Below, one piece after another: positions 1-64,000 of a DNA stretch of 64,000 nt. The stretch is from IMG/VR virus record IMGVR_UViG_3300049811_000692, positions 41,429 through 105,428 of that record; one strand, written 5' to 3'. Both the position numbers and the translations under genes were made by a program. Numbering within the stretch: the stretch's first letter is position 1; each line of letters begins with the position of its first letter. This stretch comes from a virus. The notes beneath the pieces are model-generated. The model made no database searches, had not been told where the DNA came from, and saw only the letters and a list, made by a program, of their open reading frames with translations.

Positions 1-3000
1 GTGCCCCACAACGGGATGATCGAGCTCCGGCTGAGGCGGGTGTCTCCGGACCCGGCCGACAGCAAGAACCAGAGCGAACTGTTCTGGGTCAGCTACGCCT
101 CGATCCTCGACCAGAAGCTCACCTACCCCGGCACGGCGCTGGTCGCGATCGGCTTCGACGCGACGAACCAGGGCGGCACCATGCCGCAGGTCACCTTCGA
201 GCCGGATGGCGGAATCCTGTGCGAGGTGCCGGTCAACTACAACCCAGCGACCAGGGTCTATACCGGCATGTGGGACGGGACCTTCAAGAAGGCCTGGACC
301 GACAACCCCGCCTGGATCTTCTGGACGCTCGCGACCAACCCGGACTGGGGCGGTGGAGCGGCTCTCTCGGCGGGCCTGACGTCGCCGGCGGCGGCCTACT
401 CCGCGGCCACCGGGCTGGTGGACAAGTGGGCCCTCTACACGATCGGCCAGTACTGCGACGAGTTGGTTCCGAACGGCCTTGGCGGAACGGAACCGCGCTA
501 CCGGTTCAACGCCTGGATCGATCGCGCTGACGAGGCGTACCGGGTGCTGCAGGCCATCGCCGGCGTCTTCCGCGCGATGGTGTATTGGGGCCGCGGCCAG
601 ATCGTGCCCGTGGCGGACATGCCCCGGAACCCGGTCAAGCTGGTCAGCAAGGTCAACGTCATCAACGGCGCGTTCGAGTACTCCGTCGCCTCCCTGCGGG
701 CGCGGCACTCGGTCGTGCGGGTCCGCTGGCGCGATCCCGCGCTCCAGTACCGCGAGAACGTCGCGGTGGTGGAGGACGCGGACATGATGGCCGAGATCGG
801 CGTCCGGCCGATCGATTACGAGGCGCTCGGCTGCACCTCGCTCGCCCAGGCGATCCGCATGGGCAAGTGGGTGCTCTACACGGAGAAGTACGAGAGCGGG
901 TTGCTGACCTACCGGGCCGCGCTCGACCACATCACGGTCGCGCCCGGCGAGGTGATTGCGGTCCAAGACGAGGACCGGGCCGGCGTCGCCTTCTCCGGGC
1001 GCTTGGCGCGCAGCCGCCTCTCTACGACCTACGTTCAGCTGGATCGCCCTGTGACCCTGGTTGGCGGCCAGACCTACAGCCTGCGGATCGTGTACGAGGA
1101 CGGGACGCTGAGCGCGCTCCTGCCCATCACCACGCCCGCCAGCACGACGGACACGCTGACCCTGGGGACGGCGCTGGCGCAGAATGTCCTGCCCGAGGCG
1201 GTGTGGATGATCTACGCCTCGAACATCGAGCCCGAGACCTATCAGGTCGTCCACATCGAGGAGCAGCAGGACGGCTCCTTCGAGGTGTCGGCGCTGCGGC
1301 ACCACGCCGGCAAGTTCAACTACATCGAGCTGGGCTGGGCGCTGCCGGGGCGCCCAGAGACGATGTACCCGACGAACGTCGGGGCGATGAGCTCGCCGAC
1401 CAACCTCGTCATCCGCGAGTACCTCACGGGCGTGGGCGGCACGCCGCTGGTGCGGGTGGTGTTCTCCTGGTCCTTCGTCACCGACCCGCGGGTGGTGGCC
1501 TTCGAGGCGCGCTGGATCAAGGGCGGGATCGTCTCGCCGGTGCAGACCGTCACCGAGACGAGCGTCGAGTTCGCGGACCTGGTGCCCGGCACCTACAGCT
1601 TCCAGGTGCGCGCGCTGGGCGGGGCCGGCAACGCCTCGGCGTGGGTGACGCTGGACAACCAGGCGGTGGACGGCCAGGCCGACCCACCGGCGCCGCCCAG
1701 CGCTCTGCAGCTCCTCTCCGGCATCCGTAACGTGCAGGTGAACTGGACCCGGCCGGCCGGGCTCTACACCCGCAACTTCGAGGTCTGGGCGGCGACGACC
1801 GGCTTCAACAACCTGGCGAACGACGCGACCACGAACATCGGCTCGGCGCCGGCGTTCGGGGCGTTCTCCAAGATCGGGGACACGGACGGCACGAGCTTCG
1901 TCCACGCCGACCTGCTGCCGTCGCACGTCTGGTGGTACATGGTCCGGACGATCGACGTCTTCGGCCAGTGGAGCACCTTCGTCGGCCCGGCCGGCGTGCG
2001 GACCTCGCAGCTGGTGGCGGCGGACATCCGCGACGGCATCATCAACACCGCGAAGTTCGCCTCGAGCATCAGCCCCGTGGGGCTGGTGACGTCGGGCGGC
2101 GTTCCGGCGTCGAAGGCCGAGGACGTGATCTACCACACGCCCACGAACCGGCTGTACCGCTGGGACGTGGGCGCCGCGGCCTACGTGGCGGTGGTGCGGA
2201 CGTCGGAGCTCGACGGCGCGCTGGCGGCGACGAACTTCCCGACCGGCCTGCGCCCCGTCGAGGTCGTATCCTCGCTCCCCTCGACGGGCAACTTCGAGGG
2301 CCGGGTGGTGATGCTGACCACCGACGACAAGCTCTACCGGCACAACGGGACGGCCTGGATCTCGACCGTGGCCGCAGCGGACGTGTCGGGGGCGCTGGCG
2401 GCCGGCAACTTCCCGAACAGCCTGCGCCCGGTCGAGGTGGTGGCGACGCTCCCGGCAAGCGGGAACTTCGCGGGGCGCATGGCGTTCCTGACGACGGACA
2501 ACAAGCTGTACCGGCACAACGGGACGGCCTGGATCGCGTCGCTGGCGGCGACGGACCTGACCGGGTCCATCACCTCCACCCAGATCACGGACGGGGCGAT
2601 CTCGACGCCCAAGCTCGCCGCCGGCGCGGTGACGGCGAGCGAGCTCGCCGCGAACGCGGTGACGGCCAACAAGATCCTGGCGGGCGCCGTCTCGGCGGCC
2701 GCCATCGCGGCCGGCGCCATCTCGGCCAGCAAGCTGGTGGTCGGGGACACCTCGAACATCTTCCCCGACTTCGATGCGATCGATCCGGGCTTCTGGGCCG
2801 GGCCACACAGCTTCGTGGGGCAGACCAGCGCGGCCTTCGGACGCCAGGCGCTCGTCATCCCCTTCAACGCGAGCACGATCGCTAGCGACTCCGGCTACAT
2901 CCAGGTCGAGCCCGGAGCCGAATACCGGGTGGAGATGGGGCTGGCCTGCGAGGTGGCCGGCGCCTTGGCGACGGGCCAGGTGGTCTGGTTCTCCATGAAT

Positions 3001-4440
3001 GGGTCTGGTGTGCTGACCTACCTCTCGGCGGACACCTTCGCGTCGAGCGACGTGACGGCCGCGGCCCGCTACGGGGCCAACGTGGTGGCGCCGGCGACGG
3101 CCCGCCGGGCGGTGATCCGCCTGACCCGCTGGTCAGGGGGCACGGGCGGGGTGACCGGCGGCGGCGTGGTGATGCGGCGTCGGGCGACGGGAAGCCTAAT
3201 CGTGGACGGCGCGATCACGGCCGCGAAGATCGCGACCGACGCGGTCGAGGCGGCGAAGATCCAAGCCGATGCGGTGACGGCGACGAAGATCGCCGCGGGC
3301 GCGGTGACGGCCGACAAGATCGCAGCGAACTCCATCGTGGCGTCCAAGGTGATGATCGGGGACACCTCGAACGTGTTCCCCGACTACGACTGCGAGGACA
3401 GCAGCTTTTGGACCGGCGACCACACCTTCGCGACCATGGGGATCGCCAGCTATGGGCGCCGCGAACTGCGCATCCCGATGGGGGCGAGCGACACCCAGTC
3501 GTTGAGCGGCTACTTCATGGTGGAGCCCAGCACGTCCTACTGGATCGAGGGCGCGCTGCGCTGCGACACCGCGGGCGACACCGTCACCTTGGTGATCGAG
3601 TGGTACACGCTGACGGGCGGCGGCGTGCCCTCCTACAGCTCCGAGACCGTGATCGGGACGAGCACCTCGACCAGTTGGAGTAGGCCGGGCCTGGCGGTGA
3701 CGTCAGGCTCCAGCATCCGGCGCGCACGCATCCGGTTCCGCCGCACGGCGGGCGGCACGTCCCAGGTGCGCTGCGGCGGCGTGATGATCCGCCGCCGGGC
3801 CATCGGCAACCTGATCGTGGACGGGTCGATCACGGCCGAGAAAATCGCGGCCAACGCCATCACGGCCAACGAGATTGCGGCCAACGCCATCACGGCGAGC
3901 GAGCTGGCGGCCGACTCGGTGGTCTTTGGGAAGGTGGCGGCGGGGGCGATCAAGAGCGCCCAGATCGCTACGGGCGAGATCCGAGCCACGCATATGGCGT
4001 CGGAGACGATCCTGACCCAGACGGGGCAGATCGCGGACCTGATCGTCGCGGAGGCGAAGATCCAGGGAGAGGCGGTCTCACACGTTTTTCAGGCAACGCA
4101 AATATTTGACCCGCCCTGGTATAACATCAGCTGGGCGCACATCCTTTCCGCCCGCTTTTACAGCAATAGTGCCAGAACAGGTCTCTTGGCTTGTTTTTAC
4201 CGAGTTGGGAAAAACGGGTCGGCGAGCATCGGGCATTCCATCAATTGCTGGGTAACGCCCGATTCGGGCGGCGGCGGCATGGTCGCCGAGGCCGGGGGGG
4301 ACATTTGGTTTGAAACGGCGGTGACGACGGGCTTTGTCTATGTGCCGCCGGGGTGGTTCACCTTGAACATCTACGTTTCAAGTGGCGCGAACGCAGCATT
4401 TCACCGCGTCCACCCTGTCCTGTTTTTGAGGTCCCGATGA
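1..4440 (+). CDS. Tail tip / host-specificity protein J-like (5' truncated by window edge)
   Basis: YPGTALVAI...WDGTFKKAWTDNPAWIF, DKWALYTIGQYCDELVP, EPRYRFN, GCTSLAQAIRMGKWVL motifs typical of lambda J/TipJ; FN3-like domains; AITAxKIAA repeats. Confidence 0.9.
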   Translation: MPHNGMIELRLRRVSPDPADSKNQSELFWVSYASILDQKLTYPGTALVAIGFDATNQGGTMPQVTFEPDGGILCEVPVNYNPATRVYTGMWDGTFKKAWTDNPAWIFWTLATNPDWGGGAALSAGLTSPAAAYSAATGLVDKWALYTIGQYCDELVPNGLGGTEPRYRFNAWIDRADEAYRVLQAIAGVFRAMVYWGRGQIVPVADMPRNPVKLVSKVNVINGAFEYSVASLRARHSVVRVRWRDPALQYRENVAVVEDADMMAEIGVRPIDYEALGCTSLAQAIRMGKWVLYTEKYESGLLTYRAALDHITVAPGEVIAVQDEDRAGVAFSGRLARSRLSTTYVQLDRPVTLVGGQTYSLRIVYEDGTLSALLPITTPASTTDTLTLGTALAQNVLPEAVWMIYASNIEPETYQVVHIEEQQDGSFEVSALRHHAGKFNYIELGWALPGRPETMYPTNVGAMSSPTNLVIREYLTGVGGTPLVRVVFSWSFVTDPRVVAFEARWIKGGIVSPVQTVTETSVEFADLVPGTYSFQVRALGGAGNASAWVTLDNQAVDGQADPPAPPSALQLLSGIRNVQVNWTRPAGLYTRNFEVWAATTGFNNLANDATTNIGSAPAFGAFSKIGDTDGTSFVHADLLPSHVWWYMVRTIDVFGQWSTFVGPAGVRTSQLVAADIRDGIINTAKFASSISPVGLVTSGGVPASKAEDVIYHTPTNRLYRWDVGAAAYVAVVRTSELDGALAATNFPTGLRPVEVVSSLPSTGNFEGRVVMLTTDDKLYRHNGTAWISTVAAADVSGALAAGNFPNSLRPVEVVATLPASGNFAGRMAFLTTDNKLYRHNGTAWIASLAATDLTGSITSTQITDGAISTPKLAAGAVTASELAANAVTANKILAGAVSAAAIAAGAISASKLVVGDTSNIFPDFDAIDPGFWAGPHSFVGQTSAAFGRQALVIPFNASTIASDSGYIQVEPGAEYRVEMGLACEVAGALATGQVVWFSMNGSGVLTYLSADTFASSDVTAAARYGANVVAPATARRAVIRLTRWSGGTGGVTGGGVVMRRRATGSLIVDGAITAAKIATDAVEAAKIQADAVTATKIAAGAVTADKIAANSIVASKVMIGDTSNVFPDYDCEDSSFWTGDHTFATMGIASYGRRELRIPMGASDTQSLSGYFMVEPSTSYWIEGALRCDTAGDTVTLVIEWYTLTGGGVPSYSSETVIGTSTSTSWSRPGLAVTSGSSIRRARIRFRRTAGGTSQVRCGGVMIRRRAIGNLIVDGSITAEKIAANAITANEIAANAITASELAADSVVFGKVAAGAIKSAQIATGEIRATHMASETILTQTGQIADLIVAEAKIQGEAVSHVFQATQIFDPPWYNISWAHILSARFYSNSARTGLLACFYRVGKNGSASIGHSINCWVTPDSGGGGMVAEAGGDIWFETAVTTGFVYVPPGWFTLNIYVSSGANAAFHRVHPVLFLRSR

Positions 4441-4847
4441 AGGTATGGACGGCGTTTCCGGTGGGCGGGGGATTGGCAAGGTGGAAAGCCTTTTCTCCCG
4501 TGGCGGACTGCCCCGACCCGGCACCGGAAGCTGGTGTGGAGCTGGTCGAGGGCGACTACCCGAGCGAGACGCACTACCGCACAGCCGGCGGCGACATCCT
4601 CCCGCGCGGCGCCATCCTCGGCGCCCTTCCCCCAACGGTGGCGGCCGACGGGATCGAGGAGGTCGTCATGGCGGGCCTGCCGATGCCCTGCGAGCTCACC
4701 GTGGAGGACCCGAACAAGCAGATGACCCAGGCCACAGTCACCGGCGGCACGGTGACTCTCACCTTCGCGCTGGCCGGCACATGGACGATCTGGGTGGAGG
4801 CGCCGCCCGAGTACCAGACCTGGAAGGGGACGATCCTTGCGACTTGA
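4437..4847 (+). CDS. Tail-associated hypothetical protein
   Basis: ATGA overlap with J stop; SD GAGG. Confidence 0.7.
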   Translation: MKVWTAFPVGGGLARWKAFSPVADCPDPAPEAGVELVEGDYPSETHYRTAGGDILPRGAILGALPPTVAADGIEEVVMAGLPMPCELTVEDPNKQMTQATVTGGTVTLTFALAGTWTIWVEAPPEYQTWKGTILAT

Positions 4848-5247
4848 TCTTGGCCCGGCCCTGGCGGCCGTGAAGGCTGAGGCGCTGGCGCGGGTGGACG
4901 CCGAGGCCGAAGAGGCCCGCCGGGCCTGGATCACGCTCGGGGCCGGGCAGGCCATGGAGTACATGGCCACCGAGGCCGACGCGCGGGCCTACCAAGCGGC
5001 GCGCGCGGCCAGCGCCCCGGCAGATCCCATCGGGTCATGGCCCTGGCTCGAAGCGGAGCAGGCGGCGCGGGGCGGCGCGATGCCGCTTGGCGATATCGCC
5101 GACGAGGTGGTCGCGAACGCGAATGGGTGGACGGCGGCGGGCGCCGCCATCAAGGCGCTCCGGCGCGGCCGCAAGCTGCAGATCGAGTCCGCCGCGACCA
5201 TCACGGCCGTGCGCGCGGCATTCCCGATCCCCTGGCCGGCGCCTTGA
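4837..5247 (+). CDS. Tail fibre assembly-like (DUF4376-like) protein
   Basis: QAMEYMATEADARAY...WPWLEAE...AAIKALRRGRKLQIESA pattern; position after tail tip gene. Confidence 0.6.
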   Translation: MRLDLGPALAAVKAEALARVDAEAEEARRAWITLGAGQAMEYMATEADARAYQAARAASAPADPIGSWPWLEAEQAARGGAMPLGDIADEVVANANGWTAAGAAIKALRRGRKLQIESAATITAVRAAFPIPWPAP

Positions 5248-5305
5248 GCCTTGCGTGGCGCTCAAAGGGGTCGCCACACATGAGGTGCAGCAGGAGAGTG
5301 GCCGC

Positions 5306-5653
5306 ATGGGAAAAATGCATCCGCAGGACCGAGAGCGGGCGCGCTACGTGCTGTCGCAGTCGTTCTCGACGCCGAGCACCAAGAGCAACGCCCAGGTGAT
5401 GGAGGGGACGCTCTGGTTCTTCGTTGCGGGAACCTTCGCTGGGGAGATCAGCGTCGAGGGGTCGCTGGACGGAGGCGTGACCTGGGCTCCGGTCCTTGCT
5501 GACAGCGCGGGGTCGCGTCTGGCGCTTTCCGAAACCGGAATGCTGTCCATTCCTTCCCCGGAAGCGGCAACCCTCATGCGCCTTGGAACAAGCGCCTCCT
5601 TCTCAGGAACCGCGCTCGCGCGCCTGTCCGGGGGGTGGGCGCCGGCGCCATGA
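5306..5653 (+). CDS. Virion-associated hypothetical protein
   Basis: SD AGGAG then ATG; VEGSLDGGVTW (Asp-box-like) motif. Confidence 0.65.
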   Translation: MGKMHPQDRERARYVLSQSFSTPSTKSNAQVMEGTLWFFVAGTFAGEISVEGSLDGGVTWAPVLADSAGSRLALSETGMLSIPSPEAATLMRLGTSASFSGTALARLSGGWAPAP

Positions 5654-7623
5654 GCGCAACGATGGGCCGGGCCTTTACGGGTGTCACTCCTGGTGTCCTG
5701 CAGTGGCAGAACCGCGCCCTGCCCTTGCCGCCCCAGGCGTTCGATCGCCGGGCGGGCGATCCTGAATACCAAGGACAACAGGCGGCGCTCTCCAAGTGGA
5801 TCGCCGCGCTCGATGGCGACTACCGCCACGGCCATCTGCCGCGCGGCCTGTACCGCCTGAGCGGCGCCGAGCAGATCACGAAGGTCGTTGGAAACGCCAT
5901 CAGCATCCAGGGCGACGGCCGCGGCCGGTCGATCATCTGGGCCGACGACACCTTCACGGGCGTCATGCTGCATTTCGAGGACATCTGGTGGGCCAGCGAC
6001 CAATCGCGCGCCCCGTCCGGCGTGGTCCCCAGCCCTGGCCAGTACGCGGCCAACAACTGGTCCTACCAGCTCAATCAGGCGTGGCAGGGGCGCCTCGCGC
6101 TCCGGGATTTCTCCCTGGTCGGGAGCATCGTGAACCGCGCAACGGGCGCCATTGCCGCGCCGCGCCAGCACGGGATCCAGTTCACGGATCGAATCGACCA
6201 CGCGCAACTCATCGGCCTTGACCTCCTCAACATGGCCGGCAGCGGCATCCGGCAGGTGACAGGCCCCGGCTTGGGCGCGGCCGGCCTTCGTGAGTGCCAG
6301 GTCGAGCGGTTGATGTTCCGGCACTGCGGGTGGGGGCAGGAGTTCCCGGCCTTCGACCTCAATTTCACCGGCACCGGCGGCAGCCAGGGTAATTACTACC
6401 GCATCAGGGGTAGCGAATGGGCCAACTGCCACGGGACGCACATCCGCATCAGAAACGAAGGCAACGGGAGCGCTGGCGCGACGCGCATCATTGATTTTCT
6501 GGACCTCACGTCGCATGGCGAAAGTAGCTGGAACCCCGCGGGGGCCGGATACGACGCCTCGATCCCGTTGCCGGGCGGCTCCCGCTGGCACCTGATCGAC
6601 ATACTGGGCCACGTCGATACTGTCCATTTTCGCGGCGTGAGAACAACACACTCCCTTGACGGGCACTTCATCTATCATATCGGCGCCGTCAACGGAAAAA
6701 CGCCATTTGAAATCTTCATCACCGAGTCCTTCAATGAAGGAGCCGGAACAAATCTACTATGGGTCGAGCACGGCTACGAAATCGTCGCGGATTTCTACGA
6801 AACAGCGGGCGGCCTAATTCGCGTCGGGAGCGGCGTAACGGGGGCCGTTACTCTTCGCGGCCCAGCCCACGATAAGTTGAACGTCGATATCGCGGAGCCG
6901 GTTAGGCACCTAGTCTCCATGGCGGGGTCGAGCCCGCGCACGAACCTCCCGCTCCGCGTCGCGCATGTGGATAGTCGCCACGCGAGGAGCGAGGGGTCCG
7001 CCTTGACCATCGGCCGCGCCAGCGTCCTGCAATACGCCAGAACCCTCGGCACGGGTGCGACAACCAACTTCGCGTTCACGGACGATTCACTCGTAGGCCA
7101 GAACGTGATCGCCGGCACACAAGCGGGCGAAGCCATCCGGCTTGAGGCCGGCACGATGGCGCTCATCGCCTACCATGTGCTCGCCATCGGGGTGACGACC
7201 ATCCGGGCAGAGTGGCGAGGCGTGGTGCTCGCGCACCGCCTCACCAACGCGGCCAGCCTGACGATCATCGGCGGCGCCGGCGCGTCGATCCCACCCGACA
7301 CATCGGATACGGCTCCCGGGGCCTCTGCCCGCCTCGCCATCGCGGCGGACACGGTTCAGGGTGGGGTGCAGTTCACCGCGACGCAGGCGTCCACCATCAA
7401 CTGGCACCTTCGGGCCGAGGTAATCACGATCGGTCAGGTGGTGGCGGGCAACCTGGGCGTTGCCCAGGCGCTCCTTGAGCAGGCCGCCGCCGGCCCGATT
7501 GCCGAGCTGGCCACGTCCCGCGTGCGCGGCTTCTTCGCGGATGACGCGGCTGCGGGCGCGGCGGGCGTGACCAGCGGCCAGCGCTTCATCCTCGCTACAG
7601 GCAAGCTCGCGGTGAAGACATGA
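5650..7623 (+). CDS. Tail spike / pectin-lyase-like beta-helix receptor-binding protein
   Basis: GHLPRGLYRL...ISIQGDGRGRSII start of a beta-helix; beta-rich 657 aa; tail module. Confidence 0.6.
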   Translation: MSATMGRAFTGVTPGVLQWQNRALPLPPQAFDRRAGDPEYQGQQAALSKWIAALDGDYRHGHLPRGLYRLSGAEQITKVVGNAISIQGDGRGRSIIWADDTFTGVMLHFEDIWWASDQSRAPSGVVPSPGQYAANNWSYQLNQAWQGRLALRDFSLVGSIVNRATGAIAAPRQHGIQFTDRIDHAQLIGLDLLNMAGSGIRQVTGPGLGAAGLRECQVERLMFRHCGWGQEFPAFDLNFTGTGGSQGNYYRIRGSEWANCHGTHIRIRNEGNGSAGATRIIDFLDLTSHGESSWNPAGAGYDASIPLPGGSRWHLIDILGHVDTVHFRGVRTTHSLDGHFIYHIGAVNGKTPFEIFITESFNEGAGTNLLWVEHGYEIVADFYETAGGLIRVGSGVTGAVTLRGPAHDKLNVDIAEPVRHLVSMAGSSPRTNLPLRVAHVDSRHARSEGSALTIGRASVLQYARTLGTGATTNFAFTDDSLVGQNVIAGTQAGEAIRLEAGTMALIAYHVLAIGVTTIRAEWRGVVLAHRLTNAASLTIIGGAGASIPPDTSDTAPGASARLAIAADTVQGGVQFTATQASTINWHLRAEVITIGQVVAGNLGVAQALLEQAAAGPIAELATSRVRGFFADDAAAGAAGVTSGQRFILATGKLAVKT

Positions 7624-8963
7624 TGGCGCTCACCCCCGTTACGCCGGCCGGCGTTCGCCGCACCCCGAACCTCGGCAGCTTCTACTCGCTTCCCAGCGGG
7701 GCGGGCCCCCGTATTCTGTCGCCGACCGATTGGATTGACCTCATCATCTGCTGGGGACAGTCCAACATGGGGAACGGCGGGTGGCCGGGGAACCCAAACA
7801 GCGACCTGGCCTTTGAGCCCTACCCGGGACGGCTGCTCTGCCTCGATAGAAGCGAGCTTCACGCCGTCCAGGGAGACGAAGGGTCGAACTTCCTGGACCC
7901 CGCCGAAATCCTGGCGTTCCGCTCTCTCCTTGATCGTGCCGGCGAGCCGATCTTCCAGAGCATGGCGATCGCCGTGGCCTACGCCGACATCTGCGAGGCG
8001 CGTCGCCAGCCGTGGCCGGCGACCGTGATCCTCACCGTGACGCAGCCCGGGACCGCCCTCAATCACCACCTCCCAGCCTCGATCCCGGGGAGCAACGCGG
8101 ACGGGGTGCGGAACTCCACAAACCTCCTCAACGGGGTCCGCGCGGTGGTGAACCTCGCCGCGAAGCATGGCATGCGCGTTCGCGCGCGCTCGATCGGCTC
8201 GCGGGGCGAGGGGCGCGTGCAGGCGCCCATCCTCTTGGCCGACTACGGCGCCACTCTTTCCGCCTACGGCGCGTGGCAGGATGCCGAGGTGCGGGCGATC
8301 ACGCGACAGCCGAACCCGCTGCGGATCGGCATACTGCAGACCGGCCAGCCGCGGAGCAGCGCGGCCGTCGCGGATGTCGCATCCGTGATGCAGCAGCAGG
8401 CCGCCCTTGTGCGGGCAGAACCCGCTAGGTGGTTCATGATGGCGCCGCTCTATGCCTCGACCCTGCGCGGCTCCGCGGCCAACTCCCACCCGGCGCCGGC
8501 GGGCCGGAAAATGGGCGCGGCGGCCGCCGGCGTGGCGCTTGCCGTAGAGGCCGCCGGCGGCACCTGGAATGACCTCTCGATCGACGCCATCCGGCCGGTC
8601 AGCTCCACCGTCCTGCGCGCCTTCGTCCGCTTCCCGCCGGGCGTCACGCCCACCCTCGCGCTCGACACCACCTGGCAGGCGGCGAGGCGGGGCTGCCGAC
8701 CCTCATCCGGCACTACCTCCGGGCCGAGGGAATCGACCTCGCGCAGCGCACGACGCCGATCGAGCAGCAGATGGCTCCGGCGCTCGACGCCGAAATCCTT
8801 GCCGACCCCGAGCTATCCTTCTGGGTCCGCGCGGACGCGGCGAATGTGGTGGAGACGGTGGGGCCGGTCGTGCACCAGTGGCGCGACCGCCGGCCGGGCA
8901 ATGCGGTCGTGTTCACCCAGGCGGCCGCCGGGCGCCGAGGCGCGCCCGTCATCTCCTTGGTAG
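7620..8963 (+). CDS. SGNH/sialate O-acetylesterase-like virion protein (3' end probably aberrant)
   Basis: IICWGQSNMG block I motif; His motif SHPAPAG; sequence after ~8700 is non-protein-like. Confidence 0.6.
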   Translation: MMALTPVTPAGVRRTPNLGSFYSLPSGAGPRILSPTDWIDLIICWGQSNMGNGGWPGNPNSDLAFEPYPGRLLCLDRSELHAVQGDEGSNFLDPAEILAFRSLLDRAGEPIFQSMAIAVAYADICEARRQPWPATVILTVTQPGTALNHHLPASIPGSNADGVRNSTNLLNGVRAVVNLAAKHGMRVRARSIGSRGEGRVQAPILLADYGATLSAYGAWQDAEVRAITRQPNPLRIGILQTGQPRSSAAVADVASVMQQQAALVRAEPARWFMMAPLYASTLRGSAANSHPAPAGRKMGAAAAGVALAVEAAGGTWNDLSIDAIRPVSSTVLRAFVRFPPGVTPTLALDTTWQAARRGCRPSSGTTSGPRESTSRSARRRSSSRWLRRSTPKSLPTPSYPSGSARTRRMWWRRWGRSCTSGATAGRAMRSCSPRRPPGAEARPSSPW

Positions 8964-9547
8964 GCACCGAGCGCGCCGTGCGCTGCGTCTCAGCCACCAG
9001 CCACAGGTGGGATGAGGTCACCCCGACCGACACGCGGCAGCCCTTCACGTTCGCGCTCCTCGCCCGCGTCGCGTCCAACGTGCTCACGACCACGTTCTTG
9101 CTGGGCAAGGCGACCGTGGGTGGGAGCTCGCAAGACACCACCGGCATCGTCATCCACGACTCGAGCGGCGTCCCGACGCTGCGGCTTCGGCATGGTAGCG
9201 GCTCGGCCGGCACCGTCGCCGATTTCGCACCCTTCACGCGGAACGAATGGAGCCTCATCGTCTTCTCGGGTGATGGCTCGGGCGGCATGCGGATGCGCTA
9301 CAACGGCCGCCCGTGCTGCGCGCTGCGCCCGACCGCGTGGGATTTGACCGCGACCATCCCGGCCAGCACGCCCTTCTCGCTCGGATCGCAGAGCGTCTCG
9401 GCCAACGCCTTCTCGGCAGACGCCGACATCGCGGCCGTCATGGGCTGGCGCGGGACGGACCTTCTTCGCCCCGCTGGACTCGCGAAGGTGCGGCGCCTGG
9501 AGGCGTATTTCGCCCGGGTCTATGGGGTGCCGATCAAGAGCTTGTAG
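8771..9547 (+). CDS. LamG/concanavalin-like virion protein
   Basis: FWVRADA...VHQWRDR...VRRLEAYFARVYG pattern; true start may lie near 8693. Confidence 0.6.
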   Translation: MAPALDAEILADPELSFWVRADAANVVETVGPVVHQWRDRRPGNAVVFTQAAAGRRGAPVISLVGTERAVRCVSATSHRWDEVTPTDTRQPFTFALLARVASNVLTTTFLLGKATVGGSSQDTTGIVIHDSSGVPTLRLRHGSGSAGTVADFAPFTRNEWSLIVFSGDGSGGMRMRYNGRPCCALRPTAWDLTATIPASTPFSLGSQSVSANAFSADADIAAVMGWRGTDLLRPAGLAKVRRLEAYFARVYGVPIKSL

Positions 9548-9648
9548 GCGAGCCGCACCTTCGCCATGAGCCTTGCGCACCGAAAGATGTGGCCGCCACA
9601 CCGATAGGGGCGGGCATCACGCCTGCATGACATGCATGGAGGCGCCCC

Positions 9649-10086
9649 GTGGCCAACCTGACCGACTGGACCGAGAACAACTTCCTCGACTTCCTTCTTC
9701 GCGGGCAGGCCTGGACCTTGCCGGCGGATCTGCACATCGGGCTCTTCACCGTGGCGCCGACGGACGCGGGCGGCGGCACCGAAGTCACCGGCGGGTCCTA
9801 CGCGCGCGTGGCCATCACGCGGTCGCTGGCGAACTGGGCGGGCACGCAGTCGGCCGGCAGCACCACCGCCTCGACCGGCACCGGCGGCCAGACCTCGAAC
9901 AACGGCACCGTGACCTTCGCGGCCCCCACGGCGAACTGGGGCACCGTCGTCGCGATCGGCGTCTTCACGGCTTCGTCCGGCGGCAACCTCGTCTTCTGGG
10001 CGCCGCTCGGCACGTCGAAGACCATCAACAGCGGCGACCAGGCCCCGGTCATCTCGGCGGGTCAGCTCACGCTCACCATCGCGTAA
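9649..10086 (+). CDS. Minor tail protein
   Basis: SD GGAGG + GTG; LHIGLFT...GGTEVTGGSYARV...VTFAAPTANWGTV, a common phage tail family pattern. Confidence 0.8.
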   Translation: MANLTDWTENNFLDFLLRGQAWTLPADLHIGLFTVAPTDAGGGTEVTGGSYARVAITRSLANWAGTQSAGSTTASTGTGGQTSNNGTVTFAAPTANWGTVVAIGVFTASSGGNLVFWAPLGTSKTINSGDQAPVISAGQLTLTIA

Positions 10087-10096
10087 GGCGCGCGCC

Positions 10097-10579
10097 ATGG
10101 AATGGGCTGCTCTTCCAGAGCCGAAGCGCCAGGCGCTTCTGGCCCGCCTCGCGGAGCCCGACGTGGCGGGACTTCCCGAGTGGGCCGCGGCGGCGGCGTT
10201 GAACGCGCCCGACGCAGGGTTGCCGACGGCGCGCGTGCATGTCGCCACCAGCGACGTCTATGGGCACTTGCTGACGACCGGCGAGTGGCCACCGATCATC
10301 ATGGCGGCCGAGGCGGGGGGCGGCGCACAGGAAGCGGTTCGGGGGCTCTGCATCCTGGTTCGCGACACCCTGCAGATGACCTCCCAGCTCGAGACGGGGA
10401 AGCCAGAGCGGTACGCGGCGGTGGTGCAGGTGCTTGCCGGCCTCAAGGCAGCGAGCCTCATTTCGGCCAGCACAGAGACGGCGCTGCTGGCGCTGGCGGA
10501 GGCGCCCCAGTCCTGGGCGCAGGCGAACGGCATCGTCGTGACCGACCAGCTGGTGGGCGCGGCTCGGGGAGGCATCTGA
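10097..10579 (+). CDS. Hypothetical protein (tail module)
   Basis: Tight operon spacing, protein-like composition. Confidence 0.7.
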   Translation: MEWAALPEPKRQALLARLAEPDVAGLPEWAAAAALNAPDAGLPTARVHVATSDVYGHLLTTGEWPPIIMAAEAGGGAQEAVRGLCILVRDTLQMTSQLETGKPERYAAVVQVLAGLKAASLISASTETALLALAEAPQSWAQANGIVVTDQLVGAARGGI

Positions 10580-10580
10580 C

Positions 10581-11012
10581 ATGGCCCAATCCCAGTGGGG
10601 CGCGCCCGCCGCCGAGACGAACATCGCCGGCACGGCGCTGAACGGCTTGATCGCGGGCACGACCAGCCTCCCCATGGAGTTCGAGAACGGCACGGGCCGC
10701 ATCATCAACGCGCGCCTTCGCCTGGTGCTCGGCTCCATCACCCCGGCCGTGGGCGGCACCGTGGTGCTCCGCCTGGTGAATTGGGATGCGGCCAACAGCG
10801 TGTGGGAGGACTACAGCGCCCTGAGCGGCCATCACGAGTCCTACGCGATCGCGCTCATCCCCTCGGTCGGCGCGATCAAGCGCGCCATCCTCCCCATGGT
10901 GCGTATCTACCCGTGGAGGGTGGGCTTCGTGCTGACGAACAGCAGCGGCGTGAACCTCGCGGCGAGCGGGAACGGCCTCTTCCTGAGCACCTTCCCCGAA
11001 GAGATGACCTAG
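10581..11012 (+). CDS. Hypothetical protein (tail module)
   Basis: SD GGAGG; beta-rich sequence. Confidence 0.75.
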   Translation: MAQSQWGAPAAETNIAGTALNGLIAGTTSLPMEFENGTGRIINARLRLVLGSITPAVGGTVVLRLVNWDAANSVWEDYSALSGHHESYAIALIPSVGAIKRAILPMVRIYPWRVGFVLTNSSGVNLAASGNGLFLSTFPEEMT

Positions 11013-11018
11013 CCCCCC

Positions 11019-11828
11019 ATGCCGCGCGGCTTGAACCCACAGGACGACGCCCGCATCCAGGGGCGTCTGTGGACCCCTGGCGCGGCCTTTCCTGACGTGG
11101 CCGCGTGGCACAGCGCGCTCAATATCGACCGCGCCACCATCACAAACTCCAAGTGGGCGGGGCTTGATAATCTGGCGGGGCATGCTCGCCTAGTACACAC
11201 GGCCGATATTTCCCGGCCTCCCCTGGCCACCAATGCGCGGGGCCAGCCCATCATCAATCTTCCGGCTCACGGCACCTGGCTCTACCACGAGTCCCAGGTT
11301 CCGCTGCAAAGTTCCTTTTCTGTTTCGCTCTTGTTCCGCGCCGGCGCTGGTTCCGGCTCAAATGCGCGAGTTCTGGGCTTCGTGGGCAATTCGGCCGACA
11401 TGGACTATAACCAAGCGAGCGCGATGGGACTGATCTATCGCAACTCGGCAACCACGTATGGTCTTTACTACAACAATGGCGCGGTGGACCTGACATACAC
11501 CCATGCGGATGGGTGGGGGATCATTACCGTGGAGGCGAGCGTGGCCGCCAATACGATCCGCGTCTTCTCGCGCGGCGCGGAGGTCGGGTCACGCTCCTGG
11601 AACGGGGGCAGCATCGGAGCCGGGCACTTCATTCTGGGGGCCTACCGCATCTCTTCGGCGACGGCGGAGGTGATCGGCGAATACGGGGAGATGGTCGCGG
11701 TGCGGGGCGAGGCCGGGCGCCGACACCGTGAGCGCGTCGAGGGATACATGGCGTGGAGGTGGGGTGTCGCAGACACGATGGCGGCCACACACCCGTACCG
11801 GACCCGCCCGCCCCTCCTCGGGGTGTGA
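11019..11828 (+). CDS. LamG-like virion protein
   Basis: LWTP...AWH...W...ERVEGYMAWRWG...HPY pattern. Confidence 0.7.
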   Translation: MPRGLNPQDDARIQGRLWTPGAAFPDVAAWHSALNIDRATITNSKWAGLDNLAGHARLVHTADISRPPLATNARGQPIINLPAHGTWLYHESQVPLQSSFSVSLLFRAGAGSGSNARVLGFVGNSADMDYNQASAMGLIYRNSATTYGLYYNNGAVDLTYTHADGWGIITVEASVAANTIRVFSRGAEVGSRSWNGGSIGAGHFILGAYRISSATAEVIGEYGEMVAVRGEAGRRHRERVEGYMAWRWGVADTMAATHPYRTRPPLLGV

Positions 11829-11831
11829 CGC

Positions 11832-12971
11832 ATGACGCTCCGCCTTCGCTTCCCCACCCTCTTCTTCCCCTCATCTGGCGCCGTCATCGAGCTGGCTGGC
11901 GCCGCGACCGCCTCGGGCGTCGCCGCCGGCGTCGTCCGCCCTGGTGCGCGGCTTGCTGGCGCCGCGACCGCCTCGGGCGTCGCCGCCGGTAATCTCCGGC
12001 CCGGCTCGCAGCTCGCGGGCGCCGCAACCGCGTCGGGCGTCGCCACCGGCGCCGTCCGGCCTGGTGCGCGGCTGGCTGGCGCCGGGACGGCCTCGGGTAT
12101 CGCCGCAGGTGCCGTCCGGCCCGGCGCGCAGCTCGCGGGCGCCGCCGTCGCCGCGGCCAGCGCCACCGGCGACCTGGCCGCGGGCCAGGCCGACCTCGCT
12201 GGCGCCGCGACCGCCTCGGGCGTCGCCACCGGCGTCGTCAGGCCTGGCGCGCGCCTTGCGGGCGCGGCCATCGCCGCTGCCAGCGCGACCGGCGATCTCG
12301 TCTCGACTCAGGCGGCCCTCGCCGGCGCCGCAACCGCCTCGGGCGTCGCCACCGGCGCGCTTCGCCCCGGCGCGCGGCTCGCGGGCGCCGCGACCAGCGC
12401 CGGCACGGCGGCGGGGCAGCTCCTCACGACGCCGGCCGGCTTGGCCGGCACCGCCACAGGATCCGGCGTCGCCGCAGGTGAGCTGCGCCCGGGCGTGCGC
12501 CTGGCCGGCGCGGCCGCCGCCACCGCGGTCGCGGACAGCGAAGTCCAGGTTGGGGCGCGCCTTGCCGCCACCGCCGCGGCCAGTGGCGTGGCCGCCGGCT
12601 CGCTCGCGGGTGTGGGCGCGCAGATGGCGGCCGCGGCGACCGCGACCGGCGTCGCCGCCGGCACGCTGCGCCGAGGCGTCGCGCTCGAGGGGGCTGCCAC
12701 CGGCAGCGGGATCGCGGCCGGGTCCGTGCGAGTCGGTGTGCGGCTCGATGCCGAGGCCCTGGCGGCGCTGCAGGCGCTCGGGAACCTCCGCTCCGGCGCG
12801 CGCCTGGCCGGCGCCGCCACCGGCACGGCGACGGGCTTCTGCTCCTGGGGCCTCATCCCCCCGCCGCCTGAGATCTGGCTCAACCCGCACGTCACGCTGG
12901 CGCCGGCCGCCACCGTGCGGACAGAACAGAAGAGGGCCGCGCTCGTCAGCGTTCGCCTCGAGGCTAGGTAG
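11832..12971 (+). CDS. Ala/Gly-rich repeat tail fibre-like protein
   Basis: About 15 imperfect 20-21 aa repeats LAGAATASGVAxGxxRPGAx. Confidence 0.75.
   Translation: MTLRLRFPTLFFPSSGAVIELAGAATASGVAAGVVRPGARLAGAATASGVAAGNLRPGSQLAGAATASGVATGAVRPGARLAGAGTASGIAAGAVRPGAQLAGAAVAAASATGDLAAGQADLAGAATASGVATGVVRPGARLAGAAIAAASATGDLVSTQAALAGAATASGVATGALRPGARLAGAATSAGTAAGQLLTTPAGLAGTATGSGVAAGELRPGVRLAGAAAATAVADSEVQVGARLAATAAASGVAAGSLAGVGAQMAAAATATGVAAGTLRRGVALEGAATGSGIAAGSVRVGVRLDAEALAALQALGNLRSGARLAGAATGTATGFCSWGLIPPPPEIWLNPHVTLAPAATVRTEQKRAALVSVRLEAR
11891..12840 (+). repeat. Coding tandem repeat, 60-63 bp unit
   Basis: gctggcgccgcgaccgcctcgggcgtcgcc recurs at 60-bp intervals and degenerates toward the 3' end. 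Confidence 0.85.
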
Positions 12972-12979
12972 GAGCGAAG

Positions 12980-13255
12980 ATGATCGTCGGAGACACCATG
13001 CGAGTGCGGGTCGCCTTCCTCGACCAGGAAGGCCGCGCCATGGCGGCCTCGGGAATCGAGGTCCGGGTGAAGCCGCCGGCGGGCGGCGCGCAGATCTATC
13101 CGGCCGAGAGCCTGTCGCAGCCCGAGCCCGGAGTCGTTGTGTTCGACGTCGTGGCCCTGACGGCAGGGACCTACGTGGCGCGCGCGAGCTGCACAGGCCC
13201 CGTGGCGGCGGCCGTCGAGACTTCGTGGGAGGTCGCCGCGTCGGCAGTCCTATGA
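12980..13255 (+). CDS. Small Ig-like virion protein
   Basis: SD AGGAG; VGDT...F.D...V.PP...GTY pattern. Confidence 0.65.
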   Translation: MIVGDTMRVRVAFLDQEGRAMAASGIEVRVKPPAGGAQIYPAESLSQPEPGVVVFDVVALTAGTYVARASCTGPVAAAVETSWEVAASAVL

Positions 13256-13314
13256 CCGCCCTGGACAACCAGGGCGGGCATACCGCCAAGCTCCTGAGAG
13301 AGCAGGAGCCATCC

Positions 13315-13584
13315 ATGGGGGAGTACGATCGCGAGTTGGGCAAGATCACGGGGCGGCTCGATGCCATCGACGCCCACCTCCGTGACGTGCTCGACGAGCT
13401 GCGCCGGGAGCGCGAAGCGCGGGTGGCGACGGCCCAGCGGCTCGCGGCCCTGGAGGCGAGCGGGAAGCTCAGCGGCGGCGGCGGCGCGCCGGGCGCGGGG
13501 CACACGGTCGTCGGCGCGGTGCTGATCCTGCTCGGCGCCGGCGTGGCGTGGATCACGAAGTTCTTGGTGGCGGGAGCTGGATGA
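13315..13584 (+). CDS. Coiled-coil protein with C-terminal TM helix (lysis-module membrane protein)
   Basis: SD AGGAG; MGEYDRELGKITGRLDAI...VVGAVLILLGAGVAWIT. Confidence 0.6.
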   Translation: MGEYDRELGKITGRLDAIDAHLRDVLDELRREREARVATAQRLAALEASGKLSGGGGAPGAGHTVVGAVLILLGAGVAWITKFLVAGAG

Positions 13585-13832
13585 TGCTGGACATTCTGAT
13601 GCGCGAGCTGGGGCGGATGACCCGGGAGCAGAGCACCTGGACGGGTGTGGCGCTGCTCGCGATCATCATGCTGCTGCTCAAGGTGGTCTGGGGCGTGTCG
13701 GGCGACGAGGTGGCCCGCGAGGTGGCGGGCTTCGCCGCGGCGCTGGGAGGCCTCGCCGGCCTCGCCAAGATCATCCTGCCCGACCGGGCCGCCCCGCCGC
13801 CCCAGAACGAAAAACCCCCCACCGCCGGTTAG
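13581..13832 (+). CDS. Putative holin
   Basis: EQSTWTG motif, two TM helices, end of late operon. Confidence 0.65.
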   Translation: MMLDILMRELGRMTREQSTWTGVALLAIIMLLLKVVWGVSGDEVAREVAGFAAALGGLAGLAKIILPDRAAPPPQNEKPPTAG

Positions 13833-13848
13833 GGCGATGGGGGGGGTG
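13810..13848. terminator. Hairpin between convergent genes
   Basis: aaaacccccc...gggggggt inverted repeat. Confidence 0.45.
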
Positions 13849-13851
13849 GGC

Positions 13852-14502
13852 TCAGGAGGCCTTTCGGCGTCCTGCTAGAACGTCGAGCCGCGCGATGGCG
13901 GAATCGACCTTCTTGATGAGGGCGTCCCTCTTGCCGAGGAACTCCTTGGAGAGCGCCTCGAGCTCGGTCTTGAGGGCGGTCACTTCGGCGCGCATGCCGG
14001 CGACCTCGGGATCCACGCGGATCGGCCCGTAGGCCGCCTCGCGGATCGTCGCGACCCAGGACCAGGGGAGGTTGAGTTCCCCGCCGATCTTCTGGTCGCT
14101 GTAGCCATCCAAGTAGCAGCCGGCGTCGTCGTCGAAGACGGCGTCGAGCTTCTGCCGGATTTGGAGGCGCTGCGCGCCGGATGGATTCCGCTCGGCGGGC
14201 GGGTTGGTGTTGGCGGCCACGGGGGCCTCCTCAGTTAGGGGTTGTGTGGAAGGTGCTGCGTCACCGTGCGCGCGGAGAGCGCGGGCGGCTTGGCAGGCTG
14301 GGCAGCGGGCGTCGGAGGCGCGATTGGGGTGGGCAAGCCACCCTTGCTTCACGGCCTTCTTCGCCATGGTCTCGGGGTTCATGGGCCCGTAAGGGATCCG
14401 AACATCGAGGGTTGTCCCGCAATCGTTGCAGGTGAAACGAGCGATGGGCACGAACCGCCCACCGTCCGCCTGGACGCTGCCCTTCTCAAAGCCAAGGGCC
14501 AT
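13852..14502 (-). CDS. Hypothetical Zn-ribbon + coiled-coil protein
   Basis: CNDC...CPAC; YLDGYSDQKI...WVATIRE; has its own promoter. Confidence 0.7.
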   Translation of the reverse strand: MALGFEKGSVQADGGRFVPIARFTCNDCGTTLDVRIPYGPMNPETMAKKAVKQGWLAHPNRASDARCPACQAARALRAHGDAAPSTQPLTEEAPVAANTNPPAERNPSGAQRLQIRQKLDAVFDDDAGCYLDGYSDQKIGGELNLPWSWVATIREAAYGPIRVDPEVAGMRAEVTALKTELEALSKEFLGKRDALIKKVDSAIARLDVLAGRRKAS

Positions 14503-14547
14503 GTGAGAGGGCTCCATGTTGCCGGGCCAATTCCCGGACAACGGCCC

Positions 14548-14576
14548 ATTATACCACACTTAAATGTGATTGACAC
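14548..14576 (-). promoter_or_regulatory. Sigma70 promoter with CACA-N6-TGTG operator in the spacer
   Basis: Minus strand GTGTCA-17 nt-TATAAT with extended TG; operator at 14555-14568. Confidence 0.7.
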
Positions 14577-14583
14577 ACATCAA

Positions 14584-14784
14584 TCAGCGCGCCCGCCGGG
14601 GCGGCGGGGTCGTCGCCACGCAGGCCGCCGGGAACCAGAGGCGGTCGCGGGCGAGGGTCAGCTCGACCGCCTGATGGGCCGCGAGGCAGCTCTCGGCCGC
14701 GGTCTCCCGGACCTGGCACTCGAGGCGCACCCCGCTGGCAGGGGGCTGGCAGACGTAGAAGAGGAGGACGAAGACGGCTGTCAT
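14584..14784 (-). CDS. Small exported hypothetical protein
   Basis: Hydrophobic N-terminus, four Cys. Confidence 0.4.
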   Translation of the reverse strand: MTAVFVLLFYVCQPPASGVRLECQVRETAAESCLAAHQAVELTLARDRLWFPAACVATTPPPRRAR

Positions 14785-14902
14785 TGGGCGACCCCACCAC
14801 ACATCTCGATGTGCGTAAAGTCAGGGAAGGGAATCGGCGGGGCGCCGGATCGAGGCGACGGAACGCCACCAATAAAATCCGCGACTTGCGGCTTTTCCGG
14901 CG

Positions 14903-14950
<48 letters not shown>

Positions 14951-14961
14951 AAATCAAGGCC

Positions 14962-16047
14962 TTACGGGTCGTCATTTCCGGAGTTCCGTCGCCGGTTCCG
15001 TCGCCCTTCCGCCGCCACCCGCGCCTCGGCCGCCCGCTCGAACTGCTCGGGCGTGAAGCGGACGTACCGCCGGCGCATCTGGGGCGTCTTGTGGCCCCCG
15101 TGGCTGCTCAGCCCGATCTCATCCGCCCCCGAATCCGCCAGCTCCGTCAGCCCGGTCGCCCGCAGGTCCCGGAACTGCAGGTCGTCCGGCACGCCAGCCG
15201 CCTTGGCGACCTCCCGGAAGACGTGTCGGAAGTGGTCCTGGCGCCAGGGGCGCTTCGTCGCCTCGCAGATCACGACCTGCACGCCCGTCCGGGGCGTCGC
15301 AGCGAGCGCGGCGGCGAGGTCGGGGTAGGCGCCGGCCACCAAGGGGATGACCTCGCCCGTCTTGCGGGTCCCCACCTGGCGCTGGTCGAGCGCGGTCCAC
15401 GTCAGGCCGATCACGTCGCCCTGGCGCAGGGTCGCCCGCCAGGAGAGCAGCACCGCCAGCGCCATGCTCGGCCAGCCCATCTCCCGCGCCGCGGCGATCA
15501 CCGCCTCGATCTGCTCGGCGCTCCAGCGCTGCTTGCGGGAGGCGATGCCCTGAAGCTCCATCCGGGCCCAGGGGTTGTCCCGCCGGTCCACATGGTCCCG
15601 CCGGCCGCCCCAGTTCCACACCCGCCGCGCGTACCGGCAGGCGTAGTGCGCGGTTGCCTTCCCGTGGTCGAGGCACAGGGCCTCGTACAGCCGATCCGCG
15701 TGGCGCGGCTTGAGGGCGCCCGCCGGGAAGCCGCCCAGCGCCACGCCCCCGACCGGCAGGCCGCATAGCAGCCGGCCCAGCCACAGGTAGTCCTTCTTCG
15801 TGGAGGGGGCGAGGCGCCCGAATCGCTCATCCTGCTCGAACAGCGTGAACAGCCAGCGCACCGAGCCCGGTGCCGGCCCTTGGCCCTTCTGCAGCTCTGC
15901 GTTGATCTGCCGCGCCAGCGCCCAGGCGACCGTCTGATCGGCGCCGAGCGCCCGAGGCTTCATCTGGCCCCGGAGCTGCCGGGGCGGCTCCCAGAACCAG
16001 CGGCCCTTCCTCTGGATGGTGTGGGGTGGGCGGTCGGTCTCGCTCAT
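14962..16047 (-). CDS. int: Tyrosine integrase
   Basis: LRQGDV (R), FRDLRAT, GGHKT, RRY catalytic motifs; adjacent to att core. Confidence 0.92.
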   Translation of the reverse strand: MSETDRPPHTIQRKGRWFWEPPRQLRGQMKPRALGADQTVAWALARQINAELQKGQGPAPGSVRWLFTLFEQDERFGRLAPSTKKDYLWLGRLLCGLPVGGVALGGFPAGALKPRHADRLYEALCLDHGKATAHYACRYARRVWNWGGRRDHVDRRDNPWARMELQGIASRKQRWSAEQIEAVIAAAREMGWPSMALAVLLSWRATLRQGDVIGLTWTALDQRQVGTRKTGEVIPLVAGAYPDLAAALAATPRTGVQVVICEATKRPWRQDHFRHVFREVAKAAGVPDDLQFRDLRATGLTELADSGADEIGLSSHGGHKTPQMRRRYVRFTPEQFERAAEARVAAEGRRNRRRNSGNDDP

Positions 16048-16056
16048 CGGTCCCCC

Positions 16057-16302
16057 TCAGCGGAGGCCGAGCGCCCGATCCAGGAGGCGCTCGGCGCCCT
16101 CCACGGTAGCCCCGGGACCATGGGGGGTGTCCAGGGCACGCTCCACTGCCGCCCGGCTCCAGCGCGCCCGGAGGTCGTCAGGAGACACCCCCCAGAGCGG
16201 CATTGGGAGCTGCCCCTCCTGCATGCGCGCATGCAGCTCCTTCGCCGTCACCTGGAGGTGCCGGAGCAGCTGCGCGCGCGTGAAGGTGCCGGGTGTCTCC
16301 AT
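16057..16302 (-). CDS. Excisionase-like winged-helix protein
   Basis: 81 aa, GQLPMP...RWSRAAVERALD; directly upstream of int. Confidence 0.7.
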   Translation of the reverse strand: METPGTFTRAQLLRHLQVTAKELHARMQEGQLPMPLWGVSPDDLRARWSRAAVERALDTPHGPGATVEGAERLLDRALGLR

Positions 16303-16895
16303 CAGGCCGAGAGCTGGAACACCAGATCGAGCGGCAGGGGCTCGTCGCCGCTGTACCTCATGCCCATGCGCCGAGGTCGGGGCACGACCCGTTCCGCCTC
16401 CCGCGCCAGATCGGCGGCGGCCCGCCAGGACGAGATGGTGTTCGTCTTGGCGTGCTCCGCGCAAAACAGCCGCCGCGGCGACCCCGTGGGGGCGTCGCAG
16501 TACCGCTGGTAGAGCGGGTCGCGCCGCCCCGCCTCGCCCCACAGAGGATGCCGGCAGCAGCCCTCGCCGCGCGTGGCGATGGCCGTCGGCGCGCGCGGCG
16601 GCGGCGAAGCGAGCGGCGGGGGCGCGGTAGGCCCCCGGGCCGCCGGCGCCGTCCGCGCGGGCGCCCTTGTGGCGGCGTTGGCGCCTTGCTCGCGCCCCTT
16701 CCGGCGCAGCGTTCCCCGGATGTGGCCCTTGAACTGCCCGCGGCACGGGAGGCCAAGCCGCCGCGCGCGGCCGGCCACCGTTCCGGGGGAGATGCCCATC
16801 GCCAGACCGATGGTCGTGATCGTGTGCGAGGGATCGTTCCACAGCCTGGCGAAGCGATCGATCATCTCCGCCGGCCAGGGCTTCGGCGCGCCCAT
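16302..16895 (-). CDS. GcrA-family regulator
   Basis: W...LW...IG..MGIS..TVAGRARRLGL N-terminus; CRHPLW...YC...FCAEH C-terminus. Confidence 0.8.
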   Translation of the reverse strand: MGAPKPWPAEMIDRFARLWNDPSHTITTIGLAMGISPGTVAGRARRLGLPCRGQFKGHIRGTLRRKGREQGANAATRAPARTAPAARGPTAPPPLASPPPRAPTAIATRGEGCCRHPLWGEAGRRDPLYQRYCDAPTGSPRRLFCAEHAKTNTISSWRAAADLAREAERVVPRPRRMGMRYSGDEPLPLDLVFQLSA

Positions 16896-17866
16896 CAGCG
16901 CAGCGGCGAGGGGGCCGTGCCGTGGAAGATCGGCGTCGTCTCGCCGACCGTCTCCCGGACCACTCGCACCACGTCCGCGAAGGCCGCCTTGAGGGTGAGG
17001 TCCGGCCGGTGCAGGAGCGGCGCGAAGAACAGCCCGCCTCCCTGGGCCCGGAAGCGCAGCCGCACCGCGATGGTGAAGGGCGGCGCCCCCTCAAACACGG
17101 GGATGGCCAGGAGGAAGGCCCGCGGGATGCGAACCAGATCCTTGCCGCCGAGCTTGTTGGTGTAGGTCGCCTCCTCCTCGCCGGTCGAGAGGTTGGTCTT
17201 GCCGCCGTAGGTCTGGTCGGACGTCACCTCGAGATCGGCCGCCAGCTGGCGCAGCTGGGCGTGGTCCGCGAAGGCGACGGCGCCCACCGCCTGCAGGGTG
17301 ACCTTCAGGCGCTCGGCCTCGTCGGCGCTCGGGGCGAAGATGTCGGCGTAGCGGTCCTCGATCAGCGCAGCGAAGGTGGCCTGCCCCACGTACTGGCCCG
17401 AGGCCTTCGTCCAGAACTGCCAGCTCTCGGAGAGGGTGAGGGGCAGGAACGCGCGGTACTCCTGCCAGCGCGGGCCGATCGAGTCGAGCTCGGCGAGGTC
17501 GGCGCCGGACGGCGCGTGGTCGATGATCGCCGTGAGGCCGGGCTTGCCCTCGTCCGTGTAGATCACGCTGTCCTCGTCGCGCTGCCGCACCACCCAGGCC
17601 GCGAAGCAGGCCGGGTTGTGCAGCACCGTCGTGCCGCGCATGGCGTCGGGGGCCAGGCCGGCCTTCTCGATCTCGGCGGTGACGTTCTTCACCTGCTGGT
17701 CGGCGCGCGCGACCAGGAAGCTTGCGTTGTCCACCTGCATGAAGCGCGGCGCCATGTGGCGCTCCGCGAAAGCGAGGGTCGCCTTCACGGCCAGGGGCGC
17801 CTGATCGGCCAGGGCGCCGCTGGTGTCGTCCTCGTTGAGGGGCTCGGTGACGTCGGTGGTGTTCAT
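16895..17866 (-). CDS. DUF2303 (YfdQ-like) protein
   Basis: AIIDH...W...RA, Q..FA.LIED, IP..F.LAIPVFEG...RLRFR. Confidence 0.8.
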   Translation of the reverse strand: MNTTDVTEPLNEDDTSGALADQAPLAVKATLAFAERHMAPRFMQVDNASFLVARADQQVKNVTAEIEKAGLAPDAMRGTTVLHNPACFAAWVVRQRDEDSVIYTDEGKPGLTAIIDHAPSGADLAELDSIGPRWQEYRAFLPLTLSESWQFWTKASGQYVGQATFAALIEDRYADIFAPSADEAERLKVTLQAVGAVAFADHAQLRQLAADLEVTSDQTYGGKTNLSTGEEEATYTNKLGGKDLVRIPRAFLLAIPVFEGAPPFTIAVRLRFRAQGGGLFFAPLLHRPDLTLKAAFADVVRVVRETVGETTPIFHGTAPSPLR

Positions 17867-17903
17867 GCTGCTCTCTCTGGGTTGAGGGGGTGAGGGACGG
17901 CGC

Positions 17904-18248
17904 TCAGCCGCCGTCCACGATGCGGGCGCGCTGCGTCGCCTCGACCACGCGCAGCTCCATCTCGGTCTGGCGCGGGTCCTTGCGGGTGAGGTTGTTGTCC
18001 GGCGTCGCGTACATGATCGTCGCCGCCGGCGTGATCTTCGGGGTCTTCACGTCGATGTCCGTGCCGACCTCGATCGCACCCGAGCGCTTCGCGAGCGTGA
18101 GGGTGAGCTTGATCTTGGCGACCGGCGCCTTGGCGGTTCGGCCGTCCGCGTTCTCGACGGAGGCGACCGCCTCGGTCAGCGAGTCGTTGAGGCGCCCGAG
18201 CACCTCGCCGTAGCCGAGCTCGCGCAGGAAAGTGACGAAGTCAGGCAT
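17904..18248 (-). CDS. Hypothetical protein (usual DUF2303 partner)
   Basis: YATPDNNLTRKDPRQ motif. Confidence 0.75.
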   Translation of the reverse strand: MPDFVTFLRELGYGEVLGRLNDSLTEAVASVENADGRTAKAPVAKIKLTLTLAKRSGAIEVGTDIDVKTPKITPAATIMYATPDNNLTRKDPRQTEMELRVVEATQRARIVDGG

Positions 18249-18558
18249 CGCTCCACTCCAAAATGGCCCTCATGGCCGGGTTGATGGACACGCACACACG
18301 CGCGTGGCGGCGACGGGAGGCGCAAATCCAGGCGCCCTCCGCGAGGCAGAACGGCGTCTCGCCCAGGATGAGCGTCCGCTCGGGCGCCCCCCGCGTGCGG
18401 ATCCGGAAGACCATGAGCTTCGGGTCCAGCTCATCGAGCCGCTCGAACTGCATGTCGTGCTGCTGGCCGCCCGCGCGGTAGGACATGCGGTGCCCGGGCT
18501 TGATCGCCTGGCACTTCCAGCCGTGCTGCGGGGGCGAGGGAGGGCGCCGGTCAGTCAC
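18241..18558 (-). CDS. Hypothetical protein
   Basis: Overlap-coupled within the operon. Confidence 0.55.
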   Translation of the reverse strand: MTDRRPPSPPQHGWKCQAIKPGHRMSYRAGGQQHDMQFERLDELDPKLMVFRIRTRGAPERTLILGETPFCLAEGAWICASRRRHARVCVSINPAMRAILEWSDA

Positions 18559-18751
18559 GGCTCATCGCGATCGTCTTGGCGCGGAAGGCCTCGCGGGCCT
18601 CCTTCAGCATGCGGTCGAGGATCTCGCCCGGCACGCCCGCCACGGCGGCGCGCTCGGCCGCGGCCACCATGGAGCGCCGGCACGACAGGATCGCGCGCGA
18701 CAGGCGCCCCTGCTCGCTCTCGCGGATCGAGAGCTCCTGCATCGGCCCCAT
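18551..18751 (-). CDS. Hypothetical protein
   Basis: TGATG coupling to upstream gene. Confidence 0.55.
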   Translation of the reverse strand: MGPMQELSIRESEQGRLSRAILSCRRSMVAAAERAAVAGVPGEILDRMLKEAREAFRAKTIAMSRD

Positions 18752-19113
18752 CAGACGCGGCTCCCTTGGCGCTGGTTGGCCTGGAAGGTCCGCCACACCT
18801 CGATCCGGAGCTCGTGGTAGCGGCGCATGTGCTGCAGCGTGACCTTGCGCGTGATGGCCTCCTCCCGGGCTTTCAGCGCGCGCTCGTAGGCGGCGCTGGT
18901 GAGGCCCTCGGCCTCGCGCCGGTCCTGCGAGCGCTCCTCGGAGGTCAGGACCACCGAGGCGCGGACGCGCCGCAGGTTGTCCTCGGCCGTCTCGACCAGG
19001 GCGACGGCGCGCGCCGCCTCCTCGGCGGTGGAGAGCAGGTACTCGAGGCTCTCCTCCACGTCCTGCTCGTCCACGGCGTCGCGGATGACGCGGCCCGGCT
19101 GGTCACGCGGCAT
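18751..19113 (-). CDS. Coiled-coil hypothetical protein (recombination module)
   Basis: REAEGLTSAAY...IEVWRTFQANQR pattern. Confidence 0.7.
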   Translation of the reverse strand: MPRDQPGRVIRDAVDEQDVEESLEYLLSTAEEAARAVALVETAEDNLRRVRASVVLTSEERSQDRREAEGLTSAAYERALKAREEAITRKVTLQHMRRYHELRIEVWRTFQANQRQGSRV

Positions 19114-19891
19114 CGGGCACCTCCGGCCACGTCACGCCCTCGATCGCCGGCGGGGCATCGCCCACCAGCGCGACGTAGGAATCGAAGACGCTCCCGATGT
19201 GGACGTCCGACATGACCTGCAGCCACGCAGCGCGCTTTCGGAGCGCCTCCTCGGCCTTCTCCGCCTCACGCATCTCCAGGCGGAGCTTCTGGACCATCTC
19301 GTGCGGCCGCGGCTCTGCCTTCTCGGCCTCGGGCGCCGCGTCGGCGGCCCCGGCCGGCTCGGGTGCGACGGCCCGGGCGCGCGGCTTGACGACCTTGGGC
19401 TTGCTGGCCTGGGCCGCGCGCGCGATGCCCCCATCGTCCTCCTCGTCCTGTGGCGCGAGGCCCAGGAAGAGCGCCAGGCCGTAGCGGCGCATGTAGGTCA
19501 GGCGCGAGCCGGCCACCTGGGGGTCGGGATCGACCGGCAGCGCGAAGGGCAGCGCCCCGCAGCGCCACTGGCCGCTCTCGACGTGGGTGAGGCGGGTGAC
19601 CATCAGGCCGGTGCGCTGGCCGACGATCAGCACGTCCTGCTCGAGCAGCAGGCCCTCCGCGACGAGTGCCGGCTCGACGGCGGTCAGGTGTGCGGTCAGG
19701 TCGGCGTAGCGGTAGGTCCCCTGGGGCGCGCCCGTCTGGTCGTCGATCGAGACGCCGACGGCGCCACGCCGGATCGGCTGGAACGCCGCCTTCGCCCGCA
19801 TGAGGGCGGGGAGCAGCTTCTCCTGCTCGCGGCTCTGGCGCTGCCCGAAGTCAGACAGCGGCAGGGTCATCGGGAGGAAGGCCTCAGACAT
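19103..19891 (-). CDS. ERF-family single-strand annealing protein
   Basis: YRYADL, HVESGQW, DPQVAGSRLTYMRRYGL...EEDDG. Confidence 0.9.
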   Translation of the reverse strand: MSEAFLPMTLPLSDFGQRQSREQEKLLPALMRAKAAFQPIRRGAVGVSIDDQTGAPQGTYRYADLTAHLTAVEPALVAEGLLLEQDVLIVGQRTGLMVTRLTHVESGQWRCGALPFALPVDPDPQVAGSRLTYMRRYGLALFLGLAPQDEEDDGGIARAAQASKPKVVKPRARAVAPEPAGAADAAPEAEKAEPRPHEMVQKLRLEMREAEKAEEALRKRAAWLQVMSDVHIGSVFDSYVALVGDAPPAIEGVTWPEVPDAA

Positions 19892-20249
19892 GGCCGTTGC
19901 CCCCGAACAGCGGGGCGGTGGCCGTGCCGCGCGGGAGCGGGCGGCTCCGGTCGTTCGGCCGCGCCTTCAGCCCGAGGGTGGAGGTCGCCCGGTAGTAGAT
20001 CGAGGCGTGGGAGCGCCCGAGGATGCGGGCGATCTCCTCGATCGGCTTCTCCTCGCCCCACAGCTTGGCGAGCAGCTCGTCATCCGCAGGCAGGAAGTGC
20101 CGGCGGGTGGCGGGCGGGGGCCTGGGGGCGGCGGCCTCGGTCTCGGCGGCGAGGATCTGCAGCGCCATGCGCAGCCCCTTCGCGACATCGGCGTGGCCGA
20201 GCTCCTCGGACGTCTCGGCGGCGAGGCGGATCTTCTCGCTGGCCTGCAT
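19884..20249 (-). CDS. Small HTH protein
   Basis: DELLAKLW...IEEIARILGRSHASI. Confidence 0.65.
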   Translation of the reverse strand: MQASEKIRLAAETSEELGHADVAKGLRMALQILAAETEAAAPRPPPATRRHFLPADDELLAKLWGEEKPIEEIARILGRSHASIYYRATSTLGLKARPNDRSRPLPRGTATAPLFGGNGHV

Positions 20250-21151
20250 CAGGCGGCCTCCTCTGTCGCGGCCTTCAAGGGCCGCACGGTGATCGCGTTG
20301 CTCTTGGAGGCCGTGACTTCGACGCCGTGGCCGTAGGCGCGCTTGATGCCCTCGGGGAGCAGGCCCTTCAGCTCGCCGTGCGCCTGATCGTAGGCCTCCT
20401 TCATGGGGAGCGCCTCGAGGAAGCGCCCGGCTGCATCGGCCCAGGCGTTGCTCAGCGCCATGTCCTGCTCGCCCTGGCGCACCGGCACGACCTTGATGGT
20501 GCGCTTGGCGAGCGCCACAGGCTCGGTGCGCTCGCCCGACTGGACCGAGGCCCAGAACGCCTCCTCGGCGCGGATCAGGTCGGCGAGCAGGTCGAGATCC
20601 TGGCCGACCTCGAACACCTCGAAGCGCAGCGTCCCGAAGAGGACGCACAGGTAGGCGACCTCGGCCTTGGCGCAGTGCATCTCGTGCTGGAGCTGCGCGG
20701 CGCCGTACTTGTCCACGACCTCCTGGTCCTTGGTCCAGGCGTTGACGTGCTTCGCCTGCAGCACTGCGCGGCGGCCCTTGCCGTCGTCGTCGAGCCAGCC
20801 GTCGAGGGTGGCCGCCATCCAGGGGCGCCGGGTGTCGCGCACCCGCTCGCCGCGGCGGGTGACGGTCCAGCCGTTCTGCTTGGCGCCCCAGGCGAGGATG
20901 AAGGCCTCGGTCCAGAGGCCGAGCTGGACGTAGATCAGGTTCGACAGGTCGTCGGGCTCGCGCTCGCCGCGCTTCACGGCGCGGAGCTTGCCGACCTCCT
21001 TGGGGTCGCCCTTGTAGATCACCGTGGCGTCGGAGCCGCCGATGAAGTTCCGCCGAGCGAGGATGTCTTCGGGCGTCAGGCCGAAGAGGGGGAGCCGCGC
21101 GAGCTTGCCGTCATCCGTGAAGCCGAGAGCGCGACAGGTTGCTGGGTCCAT
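20249..21151 (-). CDS. YqaJ/lambda-exonuclease family protein
   Basis: RRNFIGGSDA, WMAATLDG, QAKH, AQLQHEM; SD GAGGTG before ATG at 21151. Confidence 0.88.
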   Translation of the reverse strand: MDPATCRALGFTDDGKLARLPLFGLTPEDILARRNFIGGSDATVIYKGDPKEVGKLRAVKRGEREPDDLSNLIYVQLGLWTEAFILAWGAKQNGWTVTRRGERVRDTRRPWMAATLDGWLDDDGKGRRAVLQAKHVNAWTKDQEVVDKYGAAQLQHEMHCAKAEVAYLCVLFGTLRFEVFEVGQDLDLLADLIRAEEAFWASVQSGERTEPVALAKRTIKVVPVRQGEQDMALSNAWADAAGRFLEALPMKEAYDQAHGELKGLLPEGIKRAYGHGVEVTASKSNAITVRPLKAATEEAA

Positions 21152-21186
21152 CGTGGACACCTCTGTGAGGGGGTGGCGATGACCGG

Positions 21187-21214
21187 TGTTTATCACAGCA
21201 GAATGTGAGCGCAA
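21187..21214 (-). promoter_or_regulatory. Promoter of recombination operon with operator
   Basis: TTGCGC-16 nt-TAAACA on minus strand; CACA-GCAGAA-TGTG at 21194-21207. Confidence 0.55.
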
Positions 21215-21280
21215 CCCCATTTCCGAGGGCGGGCGCGAGTTTCCCGCGCGCGCGTTGTGAAGGGTGTTGTGATGGAGATT

Positions 21281-21396
21281 CCTTCCTCTTCTCTCCTCTC
21301 CTCTCCTCTCCGTCGGTGATCGATCACCGACATGTCGGTGATCCAACACCGACCGCTCGGTGTTCGCTCGGTGTTCTGTCGGTGCTCAAACACCGA
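21281..21396. repeat. Phased iteron cluster (candidate replication origin)
   Basis: (CTCTC)n tract, then eight TCGGTG/CACCGA half-sites on an 11-bp phase. Confidence 0.7.
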
Positions 21397-21435
21397 TTTT
21401 TTCGCATGATTTGGAGAACAAGCCATTGAAACGAC

Positions 21436-21465
21436 AAAAACCCCGCCGGTTTCCCGGCGGGGGCC
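21436..21465 (-). terminator. Intrinsic terminator ending array A
   Basis: CCCCGCCGG-GAAA-CCGGCGGGG-TTTTT on minus strand. Confidence 0.85.
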
Positions 21466-21727
21466 TTGTCAAAGCACCAGCGCTCCAATGGCGCCGCTGA
21501 GGGTCATCCCCAAAAAAACGGCGCCGGCAGCGAGGGCCAGGAGGGCCATCCACTGCCGAGCCGCCTCGGGCACCGCGCCAAGCAACGCGCGGGCCGCGGA
21601 GCGCGGCGCCTGAGGAAATCGGGACGCCCGCCACAAGATCATGGGGAGTTGCCTTTCTGTCTTTCGCCCCGGCCTGGGGCGCAGCGGGCCGGCGCACCTG
21701 CGCCGGCAAGCCGACCGACCCAGCGGG

Positions 21728-22336
21728 TCAGTCGGGGAGCTCGATGTCGCCCCACGCTTCGGGGCCTTCTTCGTGAACCTCGATGCTGTCGCGATCGATG
21801 TCGAAGGAGGCCTCGTCGATCTGGCGGCAGACGTTGTGGAGCATCATCTCGAGCAGCTGCTCGGTGAAGGCCGGATTTGTGCGGATGGCGTCAAGGACGC
21901 GACGCTCGGCCTCCTTCTCGGAGAAGGCGCGCACCAGCACGAAGGCTTCCGGCTGGAAGCCATCGTCGGCCATCACGCGCACCGTGTAGGGGATGCGAAG
22001 GTCGTCCTCGTCATCTTCAGCGCCGGCACCCTCGAACGGGTCCGTGCCGTCGCCCCCGATCCCGTCCTTGCGGGCGATCGCGGAGATGTCGTGCAGGTGG
22101 ACCGAGGGGCCGATGAAGCTCTGCATCGAATGCCCCTCGAGCCGAGGGTCGTGCGAGGCGACGTAGTGCAGGACCGCCTCGTCCGCGCGCTGGTAGCGCA
22201 CGACGAGCGGCTGCGGAGACAGCACGCACGCCAGGGCGGCGAGCGTGCCGGCCGGGCAGGCGTTACGGAGGTAGGACTGGTATGAGCAGCTTCTCCCCGT
22301 CGCCGTGACCCGGTCGTAGTAGGTGACCATCAGCAT
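21728..22336 (-). CDS. Cassette gene, hypothetical
   Basis: ATG follows the element; acidic 202 aa. Confidence 0.7.
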   Translation of the reverse strand: MLMVTYYDRVTATGRSCSYQSYLRNACPAGTLAALACVLSPQPLVVRYQRADEAVLHYVASHDPRLEGHSMQSFIGPSVHLHDISAIARKDGIGGDGTDPFEGAGAEDDEDDLRIPYTVRVMADDGFQPEAFVLVRAFSEKEAERRVLDAIRTNPAFTEQLLEMMLHNVCRQIDEASFDIDRDSIEVHEEGPEAWGDIELPD

Positions 22337-22409
22337 GGCGGATGGGTCTCTTCGGCCCCGGGCAGGGGGCCGCGACTGGCCGCCCCAGGGTGGGGCGGCG
22401 GAACCCGGC

Positions 22410-22748
22410 TCACGCCGGGCTGGAGGGCTTCTTCAGCGCCTCCCGCAGCTTCTCGCCGCGCAGGATGGTGGTGGAGCCCGGCAGGATCCCCTCGAAGGGC
22501 ACGGGATGGGGCGGGAACTCGCCCGGGCGGTCCTTGTAGGCCGACCGAATCAGGTCGCCGAGCTCGTTCATGGAGTAGAGCCCCATGGGCCCGTGCAGCT
22601 GGCTGAGCATCCAGTGCGGGGGGTTCTTGTTGCCGCGGCCGTAGGCCTTGCGGAGCCGCTTCATCGCCTGGGCGCGGGAGATGCCGCGCGCCCAGACATT
22701 CGGCCCGACGGCGAAGTAGCCGTACACCGTCTTCTTGGGTTCGGTCAT
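22410..22748 (-). CDS. Cassette gene, hypothetical (112 aa)
   Basis: AAGGA-N7-ATG from the element. Confidence 0.75.
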   Translation of the reverse strand: MTEPKKTVYGYFAVGPNVWARGISRAQAMKRLRKAYGRGNKNPPHWMLSQLHGPMGLYSMNELGDLIRSAYKDRPGEFPPHPVPFEGILPGSTTILRGEKLREALKKPSSPA

Positions 22749-22841
22749 GGTGGTGTCCTTCGTCCCGATCAGGGGACGCGACTGGCTGCCCCAGGACGGG
22801 GCGGCGGGGCCCGGGCGCTGAAGCGCCACGGGCAGGGAGGA

Positions 22842-23375
22842 TCACCGCAGGGGAGGCGTCAGATCGACGGCGGGCGGCTCGAGGCCGGGCGGCGCGAGGT
22901 GCGGCACGCAGGTCTGGTACCGGTAGTCCTGCACCGCGTTGTACTCGTCGGAGCCGACCTCGGGCATGCAGATGCCCTCGTCGAAGTCGGCCGCCAGCTC
23001 CAGCACCGCGCGTCCGTGTCGAAGGAGGCGGGGGTACTGGTTGTCGCTCAGGTAATCGTCGGGATCGACATAGACGCGCCCGCGCATGGTGTAGCGGCCG
23101 TCGTCCTCGAAGTGGGCTTCCTTCCCCCAGACGAGCGCCGAGGTCATGAACCCGGCGGCGTCGTTGTCGAGGATGTGGAAGCCGCCGTTGCTCTGGCTCT
23201 CGGCGCTGAGCTCGTCGATCGCGTCGTAAAGGGCGCGCTCCTGGCCGTGGCCGGGGTTGCGGGAAATGTACTCGTCCATCTGCTCCCGCAGCCAGCGCCG
23301 CCCCGCGTTGTTGGCCGTGATGATGAGCTGGTCGCCCTTCTCCTCGAAGAGGATCTGCGGGCAGTTCTTCGTCAT
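22842..23375 (-). CDS. Cassette gene, hypothetical
   Basis: Element SD then ATG. Confidence 0.8.
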   Translation of the reverse strand: MTKNCPQILFEEKGDQLIITANNAGRRWLREQMDEYISRNPGHGQERALYDAIDELSAESQSNGGFHILDNDAAGFMTSALVWGKEAHFEDDGRYTMRGRVYVDPDDYLSDNQYPRLLRHGRAVLELAADFDEGICMPEVGSDEYNAVQDYRYQTCVPHLAPPGLEPPAVDLTPPLR

Positions 23376-23465
23376 CGGGGTGGTCCTTCGTCCCGATCAG
23401 GGGACGCGACTGGCCGCCTCACGCTGAGGCGGCGGGGGCCAGGGCGCGCGGGGCGCCGCTGGCAA

Positions 23466-23885
23466 TCACACGCCGGGATCCTCGCGGCGTTGCCGCAAGT
23501 ACAGGCGGGCGTCCGGGCCCAACCTCCTCAGGATCTCTTCGCCAACCTCGGCGACTTCCTTGTGGACGTTGATGAGGCGCTCGAACTGAGCCCGCGCCGC
23601 GGCTTCGGACCGCTCAATCGTCTCGTTCAGCCAATCTAGTGCAGTGGGCGTGGGGGCGTCTTCGTCGGCAGCCGCGGCTCCTCGGGTGTTCACGAGCAGC
23701 ATGACCGCGCGGCAGGCAGCCAGCCACTCCAAGGTCACGCCAAGCAGCCGGCTGGCCACGTATTCGCGACCTTCCGCCTTGAGCGCGGCGATCGTGTAGA
23801 TCAGGCTTGATGACGCCATGGTAGGCGATATGTCGAGTAGAGCTTCGGCCCGAAGCGCCATGTCGTAATCAATCTCGGCAGGCAC
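23466..23885 (-). CDS. Cassette gene, hypothetical
   Basis: AAGGAG then GTG; visibly lower GC than neighbours. Confidence 0.7.
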   Translation of the reverse strand: MPAEIDYDMALRAEALLDISPTMASSSLIYTIAALKAEGREYVASRLLGVTLEWLAACRAVMLLVNTRGAAAADEDAPTPTALDWLNETIERSEAAARAQFERLINVHKEVAEVGEEILRRLGPDARLYLRQRREDPGV

Positions 23886-23976
23886 GGTGGTCTCCTTCGC
23901 CCCGATCAGGGGGCGCGACTGGCCGCCTCACGCTGAGGCGGCGGGGCCAGAGCGTAGCGGCGCTCTGGCGAGGTGA

Positions 23977-24234
23977 TTAGGCCGTGGCGGGCTCGATGAA
24001 GCCCTCGTCGTTCTCGGGGTCGGGCGGGAGGTAGGCGTCGTAGGGGTTCTGGTCGGAGACCAGGTGCCCGAACGGCACGAACTCGCACTCGTCGCCTGAG
24101 CGGTTGATCGCCACGATCACGTAGCGGGGATTGCGGGTCTTGGCGTCCAGGCACTCGAGCAGCGCCAGGTGGCCGGAGGCCGCCGCGCGCAACATCGTGT
24201 TGAAGTTGGCGCGGAGGGGCTCGGGGATGGCCAT
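23977..24234 (-). CDS. Cassette gene, DUF6117-like
   Basis: RANFNTMLRAAASGHLALLEC...PFGHL...NPYDAYLPP. Confidence 0.75.
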   Translation of the reverse strand: MAIPEPLRANFNTMLRAAASGHLALLECLDAKTRNPRYVIVAINRSGDECEFVPFGHLVSDQNPYDAYLPPDPENDEGFIEPATA

Positions 24235-24326
24235 AGGGCTTGGTCCTTCGCCCCGATCAGGGGGCGCGACTGGCCGCCTCACGCTGAGGCGGCGGGGAGC
24301 AGGGCGCAACGGCGCCCCGCTCGGTG

Positions 24327-24713
24327 TCAGGCGGGCGCAGCGGTCATCCAGGCGATCGGCGAGACTTCCTCCTCGGGGAGAGAGGCCTGCTCGTCGCGCG
24401 CGATGACGTGCTCGCGGATGTGGGCCGGGAGGTCGAGCCATCGGACGCGCTCGCGGGCGTAGCGCTGCCGATACTGGGAGAACTCCCAGAGCTGCATCTC
24501 GCCCATCAGGCTGACGCCCTGCGGGTGCTCGGGCCCATCCGACATGCCCAGGAAGGCCACCCAGCCTTCGCGGCCGGCGGCCCACTCCTTGCCGGTGAAG
24601 AACACCGTGTAGCGCTCACCCTCGTTGCGACTGTCGAAGCAGTCGCAGATGAAGGCGGGCGCGTTTTCGAGCCACCGCGCGCGGGCCCGCTTCGGGAGGC
24701 GGTGTTTTCTCAT
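24327..24713 (-). CDS. Cassette gene, hypothetical
   Basis: ERYTVFF...GMS..PEHPQGV...WLDLP pattern. Confidence 0.8.
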   Translation of the reverse strand: MRKHRLPKRARARWLENAPAFICDCFDSRNEGERYTVFFTGKEWAAGREGWVAFLGMSDGPEHPQGVSLMGEMQLWEFSQYRQRYARERVRWLDLPAHIREHVIARDEQASLPEEEVSPIAWMTAAPA

Positions 24714-24805
24714 CGGGGTAGTCCTTCGCCCCGATCAGGGGGCGCGACTGGCCGCCCCGGGACAGGGCGGCGGGGCCAGGGCGCACGGGGCGCCGCTGGC
24801 GGGCA

Positions 24806-25036
24806 CTACAGCCGCCGCCGCGAGAGCAGCGGCGGGTAGGTGGTGGGGAACCCGGGCGGGCGAGGCTCGCGCCAGGCGTCCGGGTCAGGCCAGGCGACGT
24901 AGATGTTCGTCGGCCAGGTGGCGCGCCAACCGGCGGCCTCGGCTTCCGCCGCCTCCTTCGTCGGAAGCGGCTCGGCCGACGCAAAGCGGTCGGTGGTCTG
25001 GTTCCAGACGCACCAGGCCTCTCGGATGTCCGTCAC
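24806..25036 (-). CDS. Second gene of a two-gene cassette
   Basis: GTGA overlap; AWCVWN module shared with 43273-43911. Confidence 0.7.
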   Translation of the reverse strand: MTDIREAWCVWNQTTDRFASAEPLPTKEAAEAEAAGWRATWPTNIYVAWPDPDAWREPRPPGFPTTYPPLLSRRRL

Positions 25037-25452
25037 TGCGGCTCGATCTTCGCCGCGACGTGGATGTGGAACATCCCGGGCGTGCTCATCTCGGTGATCG
25101 TCTCGCCCGTCCGCGCCATGCGGCCGAGGAAGATGACCAGCTTGCGGACGGTCTCGACGTCGATCTTCACGTCCACGATGTCCTCGCCGTACTCGCCGCC
25201 CTCCTCGGGGCCGGTGATGACGCCGATGCCGGAGAGCGGCTGCTGGTTGAGGGCCTGCAGCGAGAAGAAGTTGGCGGGGCCGTAAAGCAGCCCCTCGTCA
25301 TCCACCCACAGGTAGTCGCCGGTCGGGAAGCGCCCGGCGCAGGTCATGGGGCGGTTGTCCCAGAAGGCGCAGATCTCGCGGTGCGTGACCTGGCCGGGAA
25401 GTTCCACGACCTCCACCGTCTCGGTGTTGGGGTCGATCTTGATGATCTTCAT
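25033..25452 (-). CDS. Cassette gene, DUF3846-like
   Basis: IKIDP...LWVDDEGLL...PLSGIGVITG. Confidence 0.7.
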   Translation of the reverse strand: MKIIKIDPNTETVEVVELPGQVTHREICAFWDNRPMTCAGRFPTGDYLWVDDEGLLYGPANFFSLQALNQQPLSGIGVITGPEEGGEYGEDIVDVKIDVETVRKLVIFLGRMARTGETITEMSTPGMFHIHVAAKIEPQ

Positions 25453-25545
25453 GGTGGTGTCCTTCGTCCCGATCAGGGGACGCGACTGGCCGCCCCAAGA
25501 CGGGGCGGCGGGTGCCCGGGCGCCGAAGCGCCGCGGGCGGGAGGG

Positions 25546-26109
25546 TCAGGCGGCCTCCTCCTCGTCATCCGGCTCCGCGAGCTCCGCGGGGAGCTCGTTG
25601 AGCGGGTAGGTGCCGTGGAGGTGGAGCGGCTCGTTCATGTCCCGGTAGCGGTTGCCCTCGTCGGGCTTCGTCCGGGGCCAGCGGCTCACGTACACCTCGA
25701 GCACCTCGTCATCGAGGTTCACGAGGTAGCCGTACTCGGCGTCGTAGCCGGCCATGCCGGCGTCGAGATTGGAGGCTATCGCCCCGCGCACCAGGCGCTT
25801 GACGATGGTCCCCTGGTCGCGCCGGAAGAACGAGTAGGCGTCGCTGCCAGTGCTGACGCTGCGGTCGTGCGCGTCGGCGCCCCAGCGGCTCACCATCTCC
25901 GGGGTGATCGGGTCATTCCACGAGATCTGCTCGACCTTGGTCGCGAGCTCCCGGAGCCGGTCGATCCAGCCGTCGCCGTGCAGCTCGCGGAACTCGGTGA
26001 GCTCCTTGAGGATGGTGGCGCCGACGCCGGCGAAGTAGCCGTCGAACTGGTTGTAGGCGATCTTGTCCGTGCCGCCGATGCGGACGCCGGTGAGGGATCG
26101 GGTACCCAT
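25546..26109 (-). CDS. Cassette gene, hypothetical
   Basis: MGTRSL...YNQFDGY..GVG...EYGYLVNLD..VLEVY pattern. Confidence 0.8.
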   Translation of the reverse strand: MGTRSLTGVRIGGTDKIAYNQFDGYFAGVGATILKELTEFRELHGDGWIDRLRELATKVEQISWNDPITPEMVSRWGADAHDRSVSTGSDAYSFFRRDQGTIVKRLVRGAIASNLDAGMAGYDAEYGYLVNLDDEVLEVYVSRWPRTKPDEGNRYRDMNEPLHLHGTYPLNELPAELAEPDDEEEAA

Positions 26110-26208
26110 GGTAGGGGTGGTCCTTCGTCCCCAGGCAGGGGAACGCGACTGGCCGCCTCACGTTGAGGCGGCGGGTGCGGAGGGCGCCGAAGCGCCCCCC
26201 GCGGTGCG

Positions 26209-27405
26209 TCAGATCGTCACCTTGTTCATCAAGGCGCCGGCCTTCCGCTCGAGCGCGACGCGCTCGTCCTGGTGCGGGATGTCACGGGCCATGGCGGTGA
26301 TGCCCTGGACCATGTCCCAGATCGAACGGGCCGGGCGGCCCTCGGTCTGCATGACGCTCTCCAGGATCGCCTTGGCGCCCGACTTCGAGAAGTCGCGCTG
26401 CCCGAGCCACTCGAGCGCCTCGTCGTCGGTCTTGGCGACGGTGAGACGCTTCGCCTCGATGGCCTTGCGGGCCACCGCACTCGCGGAGATGTTGGAGAAG
26501 TCCTTGAGGGTCGGCATCACCTCCCCCCGGAAGCGATCCGGGAGGCCAGAGGTGTGACGGAGCGCGATCTCGTTGCGCCCTTCGACTCCCCACAAATTGC
26601 GATTCAGGCAAATCGCCCGAAGGTACATCGTCACCACCCTGAGGGAGGCAGCGCCGACCTCTGAGTTGGAGACCATGAAGCCCGGGAAGATCAGATCGGG
26701 GTCGCCGTTGTCGAGCTTGCCGATCTCGATCGGGTACTGGTCCCGACACAGGAAGAGGAACACGTCGCGATCGCTCGCGTAGAGCGTGGTGCTCTGCTTC
26801 GAGAGATAGTCGGGGTTCGGATCGTAGGTCCCCGTGGTCCAGTCGATGACACCCGGCACCTTCCAGGTGCCGTCCTCGGTGATGGCCTTGACCGCCTCGA
26901 CCACGTCCGCGTCCCACACCCGCCCGTAGGTGGGCGAGGTGATGGCGCGCAGCTCGGTGCGGCCCTCCGGCGTCGTGGTCTTCAGGAGCTTGATGCTCTC
27001 CTCGGATGAACGGCTGAGGAGATCCTGAACGACGGCGGGGGCGAGCCGGGTGCGTCGCAGATAGCGGGCCGGGAAGTCGATGTGCTGACACAGCTGGCTG
27101 AACGACCAGTGCGTCGGGTAGCCCTCGCCATCGGGGGCGAGGATCCGCATGGTGTCGGCCGAGAGGTTCTCGTCGGCCAGCACCCTCAGCGACCGCGTCC
27201 CGTAGGTGTTGACGATCGAGTTCTCCATGCGCGCCTTCACGGCGTCCAGGAGGTCGTCCAGCGACAGAAAGCGCTGGTCGTCAGGGCGGGTGTACCACTG
27301 GGAACTCAGGGACCCGTCGAGGGCCCCGCGCCGCACGTCCACGCGCCGCGCCCCCGAGGGGGCGGAGGGCAGGGTGGCCGCGGGCGGGATGATGGTATCC
27401 GGCAT
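26209..27405 (-). CDS. Cassette gene, DUF932-family protein
   Basis: SSQWYTRPDDQRFLSL, PTHWSFSQLC, TSPTYGRVWD, TTLYASDRDVFLFL, NSEVG, CLNRNLWG. Confidence 0.85.
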   Translation of the reverse strand: MPDTIIPPAATLPSAPSGARRVDVRRGALDGSLSSQWYTRPDDQRFLSLDDLLDAVKARMENSIVNTYGTRSLRVLADENLSADTMRILAPDGEGYPTHWSFSQLCQHIDFPARYLRRTRLAPAVVQDLLSRSSEESIKLLKTTTPEGRTELRAITSPTYGRVWDADVVEAVKAITEDGTWKVPGVIDWTTGTYDPNPDYLSKQSTTLYASDRDVFLFLCRDQYPIEIGKLDNGDPDLIFPGFMVSNSEVGAASLRVVTMYLRAICLNRNLWGVEGRNEIALRHTSGLPDRFRGEVMPTLKDFSNISASAVARKAIEAKRLTVAKTDDEALEWLGQRDFSKSGAKAILESVMQTEGRPARSIWDMVQGITAMARDIPHQDERVALERKAGALMNKVTI

Positions 27406-27508
27406 AGTGCCGTGGTCCTTCTTCGGCCCCAGGCAGGGGGCCGCGACTGGCCAGAGCAATACGCTCCGGCGGAAGTGCCCGCGGCACAGAGGCGCCGCGG
27501 GCGGGCGA

Positions 27509-28021
27509 TCAGCCGGGCGGCAGATCGATGGGGTGGCCAGCTCCCTTCAGCAGGTCGGCGATGCGCTGGGCGACCAGCGCCGGATTGTCCAAGTCGCCGA
27601 GGTAGGTGCCGGGGTTGAACAGTCGGGCCGTGTCGTAGCGGCCGAGCTCAAAAAACCGCCCGCACGCCTCGAAGTCCTGTTCCGGATCCACGCCGAACGG
27701 GCGTTCCGCGGAGCGTGTTTCCGGCTCGGCATACAGGACCGAGATGTCGGCGGCCCGGTTGAAGCCGAGCTTGACCAGCTCGCGCGCAGACCGGATCGGG
27801 GTCCAGTTGAAGTTCTCCCAGAGCGCCATGCAGAACCCCTGGCTCTGGAACCAGGGGTCGAGGGAGGCGTGTCCTGCCGCGCAGGCGGCGGTGCCGCATT
27901 CGTTGGCCTTGCCCCACGACCCCATGTTGAGGTCCAGGAAGAAGGGAGGGGCGGGAGCCTTCTCGGCCTCCGCGAGCGTCAGCATGATCGCCCGGAGGCG
28001 CTGGAGTGCTTCCACGTTCAT
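27509..28021 (-). CDS. Cassette gene, paralogue 1 (CGTxACAxG family)
   Basis: ECGTAACAAGHASLDPWF. Confidence 0.8.
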   Translation of the reverse strand: MNVEALQRLRAIMLTLAEAEKAPAPPFFLDLNMGSWGKANECGTAACAAGHASLDPWFQSQGFCMALWENFNWTPIRSARELVKLGFNRAADISVLYAEPETRSAERPFGVDPEQDFEACGRFFELGRYDTARLFNPGTYLGDLDNPALVAQRIADLLKGAGHPIDLPPG

Positions 28022-28114
28022 GGTGGGTGTCCTTCGTCCCCAGGCAGGGGGACGCGACTGGCCGCCTCGATGGGAGGCGACGGGGCCCGGGCGCCGAGGC
28101 GCCGCGGGCGAGGG

Positions 28115-28648
28115 TCAGGTGAGGCCCGCCTCCCGGCGAGCCTCGGCCTCCAGCTTGAGCCGGGCGAGCAGCTTCTCGACGCGGTTCAGGACGGCCTGCG
28201 GCGAGCCGAGTTCCGAGCGCTCGTATTCGTCGGGATCGAAGAGGTAGCGCGCGCGGGGCTCGGGGATACCGAAGAAGCTTGCCGCCGCGTGGTAGTTGAG
28301 GGGCCACTCGTAGGGATTGATCTCGGCGAGCTCCTCTTCGGGCGGGCCGCTCGGCGTTTTGTGGATCGGCATGACGGTGCGCCCCATGCAGGTGACTTTC
28401 GCGAGCTCTTCCACAGTGAAAGCCGCCGTGCCGCGCGCGGTGACCAGAAAGAGCCCGCGCTCCTGGAACCAGGGGTCCAGGCAGGCGAGGCCGACCGCGC
28501 AGGCGGTGGTACCGCATTCAGAGCGGCCATGAGCCCAGAGATCCATCCGGAGGTGGATGATGGGTGGCGAGAGCGCGTCCTGCGCCTCAATCTGCTGCGC
28601 AAGCAGGTCGCAGAGCCGTTCGAGCGCCTCGATGTTGGGTGTAGTCAT
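28115..28648 (-). CDS. Cassette gene, paralogue 2
   Basis: ECGTTACAVGLACLDPWF. Confidence 0.8.
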   Translation of the reverse strand: MTTPNIEALERLCDLLAQQIEAQDALSPPIIHLRMDLWAHGRSECGTTACAVGLACLDPWFQERGLFLVTARGTAAFTVEELAKVTCMGRTVMPIHKTPSGPPEEELAEINPYEWPLNYHAAASFFGIPEPRARYLFDPDEYERSELGSPQAVLNRVEKLLARLKLEAEARREAGLT

Positions 28649-28740
28649 CGTGGTGTCCTTCGTCCCCAGGCAGGGGGACGCGACTGGCCGCCTCGATGTG
28701 AGGCGGCGGGGCCCGGGCGCCGAGGCGCCGCGGGCGAGGG

Positions 28741-29277
28741 TCAGGTGAGGCCCGCCTCGCGGCGAGCCTCGGCCGTCAGCTTGAGCTGGGCGAGCAGCTC
28801 CTCGACGCGGTTCAGGACGGCCTGCGGCGAATTGCGCTCGCCGCGGCCGTACTCTTCCGGATCAAAGAGGCCGCGCGCCTGCCAGGGCTTGATCCCAAAG
28901 AACGACGCGCCCGCGTTGTACTCGTGGGGCCAGTCGAATGGGTCGCGGCCCGTATCCGGGTTGTTCGGGTCTCGATGGATCGGGAAGAGCCGCTTGCCAG
29001 GGTGGCGCTTGAGGTCGTCGAGCGTTCGGGCGATGTCGCCGTCGCTGCTCACCAGCACAAGCCCGCGCTCCTGGAACCAGGGGTCGAGGCAGGCGAGGCC
29101 CAAGGCGCAGGCCGTTGAGCCGCAATCGGCGCGGTAAGGTTCGGAGCGCCCCCAGTTGCACATGTCGAGGCGGATCTCAACAAAGCGCTGCAGCACAGGA
29201 GCGGCTTTCTCGACCGCGATTTGCTCCGCGAGCAGACGGCAGAGCCGCTCGAGCGCCTCGATGTTGGGTGTGGTCAT
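28741..29277 (-). CDS. Cassette gene, paralogue 3
   Basis: DCGSTACALGLACLDPWF. Confidence 0.8.
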   Translation of the reverse strand: MTTPNIEALERLCRLLAEQIAVEKAAPVLQRFVEIRLDMCNWGRSEPYRADCGSTACALGLACLDPWFQERGLVLVSSDGDIARTLDDLKRHPGKRLFPIHRDPNNPDTGRDPFDWPHEYNAGASFFGIKPWQARGLFDPEEYGRGERNSPQAVLNRVEELLAQLKLTAEARREAGLT

Positions 29278-29388
29278 CGTGGGTGGTCCTTCGTCTCCAG
29301 GCAGGGGGACGCGACTGGCCGCCTCGATTCGAGGCGGCGGGAACAACCGGCTGGGGTGGCACAAAGGGCTGCACACCAGATGTGGTGG

Positions 29389-29417
29389 ATCATATCATAA
29401 TGTGGCTCGCCGCACAA
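29389..29417 (-). promoter_or_regulatory. Sigma70 promoter for array A
   Basis: TTGTGC-17 nt-TATGAT; near-consensus operator CATA-N6-TGTG at 29391-29404. Confidence 0.65.
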
Positions 29418-29650
29418 CCGGCAGCATGAGTCAAGTCACAGAAAAAAGTGAAAATCCTCTTGCGTGAGGGGCGGCTCGCGGTATCGTGGGGGCTTCCCGG
29501 TGCCGGAAAAAGTTGACCCGCCGGCGGGGCAGCCGGCGGGTCATGCGAGGCGCCTGGGAAGGAGCGCACTGCGCGCGCGGCAATGGGGTAACCGCCCCAG
29601 AGATGTAGCGCGCATGGCCTTCGGAATCAACATCTAAATGGGAAGAACAG

Positions 29651-31198
29651 ATGGGGATGTGGGCACCTGGGAAGGTCGGAATCAGTCACCCGGACAAGGG
29701 CGTGCTCGGGCTCTCCGGGACCCGCCTCCCCCCCGCCAACATCGAAGCCGAGCAGGCCCTCCTCGGCGCCCTCCTCTCCAACAACAAGGCGCGCGAACGC
29801 ATCGGCGAACTCGCCCCGCATCACTTCGCCGACCCCGCCCACAGCGCCATCTTCGCGGCCATCATGCGGCGCCTCGACGCCGGCCAGATCGCGGACGCCG
29901 TCAGCGTCCGCAATGAGGTCGAGCATCACCCCGATCTCGCCGAAGCCGGCGGCGGCGCCTACCTCGCCCAGCTCCTCGCCGCCATGGTCGGCATCGTCAA
30001 CGCCGGCGAGTACGCCCGACTCATCCGCGACGCCTGGGTGCGTCGCCAGATCATCGCGGTCGCGGAGGAGGCCGCCCGCGGCGCCTACTGGGAGGAGGGA
30101 GCAGATCAGGACGGGGGCGAGATCCTTCAGCGCGTGGTCGAGCAGGTCGAGGCGCTGCGCGAGCAGAGCGGCACCGGCGTCCCGCTCCTCGATCCCGCGA
30201 CCGCCATCAACGCCATGCTCGCCGAGGCCGAGCAGGCGCACCGCAACGGCGGCGTGCGCGGCATCCCCACCTGCTTCAAACCCGTCGATGAGCTGTTCAT
30301 GGGCGCGGTCCCGGGCGGGCTCTACATCCTCGGCGCCAGGCCCGGCATGGGGAAGTCGGCCCTCGCCATGCAGATCGCGCTCCGACTGGCCGCGCGGCGC
30401 CAGAAGGCGATCGAGAAGGGCGCGGAGCCGCCGCCTGGGCGCGTGTTTTTCGCCTCGCTCGAGATGACAGCGGTGCAGCTCATGGAGCGCGCCATTTCCG
30501 TGGCCTCAGGCGTCTATGCGAACGACATCGGCCGCGGCCGCATCTACGACGACCCGGACAAGATGCGGCGGGTGATGGAGGCGCGGGACCGCATTGCCTC
30601 GCTCCCGGTGCTGATCGAGGACGCGGCCCAGGTCAGCATCGGCACGATCGAGCGCCGCGCCATCGAAGCCCGGCGCAAGCTCCAAGGCCTCGACCTCATC
30701 GTGGTCGATCACCTCCACATCGTCGATCGAGGCAAGACCTCCGGGAAGTTCGGCGACACCCAGGCCGTGGGCGAGATCAGCCGCGGGCTCAAGGCGATGG
30801 CGAAGCGCCTGAAGGTCCCTGTCCTGGCGCTGGCGCAGCTCAACCGCGGGGTCGAGACACGCGACGACAAGCGCCCCACGCTCGCCGACCTGCGCCAGTC
30901 GGGCGACATCGAGCAGGACGCCGATGGCGTACTCTTCCTCTACCGGCACGAGTACTACCTCGGGAACCAGCCGCCCGCGCCGGCGGGCAACGAGCGCCCC
31001 GAGAAGCACACGGAGCGGTGCTCCCAGTGGCTCGCCGAGAAGGATCTCTGGCGGGGCAAGGCCGAGGTCATCATCGCGAAGAACCGCGGCGGCGAGAACA
31101 ACGTCACCGCCATGCTCGGCTGGGACGCGCCTCGCACCCGCTTCACCGACCACATCGACGACGTCATCCACCCTGACAGATCAGAGGAGGCCTCCTGA
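29651..31198 (+). CDS. dnaB: Replicative DNA helicase
   Basis: PPANIEAEQALLGALL, GARPGMGKS, SLEM, VVDHLH, LAQLNR, DLRQSGDIEQDAD, IAKNRGG. Confidence 0.95.
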   Translation: MGMWAPGKVGISHPDKGVLGLSGTRLPPANIEAEQALLGALLSNNKARERIGELAPHHFADPAHSAIFAAIMRRLDAGQIADAVSVRNEVEHHPDLAEAGGGAYLAQLLAAMVGIVNAGEYARLIRDAWVRRQIIAVAEEAARGAYWEEGADQDGGEILQRVVEQVEALREQSGTGVPLLDPATAINAMLAEAEQAHRNGGVRGIPTCFKPVDELFMGAVPGGLYILGARPGMGKSALAMQIALRLAARRQKAIEKGAEPPPGRVFFASLEMTAVQLMERAISVASGVYANDIGRGRIYDDPDKMRRVMEARDRIASLPVLIEDAAQVSIGTIERRAIEARRKLQGLDLIVVDHLHIVDRGKTSGKFGDTQAVGEISRGLKAMAKRLKVPVLALAQLNRGVETRDDKRPTLADLRQSGDIEQDADGVLFLYRHEYYLGNQPPAPAGNERPEKHTERCSQWLAEKDLWRGKAEVIIAKNRGGENNVTAMLGWDAPRTRFTDHIDDVIHPDRSEEAS

Positions 31199-32247
31199 TG
31201 GCCCGCATTCGCTCCGTCCATCCCGGCCTCTTCACGGACGAGGCCTTCATGTGCCTCACCCCTTGGGCGCGCATCCTCCTGGTCGGTCTGCTCACCGAGG
31301 CCGACGACAACGGCGTCTTCGCCTGGAAGCCCGTCACCCTGAAGGTCCGTCTGCTCCCCGCCGATCATGTGGACGTGAACCCCCTGCTCGCCGAGCTTCA
31401 GCAGGCCGGATTCCTCCGCCAGTACGACGTGCGGGGCAGCCTCTACGGCGCCGTCCGCAACTTCTGCCGCTGGCAGCGCCCTGAGCGCCCGAACACCGTC
31501 CACCCGCTCCCGGACGCGATCGCCGAGTTTGTGGCGCTCGGGGCGCGCGGCCGCGGGCGGCGCAAGCAGGAGGCCCCGCCGCCGGCGGCGCCCGCCCCCG
31601 CGCAGGAGGCCTCACCGAGGCCGCGGCAGCGCGAGTACCCGTCGCTCGAGCTGCTCCAGGGCGGCCGCGCCCAGCCGCCAGAGCGGGAGGAGAGGCCCGC
31701 GGCCGCGCCGCCGCAGCGCCCGCGCGAGGCCTGGGAGGAGGGGCCGCCGGCCTGGCTGGAGGCCGCGACACCGCCCGCCGAGGAAGACCTGCGGGCTCCG
31801 GCCGCGCGCGGCAGCGGCCGCGGGGACTGGCCGACGGGCGAGCGCCAGGAGGATGGCTCGCTCCTCTGCGCGGACGGCAAGGTCAGGGCATCCCGCCAGC
31901 TCCTCGAGAAGCTGAGCGGGGGGCCGTTGAAGCCCTCCAAGGTGCGGGGCTGGGCGCACTGGATCGACCGCTCGATCAAGTACGGGGATTGGGGCTGCGG
32001 CGGCGTGGTCTGGGACGGCGCCTGCCGTGACATCCGGGCGATCCTGGGCTGGCCCGACGGCATGGCCGCCGACTGGGGCCCGCTGGCGGAGTGGTGCCAC
32101 GCCGGCCTGGATTTCCCGACGATCGAGCGCGTGTTGCGCGAGGGCGTGGCGTCCATGGGCGAGAAGCCCATCACCTCGCTCGCCTTCTTCCAGGCGCCCA
32201 TGGCGGTGCTGATGGAGCGCGCCGGCTACCGCCGGGCCAGCGCTTAG
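31198..32247 (+). CDS. Phage replication initiator / replisome organiser
   Basis: MARIRSVHP.LFTDE...ARIL..GL..EADD.G N-terminal domain; coupled to dnaB. Confidence 0.75.
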   Translation: MARIRSVHPGLFTDEAFMCLTPWARILLVGLLTEADDNGVFAWKPVTLKVRLLPADHVDVNPLLAELQQAGFLRQYDVRGSLYGAVRNFCRWQRPERPNTVHPLPDAIAEFVALGARGRGRRKQEAPPPAAPAPAQEASPRPRQREYPSLELLQGGRAQPPEREERPAAAPPQRPREAWEEGPPAWLEAATPPAEEDLRAPAARGSGRGDWPTGERQEDGSLLCADGKVRASRQLLEKLSGGPLKPSKVRGWAHWIDRSIKYGDWGCGGVVWDGACRDIRAILGWPDGMAADWGPLAEWCHAGLDFPTIERVLREGVASMGEKPITSLAFFQAPMAVLMERAGYRRASA

Positions 32248-32693
32248 TCGGGGAGGAAGGCCCAGATCGGCTTCGCGCGGTAGGGCACGCCGAGCTCCTC
32301 GACCAGCCGGAAGAACTGCCCGCCGGTCGAGACGACTTCCACGCGGAAGCCGAGCGCGCGCAGCTTCGGGTGCATCTCCCGCTGCGCCTCGGATAGCCGG
32401 GTGGCTTTCTGCACCACCGTGTTGCCGAGACGGATCTCGGGCGCCTTCATCTCGATGAAGGTGACGCGCGCGCCCTGCTGCAGCAGGACGAGGTCGGGCA
32501 TCCCGGCGCGTGCGCCTTCGGCCTTGAGGATTGCGCCGCTGATGCCGTCTCGCCGGCCGCCGTTCGGAATGGAGAACAGGATCGCGTCGGTGTCCGCGAC
32601 GTTGCGGTCCCACCAGTCCACGATGGAGACCTGAAGGTCGCTTTCCTGGTGGCGGGGGCGCCCGCGGCGCGCCTGCCCGGCCAGCCCCCCCAT
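32244..32693 (-). CDS. VRR-NUC family nuclease
   Basis: ES.LQ, SIPNGG, LKAEG.RAGMPDL, FIEMK, LSEAQ. Confidence 0.85.
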   Translation of the reverse strand: MGGLAGQARRGRPRHQESDLQVSIVDWWDRNVADTDAILFSIPNGGRRDGISGAILKAEGARAGMPDLVLLQQGARVTFIEMKAPEIRLGNTVVQKATRLSEAQREMHPKLRALGFRVEVVSTGGQFFRLVEELGVPYRAKPIWAFLPD

Positions 32694-32732
32694 GAAAACG
32701 CCTCTTGTAGGCATCACAACTCCGTGTGGTAA

Positions 32733-33011
32733 TTAGGCCCGCCTCGAATCCCGAGACGCCGGCGCCTTGGCGCGGCTTCGCTGGACGAGGATGGTGATCT
32801 GAGCGTCCGGAAACAGGATGTTCTCGATGGCACGGAGGGTGGCGAACTGTGGACGCCAGGACGGCGAGGCGTCGGCCGCGCGCCGCTTTCCGCCGAAGCC
32901 GCGGAGGGTGTTCGGGTGCAGGCCCGTGCGTTCCGCCAGCGCCTTCTTCGAGAGCTTCTGCTTCTGGGCTTCGGCCTCGAGGAGCTCGATGAGAGATTCT
33001 AGGCAACTCAT
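32733..33011 (-). CDS. Cro-like XRE HTH protein
   Basis: SD AGGAGG; LSKKALAERTGLHPNTL...W.P...TLRAIE; divergent from cI-like gene. Confidence 0.75.
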   Translation of the reverse strand: MSCLESLIELLEAEAQKQKLSKKALAERTGLHPNTLRGFGGKRRAADASPSWRPQFATLRAIENILFPDAQITILVQRSRAKAPASRDSRRA

Positions 33012-33028
33012 ACCTCCTTGTGTCCGAT

Positions 33029-33042
33029 CACACGGAGATGTG
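33029..33042. promoter_or_regulatory. Operator palindrome between cro and cI
   Basis: CACA-CGGAGA-TGTG in a 45-bp intergenic gap. Confidence 0.75.
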
Positions 33043-33056
33043 GAAGAGGGAAGAGA

Positions 33057-33818
33057 ATGACCGACGAGCAACCCCGTATGCGTGCCGGGACGAGCGCACG
33101 CGAGCGGGCGGAGGCGGAGCGTCGGGCAGCGCAGAGACGCAAGGCGATCCAGAGGTTCATGGCCGAGCGAGATCTGAAGCCGGCCGAGTGGGCGCGGAAT
33201 GCGGGCCTGCCCAACGCGAACGCGATCTACAACCTGCGCACGGGCGCGAGCCGGTCGCTCTCGCAGGAGACGCTGGAGCGGCTGGCCAGGGCCGCCGGCG
33301 CGTCGGTGGCCGAGCTCATTGGCGAGGCTGCGGCCAGCGAGCGCATGGTGAACATGGTGTCGGTCGCGATCGACGCCGAAAGCGGGGCGTGGCGGCGCAG
33401 CTACGAGGTGGGCGGGGCGAGGCGCCCGGCGCTGCCGGTGCCGCCCGGGATGCCGGTCGATGAGGCGGCGATGGTGGCCGACAACCACGCCTCGACCTAC
33501 TACCAGGCGGGGATGATCGTGGGCGTGCAGTCCTTCGGCACGCTCGGGCGTCGCGGCCTGATCCACGGCGATCGGGTGCTGGTGCATCGCGTGCGGGAGC
33601 GGAAGCACGAGACGACCATCCGGCTGGTGGTGGAGGGCGGCTCGGCCAAGAACCGAAGCGGGGAGCTGCACTTCGCGAGCCGCGATCGCCGGTTCGGGGC
33701 CATCGTCCCTGTGCCGACCTGGCCCTACGATGGGTCGTGGTGGGAGACGGACGGCGATCGCTTTCAGATCCGCGGCCGCGTGGTGCTCGGCTACCTCCTC
33801 GACGACGACGGGGCCTGA
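33057..33818 (+). CDS. CI-like repressor (XRE HTH + degenerate S24-like domain)
   Basis: AEWARNAGL.NANAIYNL.TG.S.SL..ETLE.LA; C-terminal IRGRVV. Confidence 0.75.
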   Translation: MTDEQPRMRAGTSARERAEAERRAAQRRKAIQRFMAERDLKPAEWARNAGLPNANAIYNLRTGASRSLSQETLERLARAAGASVAELIGEAAASERMVNMVSVAIDAESGAWRRSYEVGGARRPALPVPPGMPVDEAAMVADNHASTYYQAGMIVGVQSFGTLGRRGLIHGDRVLVHRVRERKHETTIRLVVEGGSAKNRSGELHFASRDRRFGAIVPVPTWPYDGSWWETDGDRFQIRGRVVLGYLLDDDGA

Positions 33819-33822
33819 ACGC

Positions 33823-33862
33823 AAGAAACCCCCGATCTTCTCGATGAAGATCGGGGGTTTCT
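33823..33862. terminator. Bidirectional terminator
   Basis: agaaacccccgatcttc / gaagatcgggggtttct perfect inverted repeat. Confidence 0.85.
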
Positions 33863-34182
33863 GCGTCCTGTATCGTGGTCCAGGCCGTCCTGCTGCGGGG
33901 CCTCGCGGCGCCCAGTATGAGGTGGGCGCGCTAGGCCGGCGCGGCGGGTCGTGACGCCACCTCTGCCCCTGGATCAGCCACGATCCGGGGTGGTCATTTG
34001 GCAGCAGAGGCTCAGGTGCGAGCTTGCGGGCAACACAGAGGTGCGTCGAAGTGGGTCTGCAAGCGCTGCGGTGCTTGCGCCTTGCCGCCTCACGAGGGCG
34101 GTTCGGCTCGCTTCCTGTCTCAACCCTCGGGATGAGGGGCAGTAGATACATAGGGGAGCGACAGCGAGGACTTCACTTGTCC
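33826..34182 (-). ncRNA. Candidate ~350-nt structured RNA
   Basis: Promoter TTGCAT-17 nt-TATATT (34188-34216), several hairpins, no credible ORF, terminator at the end. Confidence 0.5.
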
Positions 34183-34215
34183 TAAGTAATATAACAAAAC
34201 GACCCGTCAGATGCA

Positions 34216-34249
34216 AGAAAAACCCGACGATTGCTCGTCGGGTTTCTTG
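34216..34249 (-). terminator. Terminator ending array B
   Basis: aaacccgacga-ttgc-tcgtcgggttt. Confidence 0.85.
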
Positions 34250-34849
34250 TCAGGTCGTCGCCTCGGGCTCGTAGAGCCGGAGGAGGGGGTAAGGCTCCGC
34301 GTCACGGTCGAAGTTGATGAACCGGGCCGAGTGCCGGCGCGCGACCGAGAAGCAGGCCTCCAAGGCGCGCGGCGCAGGAGGTTCGATCTCGATCATGAGA
34401 TCGTCTTCGTCCTCGGACGGGACGACTACCACCCACCCGTCGATGTGGCGATGGGTGCGGTGCGGGGGCAGCTTGGCGCCCTGCAGGAAGGCGCCGCTGC
34501 CCGCAAGGCGGTAGGCGGTCACCGCCGCCTCCTCCATCGCGGCCCACTCGTCGAGAAGCTGGGTGGTCTCGGGGTCGAGGTGGGCGGCGCAGAGGTCGAG
34601 AATGATCCTGGTCGGGTAGGGGTCCTCGATCGCCGCCTTCAGGCGTGCGATGAGGGCCTCGACCTCGAGCAGCAGTTCGTTCGACTGCTCGTCGGCGCTC
34701 TGGCGGTCGCGGGCCAGCTCGCCAGTCAAGGTCGTGATCGGCGTGCCGTCGGCGGCCCGGAGGACCGTGCAGGCGCTCTCCAGGAGGTTCTGGCGGTCCG
34801 CCTCGATGTAGGCGAGCGCGTCGTGCGCCGCCTCGATGAGATCGGGCAT
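34250..34849 (-). CDS. Cassette gene with DUF5983-like C-terminus
   Basis: LDLCAAHL..ET..LL...GWVVVV...AR..SA..INFD.DA...LRLYE. Confidence 0.65.
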   Translation of the reverse strand: MPDLIEAAHDALAYIEADRQNLLESACTVLRAADGTPITTLTGELARDRQSADEQSNELLLEVEALIARLKAAIEDPYPTRIILDLCAAHLDPETTQLLDEWAAMEEAAVTAYRLAGSGAFLQGAKLPPHRTHRHIDGWVVVVPSEDEDDLMIEIEPPAPRALEACFSVARRHSARFINFDRDAEPYPLLRLYEPEATT

Positions 34850-34942
34850 GGTGGTGTCCTACGGCCCCAGGCTGGGGGCCGCGACTGGCCGCCCCACAGC
34901 GGGGCGGCGGGGCCAGGACGCAACGGCGTCCTGGCAAGGTGG

Positions 34943-35377
34943 TCAGGTCTCGGCGTCCTCGTCCACCACGCGGCGCGGCAGCTTGATGTCGAGCCCGGTG
35001 GCCGTGGCCGCGAGGGCCAGGCCGGCGGCCCAGAGGGAAGGGCCGCCATCCGACGACACCTTGATGGCGTCGGGGGCGTGGTGGGCCGCGATGGCCAGGA
35101 TCGCCGTCACCGCGGTGTCGTAGGGGTAGCCGCGGGTCTTGCAGAAGTTGAAGTACCCGTCCGCGTAGGCCCGGCCGATCGGCTCCTGCGTGAGCAGGAA
35201 CGTCTCGCAGTCCTGCCCATCCACGCCGTTGAAGGCGATGGCGGAGGAGGAGTCGCCGCGCTCGAGGCGGACGGCGCCGTGAGCCTCGGTCAGCGCCGCG
35301 GTCGCGTCGAGGCGGATGCGGCGCCACTCTTCGTTGGTGAACGGGCGCGTGATGCGCCAGTAGTGGGTGTGGCCCAT
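34943..35377 (-). CDS. Cassette gene, hypothetical
   Basis: MGHTHYW...FNG...CETF...FNFCKT..YPYD.AV...VSSDG. Confidence 0.8.
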   Translation of the reverse strand: MGHTHYWRITRPFTNEEWRRIRLDATAALTEAHGAVRLERGDSSSAIAFNGVDGQDCETFLLTQEPIGRAYADGYFNFCKTRGYPYDTAVTAILAIAAHHAPDAIKVSSDGGPSLWAAGLALAATATGLDIKLPRRVVDEDAET

Positions 35378-35468
35378 GGGGCGTGGTCCTTCGCCCCGAA
35401 CAGGGGGCGCGACTGGCCGCCCCACAGCGGGGCGGCGGGGCCAGGGCGCGCGAGGCGCCGCTGGCGGG

Positions 35469-36116
35469 TTAGAGGCGGGCGCAGCGATCGCCATCCTTGG
35501 TGAAGCGGTACTCGTTGATGGTGATCGCCTCGTCCACGTACTCGTCCGAGTTGCGGTATTCGTCCTCGGTGAGCACCTGCTTCAGCAGCCACACGGCGAG
35601 GTCGCGCAGGAGCCTGGTGATTGCCTCCTCGGCGCCTTCGGTCATGTCCTGGTGGGTCGGGCTGTCCCGCTCCACGTCGATGACCATGCAGTACTCGTGG
35701 TTGTAGGGCGGGCTGTAGCCGACCTTCGCGCGCAGCTGGTAGAAGTTGGCCTTCTGGACCTTCTGCAGCTCGTCGGCGATGCGGTGGAGCTCGTTGTCTA
35801 TGGGGGCGTAGTCGCGGATCGCCTGGGTCGAGCCCTTGGCGTAGCGATAGGTGCCCTCGAAGCGGGCGCCCTGCCCCTGGCAGTAGAGGTGGGACCAGAA
35901 GACGCAGGGATTGCGGCGGGTGCCCCCGCCGTAGAGCCTGACCGGGTAGGTCGCGAGCTCGACGCCGAGGATCTCGCAGATCTGCTCGAAGTCGGACGTC
36001 ACGCTATCGAAGTCGTCGTCGGAGAACGCCTCGCGCCACCAGGCGCGGGCGCGTTCCTTCGCGTCGTCGTCGAGCTCCTCGAAGAGGTAGACCGCGACGA
36101 CCATGGTTTCGGGCAT
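35469..36116 (-). CDS. Cassette gene of a plasmid/ICE-type family (often auto-annotated 'antitoxin of toxin-antitoxin stability system')
   Basis: VYLFEELDDDAKERARAWWR...QGQGARFEG...QKANFYQL...HEYCM...NEYRFTKDG. Confidence 0.75.
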   Translation of the reverse strand: MPETMVVAVYLFEELDDDAKERARAWWREAFSDDDFDSVTSDFEQICEILGVELATYPVRLYGGGTRRNPCVFWSHLYCQGQGARFEGTYRYAKGSTQAIRDYAPIDNELHRIADELQKVQKANFYQLRAKVGYSPPYNHEYCMVIDVERDSPTHQDMTEGAEEAITRLLRDLAVWLLKQVLTEDEYRNSDEYVDEAITINEYRFTKDGDRCARL

Positions 36117-36198
36117 GGTGGTGTCCTTCGCCCCGAACAGGGGGCGCGACTGGCCGCACCAGGGCGGTGCGGCGGGCCGCCCTACTGGGGCGGGGTCG

Positions 36199-36486
36199 TC
36201 AGATGATGCGCAGCGGCGGACGCCCAGCGCGGTAGCGCTGGATGATCCAGGCCGTGATGTAGGCCCAGGCGGCGAGGGTCGCGATCCAAAAGAGCGCGGT
36301 CTCGGCCACGTCGCTCCGGCCGATCAGCCACCAGGTCAGGGGCGGGCCGATCAGGTTCTCGGTCAGCCACCAGAAGGGGCTGAGGAAGGTGCCCGTGGCG
36401 GCCAGCGTCAGCACGCCGATGGCGGCGGCAAACAGGAAGGTCGGCACGGGGTAGAGGAAGACGGCGCAGAAGGCGCGGAACAGCAT
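36199..36486 (-). CDS. Cassette gene, small membrane protein
   Basis: 95 aa, hydrophobic; element SD. Confidence 0.7.
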   Translation of the reverse strand: MLFRAFCAVFLYPVPTFLFAAAIGVLTLAATGTFLSPFWWLTENLIGPPLTWWLIGRSDVAETALFWIATLAAWAYITAWIIQRYRAGRPPLRII

Positions 36487-36586
36487 CGGGGTGGTCCTTT
36501 CGGCCCATGCAGGGGCCGCGACTGGCCGCCCCAGGGCGGGGCGGCAAGAGCCGAGCTTACAGGCGCTCGGCGGGCCTTGATCCAGA

Positions 36587-36973
36587 TCAGGTGTGGATCG
36601 TCCACGCCCGCTCTTCGGGGTGGAGGATGATTCCTCCCGCGTAAAGGAGCTGGATGCCGGTGCTGCCTGCGGGCGCGGTGCTGATGCTCCAGTCGAGGTT
36701 CGGCGTCGTGTCATCGCCCCAGACCGGGGCAATGAGCAGGACCACCGGCCGCTCGCTGCGCGCCGCGTAGAGGGACGCGGTGTGGAGCACCTCGCCCATG
36801 CAGCGGTCGAGGGAGGCGCGGACGTTGTTGGTCCGCGCCCACTCCAGGAGGTCCCGGAGGTGGCCGGGGTTCCCGTAGCGGATCGTCAGGCCGTGCTTGC
36901 CCTGGGGCAGGTCGTCCTGGCGGGTGATCGGCCCGCGCAGAGGGGCCGTCGGGATGGTAAGGAGGTCGCCCAT
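36587..36973 (-). CDS. Cassette gene, hypothetical
   Basis: C-terminal GGIILH...WTIHT motif. Confidence 0.75.
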   Translation of the reverse strand: MGDLLTIPTAPLRGPITRQDDLPQGKHGLTIRYGNPGHLRDLLEWARTNNVRASLDRCMGEVLHTASLYAARSERPVVLLIAPVWGDDTTPNLDWSISTAPAGSTGIQLLYAGGIILHPEERAWTIHT

Positions 36974-37072
36974 GGTGGGGTGTCCTTCGGCCCCCAGTCA
37001 GGGGGGCCGCGACTGGCCGCCCCACAGCGGGGCGGCGGGGCCAGGGCGCGCGGGGCGCCGCTGGCGGGATGG

Positions 37073-37567
37073 TCACTCGGGGACCAGCAGACGGGCCGCG
37101 TCGATGGCGTCCTGGCTCTCATCCTCGAGGTTGCCGAGGTTGAGGTCCGGGCAGTCCAGCAGGCGCCGGAGCGCCTCCTGCAGCCTCTCGATGGTGTCGG
37201 CCGCGGTCTGAAGGTCGCGGGCGACGTTCTGGAGGCACTCGGTCTGCTCGGTGAGGGTGTAGGGCTCGAAGCAGGCCGGGCGGAGCCAGCGCCCTTCGTA
37301 GAGGCGCAGGTCGGCCCGCGCGGCCGGATCGGTGACGTCCTCGGGCCACACGATGGGCGGCTCGGCGTCGCCGGCGAAGCGCGTGTAGTGCGGGTCGTCC
37401 GCTTCCTGCTCGTCGTAGTAGCCGTCGGGCGGGGCGAGGGGGCGGCCTTCGCTGTCGAACTCGCCACCGTCGAGCGCGGCGCCGATGTCAAAGGTGTCGA
37501 GCCAGCGCCCGGTGTTCGAGGCGCCGAGCGCGGCCTCGCGCAGCCGCGCGGGGGTGATGTTCAGCAT
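37073..37567 (-). CDS. Cassette gene, hypothetical
   Basis: Element SD then ATG. Confidence 0.75.
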   Translation of the reverse strand: MLNITPARLREAALGASNTGRWLDTFDIGAALDGGEFDSEGRPLAPPDGYYDEQEADDPHYTRFAGDAEPPIVWPEDVTDPAARADLRLYEGRWLRPACFEPYTLTEQTECLQNVARDLQTAADTIERLQEALRRLLDCPDLNLGNLEDESQDAIDAARLLVPE

Positions 37568-37662
37568 GGTGCTGTCCTTCGGCCCCAGGCAGGGGGCCGC
37601 GACTGGCCGCCCCACAGCGGGGCGGCGGGCCAAGGCGCGCGGGGCGCGCCTTGGGTGATGTG

Positions 37663-38364
37663 TCAGTCCTCGTCCTCAAGGAGGGCCTTCAGGTCGAACG
37701 GCCTGTCGTAGGCGATCGCGGCATGCGCCGGCACCGCGTACTCGTAGATCTTGAAGCGGTTCGTGCCGCCCGCCAGCGAGCCTTCGCCGGAGAAATTGCT
37801 CCCCTCGTCGTAGCAGACGATGTGGAAGGCGATGTCCGGGTAGGTCTCGCAGATCTTCTCGAAGATCGGCTCGGGCGGCGACCAGGCGGTGTCGAACCTG
37901 AACTCCAGATCGTGCTCGGTCTGCGAGACGACGTGGAACTGGTAAGCGTTCCACTTCGTCCCCCAGTTGGCGACCGACCAGCCGTACCAGTTGTAGTGGC
38001 CGGTCTGGCGGTGGAGCTGGATCATCTTCTCGGCCGTGGGGATGGCGGTGGGATGATCCTTCTTCAGCCAGGCGAGCACGTCCTCGCGGGTCTTCAGGCC
38101 TTGGGTCTCGGCCCACGGGTAGGCCCGCGGGTCGCAGGGTTCCGACATGACGCCGCCGGCGGGCTCGCCGAGCGCCCAGAGGGCGTAGCTCTCGCTCGAG
38201 CCCGAGACGGTCTCGGCCATGCCGGGCGGCATGGGGATCAGCGTGTTGAAGTCGAAGATCCGGTCGCCGTTCTCGCGCGTGGTCGTGACCGCCGCGAGGA
38301 ACGCGGCGATCCGTCCCTCCGCGGGGCAGTAGGCCCGGACGCGGTGGGTGACGTGGTTGGGCAT
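37663..38364 (-). CDS. Cassette gene, DUF1281/YubB ferredoxin-like family
   Basis: MPNHV, FDFNTLIPMP, WYGWSVANWGTKWNA, FDTAWSPPEP. Confidence 0.85.
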   Translation of the reverse strand: MPNHVTHRVRAYCPAEGRIAAFLAAVTTTRENGDRIFDFNTLIPMPPGMAETVSGSSESYALWALGEPAGGVMSEPCDPRAYPWAETQGLKTREDVLAWLKKDHPTAIPTAEKMIQLHRQTGHYNWYGWSVANWGTKWNAYQFHVVSQTEHDLEFRFDTAWSPPEPIFEKICETYPDIAFHIVCYDEGSNFSGEGSLAGGTNRFKIYEYAVPAHAAIAYDRPFDLKALLEDED

Positions 38365-38455
38365 GGTGCTGTCCTTCGGCCCCAGGCAGGGGGCCTCAAC
38401 TGGCCGCACCAGGTGGTGCGGCGGGCCGCCCCCTATGATGGAGGCGGTGGTCGCA

Positions 38456-38674
38456 TCATGCGACCTGTCGGTGGATGGCGTCCGACGCCTCGGCCGGGGT
38501 CGAGTACGAGCCGATCAGCTCGCTCTCGCTTCGGCCGGAGGCGAAGATGAGCTGCCGGGAGACCGTGTGCCGCCCGGAAGACGACGAGAGGACGTAGCTC
38601 CGGTGGACGACGGGGTCGTGGCGGTGAGGGGGAGGCGCGCCGCGGGAGGGGCGCCGACCGCGGTGGGTGGTCAC
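38456..38674 (-). CDS. Cassette gene, small hypothetical
   Basis: Element SD then GTG. Confidence 0.55.
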   Translation of the reverse strand: MTTHRGRRPSRGAPPPHRHDPVVHRSYVLSSSSGRHTVSRQLIFASGRSESELIGSYSTPAEASDAIHRQVA

Positions 38675-38765
38675 AGGTTGTGGTCCTTCGCCCCATGCAG
38701 GGGGCGCGACTGGCCGCCCCAGGGTGGGGCGGCGGGGCCAGGGCGCGCGAGGCGCCGCTGGCGGG

Positions 38766-39041
38766 TCACGAAGCCAGGCGCGCAAGCTCCTGGTCGAGGG
38801 CTTCGCGCGAGGTGGCGACGATCCGGAAGACCGCGCGCGATGAGCCGGTTGCGCAGCGCGTGGCCTGCCAGGCGTCGGGCCAGGTGTCGGGGTCGCAGAA
38901 GATCGGCGACGCCGGCCGGATGTTCCAAGGGCCCTCGAACGAAGTCGTGGCGCGGAGGCGGTCGGCGAACACGCTGGCAGACACCTCGTGGATTGCGGGG
39001 CCTGGCTGGGTCGCCAGGAGGTGCATCGTGGTGTCGCTCAC
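38766..39041 (-). CDS. Cassette gene, small hypothetical
   Basis: Element SD then GTG. Confidence 0.6.
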   Translation of the reverse strand: MSDTTMHLLATQPGPAIHEVSASVFADRLRATTSFEGPWNIRPASPIFCDPDTWPDAWQATRCATGSSRAVFRIVATSREALDQELARLAS

Positions 39042-39133
39042 GGGGTTGTGGTCCTTCGCCCCATGCAGGGGGCGCGACTGGCCGCCCCAGGACAGGGCGG
39101 CGGGGCCAGGGCGCGCGAAGCGCCGCTGGCGAG

Positions 39134-39391
39134 TCATGCCTCGTTGAGATGGAAGGCGATTTGTGTCCCGTCGGCATCCCGATGGGAGATGTGAATCACG
39201 TCCCTCTCGACGCAGGTGAAGGCGACGCTTGGCCGCCCGGGGCCGAGGCCCAGGACAAGCGGCGTGGAGCCGATCGGCACGGCCTCCCAGATGAAGGGAA
39301 GGCCGAGGGGGTCGCCGTGGGTCGGTGGCGCGCCGAGCAGCTCGGCGGCCGCGTCGATGAGCGACTTGCCCAGGACGAACGCGAGCGCCAT
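39134..39391 (-). CDS. Second gene of a two-gene cassette
   Basis: TGATG coupling. Confidence 0.55.
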   Translation of the reverse strand: MALAFVLGKSLIDAAAELLGAPPTHGDPLGLPFIWEAVPIGSTPLVLGLGPGRPSVAFTCVERDVIHISHRDADGTQIAFHLNEA

Positions 39392-39537
39392 CAGCGGTCG
39401 CCGGTGAAGAGCGATCGCCGCCGCTGGTGACGGCGCCGCTCGAGCTGCGCATGGACGGCGAGGATGGCGGCGACGGCCAGGAAGGCGAGGCCGCCGATGG
39501 TGCCGGCGACGTGAAGCACGGCCAGGAAGAAAGCCAT
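39391..39537 (-). CDS. Cassette gene, 48-aa membrane peptide
   Basis: MAFFLAVLHVAGTIGGLAFLAVAAILAV...; element SD; below ORF-track cutoff. Confidence 0.6.
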   Translation of the reverse strand: MAFFLAVLHVAGTIGGLAFLAVAAILAVHAQLERRRHQRRRSLFTGDR

Positions 39538-39633
39538 GGTGGGTGTCCTTCGTCCCCAGGCAGGGGGACGCGACTGGCCGCCCCAGGGCGGGGCGGCGGG
39601 GCCAGGGCGCGCGAGGCGCCGCTGGCGGGCGAG

Positions 39634-40284
39634 CTACAGGGGCTCGATGTTGTCGATGATGGTGGCGTCGCCAGCGTAGCCGCCGATCCACTCGCCGTCG
39701 GGATCGCCCTCTTCGAGCATCTCCTCGGCGAGCTGCCGGGCGTGCATGGCGCTGCGCGCCTCGATCTTCACCTTCAGGGTCTCCCAGCGCTTGCGCGAGA
39801 AGGTCACCGCGTAGGTGCCGACCTCCTCGGCCGCATCGGGCGGAAGCTCGATGGGCGGAAGGGGCGCCAGATCGACTTTGCTCTCGGCGAGGAGGAGTGC
39901 GATGGCGGCCGGCCCTCGCTCCAGGGTGGCCGCCATGGTGGCCAGACCGATGGTCGGGTTGCCGTCGTGGTCGGCCGTGTAGGCGACCGGATCAGCGCCG
40001 GGACGGTAGATCGTCACGGCCGGCCCGTACTCGTAGCCAGGGCCAGTGTGGACCCTTGCGTGCAGCTGAAACCGCACGAGCAGATCCGTCAGCGAGTTCC
40101 ATGTGCCGTAGTTCACCTCGTCCTGGTCAATCAGGATGTGCTCCTCGTCGGAGGAGCCATCGATGACCTCCTCGATGTTCGAGAAGGTGACGGGCTCCCT
40201 GTCGAGGAGGTCTCGCAGGCCGGTAAGGGCGTCCGCCGAAATGGGGCCGCCGATGGTGACGTTGACGGTGCAGCGATCACCCAT
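39634..40284 (-). CDS. Cassette gene, hypothetical
   Basis: MGDR...IGG; AAGGAG SD from the element. Confidence 0.75.
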   Translation of the reverse strand: MGDRCTVNVTIGGPISADALTGLRDLLDREPVTFSNIEEVIDGSSDEEHILIDQDEVNYGTWNSLTDLLVRFQLHARVHTGPGYEYGPAVTIYRPGADPVAYTADHDGNPTIGLATMAATLERGPAAIALLLAESKVDLAPLPPIELPPDAAEEVGTYAVTFSRKRWETLKVKIEARSAMHARQLAEEMLEEGDPDGEWIGGYAGDATIIDNIEPL

Positions 40285-40358
40285 GGGGGTGTCTCCTTCG
40301 TCCCCAGGCAGGGGGACGCGACTGGCCGCCCCAGGGCGGGGCGGCGGGAGGCGGATAT

Positions 40359-40396
40359 GCAAAAGCCCCCACCCGCGGGGGCGGATGGGGGCTTTC
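40359..40396 (-). terminator. Terminator-like hairpin inside array B
   Basis: AAAGCCCCCATCCGC-loop-GCGGGTGGGGGCTTTT on minus strand. Confidence 0.6.
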
Positions 40397-40399
40397 GGG

Positions 40400-40570
40400 T
40401 CAGGCGGCCGCGTCGAGCTCGTTCTGGAGCTTGGCGTTGCGCTCGCGCAGGCGGGCGACGGCGCGGGCCGGCTCACCCCGGGGGTGGACCATGTCGTACA
40501 CGATCACGCCGCCGATTGCGGTCATGGCGCCGTAGAAGCCGGCGACCAGGAAGTTGGTGGCGATGCCCAT
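40400..40570 (-). CDS. Cassette gene, 56-aa membrane peptide
   Basis: TM helix then basic coiled coil. Confidence 0.65.
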   Translation of the reverse strand: MGIATNFLVAGFYGAMTAIGGVIVYDMVHPRGEPARAVARLRERNAKLQNELDAAA

Positions 40571-40768
40571 GGTGGGGTTGTCCTTCGGCCCAGTCAGGGG
40601 CCTCGACTGACCACCCCACAGCGGGGCGGCTGGTCGGCCCCCCGCTCGACCGCCGCCCGAGGGAGCGGCAGGAGCAGGGGGCCCTTTCGCGCCTCGACCG
40701 GAGGCGCACGACGGGCCGCCTCGGTGGGGCGGCAAGGTGCCCAGCTGCCGGCTGGGCTCGGGGTCGGT

Positions 40769-40966
40769 TCAGCCGACCAACTTCGGGGCCTGCCCGCGCG
40801 GGGGCTGGCGGGCCGCGATCTCGTTCTGGAGCCGCTGGGCGCGGCGCTCGAGGGCGAGCTGCTGGCCGACACGGAAGGCGGCGGCGCCGATGCCGACGCC
40901 CGCGACGACCGTGAAGCCGATCACGGCCGCCTGAGCGGCCTTTTCCGAGACGAACGCGAGGTTCAT
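40769..40966 (-). CDS. Cassette gene, 65-aa membrane peptide
   Basis: TM helix then basic coiled coil. Confidence 0.65.
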   Translation of the reverse strand: MNLAFVSEKAAQAAVIGFTVVAGVGIGAAAFRVGQQLALERRAQRLQNEIAARQPPRGQAPKLVG

Positions 40967-41172
40967 GGGGAATGTCCTTCGGCCCAGACAGGGGCCTCAG
41001 CTGGCCGCCCCAGGGTGGGGTGGCTGGGCCCTCGCCGTCGGAGGGGTCCGGCGGCGAGGGGGAGGGTAGTAGGGGTAGTGGTTCGATCCCCGGCCGGGGG
41101 ATCTCGACGGGCCACCCCAGCATGGGGTGGCGCCAGACCGCCCGGGCACGAGGCCCAGGCGATTGGAAAGGG

Positions 41173-41343
41173 TCAGGCGGCCTTCTTGGTCTCCTCGACC
41201 GCCTTCGCGGCGCGGCGCTTGGCGAGCGCCTGGCGGGCGGCCGGGATGCCGTGCGTGACGGTGAGGGTCACGCCGACGCCGGCGGCGACGCCGATGGCGT
41301 ACGGGAGGGCGGGGCGAACGAAGGCGAGGGCGTTCTGGAACAT
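41173..41343 (-). CDS. 56-aa membrane peptide, first gene of unit B
   Basis: SD GGAG; MFQNALAFVRPALPYAIGVAAGVGVTLTV...KKAA. Confidence 0.65.
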   Translation of the reverse strand: MFQNALAFVRPALPYAIGVAAGVGVTLTVTHGIPAARQALAKRRAAKAVEETKKAA

Positions 41344-41393
41344 GATGTTCTCCAGTCCAATCAGAGAGGGGTAATTCCCTGCTCTGTAGGTGT

Positions 41394-41423
41394 ATTATTA
41401 CGCCTAAATACGTGTCATGGCAA
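41394..41423 (-). promoter_or_regulatory. Sigma70 promoter for array B
   Basis: TTGCCA-17 nt-TAATAA(T) with AT-rich upstream DNA. Confidence 0.7.
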
Positions 41424-41435
41424 GTAAAAAGTGAA

Positions 41436-41471
41436 GAAACCCAAGAAAAACGGGTGTTTTTCTTGGGTTCT
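41436..41471. terminator. Terminator hairpin
   Basis: acccaagaaaaac / gtttttcttgggt. Confidence 0.7.
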
Positions 41472-41477
41472 GGGCCG

Positions 41478-41945
41478 TCAGAAGGGCAACAGTGCCTCTT
41501 CAGGTGGCGGGGAGATGTGGCCGCTCACGCGAAGCCGGATGGTGTTCTGAGCTTCGAGCAGGCCGTAAAAGGCGTGATCGAAGCTGCGGATGAAGTCCGG
41601 ATTCAGGTGTGTGAGCGCCTGATCGTAGCAGGGGCTCACACGGTTAGTGGCGATGGTCATTGCCTGGGGTGAGCAGGCGAAGAGCGCCGCCGTAACCGCG
41701 TCGCGACGCCGAACGACCATCCCGAAGAACGGGATGAGGTCGAGGTCGAAGTTCTCCAGGGTGGCCGAGGGCTCCTCGTCGCGGCCGACGTCCAGGTGGT
41801 AGAGGCTCTCGTCGAGCCGGCCGAGCATGTTGTGGTGGAGCTCGCGGAGTTCCATGCCGCAGATTGACCGGTAGTTGGGGGGCGCGAGGCCGCAGAACGG
41901 CGGCTCGGGTTCGTCGGGCACGTAGCCCGAATCAAAGGGGGCCAT
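41478..41945 (-). CDS. Hypothetical protein, self-contained transcription unit
   Basis: SD AAGGA; promoter TTGCTT-16 nt-TATATT at 42010-42037. Confidence 0.65.
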   Translation of the reverse strand: MAPFDSGYVPDEPEPPFCGLAPPNYRSICGMELRELHHNMLGRLDESLYHLDVGRDEEPSATLENFDLDLIPFFGMVVRRRDAVTAALFACSPQAMTIATNRVSPCYDQALTHLNPDFIRSFDHAFYGLLEAQNTIRLRVSGHISPPPEEALLPF

Positions 41946-42036
41946 GATGGCGTCCTTCTGCCCGGCGAGGGCAGCGGGATGCGGCCCCTGAGACGCAGGG
42001 CGATGAGCCAATATACCACAACGGACTGAAAAAGCA

Positions 42037-42070
42037 AGAAAACCCGCCGCAACCGAAGTCGCGGCGGGGT
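42037..42070 (-). terminator. Terminator ending array C
   Basis: CCCGCCGCGAC-TTCG-GTTGCGGCGGG-TTTTCTT. Confidence 0.85.
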
Positions 42071-42075
42071 CTTGG

Positions 42076-42612
42076 TCACAGCTCGCGCAGGAGCGCGACG
42101 AGCCGGTGAAGGGCGTCGATCGCGTGGTTGTGCTCGGCCCAATCCTCGCTGCGGCTCTCGCTCGCGGCCTGCTCCACCAAGGCGCGCTGCTGTTGGGCGA
42201 CCATCTCCAAGATCAGGGTGACGCCTGCGCGGTGGATGGAGTGGGATCCCATGATGAGCAGGAGCTGGATGGCGATGTCCTGGTTGCGCTCGCCGAGGGC
42301 GCCAGTGTCGGCGTCCTGGTCCACCAGGCGAGGGACGAGATCGCGCAAGGCCTGCAGCACGGAGGCGGGATAGGTGGACCGGAGCAGCTGCTCCAGTGCA
42401 AGCGTGCAGAAGAGCGTGTCGCCGGCGGCGAACAGGCGGTGGTGGCGACCGTCCCAGGCCCAGCGAACCGGGATCTGCCGGTTGTCCTGCAGGGTGAGGG
42501 TGGCAGGAAACGGATCGTTGCCGGCGCGGATGTGCTGGTCGGCGTCCACCTTGTCGGCGGGGATGCGGCACGGAATGTGCCCGTACAGCCATCCGTTGAT
42601 CGTCGAGGTCAT
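42076..42612 (-). CDS. Cassette gene, hypothetical
   Basis: AAGGAG then ATG. Confidence 0.75.
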   Translation of the reverse strand: MTSTINGWLYGHIPCRIPADKVDADQHIRAGNDPFPATLTLQDNRQIPVRWAWDGRHHRLFAAGDTLFCTLALEQLLRSTYPASVLQALRDLVPRLVDQDADTGALGERNQDIAIQLLLIMGSHSIHRAGVTLILEMVAQQQRALVEQAASESRSEDWAEHNHAIDALHRLVALLREL

Positions 42613-42703
42613 GGCGGTGATCTCCTTCGTCCCCAAGCAGGGGGACGCGACTGGCCGCCCCAGGGCGGGGCGGCGGGTCCCTGGCCTTGCGGCCAGGGGG
42701 TGC

Positions 42704-42874
42704 TCAGCGCCGTCGCCGGCGCGGGCGCTTGTACCAGGAGCGATCCCGGACGACCCGCACGAGCGGCGGGGCGGCCAGGTTCTCCCAGCGCAGCATCCGC
42801 GCCGCCGCGGCGGCGTCGCGCCTCGTGCGGTAGCAGGTCGGCGCCAGAAGGCCATCGACGCGCAGGGTGTACAT
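42704..42874 (-). CDS. Small basic protein, second gene of cassette
   Basis: TGATG coupling. Confidence 0.5.
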   Translation of the reverse strand: MYTLRVDGLLAPTCYRTRRDAAAAARMLRWENLAAPPLVRVVRDRSWYKRPRRRRR

Positions 42875-43179
42875 CACGCACCCCCCTGGTGGCGCGCCTT
42901 GAGGAGCTCGTAGCTCCAAGACGTGATGCCGATGGGGGTGAGGCCGATGTCGAGCAAGGTCTCGTTCATCGCGAGAACCTCGCCCTCAATCTCGGCCGTG
43001 CGGATGATGTGCCCGCCCGTGATGCAGGGCGTCGCGCAGGTGCGGATGCGCTCGAAGAGCTCCTGGGCCTGGTGGCCGAGGACCATCGCGGGGTCGCACA
43101 GCACGAGGCTGCCCCAGGGGGTGCGGCGCCCCAGCATGGGCGTGCGGGTGGGCTCTGAGAAGTCGAGGTGCAGGGCCAT
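42874..43179 (-). CDS. Cassette gene, hypothetical
   Basis: Element SD then ATG. Confidence 0.7.
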   Translation of the reverse strand: MALHLDFSEPTRTPMLGRRTPWGSLVLCDPAMVLGHQAQELFERIRTCATPCITGGHIIRTAEIEGEVLAMNETLLDIGLTPIGITSWSYELLKARHQGGA

Positions 43180-43272
43180 AGTGGTGTCCTTCGTCCCCGA
43201 GCAGGGGGACGCGACTGGCCGCCCCAGGACGGGGCGGCGGGTGCCCGGGCGCCAAAGCGCCGCGGGCGGGGG

Positions 43273-43911
43273 TCAGGAGGCGGGGGCCGCCAGTTGGGCG
43301 ACCGGCAGCTCTGCCGGCTCCTGGTAGAGCTTCCCGTCGTCGGGGTTCACGTACCAGTTGGCCGGCCCGAAGAGCCGGGCGCCCTTGGCGAGCATGTCCC
43401 CGATCTCCTGGGGCCAGTCCCCGTCCCAGAAGCCGCAGCCGTGGCCTTCGCGGGTGTACCAGAAGTCACGGCCGGCGTGCTCCCAGACCGTGTCGGTGGG
43501 GGACCCGGGCTTGTGGGTGTGCTCGGCGCTGGCGATGCGCGCGGCGTAGTGGGTCAGGAAAACCTCGCAGTCGGCCGTGATGGCCTTGTGCAAGGTCGAG
43601 CTGATCATCTCCCAGGTCCAAGTCTCGTCTTCGGGGCAGGCCGAGAAGAGCGCCGCGGCCACGTAGTCGCCTCGGAACTCCTGAAGCTTCGGGTGCGGGT
43701 TGAGCGTGGACGGCGCGCCGTGCGGCTTGAGGTCGCCCATGCGGAAGTCGGGGTCGCGGCGGACCTCGTACTGGCCGGCGGTCCACAGGCGGCGCCACTT
43801 GTCGGCCCAGGCCATGGCTTCCTCCTTCGTCAGGTAGGGGCCGCTGGCCAGCATGCCGGCGGTGTTGTTCCAGACGCACCAGGCCGGCTCGAGGTCGGGG
43901 GTGTTGGTCAT
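43273..43911 (-). CDS. Cassette gene, two-domain hypothetical
   Basis: AWCVWN N-terminal module; AGRDFWYTREGHGCGFWDGDW C-terminal domain. Confidence 0.8.
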   Translation of the reverse strand: MTNTPDLEPAWCVWNNTAGMLASGPYLTKEEAMAWADKWRRLWTAGQYEVRRDPDFRMGDLKPHGAPSTLNPHPKLQEFRGDYVAAALFSACPEDETWTWEMISSTLHKAITADCEVFLTHYAARIASAEHTHKPGSPTDTVWEHAGRDFWYTREGHGCGFWDGDWPQEIGDMLAKGARLFGPANWYVNPDDGKLYQEPAELPVAQLAAPAS

Positions 43912-44002
43912 GGTGGTGTCCTTCGCTCCGATCAGGGAGCGCGACTGGCCGCCTCACGTCGAGGCGGCGGGGCCCGGGCGCCAAAGCGCCGCGGGCGGGC
44001 CT

Positions 44003-44662
44003 TCACCCGCGGATGGCGGGCTCGGGGTAGTGGAGGGGGCGCGCGCCGGTGATGCGGACCAGGAGGCGGCTTTCGCCGCTCTCTGAGCCGGAAAACGAAA
44101 GGGCGTTGGCGACGGCCGCTTCGCGCGAGAAGTACGGGCCGCGGGGGCTCACGCGGTCGAAGCCGCCGCTGTCCTCCGTGGCGTCCCAGTACCAGCCCGT
44201 CGGCGTGGCATCGGCATCCCACCAGACGGTGACGTCCAGGGTGGGGCGCTCGACGCGCACCTCCTCGGGATTGAGGAGGCCGAGGCGGTTGGCCACGAAC
44301 TCGGGAGGCGCGCCGAGCGCCTGGGCGCAGATCATGAGCCGCGCCGTCTGGGCGATCTCCTCGTGGTAGTCGCTGTAGAAGACGACCACGGGGTCGTTCG
44401 GGGCGTAGTTTCCGCCCAGCAGGCGGTGCGCCACGTAGCGCGCCCCGTCATCGGTCAGGCGGTTCTGCAGGAAGACCTGGCAGCCTTCGCAGTGCGAGGG
44501 GTAATCGCACTCGTCGTCCGTCGTCGGGCCCTTCGGCCAGTCGTCGGAGTCGTAGCTGCTCTCGTCGCCTTCATCGACGTGCTTGGGCATGGGCAGGTGG
44601 CGCTTGATGTGGTCGGTGCAGTCCTCGCACCAGAGCGTGGCGCGGTAGGTGTACACGTCCAT
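44003..44662 (-). CDS. Cassette gene, hypothetical
   Basis: WCEDC...PSHCEGC..FL.N.LT; GWYW...GPYFS.EAA. Confidence 0.8.
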   Translation of the reverse strand: MDVYTYRATLWCEDCTDHIKRHLPMPKHVDEGDESSYDSDDWPKGPTTDDECDYPSHCEGCQVFLQNRLTDDGARYVAHRLLGGNYAPNDPVVVFYSDYHEEIAQTARLMICAQALGAPPEFVANRLGLLNPEEVRVERPTLDVTVWWDADATPTGWYWDATEDSGGFDRVSPRGPYFSREAAVANALSFSGSESGESRLLVRITGARPLHYPEPAIRG

Positions 44663-44756
44663 CGTGGATGTCCTTCGTCCCCGAGCAGGGGGACGCGACT
44701 GGCCGCCTCACGTCGAGGCGGCGGGTGCCCGGGCGCCGAAGCGCCGCGGGCGGGGG

Positions 44757-45701
44757 TTACTCCTCGCGGACGGAGGTGATCTCGGGCTCGCTCTCGGTGC
44801 CGGAAATCAGATCCCAGTCGAGATCGCCGAGCTCGTCGTTGTCGTCCATCTCGCAGACGATGTTCTCGGCCTCCTCGCGGGAGGAGGCCGTGACCATCAT
44901 GGTGGTCTCCTCGGCGACGGTGCGCCGCAGGCGAACGCGGTACTCGCGCTGCACGCGGTCGGTTTCGTCGCGGTAGGCGATGGTCATATCGCACCATTTG
45001 ATCGCGCCGGCATCGCCGGCGACGGGCGGGATCTCGTAGATCTTGAGCGGCCAGTTGCGCGGGCCGACGCTCCAGTACTTGCGCCAGGCGCGGATCACGC
45101 CCGGCATGTCGCCCTTCTCCGCCCGGACGAGCAGATCGTATTCAGAGCCGTCGTCGATTTCGGAGCCGGCGTAGATCGCGGAGTCGTCCGACACGCCGCG
45201 GACCAGGTAGAGGGTCGTGAGCGGCTCGGGCGTCTCCGCAGGCGGCGCCACGGCGGGCGCAGCCTCCGCGGGAGGCGGGTTGGCAGGGAAGCGCCGCACC
45301 GCCTCCTCCACGAAGCCGAGGGCCTGGGAATGGCCGGTGCGGCCCCAGTGGGCCCGCGCCTGCTCCACGGTGAAGTTCCGGCAGCCGGCGCAGATATGCA
45401 GGCCGTCCCGCATGGGGATGGCCCAGAAGACGTAGCCGCGATCGTCCATGCCGAGCCGGTGATGCTGGAGGTGCGGCTGGTGCGTGTTGATGCAGACGCG
45501 CTCCGTCACCATCAGGCCCGGCGGGATCTCGCGGATCGTCGTGGCGACATAGAGGGCGCCCTGGACCGTGAGGTCGGCGGGCAAGATCTCGATGCCGGTG
45601 TCGAGCGTATCGAGGGTGGTTGTGATCAAGGCGCCGACCGGCAGACCCGAGGTCCGCAGAAGTTCTCGCGCGGTAGATCCGGCGTAGCAGTTCTTGGTCA
45701 T
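44757..45701 (-). CDS. Cassette gene, multidomain hypothetical
   Basis: AGCRNFTVEQARAHW module; C-terminal V.ASSREEA module. Confidence 0.75.
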   Translation of the reverse strand: MTKNCYAGSTARELLRTSGLPVGALITTTLDTLDTGIEILPADLTVQGALYVATTIREIPPGLMVTERVCINTHQPHLQHHRLGMDDRGYVFWAIPMRDGLHICAGCRNFTVEQARAHWGRTGHSQALGFVEEAVRRFPANPPPAEAAPAVAPPAETPEPLTTLYLVRGVSDDSAIYAGSEIDDGSEYDLLVRAEKGDMPGVIRAWRKYWSVGPRNWPLKIYEIPPVAGDAGAIKWCDMTIAYRDETDRVQREYRVRLRRTVAEETTMMVTASSREEAENIVCEMDDNDELGDLDWDLISGTESEPEITSVREE

Positions 45702-45793
45702 GGTGGTGTCCTTCGTCCCCGAGCAGGGGGACGCGACTGGCCGCCCCAAGACGGAGCGGCGGGGCCAGGGCGCCGGGGCGCCGCTGGCGGGGG

Positions 45794-46048
45794 TCACGCG
45801 GGCTCAATAGCTTCGATGTGGTGTGCCCCCAACACGATCCCGTAGTAGCGGGCGTCGTGCAGAAGGAGGCCCTGTGCCTTTGGGTCGATCCAACCAAGCT
45901 CGACCACATGGAAGCATCCGGCTGTTGATCCGGTCCTGATGGGCCGGCAGCGCGTGTGGCGGGGGATCACAACGTCGTATTGTAGATCGGAGCTGGATCG
46001 CCCCCATGTGAAGCGAAGCTCCTCGCGGGTCCGATAGGTGGTCATCAC
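45794..46048 (-). CDS. Second gene of cassette
   Basis: Overlap coupling; LLHDARYYGI motif. Confidence 0.65.
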   Translation of the reverse strand: MMTTYRTREELRFTWGRSSSDLQYDVVIPRHTRCRPIRTGSTAGCFHVVELGWIDPKAQGLLLHDARYYGIVLGAHHIEAIEPA

Positions 46049-46371
46049 CGAAACCCGTGCGCGGAGCCGAGCTGGCCGTCGAGCATTCGGACGGCGCCGA
46101 GGTCGGCCATGCGCCAGTTAGCGTCGGGCACCTCGTGATGGAGGCGGCGCGTCGCGTCTGCGGCTCGCCGGTTGTAGGCCTGGTAGGCGCGGTCGGCGAC
46201 AGGGCCAAACCTCATCGGGTCGTAGCGCACGGCGTTTGGGCCGATGTGGCGCACCGACTCCAGGGCGGCCGCGAGGAGGCGCAGGTTGATGGTGCAAGAG
46301 TACGACCAGCGCTTGTACGCGGCGTCGATCTCCAGGTCGGTCTCCATCGGCTGGAGGCCTTCGATGGCCAT
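46045..46371 (-). CDS. Cassette gene, hypothetical
   Basis: Element SD then ATG. Confidence 0.7.
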   Translation of the reverse strand: MAIEGLQPMETDLEIDAAYKRWSYSCTINLRLLAAALESVRHIGPNAVRYDPMRFGPVADRAYQAYNRRAADATRRLHHEVPDANWRMADLGAVRMLDGQLGSAHGFR

Positions 46372-46465
46372 GGTGGGTGTCCTTCGTCCCCAGGCAGGGG
46401 GACGCGACTGGCCGCCTCGAGGTGAGGCGGCGGGTGCCCGGGCGCCAAAGCGCCGCGGGCGGGGG

Positions 46466-46882
46466 TCACGCGGCGGCGGGCCGCGGGTAGAGCAGCTCGA
46501 GCGGGTACTCGCGCAGCAGCACCTCATGGAACGTCTCGCCGATGTAGTCGGCGTTCTCGCTCTCCTCGCTCGTGTCCGGGCGCATCAGCTCGAGCGTCAG
46601 CGTGCGGACGAAGCACGGTCGGGCGATCACGTAGAAGCGCTCGGTCGGTTCGTAGAGGCCGCTTTCGCCCATGCGTCGGTACGAGGTGCTGAACGTCAGT
46701 TTCGTCGCGCTTGAGCTGTCGAGGTCGAACTCGGTGCCGGCGTCGAAGCCGCTGCCTGAGGGCAGGTACTCCCGCGCTATGTAGGCGGCGCGCTCCGCGT
46801 GCATGGAGGCCATGACGTTGAGGGAGCGGTGGTAGGCGTCGGCTGTGCCGGCGAGCGCGCGGTAAAGCGGCGTGGTTCGCAT
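46466..46882 (-). CDS. Cassette gene, hypothetical (first of array C)
   Basis: LPSGSGFDAGT..D...KLTF..SY..M.E.G.Y pattern. Confidence 0.8.
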   Translation of the reverse strand: MRTTPLYRALAGTADAYHRSLNVMASMHAERAAYIAREYLPSGSGFDAGTEFDLDSSSATKLTFSTSYRRMGESGLYEPTERFYVIARPCFVRTLTLELMRPDTSEESENADYIGETFHEVLLREYPLELLYPRPAAA

Positions 46883-46959
46883 GGTGTTGTCCTTCGTCCC
46901 CGAGCAGGGGGACGCGACTGGCCGCCCCACGACGGGGCGGCGGGACGCTCGCAGAGACG

Positions 46960-47036
46960 ACTGTAGCACAAAACCATGTGATATTCAATGAAACTGGCGA
47001 TTAGCGCGCTTGCGCGACACATTCAGATGTGATTGA
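46960..47036. promoter_or_regulatory. Divergent promoters, each with an operator in its spacer
   Basis: Minus: TTGAAT-17 nt-TACAGT (46960-46988), operator 46967-46980. Plus: TTGCGC at 47010, operator 47018-47031. Confidence 0.75.
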
Positions 47037-47060
47037 TGGAGGAGGACAACAGGGGGTCCC

Positions 47061-47555
47061 ATGCCGTCGCTCAACAGGGTCGAGATCATCGGAAGGCTGG
47101 GCAGGGACCCGGAGCAGCGCAACTTCCAGGGCGGCGGCTCCGTGGTGAACATGCGCGTCGCCACCGAGGAGACGTGGGCGGACAAGAGCGGCGAGACGCA
47201 GAAGCGCGTCGAGTGGATCTCCGTCGCCTCCTTCGTGGACAAGCTCAACGACTTCATCATGCGCGCCGCGCAGAAGGGCTCCCTCGTCCGCATCGAGGGC
47301 AAGCTCGAGACCCGCAAGTGGCAGAATCGCTCAGGCGAGGACCGTTACACGACCGAGGTCGCCATCCGCCCCTACGGCGGCTCCTTCATGATGCTCGACG
47401 GGTGGCGCGAGGACGCAAGCCGCGGCGCCAAGGGCGGCTCCCGCAGCGGCAACCAGGGCTGGGATCGCGACGACGGCGACTCTGGCAGCCGCGGCAGGAC
47501 CTACACCCACCCCGGCGCCAAGGGGCCCGACCTCGACGACGACATTCCGTTTTAA
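47061..47555 (+). CDS. ssb: Single-stranded DNA-binding protein
   Basis: LNRVEIIGRLGRDPE, KGSLVRIEGKLETRKW, DLDDDIPF. Confidence 0.95.
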   Translation: MPSLNRVEIIGRLGRDPEQRNFQGGGSVVNMRVATEETWADKSGETQKRVEWISVASFVDKLNDFIMRAAQKGSLVRIEGKLETRKWQNRSGEDRYTTEVAIRPYGGSFMMLDGWREDASRGAKGGSRSGNQGWDRDDGDSGSRGRTYTHPGAKGPDLDDDIPF

Positions 47556-47571
47556 GACAGGGACTTAATCC

Positions 47572-48297
47572 ATGACCGCGCCCCATCTCTTCCTCGATCT
47601 CGATGGCGTGCTCGCCGACTTCGACGGCCACGTCATCCGCCACACCGGCCTCGAGCCCGCCGCCACCCCGCCCAAGGATCTGTGGCGGGCCATCGGCGCC
47701 GTGCGCGGCTTCTGGGAGGGCATCGAGCCCTTCCCCTACACCGCCGACTTCTGGGCCATCGCCAAGCGCTGGAAGCCCACCATCATCACCGGCCTCCCGG
47801 TCTCCAAGACCGAGGTCGCGCGCGACGCGAAGCTCGCCTGGGTCGCCCGCCACCTGGGCGAGGACGTGCCGGTCATCACCTGCTGGTCGCGCGACAAGCC
47901 GGCCCACATGAAGGCCCCGGGCGACATCCTGGTGGACGACCGCCCCAGCAACGTGAACGACTGGGCAGCCGCCGGCGGGCGCGCGCTCCTCTGGGATGGC
48001 CCCGGCCCCATCCTCTCGCGCATCACCGAGATCATGCTGCGCGCCTCGGGCGACATGATCCTCGGCGGCGCCGATCCGGTGGTCGTGCTGCGCGCCCGCG
48101 CCCTCTACCACCTGCAGGCCCCGGAGAAGGAGTTCGACGAGGACTTCATCCGTGGCATGGCGGCCCGAGCCTACGCGCCCCGCCCCAACTTCACGCCGGC
48201 CCAGGTGCGGCAGATCAATCGCCTCGCCCTGAAGTACGGGCGCCACATCGATCAGCGCCTCGTCCCGGCCTCCCTGAAGCAGGCCGAGACCGTCTGA
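47572..48297 (+). CDS. HAD-superfamily 5'(3')-nucleotidase-like protein with C-terminal extension
   Basis: FLDLDGVLADF, IITG, K..W, DILVDD. Confidence 0.85.
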   Translation: MTAPHLFLDLDGVLADFDGHVIRHTGLEPAATPPKDLWRAIGAVRGFWEGIEPFPYTADFWAIAKRWKPTIITGLPVSKTEVARDAKLAWVARHLGEDVPVITCWSRDKPAHMKAPGDILVDDRPSNVNDWAAAGGRALLWDGPGPILSRITEIMLRASGDMILGGADPVVVLRARALYHLQAPEKEFDEDFIRGMAARAYAPRPNFTPAQVRQINRLALKYGRHIDQRLVPASLKQAETV

Positions 48298-48707
48298 TGG
48301 CGGCGCCCGTCTTCTATCGTGCCGACGGCTCCGCGGCCTACCCGAGCGTCCGCGCCTGGGCCACCGGCACGGCCGGGGCCGCGCTGCCGATGCCCCACCT
48401 CTGGAGGGGCCTGCGCGAGAGCAAGGAGAGGTGGGAGGTCGCGGTCCTGGTGAAGGGACTTGGCCGCGTCGAGGGCATCCCCGGGCGCAGCCCGGACCCG
48501 GGCGTCTTCACGGTCCTGCGGGACGACCTCAGCCTCGTCGCCTTCCCCGAGGAAGATGTGCTGATGCCGGCGCTCTGGATCGAGAATATCGGCATCGCCG
48601 CCCGCGCTCAGTACGCCGTGCGGGCCGCAGTCCGGGGCGACTTCAGCGACCTGCTCTGGACCCGGCAGAGCATCTGCGCCTTCACCGAGAGGTTCCTCAC
48701 CCCGTGA
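48297..48707 (+). CDS. Hypothetical protein
   Basis: TGATG coupling. Confidence 0.6.
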   Translation: MAAPVFYRADGSAAYPSVRAWATGTAGAALPMPHLWRGLRESKERWEVAVLVKGLGRVEGIPGRSPDPGVFTVLRDDLSLVAFPEEDVLMPALWIENIGIAARAQYAVRAAVRGDFSDLLWTRQSICAFTERFLTP

Positions 48708-49132
48708 TCACCCGTCGCCTGTTCGGCGTGCTGGCGGCCGCCGGCGCCGCCGCGAAGCCCAAGATCGGCAGCGCCTCCGCCCGAGAGGCGGCCCTCGACG
48801 CCAACGGCATGGTCAGCCGCCACGACTTCGCCAGCAGCGCCCGCGGACAGGTCGGTGGCCTGCAGATGCCCAGGATGCCGAACCCCGCGGTGCGCCTCGC
48901 CGCCAAGCTCGCCTTCGCGGAGCACGAGCGCCGCGAGCGCCGGGCGGGCTTCCAGCGCGCCCTCCTGAACGGCGTCCCGCTCAGCGTCGCGAGCAACGGC
49001 TCCTGGAGCCCGACCTTCGCCGCCATCGTCGCGGCCCGGAAGCTCAACGACGACTTCGAGCGCCGCTCCGACAGATGGAGCGCCCTCCAGGAGCGCTTCT
49101 TCGAGTCGATGGGCAGCGGGGGGCCGTTCTGA
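48704..49132 (+). CDS. Hypothetical protein
   Basis: GTGA overlap; TRRLFG twin-arginine-like start. Confidence 0.55.
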   Translation: MITRRLFGVLAAAGAAAKPKIGSASAREAALDANGMVSRHDFASSARGQVGGLQMPRMPNPAVRLAAKLAFAEHERRERRAGFQRALLNGVPLSVASNGSWSPTFAAIVAARKLNDDFERRSDRWSALQERFFESMGSGGPF

Positions 49133-49584
49133 TGAACGCCTACAGCTTCGGCCCGTGCCAGATCACCTTCCTCGACTACAGCAGCCCGCCGCAGCCCTGG
49201 GTGCCGCCGAGCGGGTGGATGGATCAGCCGCCGCCCCAGAACCGCTTCTTGCTGATCCAGAGGCGCTCGGGCCGCGTGCTGGGCACCTGCAACCCCTACG
49301 CCCTCCAGCCAGGGCGGACCTACCTCAACGTCGCGAGCCACAGCGACGTTACCTGGTTCCGGCTCTCCGAGCAGGCCTCGGAAATCGTGCCGCTCCAGCA
49401 CGTCCACCTCAGCCTCATTCGGGTGGACGTCGTGGTCATCACCAAGGCGGGCGACGTCCACGCCACCTACCGCTGGGCCGGCTTCTCGCCGCGACCGAGC
49501 TCCGGACTCGGCCCCAAGCATATCTACCGCGTCGTCGCCGGCCTGACCGGTTTCCAGATGGAGAGCTTCCCCACCGATGAGTGA
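49132..49584 (+). CDS. Hypothetical protein
   Basis: TGATG coupling. Confidence 0.6.
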   Translation: MNAYSFGPCQITFLDYSSPPQPWVPPSGWMDQPPPQNRFLLIQRRSGRVLGTCNPYALQPGRTYLNVASHSDVTWFRLSEQASEIVPLQHVHLSLIRVDVVVITKAGDVHATYRWAGFSPRPSSGLGPKHIYRVVAGLTGFQMESFPTDE

Positions 49585-50113
49585 CCTTCGCCAAGTGCCC
49601 GTCCAGCTGCTCCGCGAGGCCAAGGACGAGATTGAGAGGCGCGCCTCGGCGCCGGGTGCCTCGGCCGAGCTGCTCCTCCTGGTGCGCCGCCTGGCCCACT
49701 TCATCGAGGTCGCCCCGCCGCCCGCCGACGCCCAGCAGGGCCCTCGCCCCGCCGCCCACCCGGCCATGTGGGTCGGGGGAAAGATCCGCCTCTGGGACGA
49801 CCCGACCGGCCCGCTCATGGCGGGCGCCGTCCCCGCGACGCCGGTCTATCAGCACGAGGTCCGCGCCATCGCGGCCGAGGTGTTCGCGGGCCTCAAGGAC
49901 GATCTCGTCCGGGAGATCGTCGCGCTGATGCAGCCGCCGCGCCCACCCGCAGCGCCCGGGGCGCCCCCGCGCGACGCCATCGCGCTCCTCACGACCTGCT
50001 GGTGCGCGCGCGAAGCCAAGATCCACCCGATCTGGCTCGATCACGAGCAGGCCCAGCGCTGCCCGATCTGCTGGCAGGCCAAGCCCACCCCCACCGCTCA
50101 GGAGACCCCCTGA
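49577..50113 (+). CDS. Hypothetical protein
   Basis: Overlap coupling; C-terminal CWC...CPIC. Confidence 0.6.
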   Translation: MSDLRQVPVQLLREAKDEIERRASAPGASAELLLLVRRLAHFIEVAPPPADAQQGPRPAAHPAMWVGGKIRLWDDPTGPLMAGAVPATPVYQHEVRAIAAEVFAGLKDDLVREIVALMQPPRPPAAPGAPPRDAIALLTTCWCAREAKIHPIWLDHEQAQRCPICWQAKPTPTAQETP

Positions 50114-50886
50114 TGTTCTGGCCCTACAAGCTCACCCACGGCCATTCCGCGGACCCGGTCAACGGCGCCTGCGTCCTCGACGCGGTCAACTGGCTCGTCC
50201 ACGGCGAGCACGGCGACGCGCCGCCCTGCGTCTGCCCGGTCATCGCGGGCACCGCCATCTGGCTCAACGACAGCTTCAACGACGAGCAGCGCCAGCGCCT
50301 CATCCCCTTCATGCCCCGCATCGCCGGATCGAGGGGCGGCGTCGGCGCGGTGCGCCGGCGCGTGAACGCGCTGCTCAACACCTACGTCCTGCAAGGCAAG
50401 ATCCCGGTCCGGGGCGACAAGCTCGAGACCTTCGTGGGCTTCATCGACAACGACCGCTCGGTCGTCAATTTCTTGGAGCCGCGGGTCATGAATAGGGGCC
50501 TGCCGCGCGAAGACATCGCCGCCGACGCCACGCTCTACGGCGCCACGAATCCCCGCATGTTGGACGGGCTGATCGGGCTCGCGGAGGTGGATGTCCCTCT
50601 GACCAACCACAGCGTCATCCGCGTCGTCATCACCGCCACGCGGACCAAGGGCCTGCCGCCCACTTCGGATCGCTGGGACGCCTGCATGCGCGCGGTGGGG
50701 CCTCAGCTGCTCGGCCAGCGCAGCCGCAACCCCAAGCTCATCGCCCGCGACGAGCCCGACCGCCTCCTCGACTTCCTCGACCTCCTCCTCTCCCTCGGCC
50801 CCGAGGGCGAGCCCTGGTCCGCAGACGCCATCCAGGCGGGCGTCCTGCGCTACAGCGAGGCCTCGGGCCTCCCCATCCCCGCCTGA
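50113..50886 (+). CDS. Hypothetical protein
   Basis: L..GH...GAC.LDAV...GE...DAP.CVCPVI...LND...R..L conserved phage pattern. Confidence 0.7.
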   Translation: MFWPYKLTHGHSADPVNGACVLDAVNWLVHGEHGDAPPCVCPVIAGTAIWLNDSFNDEQRQRLIPFMPRIAGSRGGVGAVRRRVNALLNTYVLQGKIPVRGDKLETFVGFIDNDRSVVNFLEPRVMNRGLPREDIAADATLYGATNPRMLDGLIGLAEVDVPLTNHSVIRVVITATRTKGLPPTSDRWDACMRAVGPQLLGQRSRNPKLIARDEPDRLLDFLDLLLSLGPEGEPWSADAIQAGVLRYSEASGLPIPA

Positions 50887-50900
50887 AGGAGCCCCCCAGC

Positions 50901-51095
50901 ATGATCGCCCTCTCCGGCGCCTTCGCCGTCCTCGTCATCGTCCTCGGCGTCGCCACCACCATCGCGGCCGCCTTCTACGTCTTCGAGGACGACCTCAAGA
51001 CGACCCAGCGCCAGCGCGCCGGCGTCTTCGCCCTCGGCTGCCTGACCGCCCTGGTCATCGCAGCCCTGGCCTCGTTCTCGCTGAACCCCGCATGA
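50901..51095 (+). CDS. Small two-TM membrane protein
   Basis: SD AGGAG; hydrophobic. Confidence 0.65.
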   Translation: MIALSGAFAVLVIVLGVATTIAAAFYVFEDDLKTTQRQRAGVFALGCLTALVIAALASFSLNPA

Positions 51096-51337
51096 CGCCG
51101 GCCGACACCCTCCAGACCATCGCGGTCATCCTCGCCGTCCTCGGGATCGGCGCCGGCGTCCTGGCGGGGACCCTGGCGACCGTCCGCTTCATCTACGGCC
51201 CGCGCCCCTATGACGAGGACAAGCCGGGCGACGGCAACATCGCCGGCCTCTGGCTCATGTCCTTCCTGTTCTTCGTCCTCGCCATCATCGCGAGCGGCAT
51301 CGGCGCGGGCTTCATCAGCGCGAGCGTCACCAAGTAG
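51092..51337 (+). CDS. Small two-TM membrane protein
   Basis: ATGA overlap; hydrophobic. Confidence 0.65.
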   Translation: MTPADTLQTIAVILAVLGIGAGVLAGTLATVRFIYGPRPYDEDKPGDGNIAGLWLMSFLFFVLAIIASGIGAGFISASVTK

Positions 51338-51375
51338 CCCTTGCTTCGCCGAGCCGCATGCGCCCACCCTGGGCC

Positions 51376-52323
51376 ATGCGGCTCAGGCTTCATCTCCCCC
51401 TCCCGCTCCACGTCGTCGCCGGCCTCATCTTGCTGGGCGCGCTGCTGGTCGCCTGCCTCGAGCAGCCCAAGCGCGCCAGCGCCCCGACAGGGGCTCTCGA
51501 CCAGGCGGAAGCCATCCGCTTCCTCGTCCAGCACGAGTGCGCCAACCACGTCCTCACCCCGCTCCAAGAGAACTGCCTGGCGCCTCGCCCCGCGCGGCCC
51601 GGCACGCTCACCTACCGCCGCTTCGACTGGTCGGGCGTCCAGGCGCAGGACGCGCTCCTCCTCGGCCCCGACCGCGTCGTACAGACCTTCGACTTCGGCG
51701 ACGCCCCCCGCGCCTTCGCCCGCTTCGACCAGGGCCGCGGCGACGGGGGCGATCTCATCTCCATCACCGCCGCCGGCGCCTTCATCACCCTGACCGAGGA
51801 CGGGGGCGCGGGCCGCCAGCACTGGCAGGAGCCGGGCTGTCCCCCCTCCCGCGGCTGGCTGCTCTTCGCCTACCCCCTGACGCCCAGCGCCCCAGGCTCC
51901 CGCGGCGGCTCGCTCGGCCGCAGCTCGGCCGAGGGCGCTTGCACCACCAGCTTCTCCCCCGTCACCACGGTCTGGGCGCGCACCACCTTCACCTTCCCCT
52001 GGCGCGAGGGGGACGGCCCCATGCACATGACGGCCCGCCCCGCGATCGTCTCCGAGCACTACGCAGGCCCGGCCGAGCGCCCTCATCACATGGAGCGCTT
52101 CGTCTTCGTCGAGCACCTTGGGAAAATCGCCTGGGAGAGATGGGAGAACGTCCTGTCCTCGCGTCGCGATCAGGCCGAGCTCATGCAGTCCATCTTCGCC
52201 ATGAACGCCGACGGCCGCTGCCCCATCGAGGCGCGGCCGCCGGAAGGCTCATGGGTTCGAGCCGATTGTCGGGTCTGGACCAAGGTCGCCCCTGGTCCAG
52301 CCCAACCGATGGGGTGGCCTTAG
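51376..52323 (+). CDS. Putative lipoprotein
   Basis: Signal peptide ending LLVAC. Confidence 0.6.
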   Translation: MRLRLHLPLPLHVVAGLILLGALLVACLEQPKRASAPTGALDQAEAIRFLVQHECANHVLTPLQENCLAPRPARPGTLTYRRFDWSGVQAQDALLLGPDRVVQTFDFGDAPRAFARFDQGRGDGGDLISITAAGAFITLTEDGGAGRQHWQEPGCPPSRGWLLFAYPLTPSAPGSRGGSLGRSSAEGACTTSFSPVTTVWARTTFTFPWREGDGPMHMTARPAIVSEHYAGPAERPHHMERFVFVEHLGKIAWERWENVLSSRRDQAELMQSIFAMNADGRCPIEARPPEGSWVRADCRVWTKVAPGPAQPMGWP

Positions 52324-53798
52324 TCCTCCTCGCCGTCCCGCATCTTGATCGAGGGGATGATGCGATCGCCGCCCAGCGTCTCGATCAGGTAGCGCACGAC
52401 GCCACCCGACCAGCCGTTGATCCGCACCACCGCCCCCTCCGTCGTGAGCCCCCGCATCGTCGGCGCGAGGTTCACGATCGCCACCGGCAGCCGCGGCCGC
52501 CCCGTCAGCGCGAACTGGCTCTGCTCGTCCGTCAGGACGACCACGCGATCGACCTCCGACTGGCCGAGCGCCCAGTACACCGCCTTGGGCACGTCCGTGC
52601 CGCCCGACGGCAGAGACGCCAGCGCCCGCGCCAGCTCGACCCCGCGTGCCTCGGGGTCCGGCAGCTGCTCGACCGCCGTGTGGAAGCCGACCAGCAGGCT
52701 CCGCTCGCACACCTCGGCCAGCACCGAGGCCAGCACCGCCGCCACCCGCGCCCGTGACGTCGTCCCGTGATCGCTGACCGGGGCGACCATCGACCCCGAC
52801 ACGTCCACCAGGATCGCCGTGCGACCGGGCAGCTTCGGCAGCTCCCCGCACGAGCGCAGCGCCAGCCGCTCCAGGGCCGGCACCGCCAGCGGAGGCGCAT
52901 ACTCGGCCGCCAGGTAGACCTGGTGCGGCCACAGCAGCGCCCCGCTCGCGCGCTCCACCGCCGCCACGATCAGATCCGGGTCCACCCCCACCGCGGTCAT
53001 GTTGCGCAGGTTGCGGATCAGGGCCACCTCGCCGAGCGTCTCTCCCGCCAGCATGTCCTCCCACACCACGCGCTTGTCCGCGCCCGGCTCCGAGAGCCGC
53101 GACTCCCAGGTGTCGGGCGCCTTCACCGTGTCGTCGGCCAGCGCCTTGAAGGTCGCCGCGTAGATCGGGTCCACCTCCGGCTCCACCGGGCGCACCGCCC
53201 GCCCCTCGGCCTTCGCGAGATCCTCCTCCTCGGCCACCCGCAGCCCGTGCTTCCACAGCGCCACCGGCTTCGGGTGCGTCAGGAACAGCAGATCCCGCAG
53301 CCGCACCTTCACGTTGCGCAGCGTCCCGTACTTCTCGAGCTGGTAGGGGGTCCACTCCTGGAACTTCTGCCTGATCGCGCGCTTCCACGCCGCCGGCAGG
53401 GGCTTCTTCCCGTCCCGCCAGTAGAGCGCCACCAGATCGAGCGCGTCCTTCGGCGTCCGCAGCACCCGCAGCAGCGACGCCTCCACCTTCCCCGGCGCCC
53501 GCAGCCTCGCCAGCTCGTCGAAGACCACCAGCGGCGCATGCCGCAGCCCCGTCGAGGTCCGCGCCAGGAACGCCTCACGCACCGCGAGCTGGGGATGAAC
53601 GGCCTTCACCAGCTCCCGCAGCCGCGCCTCGATCTCCGCACCCTCCAGGTAGAAGCTCTTCTCGCCGAGCAGGCACGTCTGCATCAGGCGCTTCAGCTCT
53701 ACCTCCGGCGCGAAGCCCTGCTTGGCCCCCGCCTCATGCACGACAGCCTCGCTCACACGGCGCCGCGCCGCGGCGTCCAGCACATTCAACCGACCCAT
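52320..53798 (-). CDS. Ro60/Rsr-like TROVE + vWA RNA-binding protein
   Basis: SFY..G, AR...LRHAP, YQLEKY, LRDLLFLTHPKP, PDTWE, ALIRNLRN, LVDVSGSM (MIDAS), GGTD, VLTDEQ. Confidence 0.92.
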   Translation of the reverse strand: MGRLNVLDAAARRRVSEAVVHEAGAKQGFAPEVELKRLMQTCLLGEKSFYLEGAEIEARLRELVKAVHPQLAVREAFLARTSTGLRHAPLVVFDELARLRAPGKVEASLLRVLRTPKDALDLVALYWRDGKKPLPAAWKRAIRQKFQEWTPYQLEKYGTLRNVKVRLRDLLFLTHPKPVALWKHGLRVAEEEDLAKAEGRAVRPVEPEVDPIYAATFKALADDTVKAPDTWESRLSEPGADKRVVWEDMLAGETLGEVALIRNLRNMTAVGVDPDLIVAAVERASGALLWPHQVYLAAEYAPPLAVPALERLALRSCGELPKLPGRTAILVDVSGSMVAPVSDHGTTSRARVAAVLASVLAEVCERSLLVGFHTAVEQLPDPEARGVELARALASLPSGGTDVPKAVYWALGQSEVDRVVVLTDEQSQFALTGRPRLPVAIVNLAPTMRGLTTEGAVVRINGWSGGVVRYLIETLGGDRIIPSIKMRDGEED

Positions 53799-53828
53799 GG
53801 GGTTCACCTCTTCGTCGGGGGAGAAGGG

Positions 53829-53910
53829 AAAAACCCCTGAGCCGGAACCGAGCGAAGACGGCCTCGCAGCTTACAAAGATGCAGCCGTCCCCTACACCAG
53901 ACCCAGGGGC
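53829..53910 (-). ncRNA. Y-RNA-like ncRNA, copy 1
   Basis: 5'/3' stem CCCCUGGG(U)CUGG / CCGGCUCAGGGG with a single bulge, internal loop, 10-bp upper stem, 3' U5; adjacent to TROVE gene. Confidence 0.7.
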
Positions 53911-54067
53911 ACACACCTTCGACCACATCACATCAGAATGTGCAAGAGCCATCCGAAAGGGGCCAGCCCACCCCCAGAACGCAGTTGGGGCGGGCCCCCG
54001 CCAAGGAGCCCGCCCCGCACACTGCCGTCACTCTTCCGAACCATGACCCAACTCGCCAACCGGGCGA

Positions 54068-54145
54068 GCGCCCCAAGCGGAACAGATCGAAGACGGCCTC
54101 GCTTCTCCAAAAGATGCAGCCGCCCCCTACACCAGCCCGGGACAC
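54068..54145 (-). ncRNA. Y-RNA-like ncRNA, copy 2
   Basis: Same core CUGGUGUAGGGGRCGGCUGCAUCUUU...GCGAGGCCGUCUUCG with a different but paired terminal stem. Confidence 0.7.
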
Positions 54146-54189
54146 CCACCTTCCACCACATCACACTCGAATGTGCAATCCCCTCCGAA

Positions 54190-54225
54190 CAAAAAAATCC
54201 CCGCCGACCGAAGCCGACGGGGAAG
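54190..54225 (-). terminator. Intrinsic terminator
   Basis: TCCCCGTCGGC-TTCG-GTCGGCGGGGA-T7. Confidence 0.85.
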
Positions 54226-54430
54226 TCAGGATTCATCATCCAGGGAGGAAACGCCCATGCGCCGGGGTAGGCGCTCGGACAACCGAAGACCAGCACATCC
54301 CATCGAGTCGCGCCAGACATATTCAAATGTGCCCAGACCCGAAAATCCCGCCCCACCGGGATCGCTCGTCTGCCCGAAACCCCAGCACGCCCCTTGCCTA
54401 AGCCGGGGTATCCGCCCCCATTGTGATGGG

Positions 54431-55384
54431 ATGCCCCCCGACGATCCCCCGGACGAGCCGCCCGGCAGCGAGCCGGCTCCCCCTGATCCGCCGAAGAACG
54501 CGGGACGCCGCCGCGCCAGGAAGCCCTACACGGGGCCGCTCACAGGCTGGATCCCGACGCCGCGCGAGTGGCAGCACATCTGCTTCCTGAGGGAGGTCGG
54601 TCACCGCAGCTGGCAGGACATCTCGGTGGACATGCTCGCCTGGGGGCTCGACCTGACGGGGGAGACGTACCGGAAGTTCTACATCGCGGTGAAGCAGGGC
54701 CATCGCCCTGCGCCCACGGAGGGAGACGGGCAGCCGAAGCCCGAGCAGTTCGAGGACCGCACGGCCGAGCGCCTGGTGGGGCTGCCGGAGATCCGGCCCC
54801 ACAAGATCAAGGCCGAGCCGCCCCTTCCCGAGAGCCAGGCGCGGTTCTTCCCGGCGCAGGAAGACGGGCCGGTGGTGGTGTTCGAGGAGGGCTCCCCAGG
54901 GCTCAGCACCCTCGCGACGATCCAGCGCAACGTGGCCCGCGCGAACGCGATGGACGCGGTGGCGCAGCGGCTCGAGGCGCTGATCAATGCGGCGTTGGGG
55001 GCGTCCAGCCCGGACAGCGAGACGAAGAAGCGGGCGGCCGAGGCGCTGATCGCGCTGCTGCCCGGGCGGCAGGACGGCTTGGCTGGCGCCATCGGGGCCT
55101 ACAAGCAGCTCCTCGAGGCGGCCTCGAAGCTCGACCTCGACGCCTGGAAGCTCGGCGAGGCCAAGGGCCTGAACGGGGGCCAGCCGGCGACCGCCATCGG
55201 GGCGTCGGCCGGCGGCGGGACCGTCAACCAGAGCCTCACCATCCGCATGGACGGCGAGGCGCCCCGCACGCGCACCCTGCTGGCCGAGCTCAGCGCCGAA
55301 GAGCAGGAGCAGCTCCTCGCCGCGGCGGCCATCCTCGAGGGCGCGAAGCCCATGGACGACCTCATCCTGCCCCCGAAGCACTGA
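54431..55384 (+). CDS. Probable terminase small subunit
   Basis: Position before terL; N-terminal HTH-like region; C-terminal LAELSAEE..QL. Confidence 0.5.
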   Translation: MPPDDPPDEPPGSEPAPPDPPKNAGRRRARKPYTGPLTGWIPTPREWQHICFLREVGHRSWQDISVDMLAWGLDLTGETYRKFYIAVKQGHRPAPTEGDGQPKPEQFEDRTAERLVGLPEIRPHKIKAEPPLPESQARFFPAQEDGPVVVFEEGSPGLSTLATIQRNVARANAMDAVAQRLEALINAALGASSPDSETKKRAAEALIALLPGRQDGLAGAIGAYKQLLEAASKLDLDAWKLGEAKGLNGGQPATAIGASAGGGTVNQSLTIRMDGEAPRTRTLLAELSAEEQEQLLAAAAILEGAKPMDDLILPPKH

Positions 55385-55475
55385 TCGCCCCCGTGAACAC
55401 CCCCATTTCTACCGGCGGTTGGTATAAACCCGGGAAAATCCGTCACCCGCCGGGAAGTTCTGCAACCGAGGGTGG

Positions 55476-57035
55476 GTGATGCGCGAGGCTCTGACGGCGC
55501 TTCTCGACTACGCTGACCCCCAATCCGAGGAGCGCATCGAGCTGGAGGCGCGCCTGGGGGCCAGGCGCTTCCGGGCGTTCTTCCGGATGTGCTGGCCGCA
55601 GATCGACCCGGCCCGCTACCAGCACAACTGGCACTACGACCTGGTCTGCGACGAGATGGAGGCGGTGGCGCGGCGCGAGAACCGCGAGCTCGTGCTCTGC
55701 GTCCCGCCCCGCTCCTCCAAGTCCTCCATCGTCTCGGTCGCCTTTGAGGCGTGGGTGCGCACCTGGTTCCCCGCGGCGAAGTTCATCACCGCCTCCTACG
55801 ACCAGAAGCTCGCCATGCGCGACAGCGTCCGCACCCGCGCGCTGATCAAGAGCGCCTGGTACCAGCGCCGATGGGGGCCCGATTCACCCTACCGCCCCGA
55901 CACCAACACCACCGGGACCGCGGTCGTCCGCGGCGACGACAACAAGGGCCTCTACTCCACCACCGCCGGCGGCTACCGCTTCGTCTGCACCCCAGGCAGC
56001 AACGTCACGGGCTGGGGGGCGGACTTCATCCTCTGTGACGACCCCCATCCGGTGAACAAGGCCGAGAGCGAGGCCGAGAGGCAGGCGGTGCTCGACTGGT
56101 GGTTCGAGGCCATCCCGACGCGCCTCAATCGCCTCGACCAGGGCGTGAAGATGGTCATCCAGCAGCGCGTGCACCGGGAGGATCTGGCCGGCGCCTGCAT
56201 CGCGCGCGGCTACCATCACGTCGTCCTGCCGATGGAGTTCGAGCCCGACCATCCGCAGCGCCATCCGAAGGACATCCGCACCGAGAAGGGCGAGCTCCTC
56301 CACGCGGCCCGCTTCTCCGCGAAGGACGTGGAGATGCTGAAGCGGGCGCTGGGCACCTACGCGGCGAGTGGCCAGCTCCAGCAGCGCCCGGTCCCGCGCG
56401 AGGGCGGCCTGTTCAAGCGGGGCTGGTTCCGCGTGGTGGATGCCGCGCCCGTCGAGTGCTTCCTCAACGCCGTGCGTCGCTGGGACCTGGCGGCCACCGT
56501 CCCCAAGGACGGCTCGAAGCCCGACTGGACAGCCAGCGTGTTCATGGGGCGTGACGCGATCGGTCGGATCTTCATCATGCACGCCTGCCGGTTTCAGGAG
56601 ACGCCGGCCATGGTGGACAGCAACATCAAGGCGATCGCCAGCCAGGACGGCCTGGGCGTGCGGCTCATCCTGCCCCTCGACCCAGGGCAGGCGGGCATTG
56701 GGCGGATGGAGGCGCAGAGCCGCTTCCTGGCGCCCTACGCCGCGGAGTTCGTGCGCGAGACCGGCTCGAAAGCCGAGCGGGCCCGTGGGCTGGCGGCCAT
56801 GGCCGAGGCGGGGAACGTCTATCTCGTCCGCGGCCCCTGGAACGACGAGTTCCTCAGCGAGCTGGCCGACTTCCCGAACGGCTCGCACGACGACTACGTG
56901 GACGCCGCCTCGGGCGCCTTCTCGGCCCACTACACCAGCCACGACGGGTTGATGGAGTGGATGCGCGCCAACGCCAGCTCCGACGACATTGATCGCGCGG
57001 CCCTCATGGCCGAGGAAACCTTTCGCGTCAGGTAA
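55476..57035 (+). CDS. terL: Terminase large subunit
   Basis: VPPRSSKS, TASY, G.GADFILCDDP, IQQR.H..DL, QQRPVP..GG, WDLA, FPNGSHDDYVDA. Confidence 0.93.
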   Translation: MMREALTALLDYADPQSEERIELEARLGARRFRAFFRMCWPQIDPARYQHNWHYDLVCDEMEAVARRENRELVLCVPPRSSKSSIVSVAFEAWVRTWFPAAKFITASYDQKLAMRDSVRTRALIKSAWYQRRWGPDSPYRPDTNTTGTAVVRGDDNKGLYSTTAGGYRFVCTPGSNVTGWGADFILCDDPHPVNKAESEAERQAVLDWWFEAIPTRLNRLDQGVKMVIQQRVHREDLAGACIARGYHHVVLPMEFEPDHPQRHPKDIRTEKGELLHAARFSAKDVEMLKRALGTYAASGQLQQRPVPREGGLFKRGWFRVVDAAPVECFLNAVRRWDLAATVPKDGSKPDWTASVFMGRDAIGRIFIMHACRFQETPAMVDSNIKAIASQDGLGVRLILPLDPGQAGIGRMEAQSRFLAPYAAEFVRETGSKAERARGLAAMAEAGNVYLVRGPWNDEFLSELADFPNGSHDDYVDAASGAFSAHYTSHDGLMEWMRANASSDDIDRAALMAEETFRVR

Positions 57036-57150
57036 AACAGACGGTTGCATGTGTCAGAAAAGGACGTAATTAGATGTTGCGGTTACAGGGCGGTCATGCA
57101 ACACAGCCTGCTGTGAATCCCACAGAACTAGATGTAGGGGGTCGCCGGGA

Positions 57151-57393
57151 ATGCAGGCTGCGTGTCAGGCCGCGCTGTTCTGGCCAACGGGTGGTGCGCC
57201 GTCCCTGGTCAACGTCCTCCGCAAGTGGACCGAGCTCGACGAGCCGGAGCCGCTGCCGGAGCCCATCGACCAATGCTTGATCGAGGTCCGGCTGCGGGGG
57301 CGAACGCACCGCTACGTCGTAGCGACCGAAGACCTTATCTTCCTGCCGCCCGAGTGGCGGCTGCATCTCTCCCCCGTCGCGGGGGTGGCCTGA
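57151..57393 (+). CDS. Hypothetical protein
   Basis: Follows an operator-containing intergenic region. Confidence 0.5.
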   Translation: MQAACQAALFWPTGGAPSLVNVLRKWTELDEPEPLPEPIDQCLIEVRLRGRTHRYVVATEDLIFLPPEWRLHLSPVAGVA

Positions 57394-57404
57394 GCGCGGC
57401 GCTC

Positions 57405-57833
57405 ATGGCGCGGCGCCTCCCACCCTCCCTCGCGGGACGCGAAGACGAACTGCGCCGCCTCGCCCGACAGCGAATCACCCTCGGCGAGATCGCCGCCCGC
57501 CTACAGGCCCCCTCCACGGACGTCGCCGCCGCCGTCGATGCCCTCGGCCTCATGGTCGATCGAGACGAGCGCCGCGGCAAAGCCCGCCCCCTGCTGGCGC
57601 ACCAGCAGAGCGCCCGGGTATTCATCCAGCAGCTCAGGGACGAGCGCCGCGTCATCTCAGAGCACCAGCGGCGCGTGGCATCATGCCCTCGTCTGTCCCC
57701 AGAGCAGGAGCGCGAGGCCATCGAGCGATTCCTGCGCGAGCGCGGAGTGACGAAATGCCCCGCCGCCTACGCCGACGGAGGCACCTCCATCTGGGTGCCC
57801 CCCGAGCCGAAAGCCCCGAGCGAGGACGAGTAG
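57405..57833 (+). CDS. Hypothetical HTH-like protein
   Basis: TLGEIAARL; IERFLRERGVTKCPAA motif. Confidence 0.6.
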   Translation: MARRLPPSLAGREDELRRLARQRITLGEIAARLQAPSTDVAAAVDALGLMVDRDERRGKARPLLAHQQSARVFIQQLRDERRVISEHQRRVASCPRLSPEQEREAIERFLRERGVTKCPAAYADGGTSIWVPPEPKAPSEDE

Positions 57834-57880
57834 AGAGCGGGGGCCTGTCCTGGGACCAGCTCCAAGCCATCCAGCGCGAC

Positions 57881-58159
57881 ATGGACGCCTACGACAGCCT
57901 GCCGCCCGGCCTGCGCCTGGCCTGCCGCCAGAGCTTTGTCGAGCCGCGCGCCACGGAGTTCCTGAGCGCCTGGTACCGGCTCGAGTGGACGGCCCCCAAC
58001 CCCTGGGCGCTGATCCCCCTCTGGGTGGCCGAGATGCGCCGGCGCGACCTCCAGCTCGTCGCGACCTTCGCCCAGCAGTACGAGCAGCGCTGGGGGCGCC
58101 CCTACCCACACACCGCGGCCAGGGCGACCATCCTCTACAGCGAGCCCTTCGCCTACTGA
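57881..58159 (+). CDS. Hypothetical protein
   Basis: MDAYDSLPPGLR pattern; start uncertain. Confidence 0.5.
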   Translation: MDAYDSLPPGLRLACRQSFVEPRATEFLSAWYRLEWTAPNPWALIPLWVAEMRRRDLQLVATFAQQYEQRWGRPYPHTAARATILYSEPFAY

Positions 58160-58206
58160 GCGCCTGCCCGCGGCGCTTGCCTGGCCACACTGGAATGTGT
58201 ATCCCA

Positions 58207-58410
58207 CACGGGCGGCGGGAGCGGGAAGTGTGGCAGCCCGACCGGTCGAGCAACTGAGGGGTGGGGGCCCGGGCGTCGCCTCGCCCACAGGGTCAGCCTC
58301 CTTCAGTCCCGCTCGCCGGCGCCTTCATCCGGTCTCACCACGCCGGACGCCGCGCCTATCCCCCCGAGCCCCCTGGACGCAGCCCCCCGCGTCTGGGGGG
58401 TTTTCGTTTT
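58207..58410 (+). ncRNA. Candidate ~200-nt structured RNA
   Basis: Upstream TTGCCT with operator 58186-58199; long-range stems; terminator at 58369-58410. Confidence 0.5.
58369..58410 (+). terminator. Intrinsic terminator
   Basis: gccccctggacgc...gcgtctggggggt followed by tttcgtttt. Confidence 0.75.
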
Positions 58411-58485
58411 CGGTCTCATCGGGCCGTGACAATCACAGCAAAATGTGGTGCAAGGCATCTCCACCGAGGCCCAAGGAGGGGCGGA

Positions 58486-59133
58486 ATGGACGGCAATCCG
58501 AACGAGTATCCGGACGCCGTGCTGGAGACGCTCGACGTGACGAAGGTGCTGGTGGGGGGGATGCTGATCGACCGCTTCCTCACAGCCACCAAGCTCGCCG
58601 GCGAACCCGGGATGGCCGACGCCGTCCAGGCGGCGGAGTACACCAAGGAGGTGCTCGCGGCCGTGGTCGCCATCTACAGCGCGGAGAATGGGCTGACCGA
58701 CAACCAGCTCCACGCCATGGGGGCGGAATCCGAGCGCGTCATCGCCGAGGCCGACAAGGTGGCCGAGCGGTATGGCGTGGAGGAGGCCACGGTCGCCGTC
58801 GAGGCGCAGGCCGCCGGCGCGCCCCCGGACATGAAGACGATCGCCTTCGATGGCGAGGGCCTGACTGTGGACGGGCTCGTCACCGCCGCCGCGGCGCTCG
58901 CCTGCATGGCCGCGACCACCAACGACCCCACCGCGCCCGCGGTGGTGCAGGCCACGAGCCCGAAGGTGATGACCGTGGCGAGGATGCTCTACACCCTGGC
59001 CCACGGCATGGATCCCAAGCTCGCTTCGTTCGAGGAGGGGATGGAGAGCGTCGCGGCAAACCTGACCGAGCAGGCGCGCCAGCGCTTCATGGCCCAGTTC
59101 AGGCCGCAGCAGGACAAGGGGGCGATGCACTGA
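58486..59133 (+). CDS. Hypothetical protein
   Basis: SD AAGGAGG. Confidence 0.75.
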   Translation: MDGNPNEYPDAVLETLDVTKVLVGGMLIDRFLTATKLAGEPGMADAVQAAEYTKEVLAAVVAIYSAENGLTDNQLHAMGAESERVIAEADKVAERYGVEEATVAVEAQAAGAPPDMKTIAFDGEGLTVDGLVTAAAALACMAATTNDPTAPAVVQATSPKVMTVARMLYTLAHGMDPKLASFEEGMESVAANLTEQARQRFMAQFRPQQDKGAMH

Positions 59134-59600
59134 TGGCCCGCGAGCGAAGCTTGGACCGCATCATCATCGACGCCTCGATCCGCGACCGCTTGCGGGCCGT
59201 GTACGCGAGCCTGTCGCGGGATGAGCGCCTCACCGAGGACCCGCAGATCGCGGCCGACTTCCAGGACATGAGCGTGGAGGGGCTGGTCATCGCGCTCGAG
59301 GAGCTGGCGAAGCAGGAGCGCAACGCCCCCATCCCGAACAGCGACATCAAGAGCGCCAGCTTCGTGAACGCGGCCGCGACCCTGCTCTCCATGGTCCACC
59401 AGTTCGAGGCCGATAGCCGCATCGGGGCGGATGTGAAGGCCGGCCTGCCGGATCAGCGCCGGATCATCGAGCTGCTCCTCGGCCTGGGCAAGCGCACGGT
59501 GCCGTTCGGCCCGGGCACGATCCAGGAGCTCGAGAAGTGGCTCGGGCTGCCGCCCCGAGGCGCGGCGGTGAAGCCCTTCAGCCGGAGGAGGGGGTCATGA
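59133..59600 (+). CDS. Hypothetical protein
   Basis: TGATG coupling. Confidence 0.65.
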   Translation: MARERSLDRIIIDASIRDRLRAVYASLSRDERLTEDPQIAADFQDMSVEGLVIALEELAKQERNAPIPNSDIKSASFVNAAATLLSMVHQFEADSRIGADVKAGLPDQRRIIELLLGLGKRTVPFGPGTIQELEKWLGLPPRGAAVKPFSRRRGS

Positions 59601-60187
59601 GTGACGCCGACGCCCAGGAGGCGGTGATGCGCGACCTGCGGGATCAGCTCGCCGGCCAGGAGGCGCTGCTTCGGCACGCGACGAAGAGCGTCAGTGCCGC
59701 CGCCGATGGCCTGCGGAATCTGGTGGGCGCGGACGCCGCGCTGGACGAGCTCGATGCCGACCCCACGAACCTCGGGGATGCCCTGACGCGCCTCGACTTC
59801 GCTGTCGTCGCCGTCGGGGCCTCCATGCTCCGCACCTCGAAAGCCCTCGAGGAAATCCACGTCCAGGCGCAGGAGGTGCTGGATCAGCGGCGCAAGATCG
59901 CGGACCTGGGCCTGGAGCTCGCGGAGAACGTCATGCGGCTGTCGTCCGACGAGGCGAAGGGCGAGGTCTGGGTGCATCGGGTCCTGCTGGGCGCGGCCGT
60001 GGCCAGCCTCACGACCGCCCTGCTCGGCCAGCCCGAGCTCGCCCTGTTCCTCGCGCTGCTCGTGTTGGTCCTCCACGCGGCCGGCGGGATCTACATCAAC
60101 AAGCAGCGCGTCAATGACCGGGGCAAGGCGCTCGCCAAGCTCAACGAGGTCAAGGCGGCGCGCGCGACACAGGAGACCGGGAAGTGA
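59597..60187 (+). CDS. Coiled-coil membrane protein
   Basis: SD GGAGG; two C-terminal TM helices. Confidence 0.7.
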   Translation: MSDADAQEAVMRDLRDQLAGQEALLRHATKSVSAAADGLRNLVGADAALDELDADPTNLGDALTRLDFAVVAVGASMLRTSKALEEIHVQAQEVLDQRRKIADLGLELAENVMRLSSDEAKGEVWVHRVLLGAAVASLTTALLGQPELALFLALLVLVLHAAGGIYINKQRVNDRGKALAKLNEVKAARATQETGK

Positions 60188-60516
60188 CCGACGACGAGAT
60201 CGAGAAGATGGTGAAGCGCCTGAGCGAGCCGCAGCGCAAGGCGCTGAGGGCGCTCGCGCCCGAAGTGGGCGTGGCATACAGCCCCAGCAAGCTGAGGAAG
60301 CTGAAGGTGAAGGAGGCGAGCCTGTACGCGCTCGGCGACCGGGGGCTGGCGGCGCCTGTGGGCTACAGCGGCTTCTGGCACATCACGCCAGAGGGGCTGA
60401 AGGTCCTCGAGGCGCTGTTGGCCGAGATGGCGTCGAAGATCATCGCGAAGCCGATCCTGGTCGCAAAGCCGCTCCGCGCCACGGCCGCGGCGGCCAGCAA
60501 GGGGAGGGCCGGCTGA
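60184..60516 (+). CDS. Winged-helix-like hypothetical protein
   Basis: LSEPQRKAL...L..RGL...WHITPEG..VL. Confidence 0.65.
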   Translation: MTDDEIEKMVKRLSEPQRKALRALAPEVGVAYSPSKLRKLKVKEASLYALGDRGLAAPVGYSGFWHITPEGLKVLEALLAEMASKIIAKPILVAKPLRATAAAASKGRAG

Positions 60517-61187
60517 TGACCGACGATATCGTGAGCCTTCTGCGCGAGCACATCGCGCGCGAGGCCTCGCGCCGCGACAGCATCCGTGACGACCTGTACC
60601 GGATCGCCCTCCTGGCCGACGGGCGCGACCCGGCCGCGCAGGACTGGCAGGACGAGCTGCGCCGGTGGCTGCTGACGCCGGAGGCGCTGGTCGCCCATGT
60701 CGAGGGTGTGGTCGTGACCCTGCGCAAGCAGCCCAGCGCGCCGCCCGCGCCTGCGGCGCCGCCCGCCGCGCAGCCGGCCTTCATCACCGCGGCCGCGCCC
60801 GTCTCCGCAGCACCGTCCGGGGCGAGCCCTACTGACGACGCCTGGAGCACTGCGCTGGCCGATGCCAACCGCCGCGCCAGGCGCGATCAGAACAAGCTGA
60901 AGGAGGTCGAGGCGTACCTCGCCCAGGCGAAGCGCGAGGTCGCGGAGGCCGAGAAGCAGCGCGAGGCGCTGTGGCAGGCCCTCTCGAAGGTGGCTTTCGA
61001 CCTGCAGGCGGCGCTGGACGACAGCGAGGCCAGGAAGAAGCTCTCGGCGTCGGGGCTCGTCATGACGGACGAGATGGATGCCCATCTGCGAGCGCGCGTG
61101 ACCGAGATCCGCACGAAGGCTCTGGCGGCGCTCGGCGGCGGCGAGGCCAAGACCGAGCAGGCGGAGGCCGCGAAAGCGTCGTTGTGA
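60516..61187 (+). CDS. Coiled-coil hypothetical protein
   Basis: TGATG coupling. Confidence 0.65.
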   Translation: MTDDIVSLLREHIAREASRRDSIRDDLYRIALLADGRDPAAQDWQDELRRWLLTPEALVAHVEGVVVTLRKQPSAPPAPAAPPAAQPAFITAAAPVSAAPSGASPTDDAWSTALADANRRARRDQNKLKEVEAYLAQAKREVAEAEKQREALWQALSKVAFDLQAALDDSEARKKLSASGLVMTDEMDAHLRARVTEIRTKALAALGGGEAKTEQAEAAKASL

Positions 61188-61239
61188 TCCACATTCTTCT
61201 GTGGTGAAGTCCACGGACTTCGCTGCACGGGAGGGGATC

Positions 61240-61380
61240 ATGAGCTGGGTCGTGATCATCTGGGTGTCGGGGGCCGCCATGGGCGGTGCGCTGGTCTGGC
61301 GGGCCTTCGGCGCTTGGGCAGGCGAGATGGAGCGGGCGATCACGGCCTGCTCCCACCATCATCGAGAGGACGAGACGTGA
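61240..61380 (+). CDS. 46-aa membrane peptide
   Basis: SD GGAGG; MSWVVIIWVSGAAMGGALVW. Confidence 0.5.
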   Translation: MSWVVIIWVSGAAMGGALVWRAFGAWAGEMERAITACSHHHREDET

Positions 61381-61640
61381 CCGACGACGAGAAGCGCAAG
61401 ATCGTGGCCCAGCAGATCGCGGCCAGCCTGGGGTGGGATTCCCGCCCCGTCGCCCTGCGCGACCGGCTGGTGGAGCTGCTGGAGGCCCAGGTGGCCGACC
61501 CTGGCACGGAGATCGACACGGGGCAGGGCGCCAGCTCGGCCGACCTGTGGGTGAAGGTGGACGGGGTCGAGTACTTCGTCACCGTCCAGGTCAGCCTCGC
61601 CCAGCGCCAGCGGGAGGAGGAGGCCGCGCGCCGTGGCTGA
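61377..61640 (+). CDS. Hypothetical protein
   Basis: GTGA overlap; ADLWVKVDGVEYFVTV. Confidence 0.65.
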   Translation: MTDDEKRKIVAQQIAASLGWDSRPVALRDRLVELLEAQVADPGTEIDTGQGASSADLWVKVDGVEYFVTVQVSLAQRQREEEAARRG

Positions 61641-62142
61641 CGACTTCCCCATCGCGCTCCTCAGCCCCGAGCGGCGCGAGATCCTGGCGAGCATCCCGTC
61701 CGAGGGCGTCGAGCTCGCCAGCATCCCGCCCAGGCACGCGAAGTGGCTCCAGAACGAGAAGCTGCTTCGGCGTGGGAGCTGGCGCTACTGGCTGACGGAC
61801 AGAGGCCAGCGGGCGGCCGCGCGCCTCCGAGCGCACCGATTGGAGGTCGAGGCTCTGGGCAAGCTGGCCCGCGAGCTCAACGAGCGCGCCATGGGCCCTC
61901 CTCAGAGCCTCAGCACCGATCTGGACTGGCGCGTCTTCCTGGCGCTCGGGGGGAAGACCCGCCGCATGCCGGCCACGTCGAGGGGGAAGGGGAGGCTGCT
62001 CGCCATCCGGGAAGACGGCACGGCCTCCCTCAAGCCGCCCGAGGTGAGCCGCTCGAGCCAGCGCATGCGCGAGGCGGCCGCCCGCCTGGAAGCCAAGCGC
62101 CGGCGCCTCGAGGAGGAGTTCGTGATGGGGGTGGCCGCATGA
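61633..62142 (+). CDS. Hypothetical protein
   Basis: SD GGAGG; overlap coupling. Confidence 0.6.
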   Translation: MADDFPIALLSPERREILASIPSEGVELASIPPRHAKWLQNEKLLRRGSWRYWLTDRGQRAAARLRAHRLEVEALGKLARELNERAMGPPQSLSTDLDWRVFLALGGKTRRMPATSRGKGRLLAIREDGTASLKPPEVSRSSQRMREAAARLEAKRRRLEEEFVMGVAA

Positions 62143-62588
62143 GCCTGGACGCGAAGATCGCAGAGCTGGCGGACATGCTCGATCTGGCCGGCACGCGCGA
62201 CCGCTACGTCCACATCAACCCCATCACCCTGGCTCGGCTGATGGGGTGGGAGCAGGACGACCGGGGCTGGCACCGGGGCGGCAACTGCACGGTGACGGCG
62301 CCCGACGGCGCGGTCTGGACCTATTCCCAGAGCTGCGCCAACGGCCCGCCCTTCTTCTCCAGCATGGAGTGGGCGGCCAAGCTGGTCCCGGACGGGCACT
62401 CGCTCTCCCTCGCCTGGTCCACCAACCGCGTCTGGTCAGTGGCGATCATGGGGCCGCGGTCGAGCTGGGGCTCGCACCCCGCCTCGGCCTGTGTGGCGGT
62501 GGTCCAGGCGTGCCTCCGCTGGCGCGTCTCGGCGCTGCGGTACCGGCAGGCGCGCGACGCACGGGCGGCGAAGGAGGGGGCGACGTGA
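62139..62588 (+). CDS. Hypothetical protein
   Basis: P.F.SSMEWAAKLVP pattern; ATGA overlap. Confidence 0.6.
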   Translation: MSLDAKIAELADMLDLAGTRDRYVHINPITLARLMGWEQDDRGWHRGGNCTVTAPDGAVWTYSQSCANGPPFFSSMEWAAKLVPDGHSLSLAWSTNRVWSVAIMGPRSSWGSHPASACVAVVQACLRWRVSALRYRQARDARAAKEGAT

Positions 62589-62812
62589 TCGAGCCGACGC
62601 AAGTGGACGGAGAGCTGATGAAGCTGATGCGCCAGCGCGTGGCGGCGGATCGGGTCCGGGCGGCGGCCGACGCGTTGAACGAGGCGCAGAAGAGGGCGCG
62701 CGCCGAGGGGCTGCATGTGGAGCTCCTGCTGGAGGACTACCGCATCGCCTCGATGGGGGAGCATCCGCTCCGGTGGCAGATGGTCGGGGTGCGCGTGACC
62801 GCCCCCGTCTGA
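62585..62812 (+). CDS. Hypothetical protein
   Basis: SD AGGAGG; GTGA overlap. Confidence 0.6.
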   Translation: MIEPTQVDGELMKLMRQRVAADRVRAAADALNEAQKRARAEGLHVELLLEDYRIASMGEHPLRWQMVGVRVTAPV

Positions 62813-62891
62813 CCCACATCCGGCATTGACGATCACATTCTGATGTGCGACGCGGACGGCTCCCTCAACCCCTTCCTGGGAGTCGTCCGCC

Positions 62892-63170
62892 TTGCCCGAC
62901 ACGCTGTACGAGGGGCCGCCTGACGCGCGGCAGGCCCCTGACCCGAACCTGCCGACGAGCCGCTTCCGGCCGAAGTACCGGCAGCTCTCCCCCATCGAGG
63001 AACAGATCCACGACGCCATCAAGGCGAAGGCCGAGGATCTCGAGGCGACCTTCACCCGCGCGCTGATCGCGCAGGAGTTGCGCAGCGTCTCCGCGGGCCG
63101 CGAGATCGCACTCGCCCTCACCAAGCTCGAGGAGTCGGTCATGTGGGCCGTGAAGGGGCTGACGAAGTGA
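62892..63170 (+). CDS. Acb2/Tad1-like nucleotide-sponge anti-defence protein
   Basis: KYRQLSPIEE...IK and GREIALALTKLEESVMWAVKGLT helical-hairpin motifs. Confidence 0.7.
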   Translation: MPDTLYEGPPDARQAPDPNLPTSRFRPKYRQLSPIEEQIHDAIKAKAEDLEATFTRALIAQELRSVSAGREIALALTKLEESVMWAVKGLTK

Positions 63171-63628
63171 ACGACCGGCCCAACCCCTCGTCGCGCGAGC
63201 TCTGGCGCGAGCACCAGGCCGAGCGCGGCCTCCTCGGGCGCTACGCGCTCTGGGCGGCCGGCATCGCCATCGTCGGCGCCGTGGGCGTCGGTGTCGTGTG
63301 GTCCATGACCGCGCCGCTGCGCATGGCCTCGGGCGTCGTGAACCAGACCCTCGACGCCCGCAACGCCATCGCGACCTACGAGCGCTTCCACGACCGGTGG
63401 AGGAACTACGAGGCCCGCCTCGGGCAGATCGGCAGCCACACGGCGCTGCTCGCCGTTGAGACGGCCCCGGACGAGCGCCGGCGCCTCTCGATCGAGATCG
63501 CGGCCATGCGCCAGTCCTGCCGCGAGACGGCCGCCGGCTACAACGCCGAGGCCACCATGACCAACCGGGCCATCTTCCAGGGGCGCACCGCCCCCGAACG
63601 GCTCGACATGGCGAGGTGCGACCGATGA
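63167..63628 (+). CDS. Membrane-anchored coiled-coil protein
   Basis: One TM helix; C..TAAGYNA..T..NR.IF. Confidence 0.7.
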   Translation: MNDRPNPSSRELWREHQAERGLLGRYALWAAGIAIVGAVGVGVVWSMTAPLRMASGVVNQTLDARNAIATYERFHDRWRNYEARLGQIGSHTALLAVETAPDERRRLSIEIAAMRQSCRETAAGYNAEATMTNRAIFQGRTAPERLDMARCDR

Positions 63629-64000
63629 GGGTCTCCATCCTGGCGCTCGGCCTCCCGCTCCTGGCGCTCACCGCCTGCCTCGAGCAGGCCCCGTCCCGCA
63701 ACGAGACGCGCGACACCCAGGCCGAGCGCGCGCGCCAGGAAGCGGCCGCGGTGCGCTTCACCGGCAACGCGGAGATCGCGAACATCCGCCGCCGGCTCGA
63801 GCTGACCTCGAACCCAGACCTGCTCGGCTTCGTGGTGCTGTTCAACGAGGCCGGCCAGCCGATCCGCTACGATGCGGTGCGCGGCAAGGTGACCTCGGGG
63901 GGCAAGCGGCTTACCGAGCCCGACCGGCTGGTGACGGTGGGCAACGGGAGCGGCGGCACGAACATGGCCGTGCGGCAGGCGCCCTCGGACGAGGGGACCT
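63625..64000 (+). CDS. Lipoprotein (3' truncated by window edge)
   Basis: MRVSILALGLPLLALTAC lipobox. Confidence 0.7.
   Translation, partial: MRVSILALGLPLLALTACLEQAPSRNETRDTQAERARQEAAAVRFTGNAEIANIRRRLELTSNPDLLGFVVLFNEAGQPIRYDAVRGKVTSGGKRLTEPDRLVTVGNGSGGTNMAVRQAPSDEGT

Follow-up and report, generated by a model that had tools for sequence, protein, structure and literature searches.

The arrays described here raise the question why about 35 unrelated small genes of a 105-kb temperate phage are headed by the same leader, an element of ~95 nt with three hairpins (P1, P2 and P3). The window analysed is a stretch of 64,000 nucleotides (positions 41,429 to 105,428 of the IMG/VR record IMGVR_UViG_3300049811_000692), to which all coordinates refer. 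The first-pass annotation had counted 32 copies, distributed as 12+13+7 over three arrays. Both the count and the split were recovered by the covariance model R1 as strong copies scoring 60-86 bits, and the model added 3 diverged leaders, giving a true total of 35. The core CAGT[CT]G[CA]GNNCCC was identified 31 times between positions 22378 and 46920, each time on the minus strand, and neither on the plus strand nor in any other part of the 105,428-bp record, which bears out the statement that no copy lies outside the arrays. The 32nd copy is genuine, being a CAGCUG variant with its core at 41003. A gapped pattern gave 21 exact matches, as compared to 0.00 expected in shuffled sequence. The core is located 36-44 nt from the start codon and, in most copies, 53-59 nt from the preceding stop codon; these distances agree with the description of a minus-strand element filling the gaps between stop and start.

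In the 105-kb record, the leaders are confined to three promoter-to-terminator operons, all on the minus strand. Array 1 (21441-29417) consists of a promoter, 12 leader-gene units and one diverged unit, one coupled gene and a terminator. Its leader cores, given with their covariance-model scores in bits, are c29317 (29280-29341, 74.3), c28686 (28649-28710, 80.4), c28060 (28023-28084, 76.5), c27449 (27412-27473, 66.9), c26151 (26114-26175, 80.6), c25488 (25453-25512, 80.0), c24750 (24715-24774, 71.0), c24272 (24237-24296, 72.1), c23921 (23886-23945, 74.9), c23412 (23377-23436, 75.6), c22784 (22749-22808, 73.8) and c22378 (22341-22402, 71.5); the diverged leader (21653-21710, 33.5) heads a 57-aa gene at 21642-21469. 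Array 2 (34218-41423) contains a promoter, a leaderless first gene (41343-41173), 13 leader-gene units, two leader fossils, one coupled gene, an internal terminator and an end terminator. The units are headed by c41003 (40968-41027, 60.4; gene 40966-40769), c40609 (40574-40633, 65.1), c40324 (40287-40348, 80.8), c39576 (39539-39600, 83.2), c39080 (39045-39104, 72.4), c38712 (38677-38736, 73.8), c38402 (38365-38425, 71.7), c37605 (37568-37629, 81.4), c37015 (36976-37039, 71.9), c36524 (36488-36548, 63.7), c36152 (36117-36176, 76.8), c35415 (35380-35439, 72.9) and c34887 (34850-34911, 77.7), and the fossils are diverged leaders without a gene at 41072-41134 (41.5) and 40676-40736 (32.1). Array 3 (42043-46988) is composed of a promoter, seven leader-gene units with one overlap-coupled gene, and a terminator; its cores are c46920 (46883-46944, 85.7), c46410 (46373-46434, 82.9), c45739 (45702-45763, 83.1), c44701 (44664-44725, 83.1), c43947 (43912-43971, 75.6), c43217 (43180-43241, 83.9) and c42653 (42616-42677, 85.1).

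A promoter and a terminator had been claimed for each array. Minus-strand U-tract terminators were located at the ends of array 1 (21441-21462), array 2 (34218-34245, from the sequence) and array 3 (42043-42068). The promoters and transcription starts, however, were mostly read by eye, namely the promoter-like TTGTGC-17-TATGAT of array 1 (29389-29417) and TTGAAT-17-TACAGT of array 3 (46960-46988), which includes CACA-N6-TGTG within its spacer and would place the start of transcription ~10-15 nt before P2; only TTGCCA-18-AATAAT of array 2 (41423-41394) was called by a scan. The array genes either have a leader in front or overlap the preceding stop codon. Such an overlap was identified for four of four leaderless genes, with GTGA at 45794-46048 (shared with the upstream stop), 42704-42877 and 24806-25036, and TGATG at 39134-39391. 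Only three of the 34 cassette proteins are paralogs, forming a single three-member family, and thus the arrays were not built by duplication.

The fold of the leader is best described for the representative copy c43217. Here, P1 (43243-43267; GCCCG-C-GGCGC UUUG GCGCC-CGGGC) lies 5 nt after the stop codon at 43275-43273 and is followed by P2 (43218-43238; GCCGCCCC-GUCCU-GGGGCGGC), the linker CAGUCG (43212-43217), which is predicted to be single-stranded, P3 (43192-43211; CGUCCCC-CUGCUC-GGGGACG) and the SD sequence AAGGA with a 7-nt spacer and the AUG of the gene 43179-42874 (43177-43191). Over the 32 copies, 98.7% of the P2/P3 cells are paired, as compared to 39-53% when the partners are slid. 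Double, compensatory changes were found at five pairs (33 cells), and covariation as high as observed was reached in 0 of 500 shuffles; at pair 77-94 of P3, for example, 15 copies have U-A, nine G-C and eight C-G. The first-pass annotation had noted compensatory stem changes together with a nearly invariant linker and loop. The covariation test upheld the former; as to the latter, 32/32 copies have CAG in the linker and 31/32 have CUG at the start of the P3 loop, the sole exception being c34887 with CAG. P1 forms a hairpin of 9-11 bp in about 28/32. The one-sided changes comprise eight G.U wobbles in sense orientation versus three wobble-type changes on the opposite strand, which favours folding of the mRNA-sense strand.

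These changes also bear on a role in transcription, in which the leader would serve each gene as a phage-specific promoter, or would form an antiterminator RNA of the put/nut kind. The leader is highly conserved and oriented before every gene, two of its stem-loops resemble HK022 put, and P1-type hairpins could be weak terminators requiring read-through. However, the compensatory changes and the sense-strand wobbles point to RNA pairing and not to protein-DNA contacts, TANNNT occurs in 0/32 cores, scans found no promoter-like sites in the leaders, and the proteins scanned included neither an RNA polymerase nor a sigma factor. An antiterminator, moreover, would be required once per operon and not before every gene. 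A transcription-level element is considered highly unlikely.

Searches of Rfam, isolated phages, 185,000 prokaryote genomes and metagenomes gave no match to the leader, as expected from the earlier statement that it corresponds to no Rfam family or host repeat. Identity with a host REP was rejected from the sequences searched, and the leader stems are too short for classical RNase III sites. The core is a compact element of two or three helices with about 12 invariant unpaired nucleotides, and might represent a new small self-cleaving ribozyme which cleaves the polycistronic mRNA wherever two cassettes meet. Like the leader, several known ribozyme classes occupy intergenic regions of phages in high copy number. 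The complementarity of the linker CAG to the loop CUG would, by reasoning, also be sterically compatible with an H-type pseudoknot. However, this putative pseudoknot is without covariation, and the single variant, c34887, is uncompensated. No similarity to Rfam ribozymes was detected even at E <= 1, and the second leader type described below differs in topology and has a variable inner loop, so that no common catalytic core is visible. A ribozyme is therefore regarded as very unlikely.

The leader, here termed type A, is not unique in kind to this phage: three related IMG/VR phages (TerL 59-61% identical) were found to contain the same arrays flanking DnaB with a different leader, designated type B. 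The phages G001, G002 and G003 have essentially the same type-B core, although their DnaB is 46% and their TerL 64-70% identical. In 12 of 50 type-B copies, the inner stem contains a U.G on the sense strand, the nested fold is the MFE structure in 34/50, and G002 contains compensated variants of both stems; the proposed structure rests mostly on conservation, the stems being almost invariant. The ORFs between the leaders of the related phages have nothing in common. Between the arrays of G001 and G003, the leaders are the only shared part, and G000 and G001 share DUF932 as their sole common cassette gene, headed by a type-A leader in one phage and a type-B leader in the other; in the window, the DUF932 gene follows c27449, with a rewritten P2 (GCCGGAGC/GCUCUGGC). 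In paralogous type-A units, the leaders are 91-96% identical versus 63-75% for the ORFs. That the conservation of the leader exceeds that of paralogous ORFs, DnaB and TerL supports the view that selection acts on the leader. The lineage comprises temperate phages of ~80-105 kb, whose hosts are probably Acetobacteraceae (Alphaproteobacteria) and not actinobacteria.

A number of phage elements show partial likeness to the leader. In T4-type phages, PeSLs (promoter-early stem-loops) consist of a sigma70 early promoter and a terminator stem-loop, and their shuffling by homologous recombination between copies was proposed and partly shown (PMC2839356, PMC4122927). Like the leaders, they are conserved composite intergenic motifs with a G/C-run stem-loop, flanking ORFan genes in hypervariable regions. 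However, a PeSL cassette is its own transcription unit, while the leader arrays have one promoter each and none in the element, and the conserved part of the leader is a multi-hairpin 5' UTR with an SD. Start-associated sequences were described for Cluster K mycobacteriophages (PMC3203893) and Cluster EF Microbacterium phages (PMC7302621). The SAS is a 13-bp motif, GGGATAGGAGCCC, and the ESAS a single imperfect 17-bp inverted repeat, with 10-19 copies scattered over actinobacteriophage genomes (PMC3203893, PMC7302621). Common to both systems are a conserved SD-overlapping motif just before the starts of some genes, preceded by an inverted repeat whose spacer is variable, one orientation, unrelated gene families, a subcluster-specific consensus and an unassigned function. 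In contrast, the leader is ~95 nt long with three helices, documented covariation and 16-35 copies, is packed in dedicated arrays, includes a post-stop hairpin, belongs to another host clade and has no sequence similarity to these motifs.

Our best reading, which we hold with about even confidence from the sequence evidence, is that the leader is a cis-acting mRNA module which also provides recombination homology for cassette turnover. Each array would be transcribed as one operon from a sigma70-like promoter through the string of cassettes to the U-tract terminator, with a leader before every cistron not overlap-coupled to its predecessor. The copies closest to a promoter, c46920 and c29317, lack P1, as does copy 47192 of G001, and at c40324 its position is occupied by a true U-tract terminator (40382-40365); P1 is therefore assigned to the upstream gene. 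As part of the upstream cistron, this variable GC hairpin, 3-10 nt past the stop, may act as a 3' hairpin, either as an exonuclease barrier or as a weak attenuator. The conserved core CCC-P2-CAGUCG-P3-AAGGA-N7-9-start would be the standardised 5' UTR of the downstream cistron, leaving an unpaired strand with UCG exposed where the helices join and setting the SD immediately 3' of a G-rich helix strand. In many MFE folds, a predicted GUC/GAC extension covers part of the SD. In silico, SD accessibility showed no gain over shuffled leaders (17/32, p = 0.32), so that simple RBS unmasking is unsupported. Of the portable translation, processing or regulatory module postulated earlier, the structured sense-strand leader tied to the starts of unrelated accessory genes stands, but the RBS insulation test was negative. 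Through its fixed initiation region, the leader would turn each foreign ORF into an autonomous, uniformly expressed unit, and it would divide the long transcript into segments that are stable independently of each other; the cuts would probably be endonucleolytic and fall within the exposed spacer or linker. With the genes between leaders exchanged among the related phages, the leader resembles a standard socket into which accessory genes are plugged.

REP hairpins in malEFG, the intercistronic hairpins of Rhodobacter puf and T7 RNase III sites are stabilisers or processing elements. A further example is the plastid IEE, an intercistronic processing element of polycistronic mRNA (PMC2230500). 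These hairpins define segment stability or processing and make translatable monocistronic units, as we infer for the leaders. However, each of them is either a single element, a host-wide repeat or a long substrate of RNase III, and none is, like the leader, a phage-specific multi-hairpin module that stands before every gene and is joined to a fixed SD.

The near-invariance of the core makes a sequence-specific trans-acting factor likely; none of the backbone genes could be identified as coding for an RNase or an RNA-binding protein. Such a factor, a phage or host RNA-binding protein, could also be the whole explanation, with the leader as the common operator of a translational regulator which binds the P3 hairpin and the UCG junction beside the SD and switches all cassettes together, analogous to T4 RegA or the RNA-phage coat protein on its operator hairpin; processing would not be needed. 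The unpaired positions are near-invariant, with UCG in all type-B copies in addition to CAG and CUG, the 3' strand of P3 abuts the SD, which the predicted extension partly covers, and the leader type tracks the genome and not the gene, as expected for co-evolution with one factor. However, the proteins scanned yielded no candidate for the binding protein, P1 is left unexplained, and a type-B core that is identical despite 46-70% protein identity needs an unusually conserved or host factor. We consider a regulator as the sole explanation possible but rather unlikely.

For the mRNA module proposed above, the 60-95-bp repeats would act at the DNA level as homology for gain, loss and exchange of cassettes. 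A role in cassette shuffling, as suggested by the first-pass annotation, is supported in part by the conserved leaders and the complete cassette turnover. In a four-gamete test, all four combinations occurred for every pair of helix states, and the leaders are thus mosaics; adjacent leaders are 85% identical versus 79% overall (p about 2e-4), indicating local homogenisation. Mosaic leaders and homogenised neighbours would also fit a selfish or neutral intergenic repeat whose similarity is kept by gene conversion alone, with no role in expression. However, the compensatory stem changes, the strict stop-start placement at a fixed distance to the start, the identical core in phages with 46% DnaB identity and the confinement to the arrays among the genomes searched make such a repeat extremely unlikely.

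Integron attC sites, such as the Vibrio VCRs, form arrays of one orientation, in which a single promoter precedes small cassettes that are promoterless and mostly unknown. The VCRs of one genome are homogeneous, those of different lineages are not alike, and their cassette content turns over completely. The leader arrays share this layout, with small promoterless ORFan cassettes, repeats homogeneous per genome, lineage-specific types and complete turnover, and a tyrosine integrase is encoded at 14962-16047; the leaders could accordingly be imagined as folded ssDNA sites of a site-specific recombinase moving the cassettes. However, IntI, attI and R'/R'' core sites are missing, GTTRRRY / RYYYAAC occurring in 0/32 leaders, and the integrase matches no NCBIfam model, including that for integron integrase, and is separated by 5 kb from the closest array. 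The leader has three short perfect hairpins in place of one long imperfect hairpin with extrahelical bases, contains the ribosome-binding site and the start spacing within the conserved unit, and its mosaic structure fits homologous exchange, so that an integron-like site is scarcely credible. For the homologous exchange of cassettes, the phage's own YqaJ/Erf system is a plausible candidate: the genes for a YqaJ-type exonuclease and an Erf annealase (19103-21349, minus strand), a candidate short-homology recombination machinery, lie beside array 1.

The core motif of the type-A leader, CAGT[CT]G[CA]GNNCCC, was identified 31 times between 22378 and 46920, in all cases on the minus strand, and a pattern search found it nowhere else in the whole 105,428-bp record. 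A covariance model, R1, was built on an alignment of the core, comprising P2, the linker, P3 and the Shine-Dalgarno (SD) sequence. R1 scored 32 copies at 60-86 bits, with plus-strand scores at noise level, and added three diverged minus-strand copies, one of which (21653-21710) heads a 57-aa gene, while the other two (41072-41134 and 40676-40736) have no downstream gene and are probably decayed scars of cassette loss. The count of 12+13+7 copies given in the first-pass annotation was therefore right, with three degenerate ones to be added, and its statements that no copy lies outside the arrays and that each lies between one stop codon and the next start also held: every copy spans the entire gap. 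The stop codon is followed by 3-10 C-rich nt, P1, CCC, P2, the linker CAGUCG, P3, AAGGA, 7-9 nt and the start codon AUG or GUG. P1 is a GC hairpin of 9-11 bp with variable sequence, which is present in about 28 of the 32 copies. P2 consists of GCCGCCCC-N5-GGGGCGGC and P3 of CGNCCC(C)-CUGNNY-(G)GGGNCG, and CGAAGGAC is conserved 7-9 nt ahead of the start codon. No antisense RNA complementary to the leader core was found elsewhere in the genome.

The alignment of P2 and P3 is 98.7% paired, compared to 39-53% with slid partners. The compensatory changes claimed earlier for the stems are present as double changes at five P2/P3 pairs, and the observed covariation was reached by none of 500 shuffles. 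One P3 pair is U-A in 15 copies, G-C in nine and C-G in eight. Among the one-sided changes, eight are G.U wobbles in the mRNA sense versus three that would be wobbles on the other strand. The data demonstrate strong and sequence-specific selection on an RNA structure of the sense strand that is linked to both stop and start codons; a neutral repeat is one of the lesser rivals. In the leader of the DUF932 gene (27412-27473), P2 is rewritten at three pairs (GCCGGAGC/GCUCUGGC) with stem and loop size kept; the acquisition of this cassette may be more recent and its homogenisation only partial.

As had been described, a promoter and an intrinsic terminator were found at each of the three arrays. 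The promoters are AT-rich, sigma70-like and located on the minus strand; the one at 41423-41394 was called by a promoter scan, and those at 46988-46960 and 29417-29389 were read by eye only. U-tract terminators on the same strand (42068-42043, 34245-34218 and 21462-21441) are confined to the array ends, with one more at 40382-40365. P1 was rejected as an intrinsic terminator, since it is followed by CCC and not by a U-tract. The promoter-proximal copies c46920 and c29317, designated by core position, lack P1, and in copy c40324 the P1 position is held by a genuine terminator, so that P1 goes with the 3' end of the upstream gene and the core with the 5' end of the downstream one. Four array genes are leaderless, and all of them overlap the preceding stop codon (GTGA in three cases, TGATG in one). 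A gene in the arrays has either a leader or translational coupling, and this rule links the leader to de novo initiation of translation.

The overall reading, which we regard as evenly balanced between right and wrong, is that of a bipartite mRNA module made up of the P1 3' hairpin and the core 5' UTR, with cassette shuffling coming second. P1 would serve the upstream cistron as a 3' hairpin, and the core would provide the 5' UTR and initiation region in a standard form. The transcript would be processed or stabilised segment by segment, probably at the exposed spacer or linker, and a conserved trans-acting factor is likely to recognise the module; among the backbone genes, no such factor was found. 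Actual cleavage at the leaders is putative and appears somewhat doubtful. The main rival is a pure translational-operator model, in which the leader would act on translation alone and which we consider rather unlikely. RBS insulation via greater SD accessibility was rejected, with no effect found relative to 40 dinucleotide shuffles per leader, and a simple RBS-unmasking role is therefore not supported by folding.

Three related phages were identified, G001 (82.9 kb) via a DUF932 homolog, and G002 (92 kb) and G003 (100.7 kb, with terminal repeats) via a TerL profile. The backbones of G001 and of the phage described here (G000) are syntenic, with protein identities of 40-63%. All three relatives contain same-strand arrays on both sides of DnaB, with 16 leader copies in G001, about 13 in G002 and at least 21 in G003, and their leader is of a distinct 'type B'. 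Here, the stop codon (which AGCC follows in G001 and G003), a P1 of variable sequence and a spacer precede GCCCCC[GGGY-N3-GCCC]GUCGA-N3-5-GGGGGC, after which come (A/C)(A/C)GGA, 7-9 nt and the start codon. The predicted fold is nested, the outer stem enclosing an inner hairpin and a 3' internal loop in which UCG is exposed. It is the MFE structure in 34 of 50 copies; a sense-strand U.G is present in the inner stem of 12 of the 50, and in G002 both stems have compensated variants. All three phages share one type-B core consensus, although DnaB is 46% and TerL 64-70% identical.

Exact type-B matches are multi-copy solely in the records of these three phages. In the IMG/VR, genome and metagenome collections, exact type-A patterns gave single chance matches only. 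Relaxed type-A patterns gave singletons only. Common to both types are a post-stop hairpin, an exposed (G)UCG beside a helix and a helix whose G-rich strand directly adjoins a GGA-type SD. That the two are homologous cannot be shown, since the type-A covariance model found nothing significant in G001 and in 80 DnaB-linked loci. The element represents a new family of RNA motifs, of which two types occur in four or more phages. When about 220 DnaB- or TerL-linked loci were screened by k-mers, leader arrays were identified in G001 and G003 only; the candidate loci L374 and L354 were dropped, their words being coding-region ones. Two distant DnaB-linked viral contigs, L080 and L044, carry dispersed motifs of their own (13 copies of TGGTGGCATTTGC and eight of CCTGATCCCTGA, respectively). 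In G001 (L098, ~47150-47290 in G001 coordinates), an orphan type-B core is followed by a promoter-like TTGCGA-N17-TGTGCT and a second, P1-less leader heading the DUF932 gene. This is a predicted internal promoter, placed such that transcription would start immediately ahead of the core, as for c46920.

Most array proteins have no Pfam or PHROG match, and the cassettes are mostly orphans; the exceptions are a few members of function-unassigned PHROGs, one DUF1281_C protein and one DUF932-like protein. Tandem gene duplication was ruled out as the source of the repeats by the finding of a single family of three paralogs among the 34 array proteins. In this trio, the ORFs share 63-75% DNA identity versus 91-96% for the leaders. 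Between the arrays of G001 and G003, similarity is limited to the leaders (60-100 bp at 75-88% identity, many-to-many), and the backbone genes flanking the arrays remain syntenic. The proposal that the leader serves as homology for the gain, loss and shuffling of cassettes was strengthened by this comparison, in which the leaders are conserved while all genes between them have been replaced, and by the mosaic leaders of G000. Between G000 and G001, only DUF932 is clearly common to the arrays (55% aa identity), and its gene is headed by a type-A leader in one of them and by type B in the other; the type of leader therefore goes with the genome and not with the gene.

For pairs of helix states in the G000 leaders (P1 C-G/A-U; P2 C-G/U-A; P3 pair type and length), all four combinations were found each time. 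Because each helix state is itself a compensated double change, this argues for exchange between leaders with breakpoints between the helices. Adjacent leaders share an identity of 0.85 versus 0.79 for random pairs (p about 2e-4, even when shuffling within arrays only). By these data, the leader repeats serve as substrates of recombination. Cassette shuffling via leader homology would be a second consequence, at the DNA level, or a selected role.

The closest kinds of known elements are the T4-type PeSLs and the SAS/ESAS motifs of actinobacteriophages, and as a conserved regulatory linker flanking phage ORFan cassettes the element is of a kind already known. Like PeSLs, which flank ORFans in hyperplastic regions where recombination among copies leads to indels and replacements, the leaders flank mostly orphan genes, with complete turnover between relatives and with leaders conserved and mosaic. 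However, PeSLs are defined by a sigma70-like early promoter in each element, whereas no -10 hexamer, even the minimal TANNNT, is present in any of the 32 leader cores, and promoter scans of the leaders were empty; a role as promoter or antiterminator is another of the lesser rivals. The PeSL stem-loop acts as a terminator or attenuator, and the P1 hairpin, which has no U-tract, may or may not act in this way. The SAS is a conserved asymmetric motif of 13 bp, GGGATAGGAGCCC, that covers the SD a few bp ahead of the start; CGAAGGAC is conserved at the same position, but its sequence is unrelated (PMC3203893). The ESAS, located immediately upstream, is one imperfect inverted repeat of 17 bp whose spacer measures 4-13 bp, whereas the leader has three distinct helices, each 7-11 bp long, with defined loops and linkers. 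Both differ from the leader in architecture, copy number, arrangement and host.

The first-pass annotation had recognised no known element with this architecture, and the searches agree with it. Rfam families, including ribozymes, ROSE thermometers and phage cis elements, gave no match at gathering thresholds over the window, and one unrelated plus-strand match at E <= 1 over array 3. A T7-type RNase III site was rejected, since it needs an irregular duplex of roughly 20 bp and the leader helices are shorter. Host REP/BIME or MITE elements are scattered irrespective of start codons, unlike the phage copies, and the exact gapped pattern gave only three single chance matches, without P2, in 185,579 species genomes. 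An integron array was rejected as well: it would have an IntI-type integrase beside it, and the tyrosine integrase (14962-16047), 5 kb from array 1, has only a generic Phage_integrase Pfam match and no NCBIfam match. In addition, attC sites are long imperfect hairpins with R'/R'' sites, and the core sites R' GTTRRRY and R'' RYYYAAC are present in none of the 32 leaders. Two further lesser rivals are a new ribozyme and an integron-like site. There is also a broader reading, which we regard as improbable, in which the leader would be the recognition/cleavage module of an RNA-punctuation system cutting accessory operons into capped monocistronic mRNAs, and also a cassette docking site. Here, the leader may be a new self-cleaving ribozyme or a sequence-specific endoribonuclease substrate (cf. 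Cas6/Csy4 hairpins), and at the DNA level the docking site of an integron-like, recombinase-independent cassette platform. If true, the leader would amount to a natural 'plug-and-play' gene socket of phages, in which a single ~95-nt element both insulates expression and captures genes.

The accessory regions of phages are where anti-defence and host-takeover genes accumulate, and to our knowledge it is poorly understood how new ORFs are captured and made expressible. The leader is a non-coding module far better conserved than essential proteins across diverged phages, with every gene between its copies replaced. It provides a model for how a phage standardises the expression of arbitrary foreign ORFs, based on a new RNA motif with 85 natural variants, and for the question of whether, outside T4-like phages, modular gene exchange is driven by repeated regulatory linkers. 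It would offer a compact natural insulator part for high-GC hosts if processing, or a binding factor dedicated to it, were found.

The window is the final 64 kb of the 105,428-bp record, which is estimated to be 91% complete and has a GC content of ~70%. The phage is temperate, and besides the integrase it encodes a CI-like HTH protein (33018-33818, plus strand). Genes for a YqaJ exonuclease and an Erf annealase lie beside array 1, and DnaB and a replication initiator are encoded between arrays 1 and 2; the other backbone genes are those for a VRR-NUC nuclease, SSB, Ro60/TROVE and the large terminase. The Ro60 homolog (52320-53807, minus strand) contains TROVE and Ro60 vWA domains and has no counterpart in G001 by tblastx. 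A minus-strand ORF of 472 aa (32733-34151) matches no family and has only a weak signal in GC3; it is probably a shadow frame, since the conserved gene at this position is the plus-strand CI-like one. A palindrome, CACA-N6-TGTG (46967-46980), lies inside the 17-nt spacer of the array-3 promoter, and a similar CACA-N5-TGTG was found near the array-1 start; both are likely operators, and the arrays are therefore probably repressor-controlled. Two CACCGA-N4-TCGGTG palindromes (~21323-21364), which come directly after the array-1 terminator and precede the YqaJ/Erf operon, also look like operators.

Megablast and word-11 blastn identified no close relative among isolated phages, the sole match being a short coding one to Caulobacter/Brevundimonas phages. 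The cassette gene at 43273-43911 (minus strand, phrog_1915) resembles hypothetical genes of such phages, with a DNA similarity of 75-85% over stretches of 54-102 bp, which is consistent with an alphaproteobacterial gene pool. By TerL, the closest isolated phage is ~37% identical, and in a large protein database, relatives that bear the names Rhodovarius crocodyli and Falsiroseomonas have identities of 61% and 48%, respectively. From these names, together with the cassette-gene similarity, the host is probably an alphaproteobacterium of the Acetobacteraceae. TerL of G001 (L103:274-2802) has 842 aa and that of G000 519 aa; in the former, conserved blocks are separated by an insertion of ~1.2 kb resembling an intein, and several TerL homologs in the databases carry Hint/intein Pfam domains.

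Follow-up and report, generated by a model that had tools for sequence, protein, structure and literature searches.

What is the segment at 27406-27502 on the minus strand, which separates a DUF932-family gene from the gene upstream of it, and is it read as DNA or as RNA? The window analysed here is a stretch of 64,000 nucleotides and is part of a 105-kb temperate phage genome. The original prediction described hairpins P1, P2 and P3 in this segment and claimed that selection maintains them as a fold of the coding-sense strand, in mRNA or single-stranded DNA, rather than as a site in duplex DNA. The segment matches that description base for base, and the same three-hairpin element precedes about 35 accessory genes.

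Anatomy of the element

The positions of the focal copy, the other copies and the operon signals are collected in Table 1. P1 of the focal copy begins 6 nt past the stop codon of the upstream gene, and the linker ACUUCC leads from P1 to P2. P2 of this copy is rewritten, as had been noticed, with its stem length and loop size kept. It closes with one G-U pair on the minus strand, at pair 4, which reads A-C on the plus strand. Conservation along the element is highest in the junction CAGUCG. The 3' arm of P3 stops 3 nt short of the Shine-Dalgarno (SD) sequence in the focal copy, the distance being 0-3 nt across copies. The closest homologues of the DUF932 protein are 62% identical to it.

P1 is a GC-rich, bulged hairpin, often with a UNCG or GNRA loop, which lies a few nucleotides past the previous stop codon. 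It is assigned to the 3' end of the cistron upstream, and the 5' leader of the following cistron is made up of P2, the junction CAGUCG and P3. Operon A and operon C each start with a copy that lacks P1. A U tract is missing from P1 in 32 of 33 copies. The reading of the element as an intrinsic terminator was rejected; the 8 nt before P2 are U-rich in one of 33 copies, and that copy has no canonical P1. One terminator-like hairpin is found inside operon B, and the other U-tract terminators occur at operon ends only.

The openness of the region from the SD to the start codon is 0.545 with the native leader versus 0.517 with shuffled leaders. It is higher with the native leader in 24 of 32 copies, and the gain in accessibility is small.

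Table 1. Positions in the window of the focal copy, the operon signals and the element cores (P2-junction-P3-SD).
Feature	Position	Strand	Detail
Stop codon of upstream gene, focal copy	27509-27511	-	minus-strand reading
P1 hairpin, focal	27477-27502	-	GCCCGCGGCGC-CUCU-GUGCCGCGGGC, 11 bp, one G-U
P2, rewritten, focal	27450-27470	-	GCCGGAGC-GUAUU-GCUCUGGC, 8 bp, 5-nt loop
Single-stranded junction, focal	27444-27449	-	CAGUCG
P3 hairpin, focal	27424-27443	-	CGGCCCC-CUGCCU-GGGGCCG
SD of DUF932 gene	27416-27420	-	AAGGA
ATG of DUF932 gene	27403-27405	-	
DUF932-family gene	26209-27405	-	398 aa, downstream of focal copy
Promoter-like site	41394-41423	-	TTGCCA-18-AATAAT, head of operon B
Canonical terminator	42043-42068	-	U tract, end of operon C
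Canonical terminator	21441-21462	-	U tract, end of operon A
Core	46887-46944	-	first of operon C, no canonical P1, 82.4 bits
Core	46377-46434	-	covariance model
Core	45706-45763	-	covariance model, U-G in P2
Core	44668-44725	-	covariance model, C(UUCG)G loop in P1
Core	43916-43971	-	covariance model, P3 pair changed to U-A
Core	43184-43241	-	covariance model
Core	42620-42677	-	covariance model, last of operon C
Core, divergent	41076-41134	-	junction CCG, P3 loop CGG, no start codon after
Core	40972-41027	-	A-C in P2, C-A in P1
Core, divergent	40680-40736	-	junction CCGUCGU, P3 loop CGGUC
Core	40578-40633	-	two G-U in P2
Core	40291-40348	-	preceded by terminator-like hairpin 40365-40382
Core	39543-39600	-	covariance model
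Core	39049-39104	-	P2 loop closed by U-G
Core	38681-38736	-	covariance model
Core	38369-38425	-	P2 with A-U pair and 4-nt loop
Core	37572-37629	-	covariance model
Core	36980-37039	-	P3 lengthened to 8 bp, both arms
Core	36493-36548	-	covariance model
Core	36121-36176	-	covariance model
Core	35384-35439	-	covariance model
Core	34854-34911	-	P3 loop CAGCCU, proposed pseudoknot broken
Core	29284-29341	-	first of operon A, no canonical P1, C-A in P3
Core	28653-28710	-	covariance model
Core	28027-28084	-	U-G in P2
Core	26118-26175	-	U-G in P3; UUCG loop and G-U in P1
Core	25457-25512	-	C(UUCG)G loop in P1
Core	24719-24774	-	P2 loop closed by U-G
Core	24241-24296	-	covariance model
Core	23890-23945	-	covariance model
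Core	23381-23436	-	covariance model
Core	22753-22808	-	C-A in P2
Core	22345-22402	-	covariance model
Core, divergent	21657-21710	-	P2 rewritten as GCCGGCGC-AGGU-GCGCCGGC

Copy number and distribution

A covariance model finds 33 clear and two divergent copies of the element, 35 in all and every one on the minus strand. They are spread over three operons with 7-15 copies each, between 21.6 and 47 kb of the window, and occur nowhere else in the genome; the structural half has none. All copies are co-oriented with the genes and are followed by an SD and an ATG at a fixed distance, the start codon lying 7-11 nt after the SD in 32 of the 33 clear copies. The minus strand has 28 exact copies of the 11-mer GGCCAGTCGCG and the plus strand has none, and the 11-mer is absent from the rest of the 105-kb genome. 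Matches to it with one mismatch outside the arrays are at chance level and have no hairpins. The repeat is more than chance. The sole integrase gene (14962-16047), a match to the general Phage_integrase family, is about 6 kb from the nearest array.

Conservation of the stems

In the alignment of the cores 98.3% of cells pair, compared to 91.0% in shuffles, and none of 500 shuffles reaches the observed value. Sliding the partner reduces paired cells to 39-54%. Double changes are found in six of 15 pairs, and RNAalifold recovers both P2 and P3. The P3 stems vary from 5 to 8 bp around a 6-nt CUGNNN loop, so insertions and deletions in one arm are matched in the other. P2 is rewritten with its geometry kept in two copies (27452 and 21657). 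The stems are real. Conservation is divided along the element: sequence is kept in the lower P2 pairs and the junction, with GGCCAGUCGCG identical in 28 copies, whereas the upper part of P2 and the loops are conserved in shape only, with P2 loops varying freely.

The strand that folds

The original prediction drew on deviations from Watson-Crick pairing, and these are present in the sequence. G-U pairs on the minus strand are found in the copies at 24753, 26154 (in P3), 39083, 40612 (two) and 45742, as listed, and also in the copy at 28063, which was missing from that list. The three copies said to deviate in the opposite direction (22787, 29320 in P3, and 41006) do so, each reading A-C on the minus strand. 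The tally of the original prediction, made on the window alone, has the direction that was claimed but falls short of significance (p 0.08 at a bias of 0.64, a conservative null).

The bias is present in the wider family. Counting was restricted to defined helices. On the coding strand, isolated G-U pairs outnumber A-C mismatches by 17:4 in this phage, and by 20:2 in the cores of 88 P1 hairpins from five phages. For the family the ratio is about 37:5, with p 2e-7 if a share of 0.5 is expected and p 4e-4 if 0.64 is, and these event counts are approximate because copies within one genome are related by descent. In a related provirus, G002, which was taken from the isolate genome IMG 2882837327, a U-G at P2 pair 2 is kept in seven of nine copies. 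The frequencies at four-fold sites are 0.080 for T/C and 0.078 for A/G, so no transition asymmetry matches the wobble bias.

The P1 loops point the same way. C(UUCG)G loops had been reported in three copies and are found there (25491, 26154 and 44704). Among 47 distinct P1 tetraloops read in the sense direction, 17 belong to stable classes (10 UNCG, 6 GNRA and 1 CUUG), where 1.5 are expected (p 6e-14). Six of these 17 are C(UUCG)G and three are C(UCCG)G. When the same tetraloops are read as antisense, three fall in these classes and 4.3 are expected. As judged from the loop sequences, this excess favours RNA over single-stranded DNA of the same sense.

Two energy-based comparisons run in the other direction. 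The whole element has the lower folding energy as antisense in 26 of 33 copies, with more G-U pairs overall. We dropped this as a test of strand because the C-rich linkers of the sense strand become G-rich in antisense and pair promiscuously, and we attribute the antisense advantage to composition, although some of it may be signal. A symmetric minimum free energy count over P1 regions with their flanks gives 20 G-U pairs in sense and 50 in antisense. The source of this excess is the nested leader type of the relatives, in which conserved GAA and CCC sequences flanking P1 would form additional tandem G-U pairs in antisense. The third, closing pair is not maintained, and the flank pairs were therefore left out as pairing and kept as a counter-signal. 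One copy in a relative (G003), with P1 CGCCCCGG.../...CCGGAGCG, folds better as antisense. Taken together, the covariation, the wobble bias and the tetraloops uphold the claim that selection acts on a fold of the coding-sense single strand and not on a duplex DNA site.

A possible pseudoknot

The junction CAG is complementary to the P3 loop CUG, and both are present in 31 copies. They are replaced by CCG and CGG in the copies at 41113 and 40680, as well as in three copies of provirus G002. The copy at 34890 has CAG in both places, which breaks the pairing. The suggestion that a small pseudoknot may lie beside the SD has one compensatory change at the level of a lineage in its favour and one exception against it. 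These sequences weakly suggest that the junction CAG and the P3 loop CUG may form an H-type pseudoknot.

Leaders of related phages

Five related phages have different but analogous leaders that follow the same building plan; the six phages, including this one, show three leader architectures on that plan. Each phage has its own homogeneous leader type. Common to the types are GUCG at the hairpin junction and a last hairpin abutting the SD, and a single-nucleotide bulge in P1 is kept across the phages.

Model R1 was run on 57 DUF932 loci and 25 more distant relatives, and provirus G002 alone matched. An exact-pattern scan of viral contigs gave no further copies of type H. The same kind of scan of genome contigs gave 108 stretches, with a single, chance-like match in each of the 80 listed. 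A looser pattern on metagenome contigs gave single matches only, none of them confirmed by a covariance model. Rfam 15 has no matches at gathering scores in the whole window, and none at E-values up to 1 in 34000-47200. An element family of this kind has not been described before, and the SAS/ESAS repeats are its closest analogues.

Comparison with known repeats

The SAS/ESAS repeats are found at gene starts in cluster K mycobacteriophages and have been known since 2011 (PMC3203893; 188-genome survey PMC12699233). They resemble the present element in being short repeats just upstream of start codons that include the SD and have an inverted repeat immediately upstream. They occur in one orientation and before non-structural genes only, as do all 35 copies here. 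In both cases a genome has 11-19 or more copies, which precede unrelated gene families and are specific to one clade of phages. The 13-nt SAS consensus GGGATAGGAGCCC, allowing up to two mismatches and 3-8 nt upstream of starts, gives no match on the gene strand and one stray match on the other strand. The authors of the ESAS study found that departures in the arms do not support RNA pairing and favoured DNA-binding sites (PMC3203893). In contrast, pairing in the present element is backed by covariation, paired indels, wobble bias and tetraloops, and the element is about 100 nt long, has three hairpins and fills the whole intergenic gap.

The RNase III hairpins of T7 are also repeated structured elements between the cistrons of long phage transcripts. 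Each T7 site is one long hairpin, roughly two helical turns in length and interrupted by an internal loop. Once it is cut, the 3' hairpin left behind stabilises the mRNA upstream, and the ribosome-binding site downstream can become free. A site of this type was rejected here; RNase III needs a continuous or nearly continuous duplex of about 20 bp, and the helices of the element (P1 7-14, P2 8 and P3 5-8 bp) are unsuited to it because they are too short. The element also differs in that what it conserves is a single-stranded junction.

REP/BIME elements are GC-rich intergenic palindromes found chromosome-wide, in both orientations and untied to the next SD (PMC3184786). They share with the present element GC-rich hairpins past stop codons that are able to protect the upstream mRNA. 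We rejected this identity; the copies here are confined to three operons and one strand, and include the SD.

As structured RNA sites in early phage operons, the copies recall the antitermination sites nut and put, and operon B contains one terminator-like hairpin. Lambda nut and HK022 put are RNAs that occur once per operon near the promoter, with loop or stem sequences conserved. This reading was rejected as well, with 7-15 copies per operon and freely variable P2 loops. A CRISPR array was rejected on its defining features.

Alternative explanations

An RNA operator would also be an RNA-level function. One phage or host RNA-binding protein would bind the base of P2 and the junction, and perhaps the P3 loop as well, and would switch translation of all cassette genes on or off together; the hairpins would merely present the site. 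T4 RegA, which acts on many early mRNAs, is a model for such a regulon. The division between sequence and shape along P2 is consistent with an operator, as are the GUCG common to all leader types and the conserved bulge in P1. The leader type is homogeneous within each phage although 28 of 32 cargo genes have no relatives in the four relatives compared, and this fits co-evolution with a specific factor. However, a tblastn search of all ORFs against these four relatives found shared structural genes, DnaB, VRR-NUC, an HTH protein and small uncharacterised proteins, and no candidate trans-acting or RNA-binding factor among them. The Ro60 protein of the phage, a candidate for such a factor, has no homologue in four leader-bearing relatives, one of which is a complete genome. 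P1 and its UNCG and GNRA loops are explained no better by an operator than by plain stability. We consider an RNA operator unlikely.

The elements could instead be recombination joints at the DNA level, short homologies by which ERF and YqaJ proteins bring about the gain, loss and duplication of cassettes, with the RNA fold incidental. The ERF and YqaJ genes adjoin operon A. Relatives in four related phages exist for only four of the 32 array genes, versus 35-60% identity among the structural genes. Near-identical elements flank three paralogous genes in tandem, with 227-nt repeats that are 90% alike. Homology alone does not, however, predict compensatory changes, paired indels, an excess of G-U pairs or enrichment of tetraloops, nor does it predict a fixed distance to the SD. 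It is quite improbable that joints of this kind are the whole explanation; recombination probably spreads the element, yet is not the sole selection acting on it.

That the fold forms and is read in coding-sense single-stranded DNA, for example during replication or recombination, we regard as very improbable. Parallels exist in integron attC sites and in the single-strand promoters of conjugative leading regions. The cargo families DUF932, DUF1281_C, DUF5983 and DUF3846 are typical of conjugative elements, but the record is a tailed temperate phage and no conjugative element. The wobble bias alone cannot separate RNA from single-stranded DNA of the same sense because DNA tolerates G-T as well. 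The UNCG excess is expected for RNA; Antao, Lai and Tinoco reportedly found in 1991 that d(TTCG) loops are not unusually stable. The GC-rich stems have no promoter-like hexamers, and the fixed-distance SD ties the element to translation. An attC site consists of a single long, imperfect hairpin bearing the core sites RYYYAAC/GTTRRRY; it folds in single-stranded DNA and is cut by IntI. Integron arrays resemble the present ones in consisting of small unrelated co-oriented genes split by a repeated structured element, with shape conserved above sequence and strand-specific folding. An attC identity was rejected; the core motifs occur in 0 of 66 strand instances, and the element has three separate hairpins, an SD and RNA-type loops.

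Equally remote is a duplex-DNA site, in which the conserved 11-mer would be bound by the phage repressor or another protein to block transcription of the arrays in the prophage, in the manner of stoperators. In cluster A mycobacteriophages, stoperators are duplex sites of 13-14 bp that double as the early-promoter operator and need no flanking stems (PMC3203893). They too are asymmetric conserved intergenic sites oriented with transcription, and between the arrays there is a cI-like HTH gene that is kept in all relatives. The 11-mer, however, is absent from the promoters next to the repressor gene and their vicinity, as well as from everything outside the arrays, none is found around the HTH gene (29.4-34.8 kb) with up to one mismatch, and such a site predicts neither the covarying flanking stems nor the strand-biased wobble and tetraloop classes.

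Proposed function

We propose that the element is a cis-acting structured segment of polycistronic early or accessory mRNAs which folds on the coding-sense strand, and consider this reading of the sequence probable, with moderate confidence. Transcription of the arrays as mRNA, its stabilisation or insulation, recognition by a factor and cleavage are steps that we infer from sequence, and the element may serve as an expression unit, acting separately for each cistron, or as a processing unit. The hairpins would leave each ribosome-free gap almost wholly base-paired. Such gaps may be protected against exonucleases, and would offer Rho or RNases little single-stranded RNA to bind. The hairpins may also keep the SD and start codon open and defined, whatever foreign gene adjoins. 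The junction between hairpins is a candidate site of recognition by a host or phage factor, and may be where an endonuclease cuts. The upstream product of such a cut would have a 3' hairpin, and the downstream product a 5' hairpin with the SD.

A broader version is tentative and at present rather doubtful. A clade of temperate phages of about 80-105 kb may use a dedicated RNA 'expression adaptor', a phage-specific structured leader attached to each accessory gene acquired horizontally. The acquired genes would likely be anti-defence or host-takeover cargo. A co-evolving factor would recognise the GUCG junction and probably cut it, and in the type present here a 3-bp pseudoknot beside the SD would join in recognition. 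Long operons would become stable, independently translated units. In what would be a cassette system unrelated to integrons, the leader would tag genes for expression and at the same time serve as the recombination joint.

The pairing, the strand and the RNA-type loops are all readable from the sequence in this family, unlike in SAS/ESAS, for which there is no evidence of RNA action. Natural mutants are at hand: copies with a rewritten P2, copies carrying CCG/CGG, and the one whose loop is broken. The leaders are practical markers for hypervariable cargo arrays in phage genomes. If they make cistrons independent, this would explain how fast-changing foreign genes are expressed from few promoters in RNA of 70% GC, and they would correspond in nature to the synthetic insulators of operon engineering.

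Anatomy and genomic setting of the leader element

The record of the source virus is 105,428 nt long with 71% G+C. The phage is temperate, with an integrase, ERF and YqaJ recombination genes, DnaB, VRR-NUC, a cI-like HTH protein and a Ro60/TROVE gene. Copies of the element are distributed over three minus-strand operons (A, B and C), where every cistron boundary carries a conserved, covarying fold on the sense strand. One copy takes up most of each gap between a stop and the next start, in the order hairpin P1, (A)CCC, hairpin P2, CAGUCG, hairpin P3, SD, 7-11 nt and ATG or GTG. The 11-mer GGCCAGTCGCG has 28 exact occurrences, all on the minus strand within 22.3-47 kb of the window, and is absent as an exact match from the rest of the genome. 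A covariance model built from 33 clear copies added two divergent ones (21657-21710 and 40680-40736); its other matches were solely partial reverse-strand echoes of palindromic stems.

P1 is variable, with 7-14 bp and as a rule one bulged base. It has no U tract in 32 of 33 copies and is absent from the first copy of operon A and of operon C, which fits its assignment to the upstream cistron, as part of that cistron's 3' end. In most P1 hairpins (window 22-47 kb, and stretches L109, L496 and L498 from related phages) the single bulged nucleotide lies 4-5 bp above the base. It is a 5' C in the present phage, a 5' C or A in the related phage G003, and on the 3' side, mostly C, in G001 and G004. 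That the bulge is kept suggests recognition by a protein and not stability alone.

Within operon B the P1 position of copy 40327 (window 40365-40382) is taken by a canonical terminator hairpin, GCCCCCGCGGGUGGGGGC, with UUUU after it. Eleven more cassettes lie downstream of it and no recognisable promoter was found there, so read-through or antitermination may be needed.

The cargo genes are small and mostly without a known family; their matches, weak or clear, are to DUF932, DUF1281_C, DUF5983 and DUF3846. Of the 32 array genes (window 21728-46882), only four have relatives in any of four related phages, in which structural genes are conserved at 35-60% identity; the arrays are hypervariable cargo regions. 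A 227-nt stretch, repeated at 90% identity at window 28026-28252 and 28652-28878, takes in one element together with the ends of two genes from a tandem set of three paralogues, consistent with duplication through recombination between leaders.

Features of the focal copy, the operons and the related leaders
Feature	Location	Strand	Sequence or remark
Focal P1	27502-27477	minus	GCCCGCGGCGC-CUCU-GUGCCGCGGGC
Focal linker P1/P2	between P1 and P2	minus	ACUUCC
Focal P2	27470-27450	minus	GCCGGAGC-GUAUU-GCUCUGGC
Focal junction	between P2 and P3	minus	CAGUCG
Focal P3	27443-27424	minus	CGGCCCC-CUGCCU-GGGGCCG
Focal SD	27420-27416	minus	AAGGA
Focal ATG	27405	minus	start of 398-aa DUF932-family protein
Operon C end	42043-42068	minus	canonical terminator
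Operon B start	41394-41423	minus	promoter-like site
Operon A end	21441-21462	minus	terminator
Nested leader records	L109:6600-13520; L110; L496; L497; L498; L499		G001, G003, G004
G005 leaders	L600-L601, about 22.4-45.4 kb of record	reverse	~22 copies, two hairpins

Evidence for base pairing

The element is a true base-paired structure. Standard pairs fill 98.3% of the cells of the core alignment against 91.0% with shuffled partners; none of 500 shuffles attained the observed pairing, and sliding the partner gives 39-54%. Both sides change in six of the 15 pairs. P2 pair 7, for example, occurs as C-G (22 copies) and U-A (10), and P3 pair 3 as U-A (15), G-C (nine) and C-G (eight). The P3 stem can have 5, 6, 7 or 8 bp, and its loop is 6 nt (CUGNNN) at every stem length, so an insertion in one arm has its counterpart in the other. 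Two copies, 27452 and 21657, have a P2 stem that is mostly rewritten with its geometry kept.

The first of these is the focal copy (27406-27502), which the original prediction had read as an RNA fold with a rewritten P2, and the minus-strand sequence matches that reading exactly. Its P2 has the same 8-bp stem and 5-nt loop as the family consensus, GCCGCCCC-N5-GGGGCGGC, and differs from it in five of the eight pairs. Four of these carry a change on each side and the fifth is a G-U, which on the plus strand is A-C, as had been proposed. A second G-U sits in P1. The deviant pairs listed for other copies and the three C(UUCG)G loops of P1 were likewise all found where they had been placed.

Strand and nucleic acid

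A transition-type non-Watson-Crick pair appears as G-U if the coding-sense strand folds and as A-C if the other strand does. The predicted strand bias was borne out: counted within defined helices, the present phage has 17 G-U (nine in P1, seven in P2, one in P3) against four A-C, and the family about 37:5. For 17:4, p is 0.004 if the expected G-U share is 0.5, and just 0.08 if it is set to 0.64, the fraction that T makes up of A+T at four-fold sites. At these sites T/C (0.080) and A/G (0.078) are equal, so a strand-biased transition rate is not indicated. Independent data come from relatives. The P1 cores of five phages give 20:2. In provirus G002, seven of nine copies have U-G retained at P2 pair 2; more G-U pairs occur there besides, and no A-C. 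The inner hairpin of the nested leader type (G001, G003 and G004) has a U-G closing pair in 12 of about 55 copies and C-A in none. The family ratio is a conservative count of events; its p is 2e-7 for an expected share of 0.5 and 4e-4 for one of 0.64.

The tetraloops provide an RNA-specific test that does not depend on the wobble pairs. Of the 47 distinct P1 hairpins with a tetraloop, 10 have a UNCG, six a GNRA and one a CUUG loop on the sense strand, where loop composition predicts 1.5 in all; read as antisense, the same loops give three in these classes against 4.3 expected. In the leaders of G005 the gene strand again has C(UUCG)G, C(UCCG)G and C(GCGA)G. In RNA a UNCG loop has an unusual stability, which its DNA version reportedly lacks (Antao, Lai and Tinoco, 1991); this favours mRNA over single-stranded DNA of the same sense.

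Counter-signals were also found. The whole element is more stable when folded as antisense in 26 of 33 copies, which is attributed to C-rich sense linkers becoming G-rich. In the nested type (L496, L109) P1 is flanked by a conserved GAA on its 5' side and a conserved CCC on its 3' side; these flanks would give tandem A-C on the sense strand, or a helix-extending tandem G-U on the antisense. The next pair outward, which would close this extension, is not maintained, and the signal is therefore taken as unexplained and not as pairing. Covariation, wobble bias and sense-strand tetraloops together support the original claim of selection on the coding-strand fold, most likely as mRNA.

A possible pseudoknot

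Pairing of the junction CAG with the CUG of the P3 loop had been suggested as a small pseudoknot next to the SD. The complementarity stands in 31 copies, with one switch to CCG and CGG, seen in the divergent copies 41113 and 40680 and in three G002 copies; copy 34890 is an exception, with CAG and CAG. The topology is feasible, as CAG is separated by 3 nt from a 5-8 bp stem. One compensatory switch between two sub-lineages and one exception do not establish the pseudoknot, which on the sequences is possible.

Leaders of related phages

Five further phage records of 80-103 kb have structural genes in common with the present phage, and all carry co-oriented gene-start leaders. A 519-aa conserved protein is about 60% identical in G001-G004 and about 55% in G005. 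G002 has the same leader plan as the present phage, in two variants. The nested leader is present in 17 copies in G001, 24 in G003 (a complete genome) and 14 in G004, co-oriented, in the order P1, linker, GCCCCC[GGGY-NNN-GCCC]GUCGA-N-GGGGGC and SD; in its outer helix, differences in length are compensated and one pair has gone from G-C to U-A. The G005 leader reads CGAAACC-stem-loop-stem-GGUC-GCCCGC-N6-GCGGGC-AUGAGGAG, and its second hairpin covaries (GCCCGC/GCGGGC, GCCGGC/GCCGGC, GCUGGC/GCCAGC). Every leader type has GUCG at a hairpin junction and a last hairpin abutting the SD, and on the gene strand its loops are of RNA type.

No copies of the present phage's leader type were found in 25 more distant relatives, nor any of these leader repeats at other DUF932 loci. 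On L112, an unrelated DUF932-bearing viral contig (loci L112:5261-5427 and L112:17287-17843), four 22-bp iteron-like repeats (GTCCACCGAGTGGACGGGTGGA) adjoin a 12-nt pyrimidine repeat, and there is also a long 12-nt tandem array.

Proposed working and relation to known elements

We infer that the element acts in mRNA. P1 would serve the upstream cistron as a 3' hairpin, the P2/P3 junction would be a conserved single strand and natural point for recognition or cleavage, and the last hairpin would lie just 5' of the SD. This layout would divide a long, GC-rich operon whose genes are unrelated into units, each with its own stability and its own open ribosome-binding site. Predicted SD-to-start accessibility is slightly higher in native than in shuffled leaders (0.545 against 0.517; native higher in 24 of 32 copies), which lends the open-site view weak support.

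The junction and lower P2 are conserved, and each phage has one homogeneous leader type despite cargo turnover, which points to a putative trans-acting reader; no candidate was found among the proteins common to the present phage and four relatives. The phage Ro60/TROVE protein (window 52320-53807) is unlikely as a general partner, since four leader-bearing relatives, one a complete genome, have no homologue. The element probably spreads, and cassettes are probably duplicated, by recombination between copies; such recombination cannot account for the structural signals.

T7 RNase III sites, REP elements, stoperators, attC sites and nut/put sites each resemble the element in one aspect, and it lacks their defining features. 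Rfam gave no family match, even at E up to 1. The closest described elements are SAS/ESAS, the gene-start repeats of cluster K mycobacteriophages (PMC3203893; PMC12699233), which are alike in position and orientation, are likewise confined to non-structural genes and are specific to a clade. Their consensus, however, is absent from the present element, and their inverted repeats are reported as not supporting RNA pairing. The element family appears to be undescribed so far, a structured form among the gene-start-associated repeats of phages.
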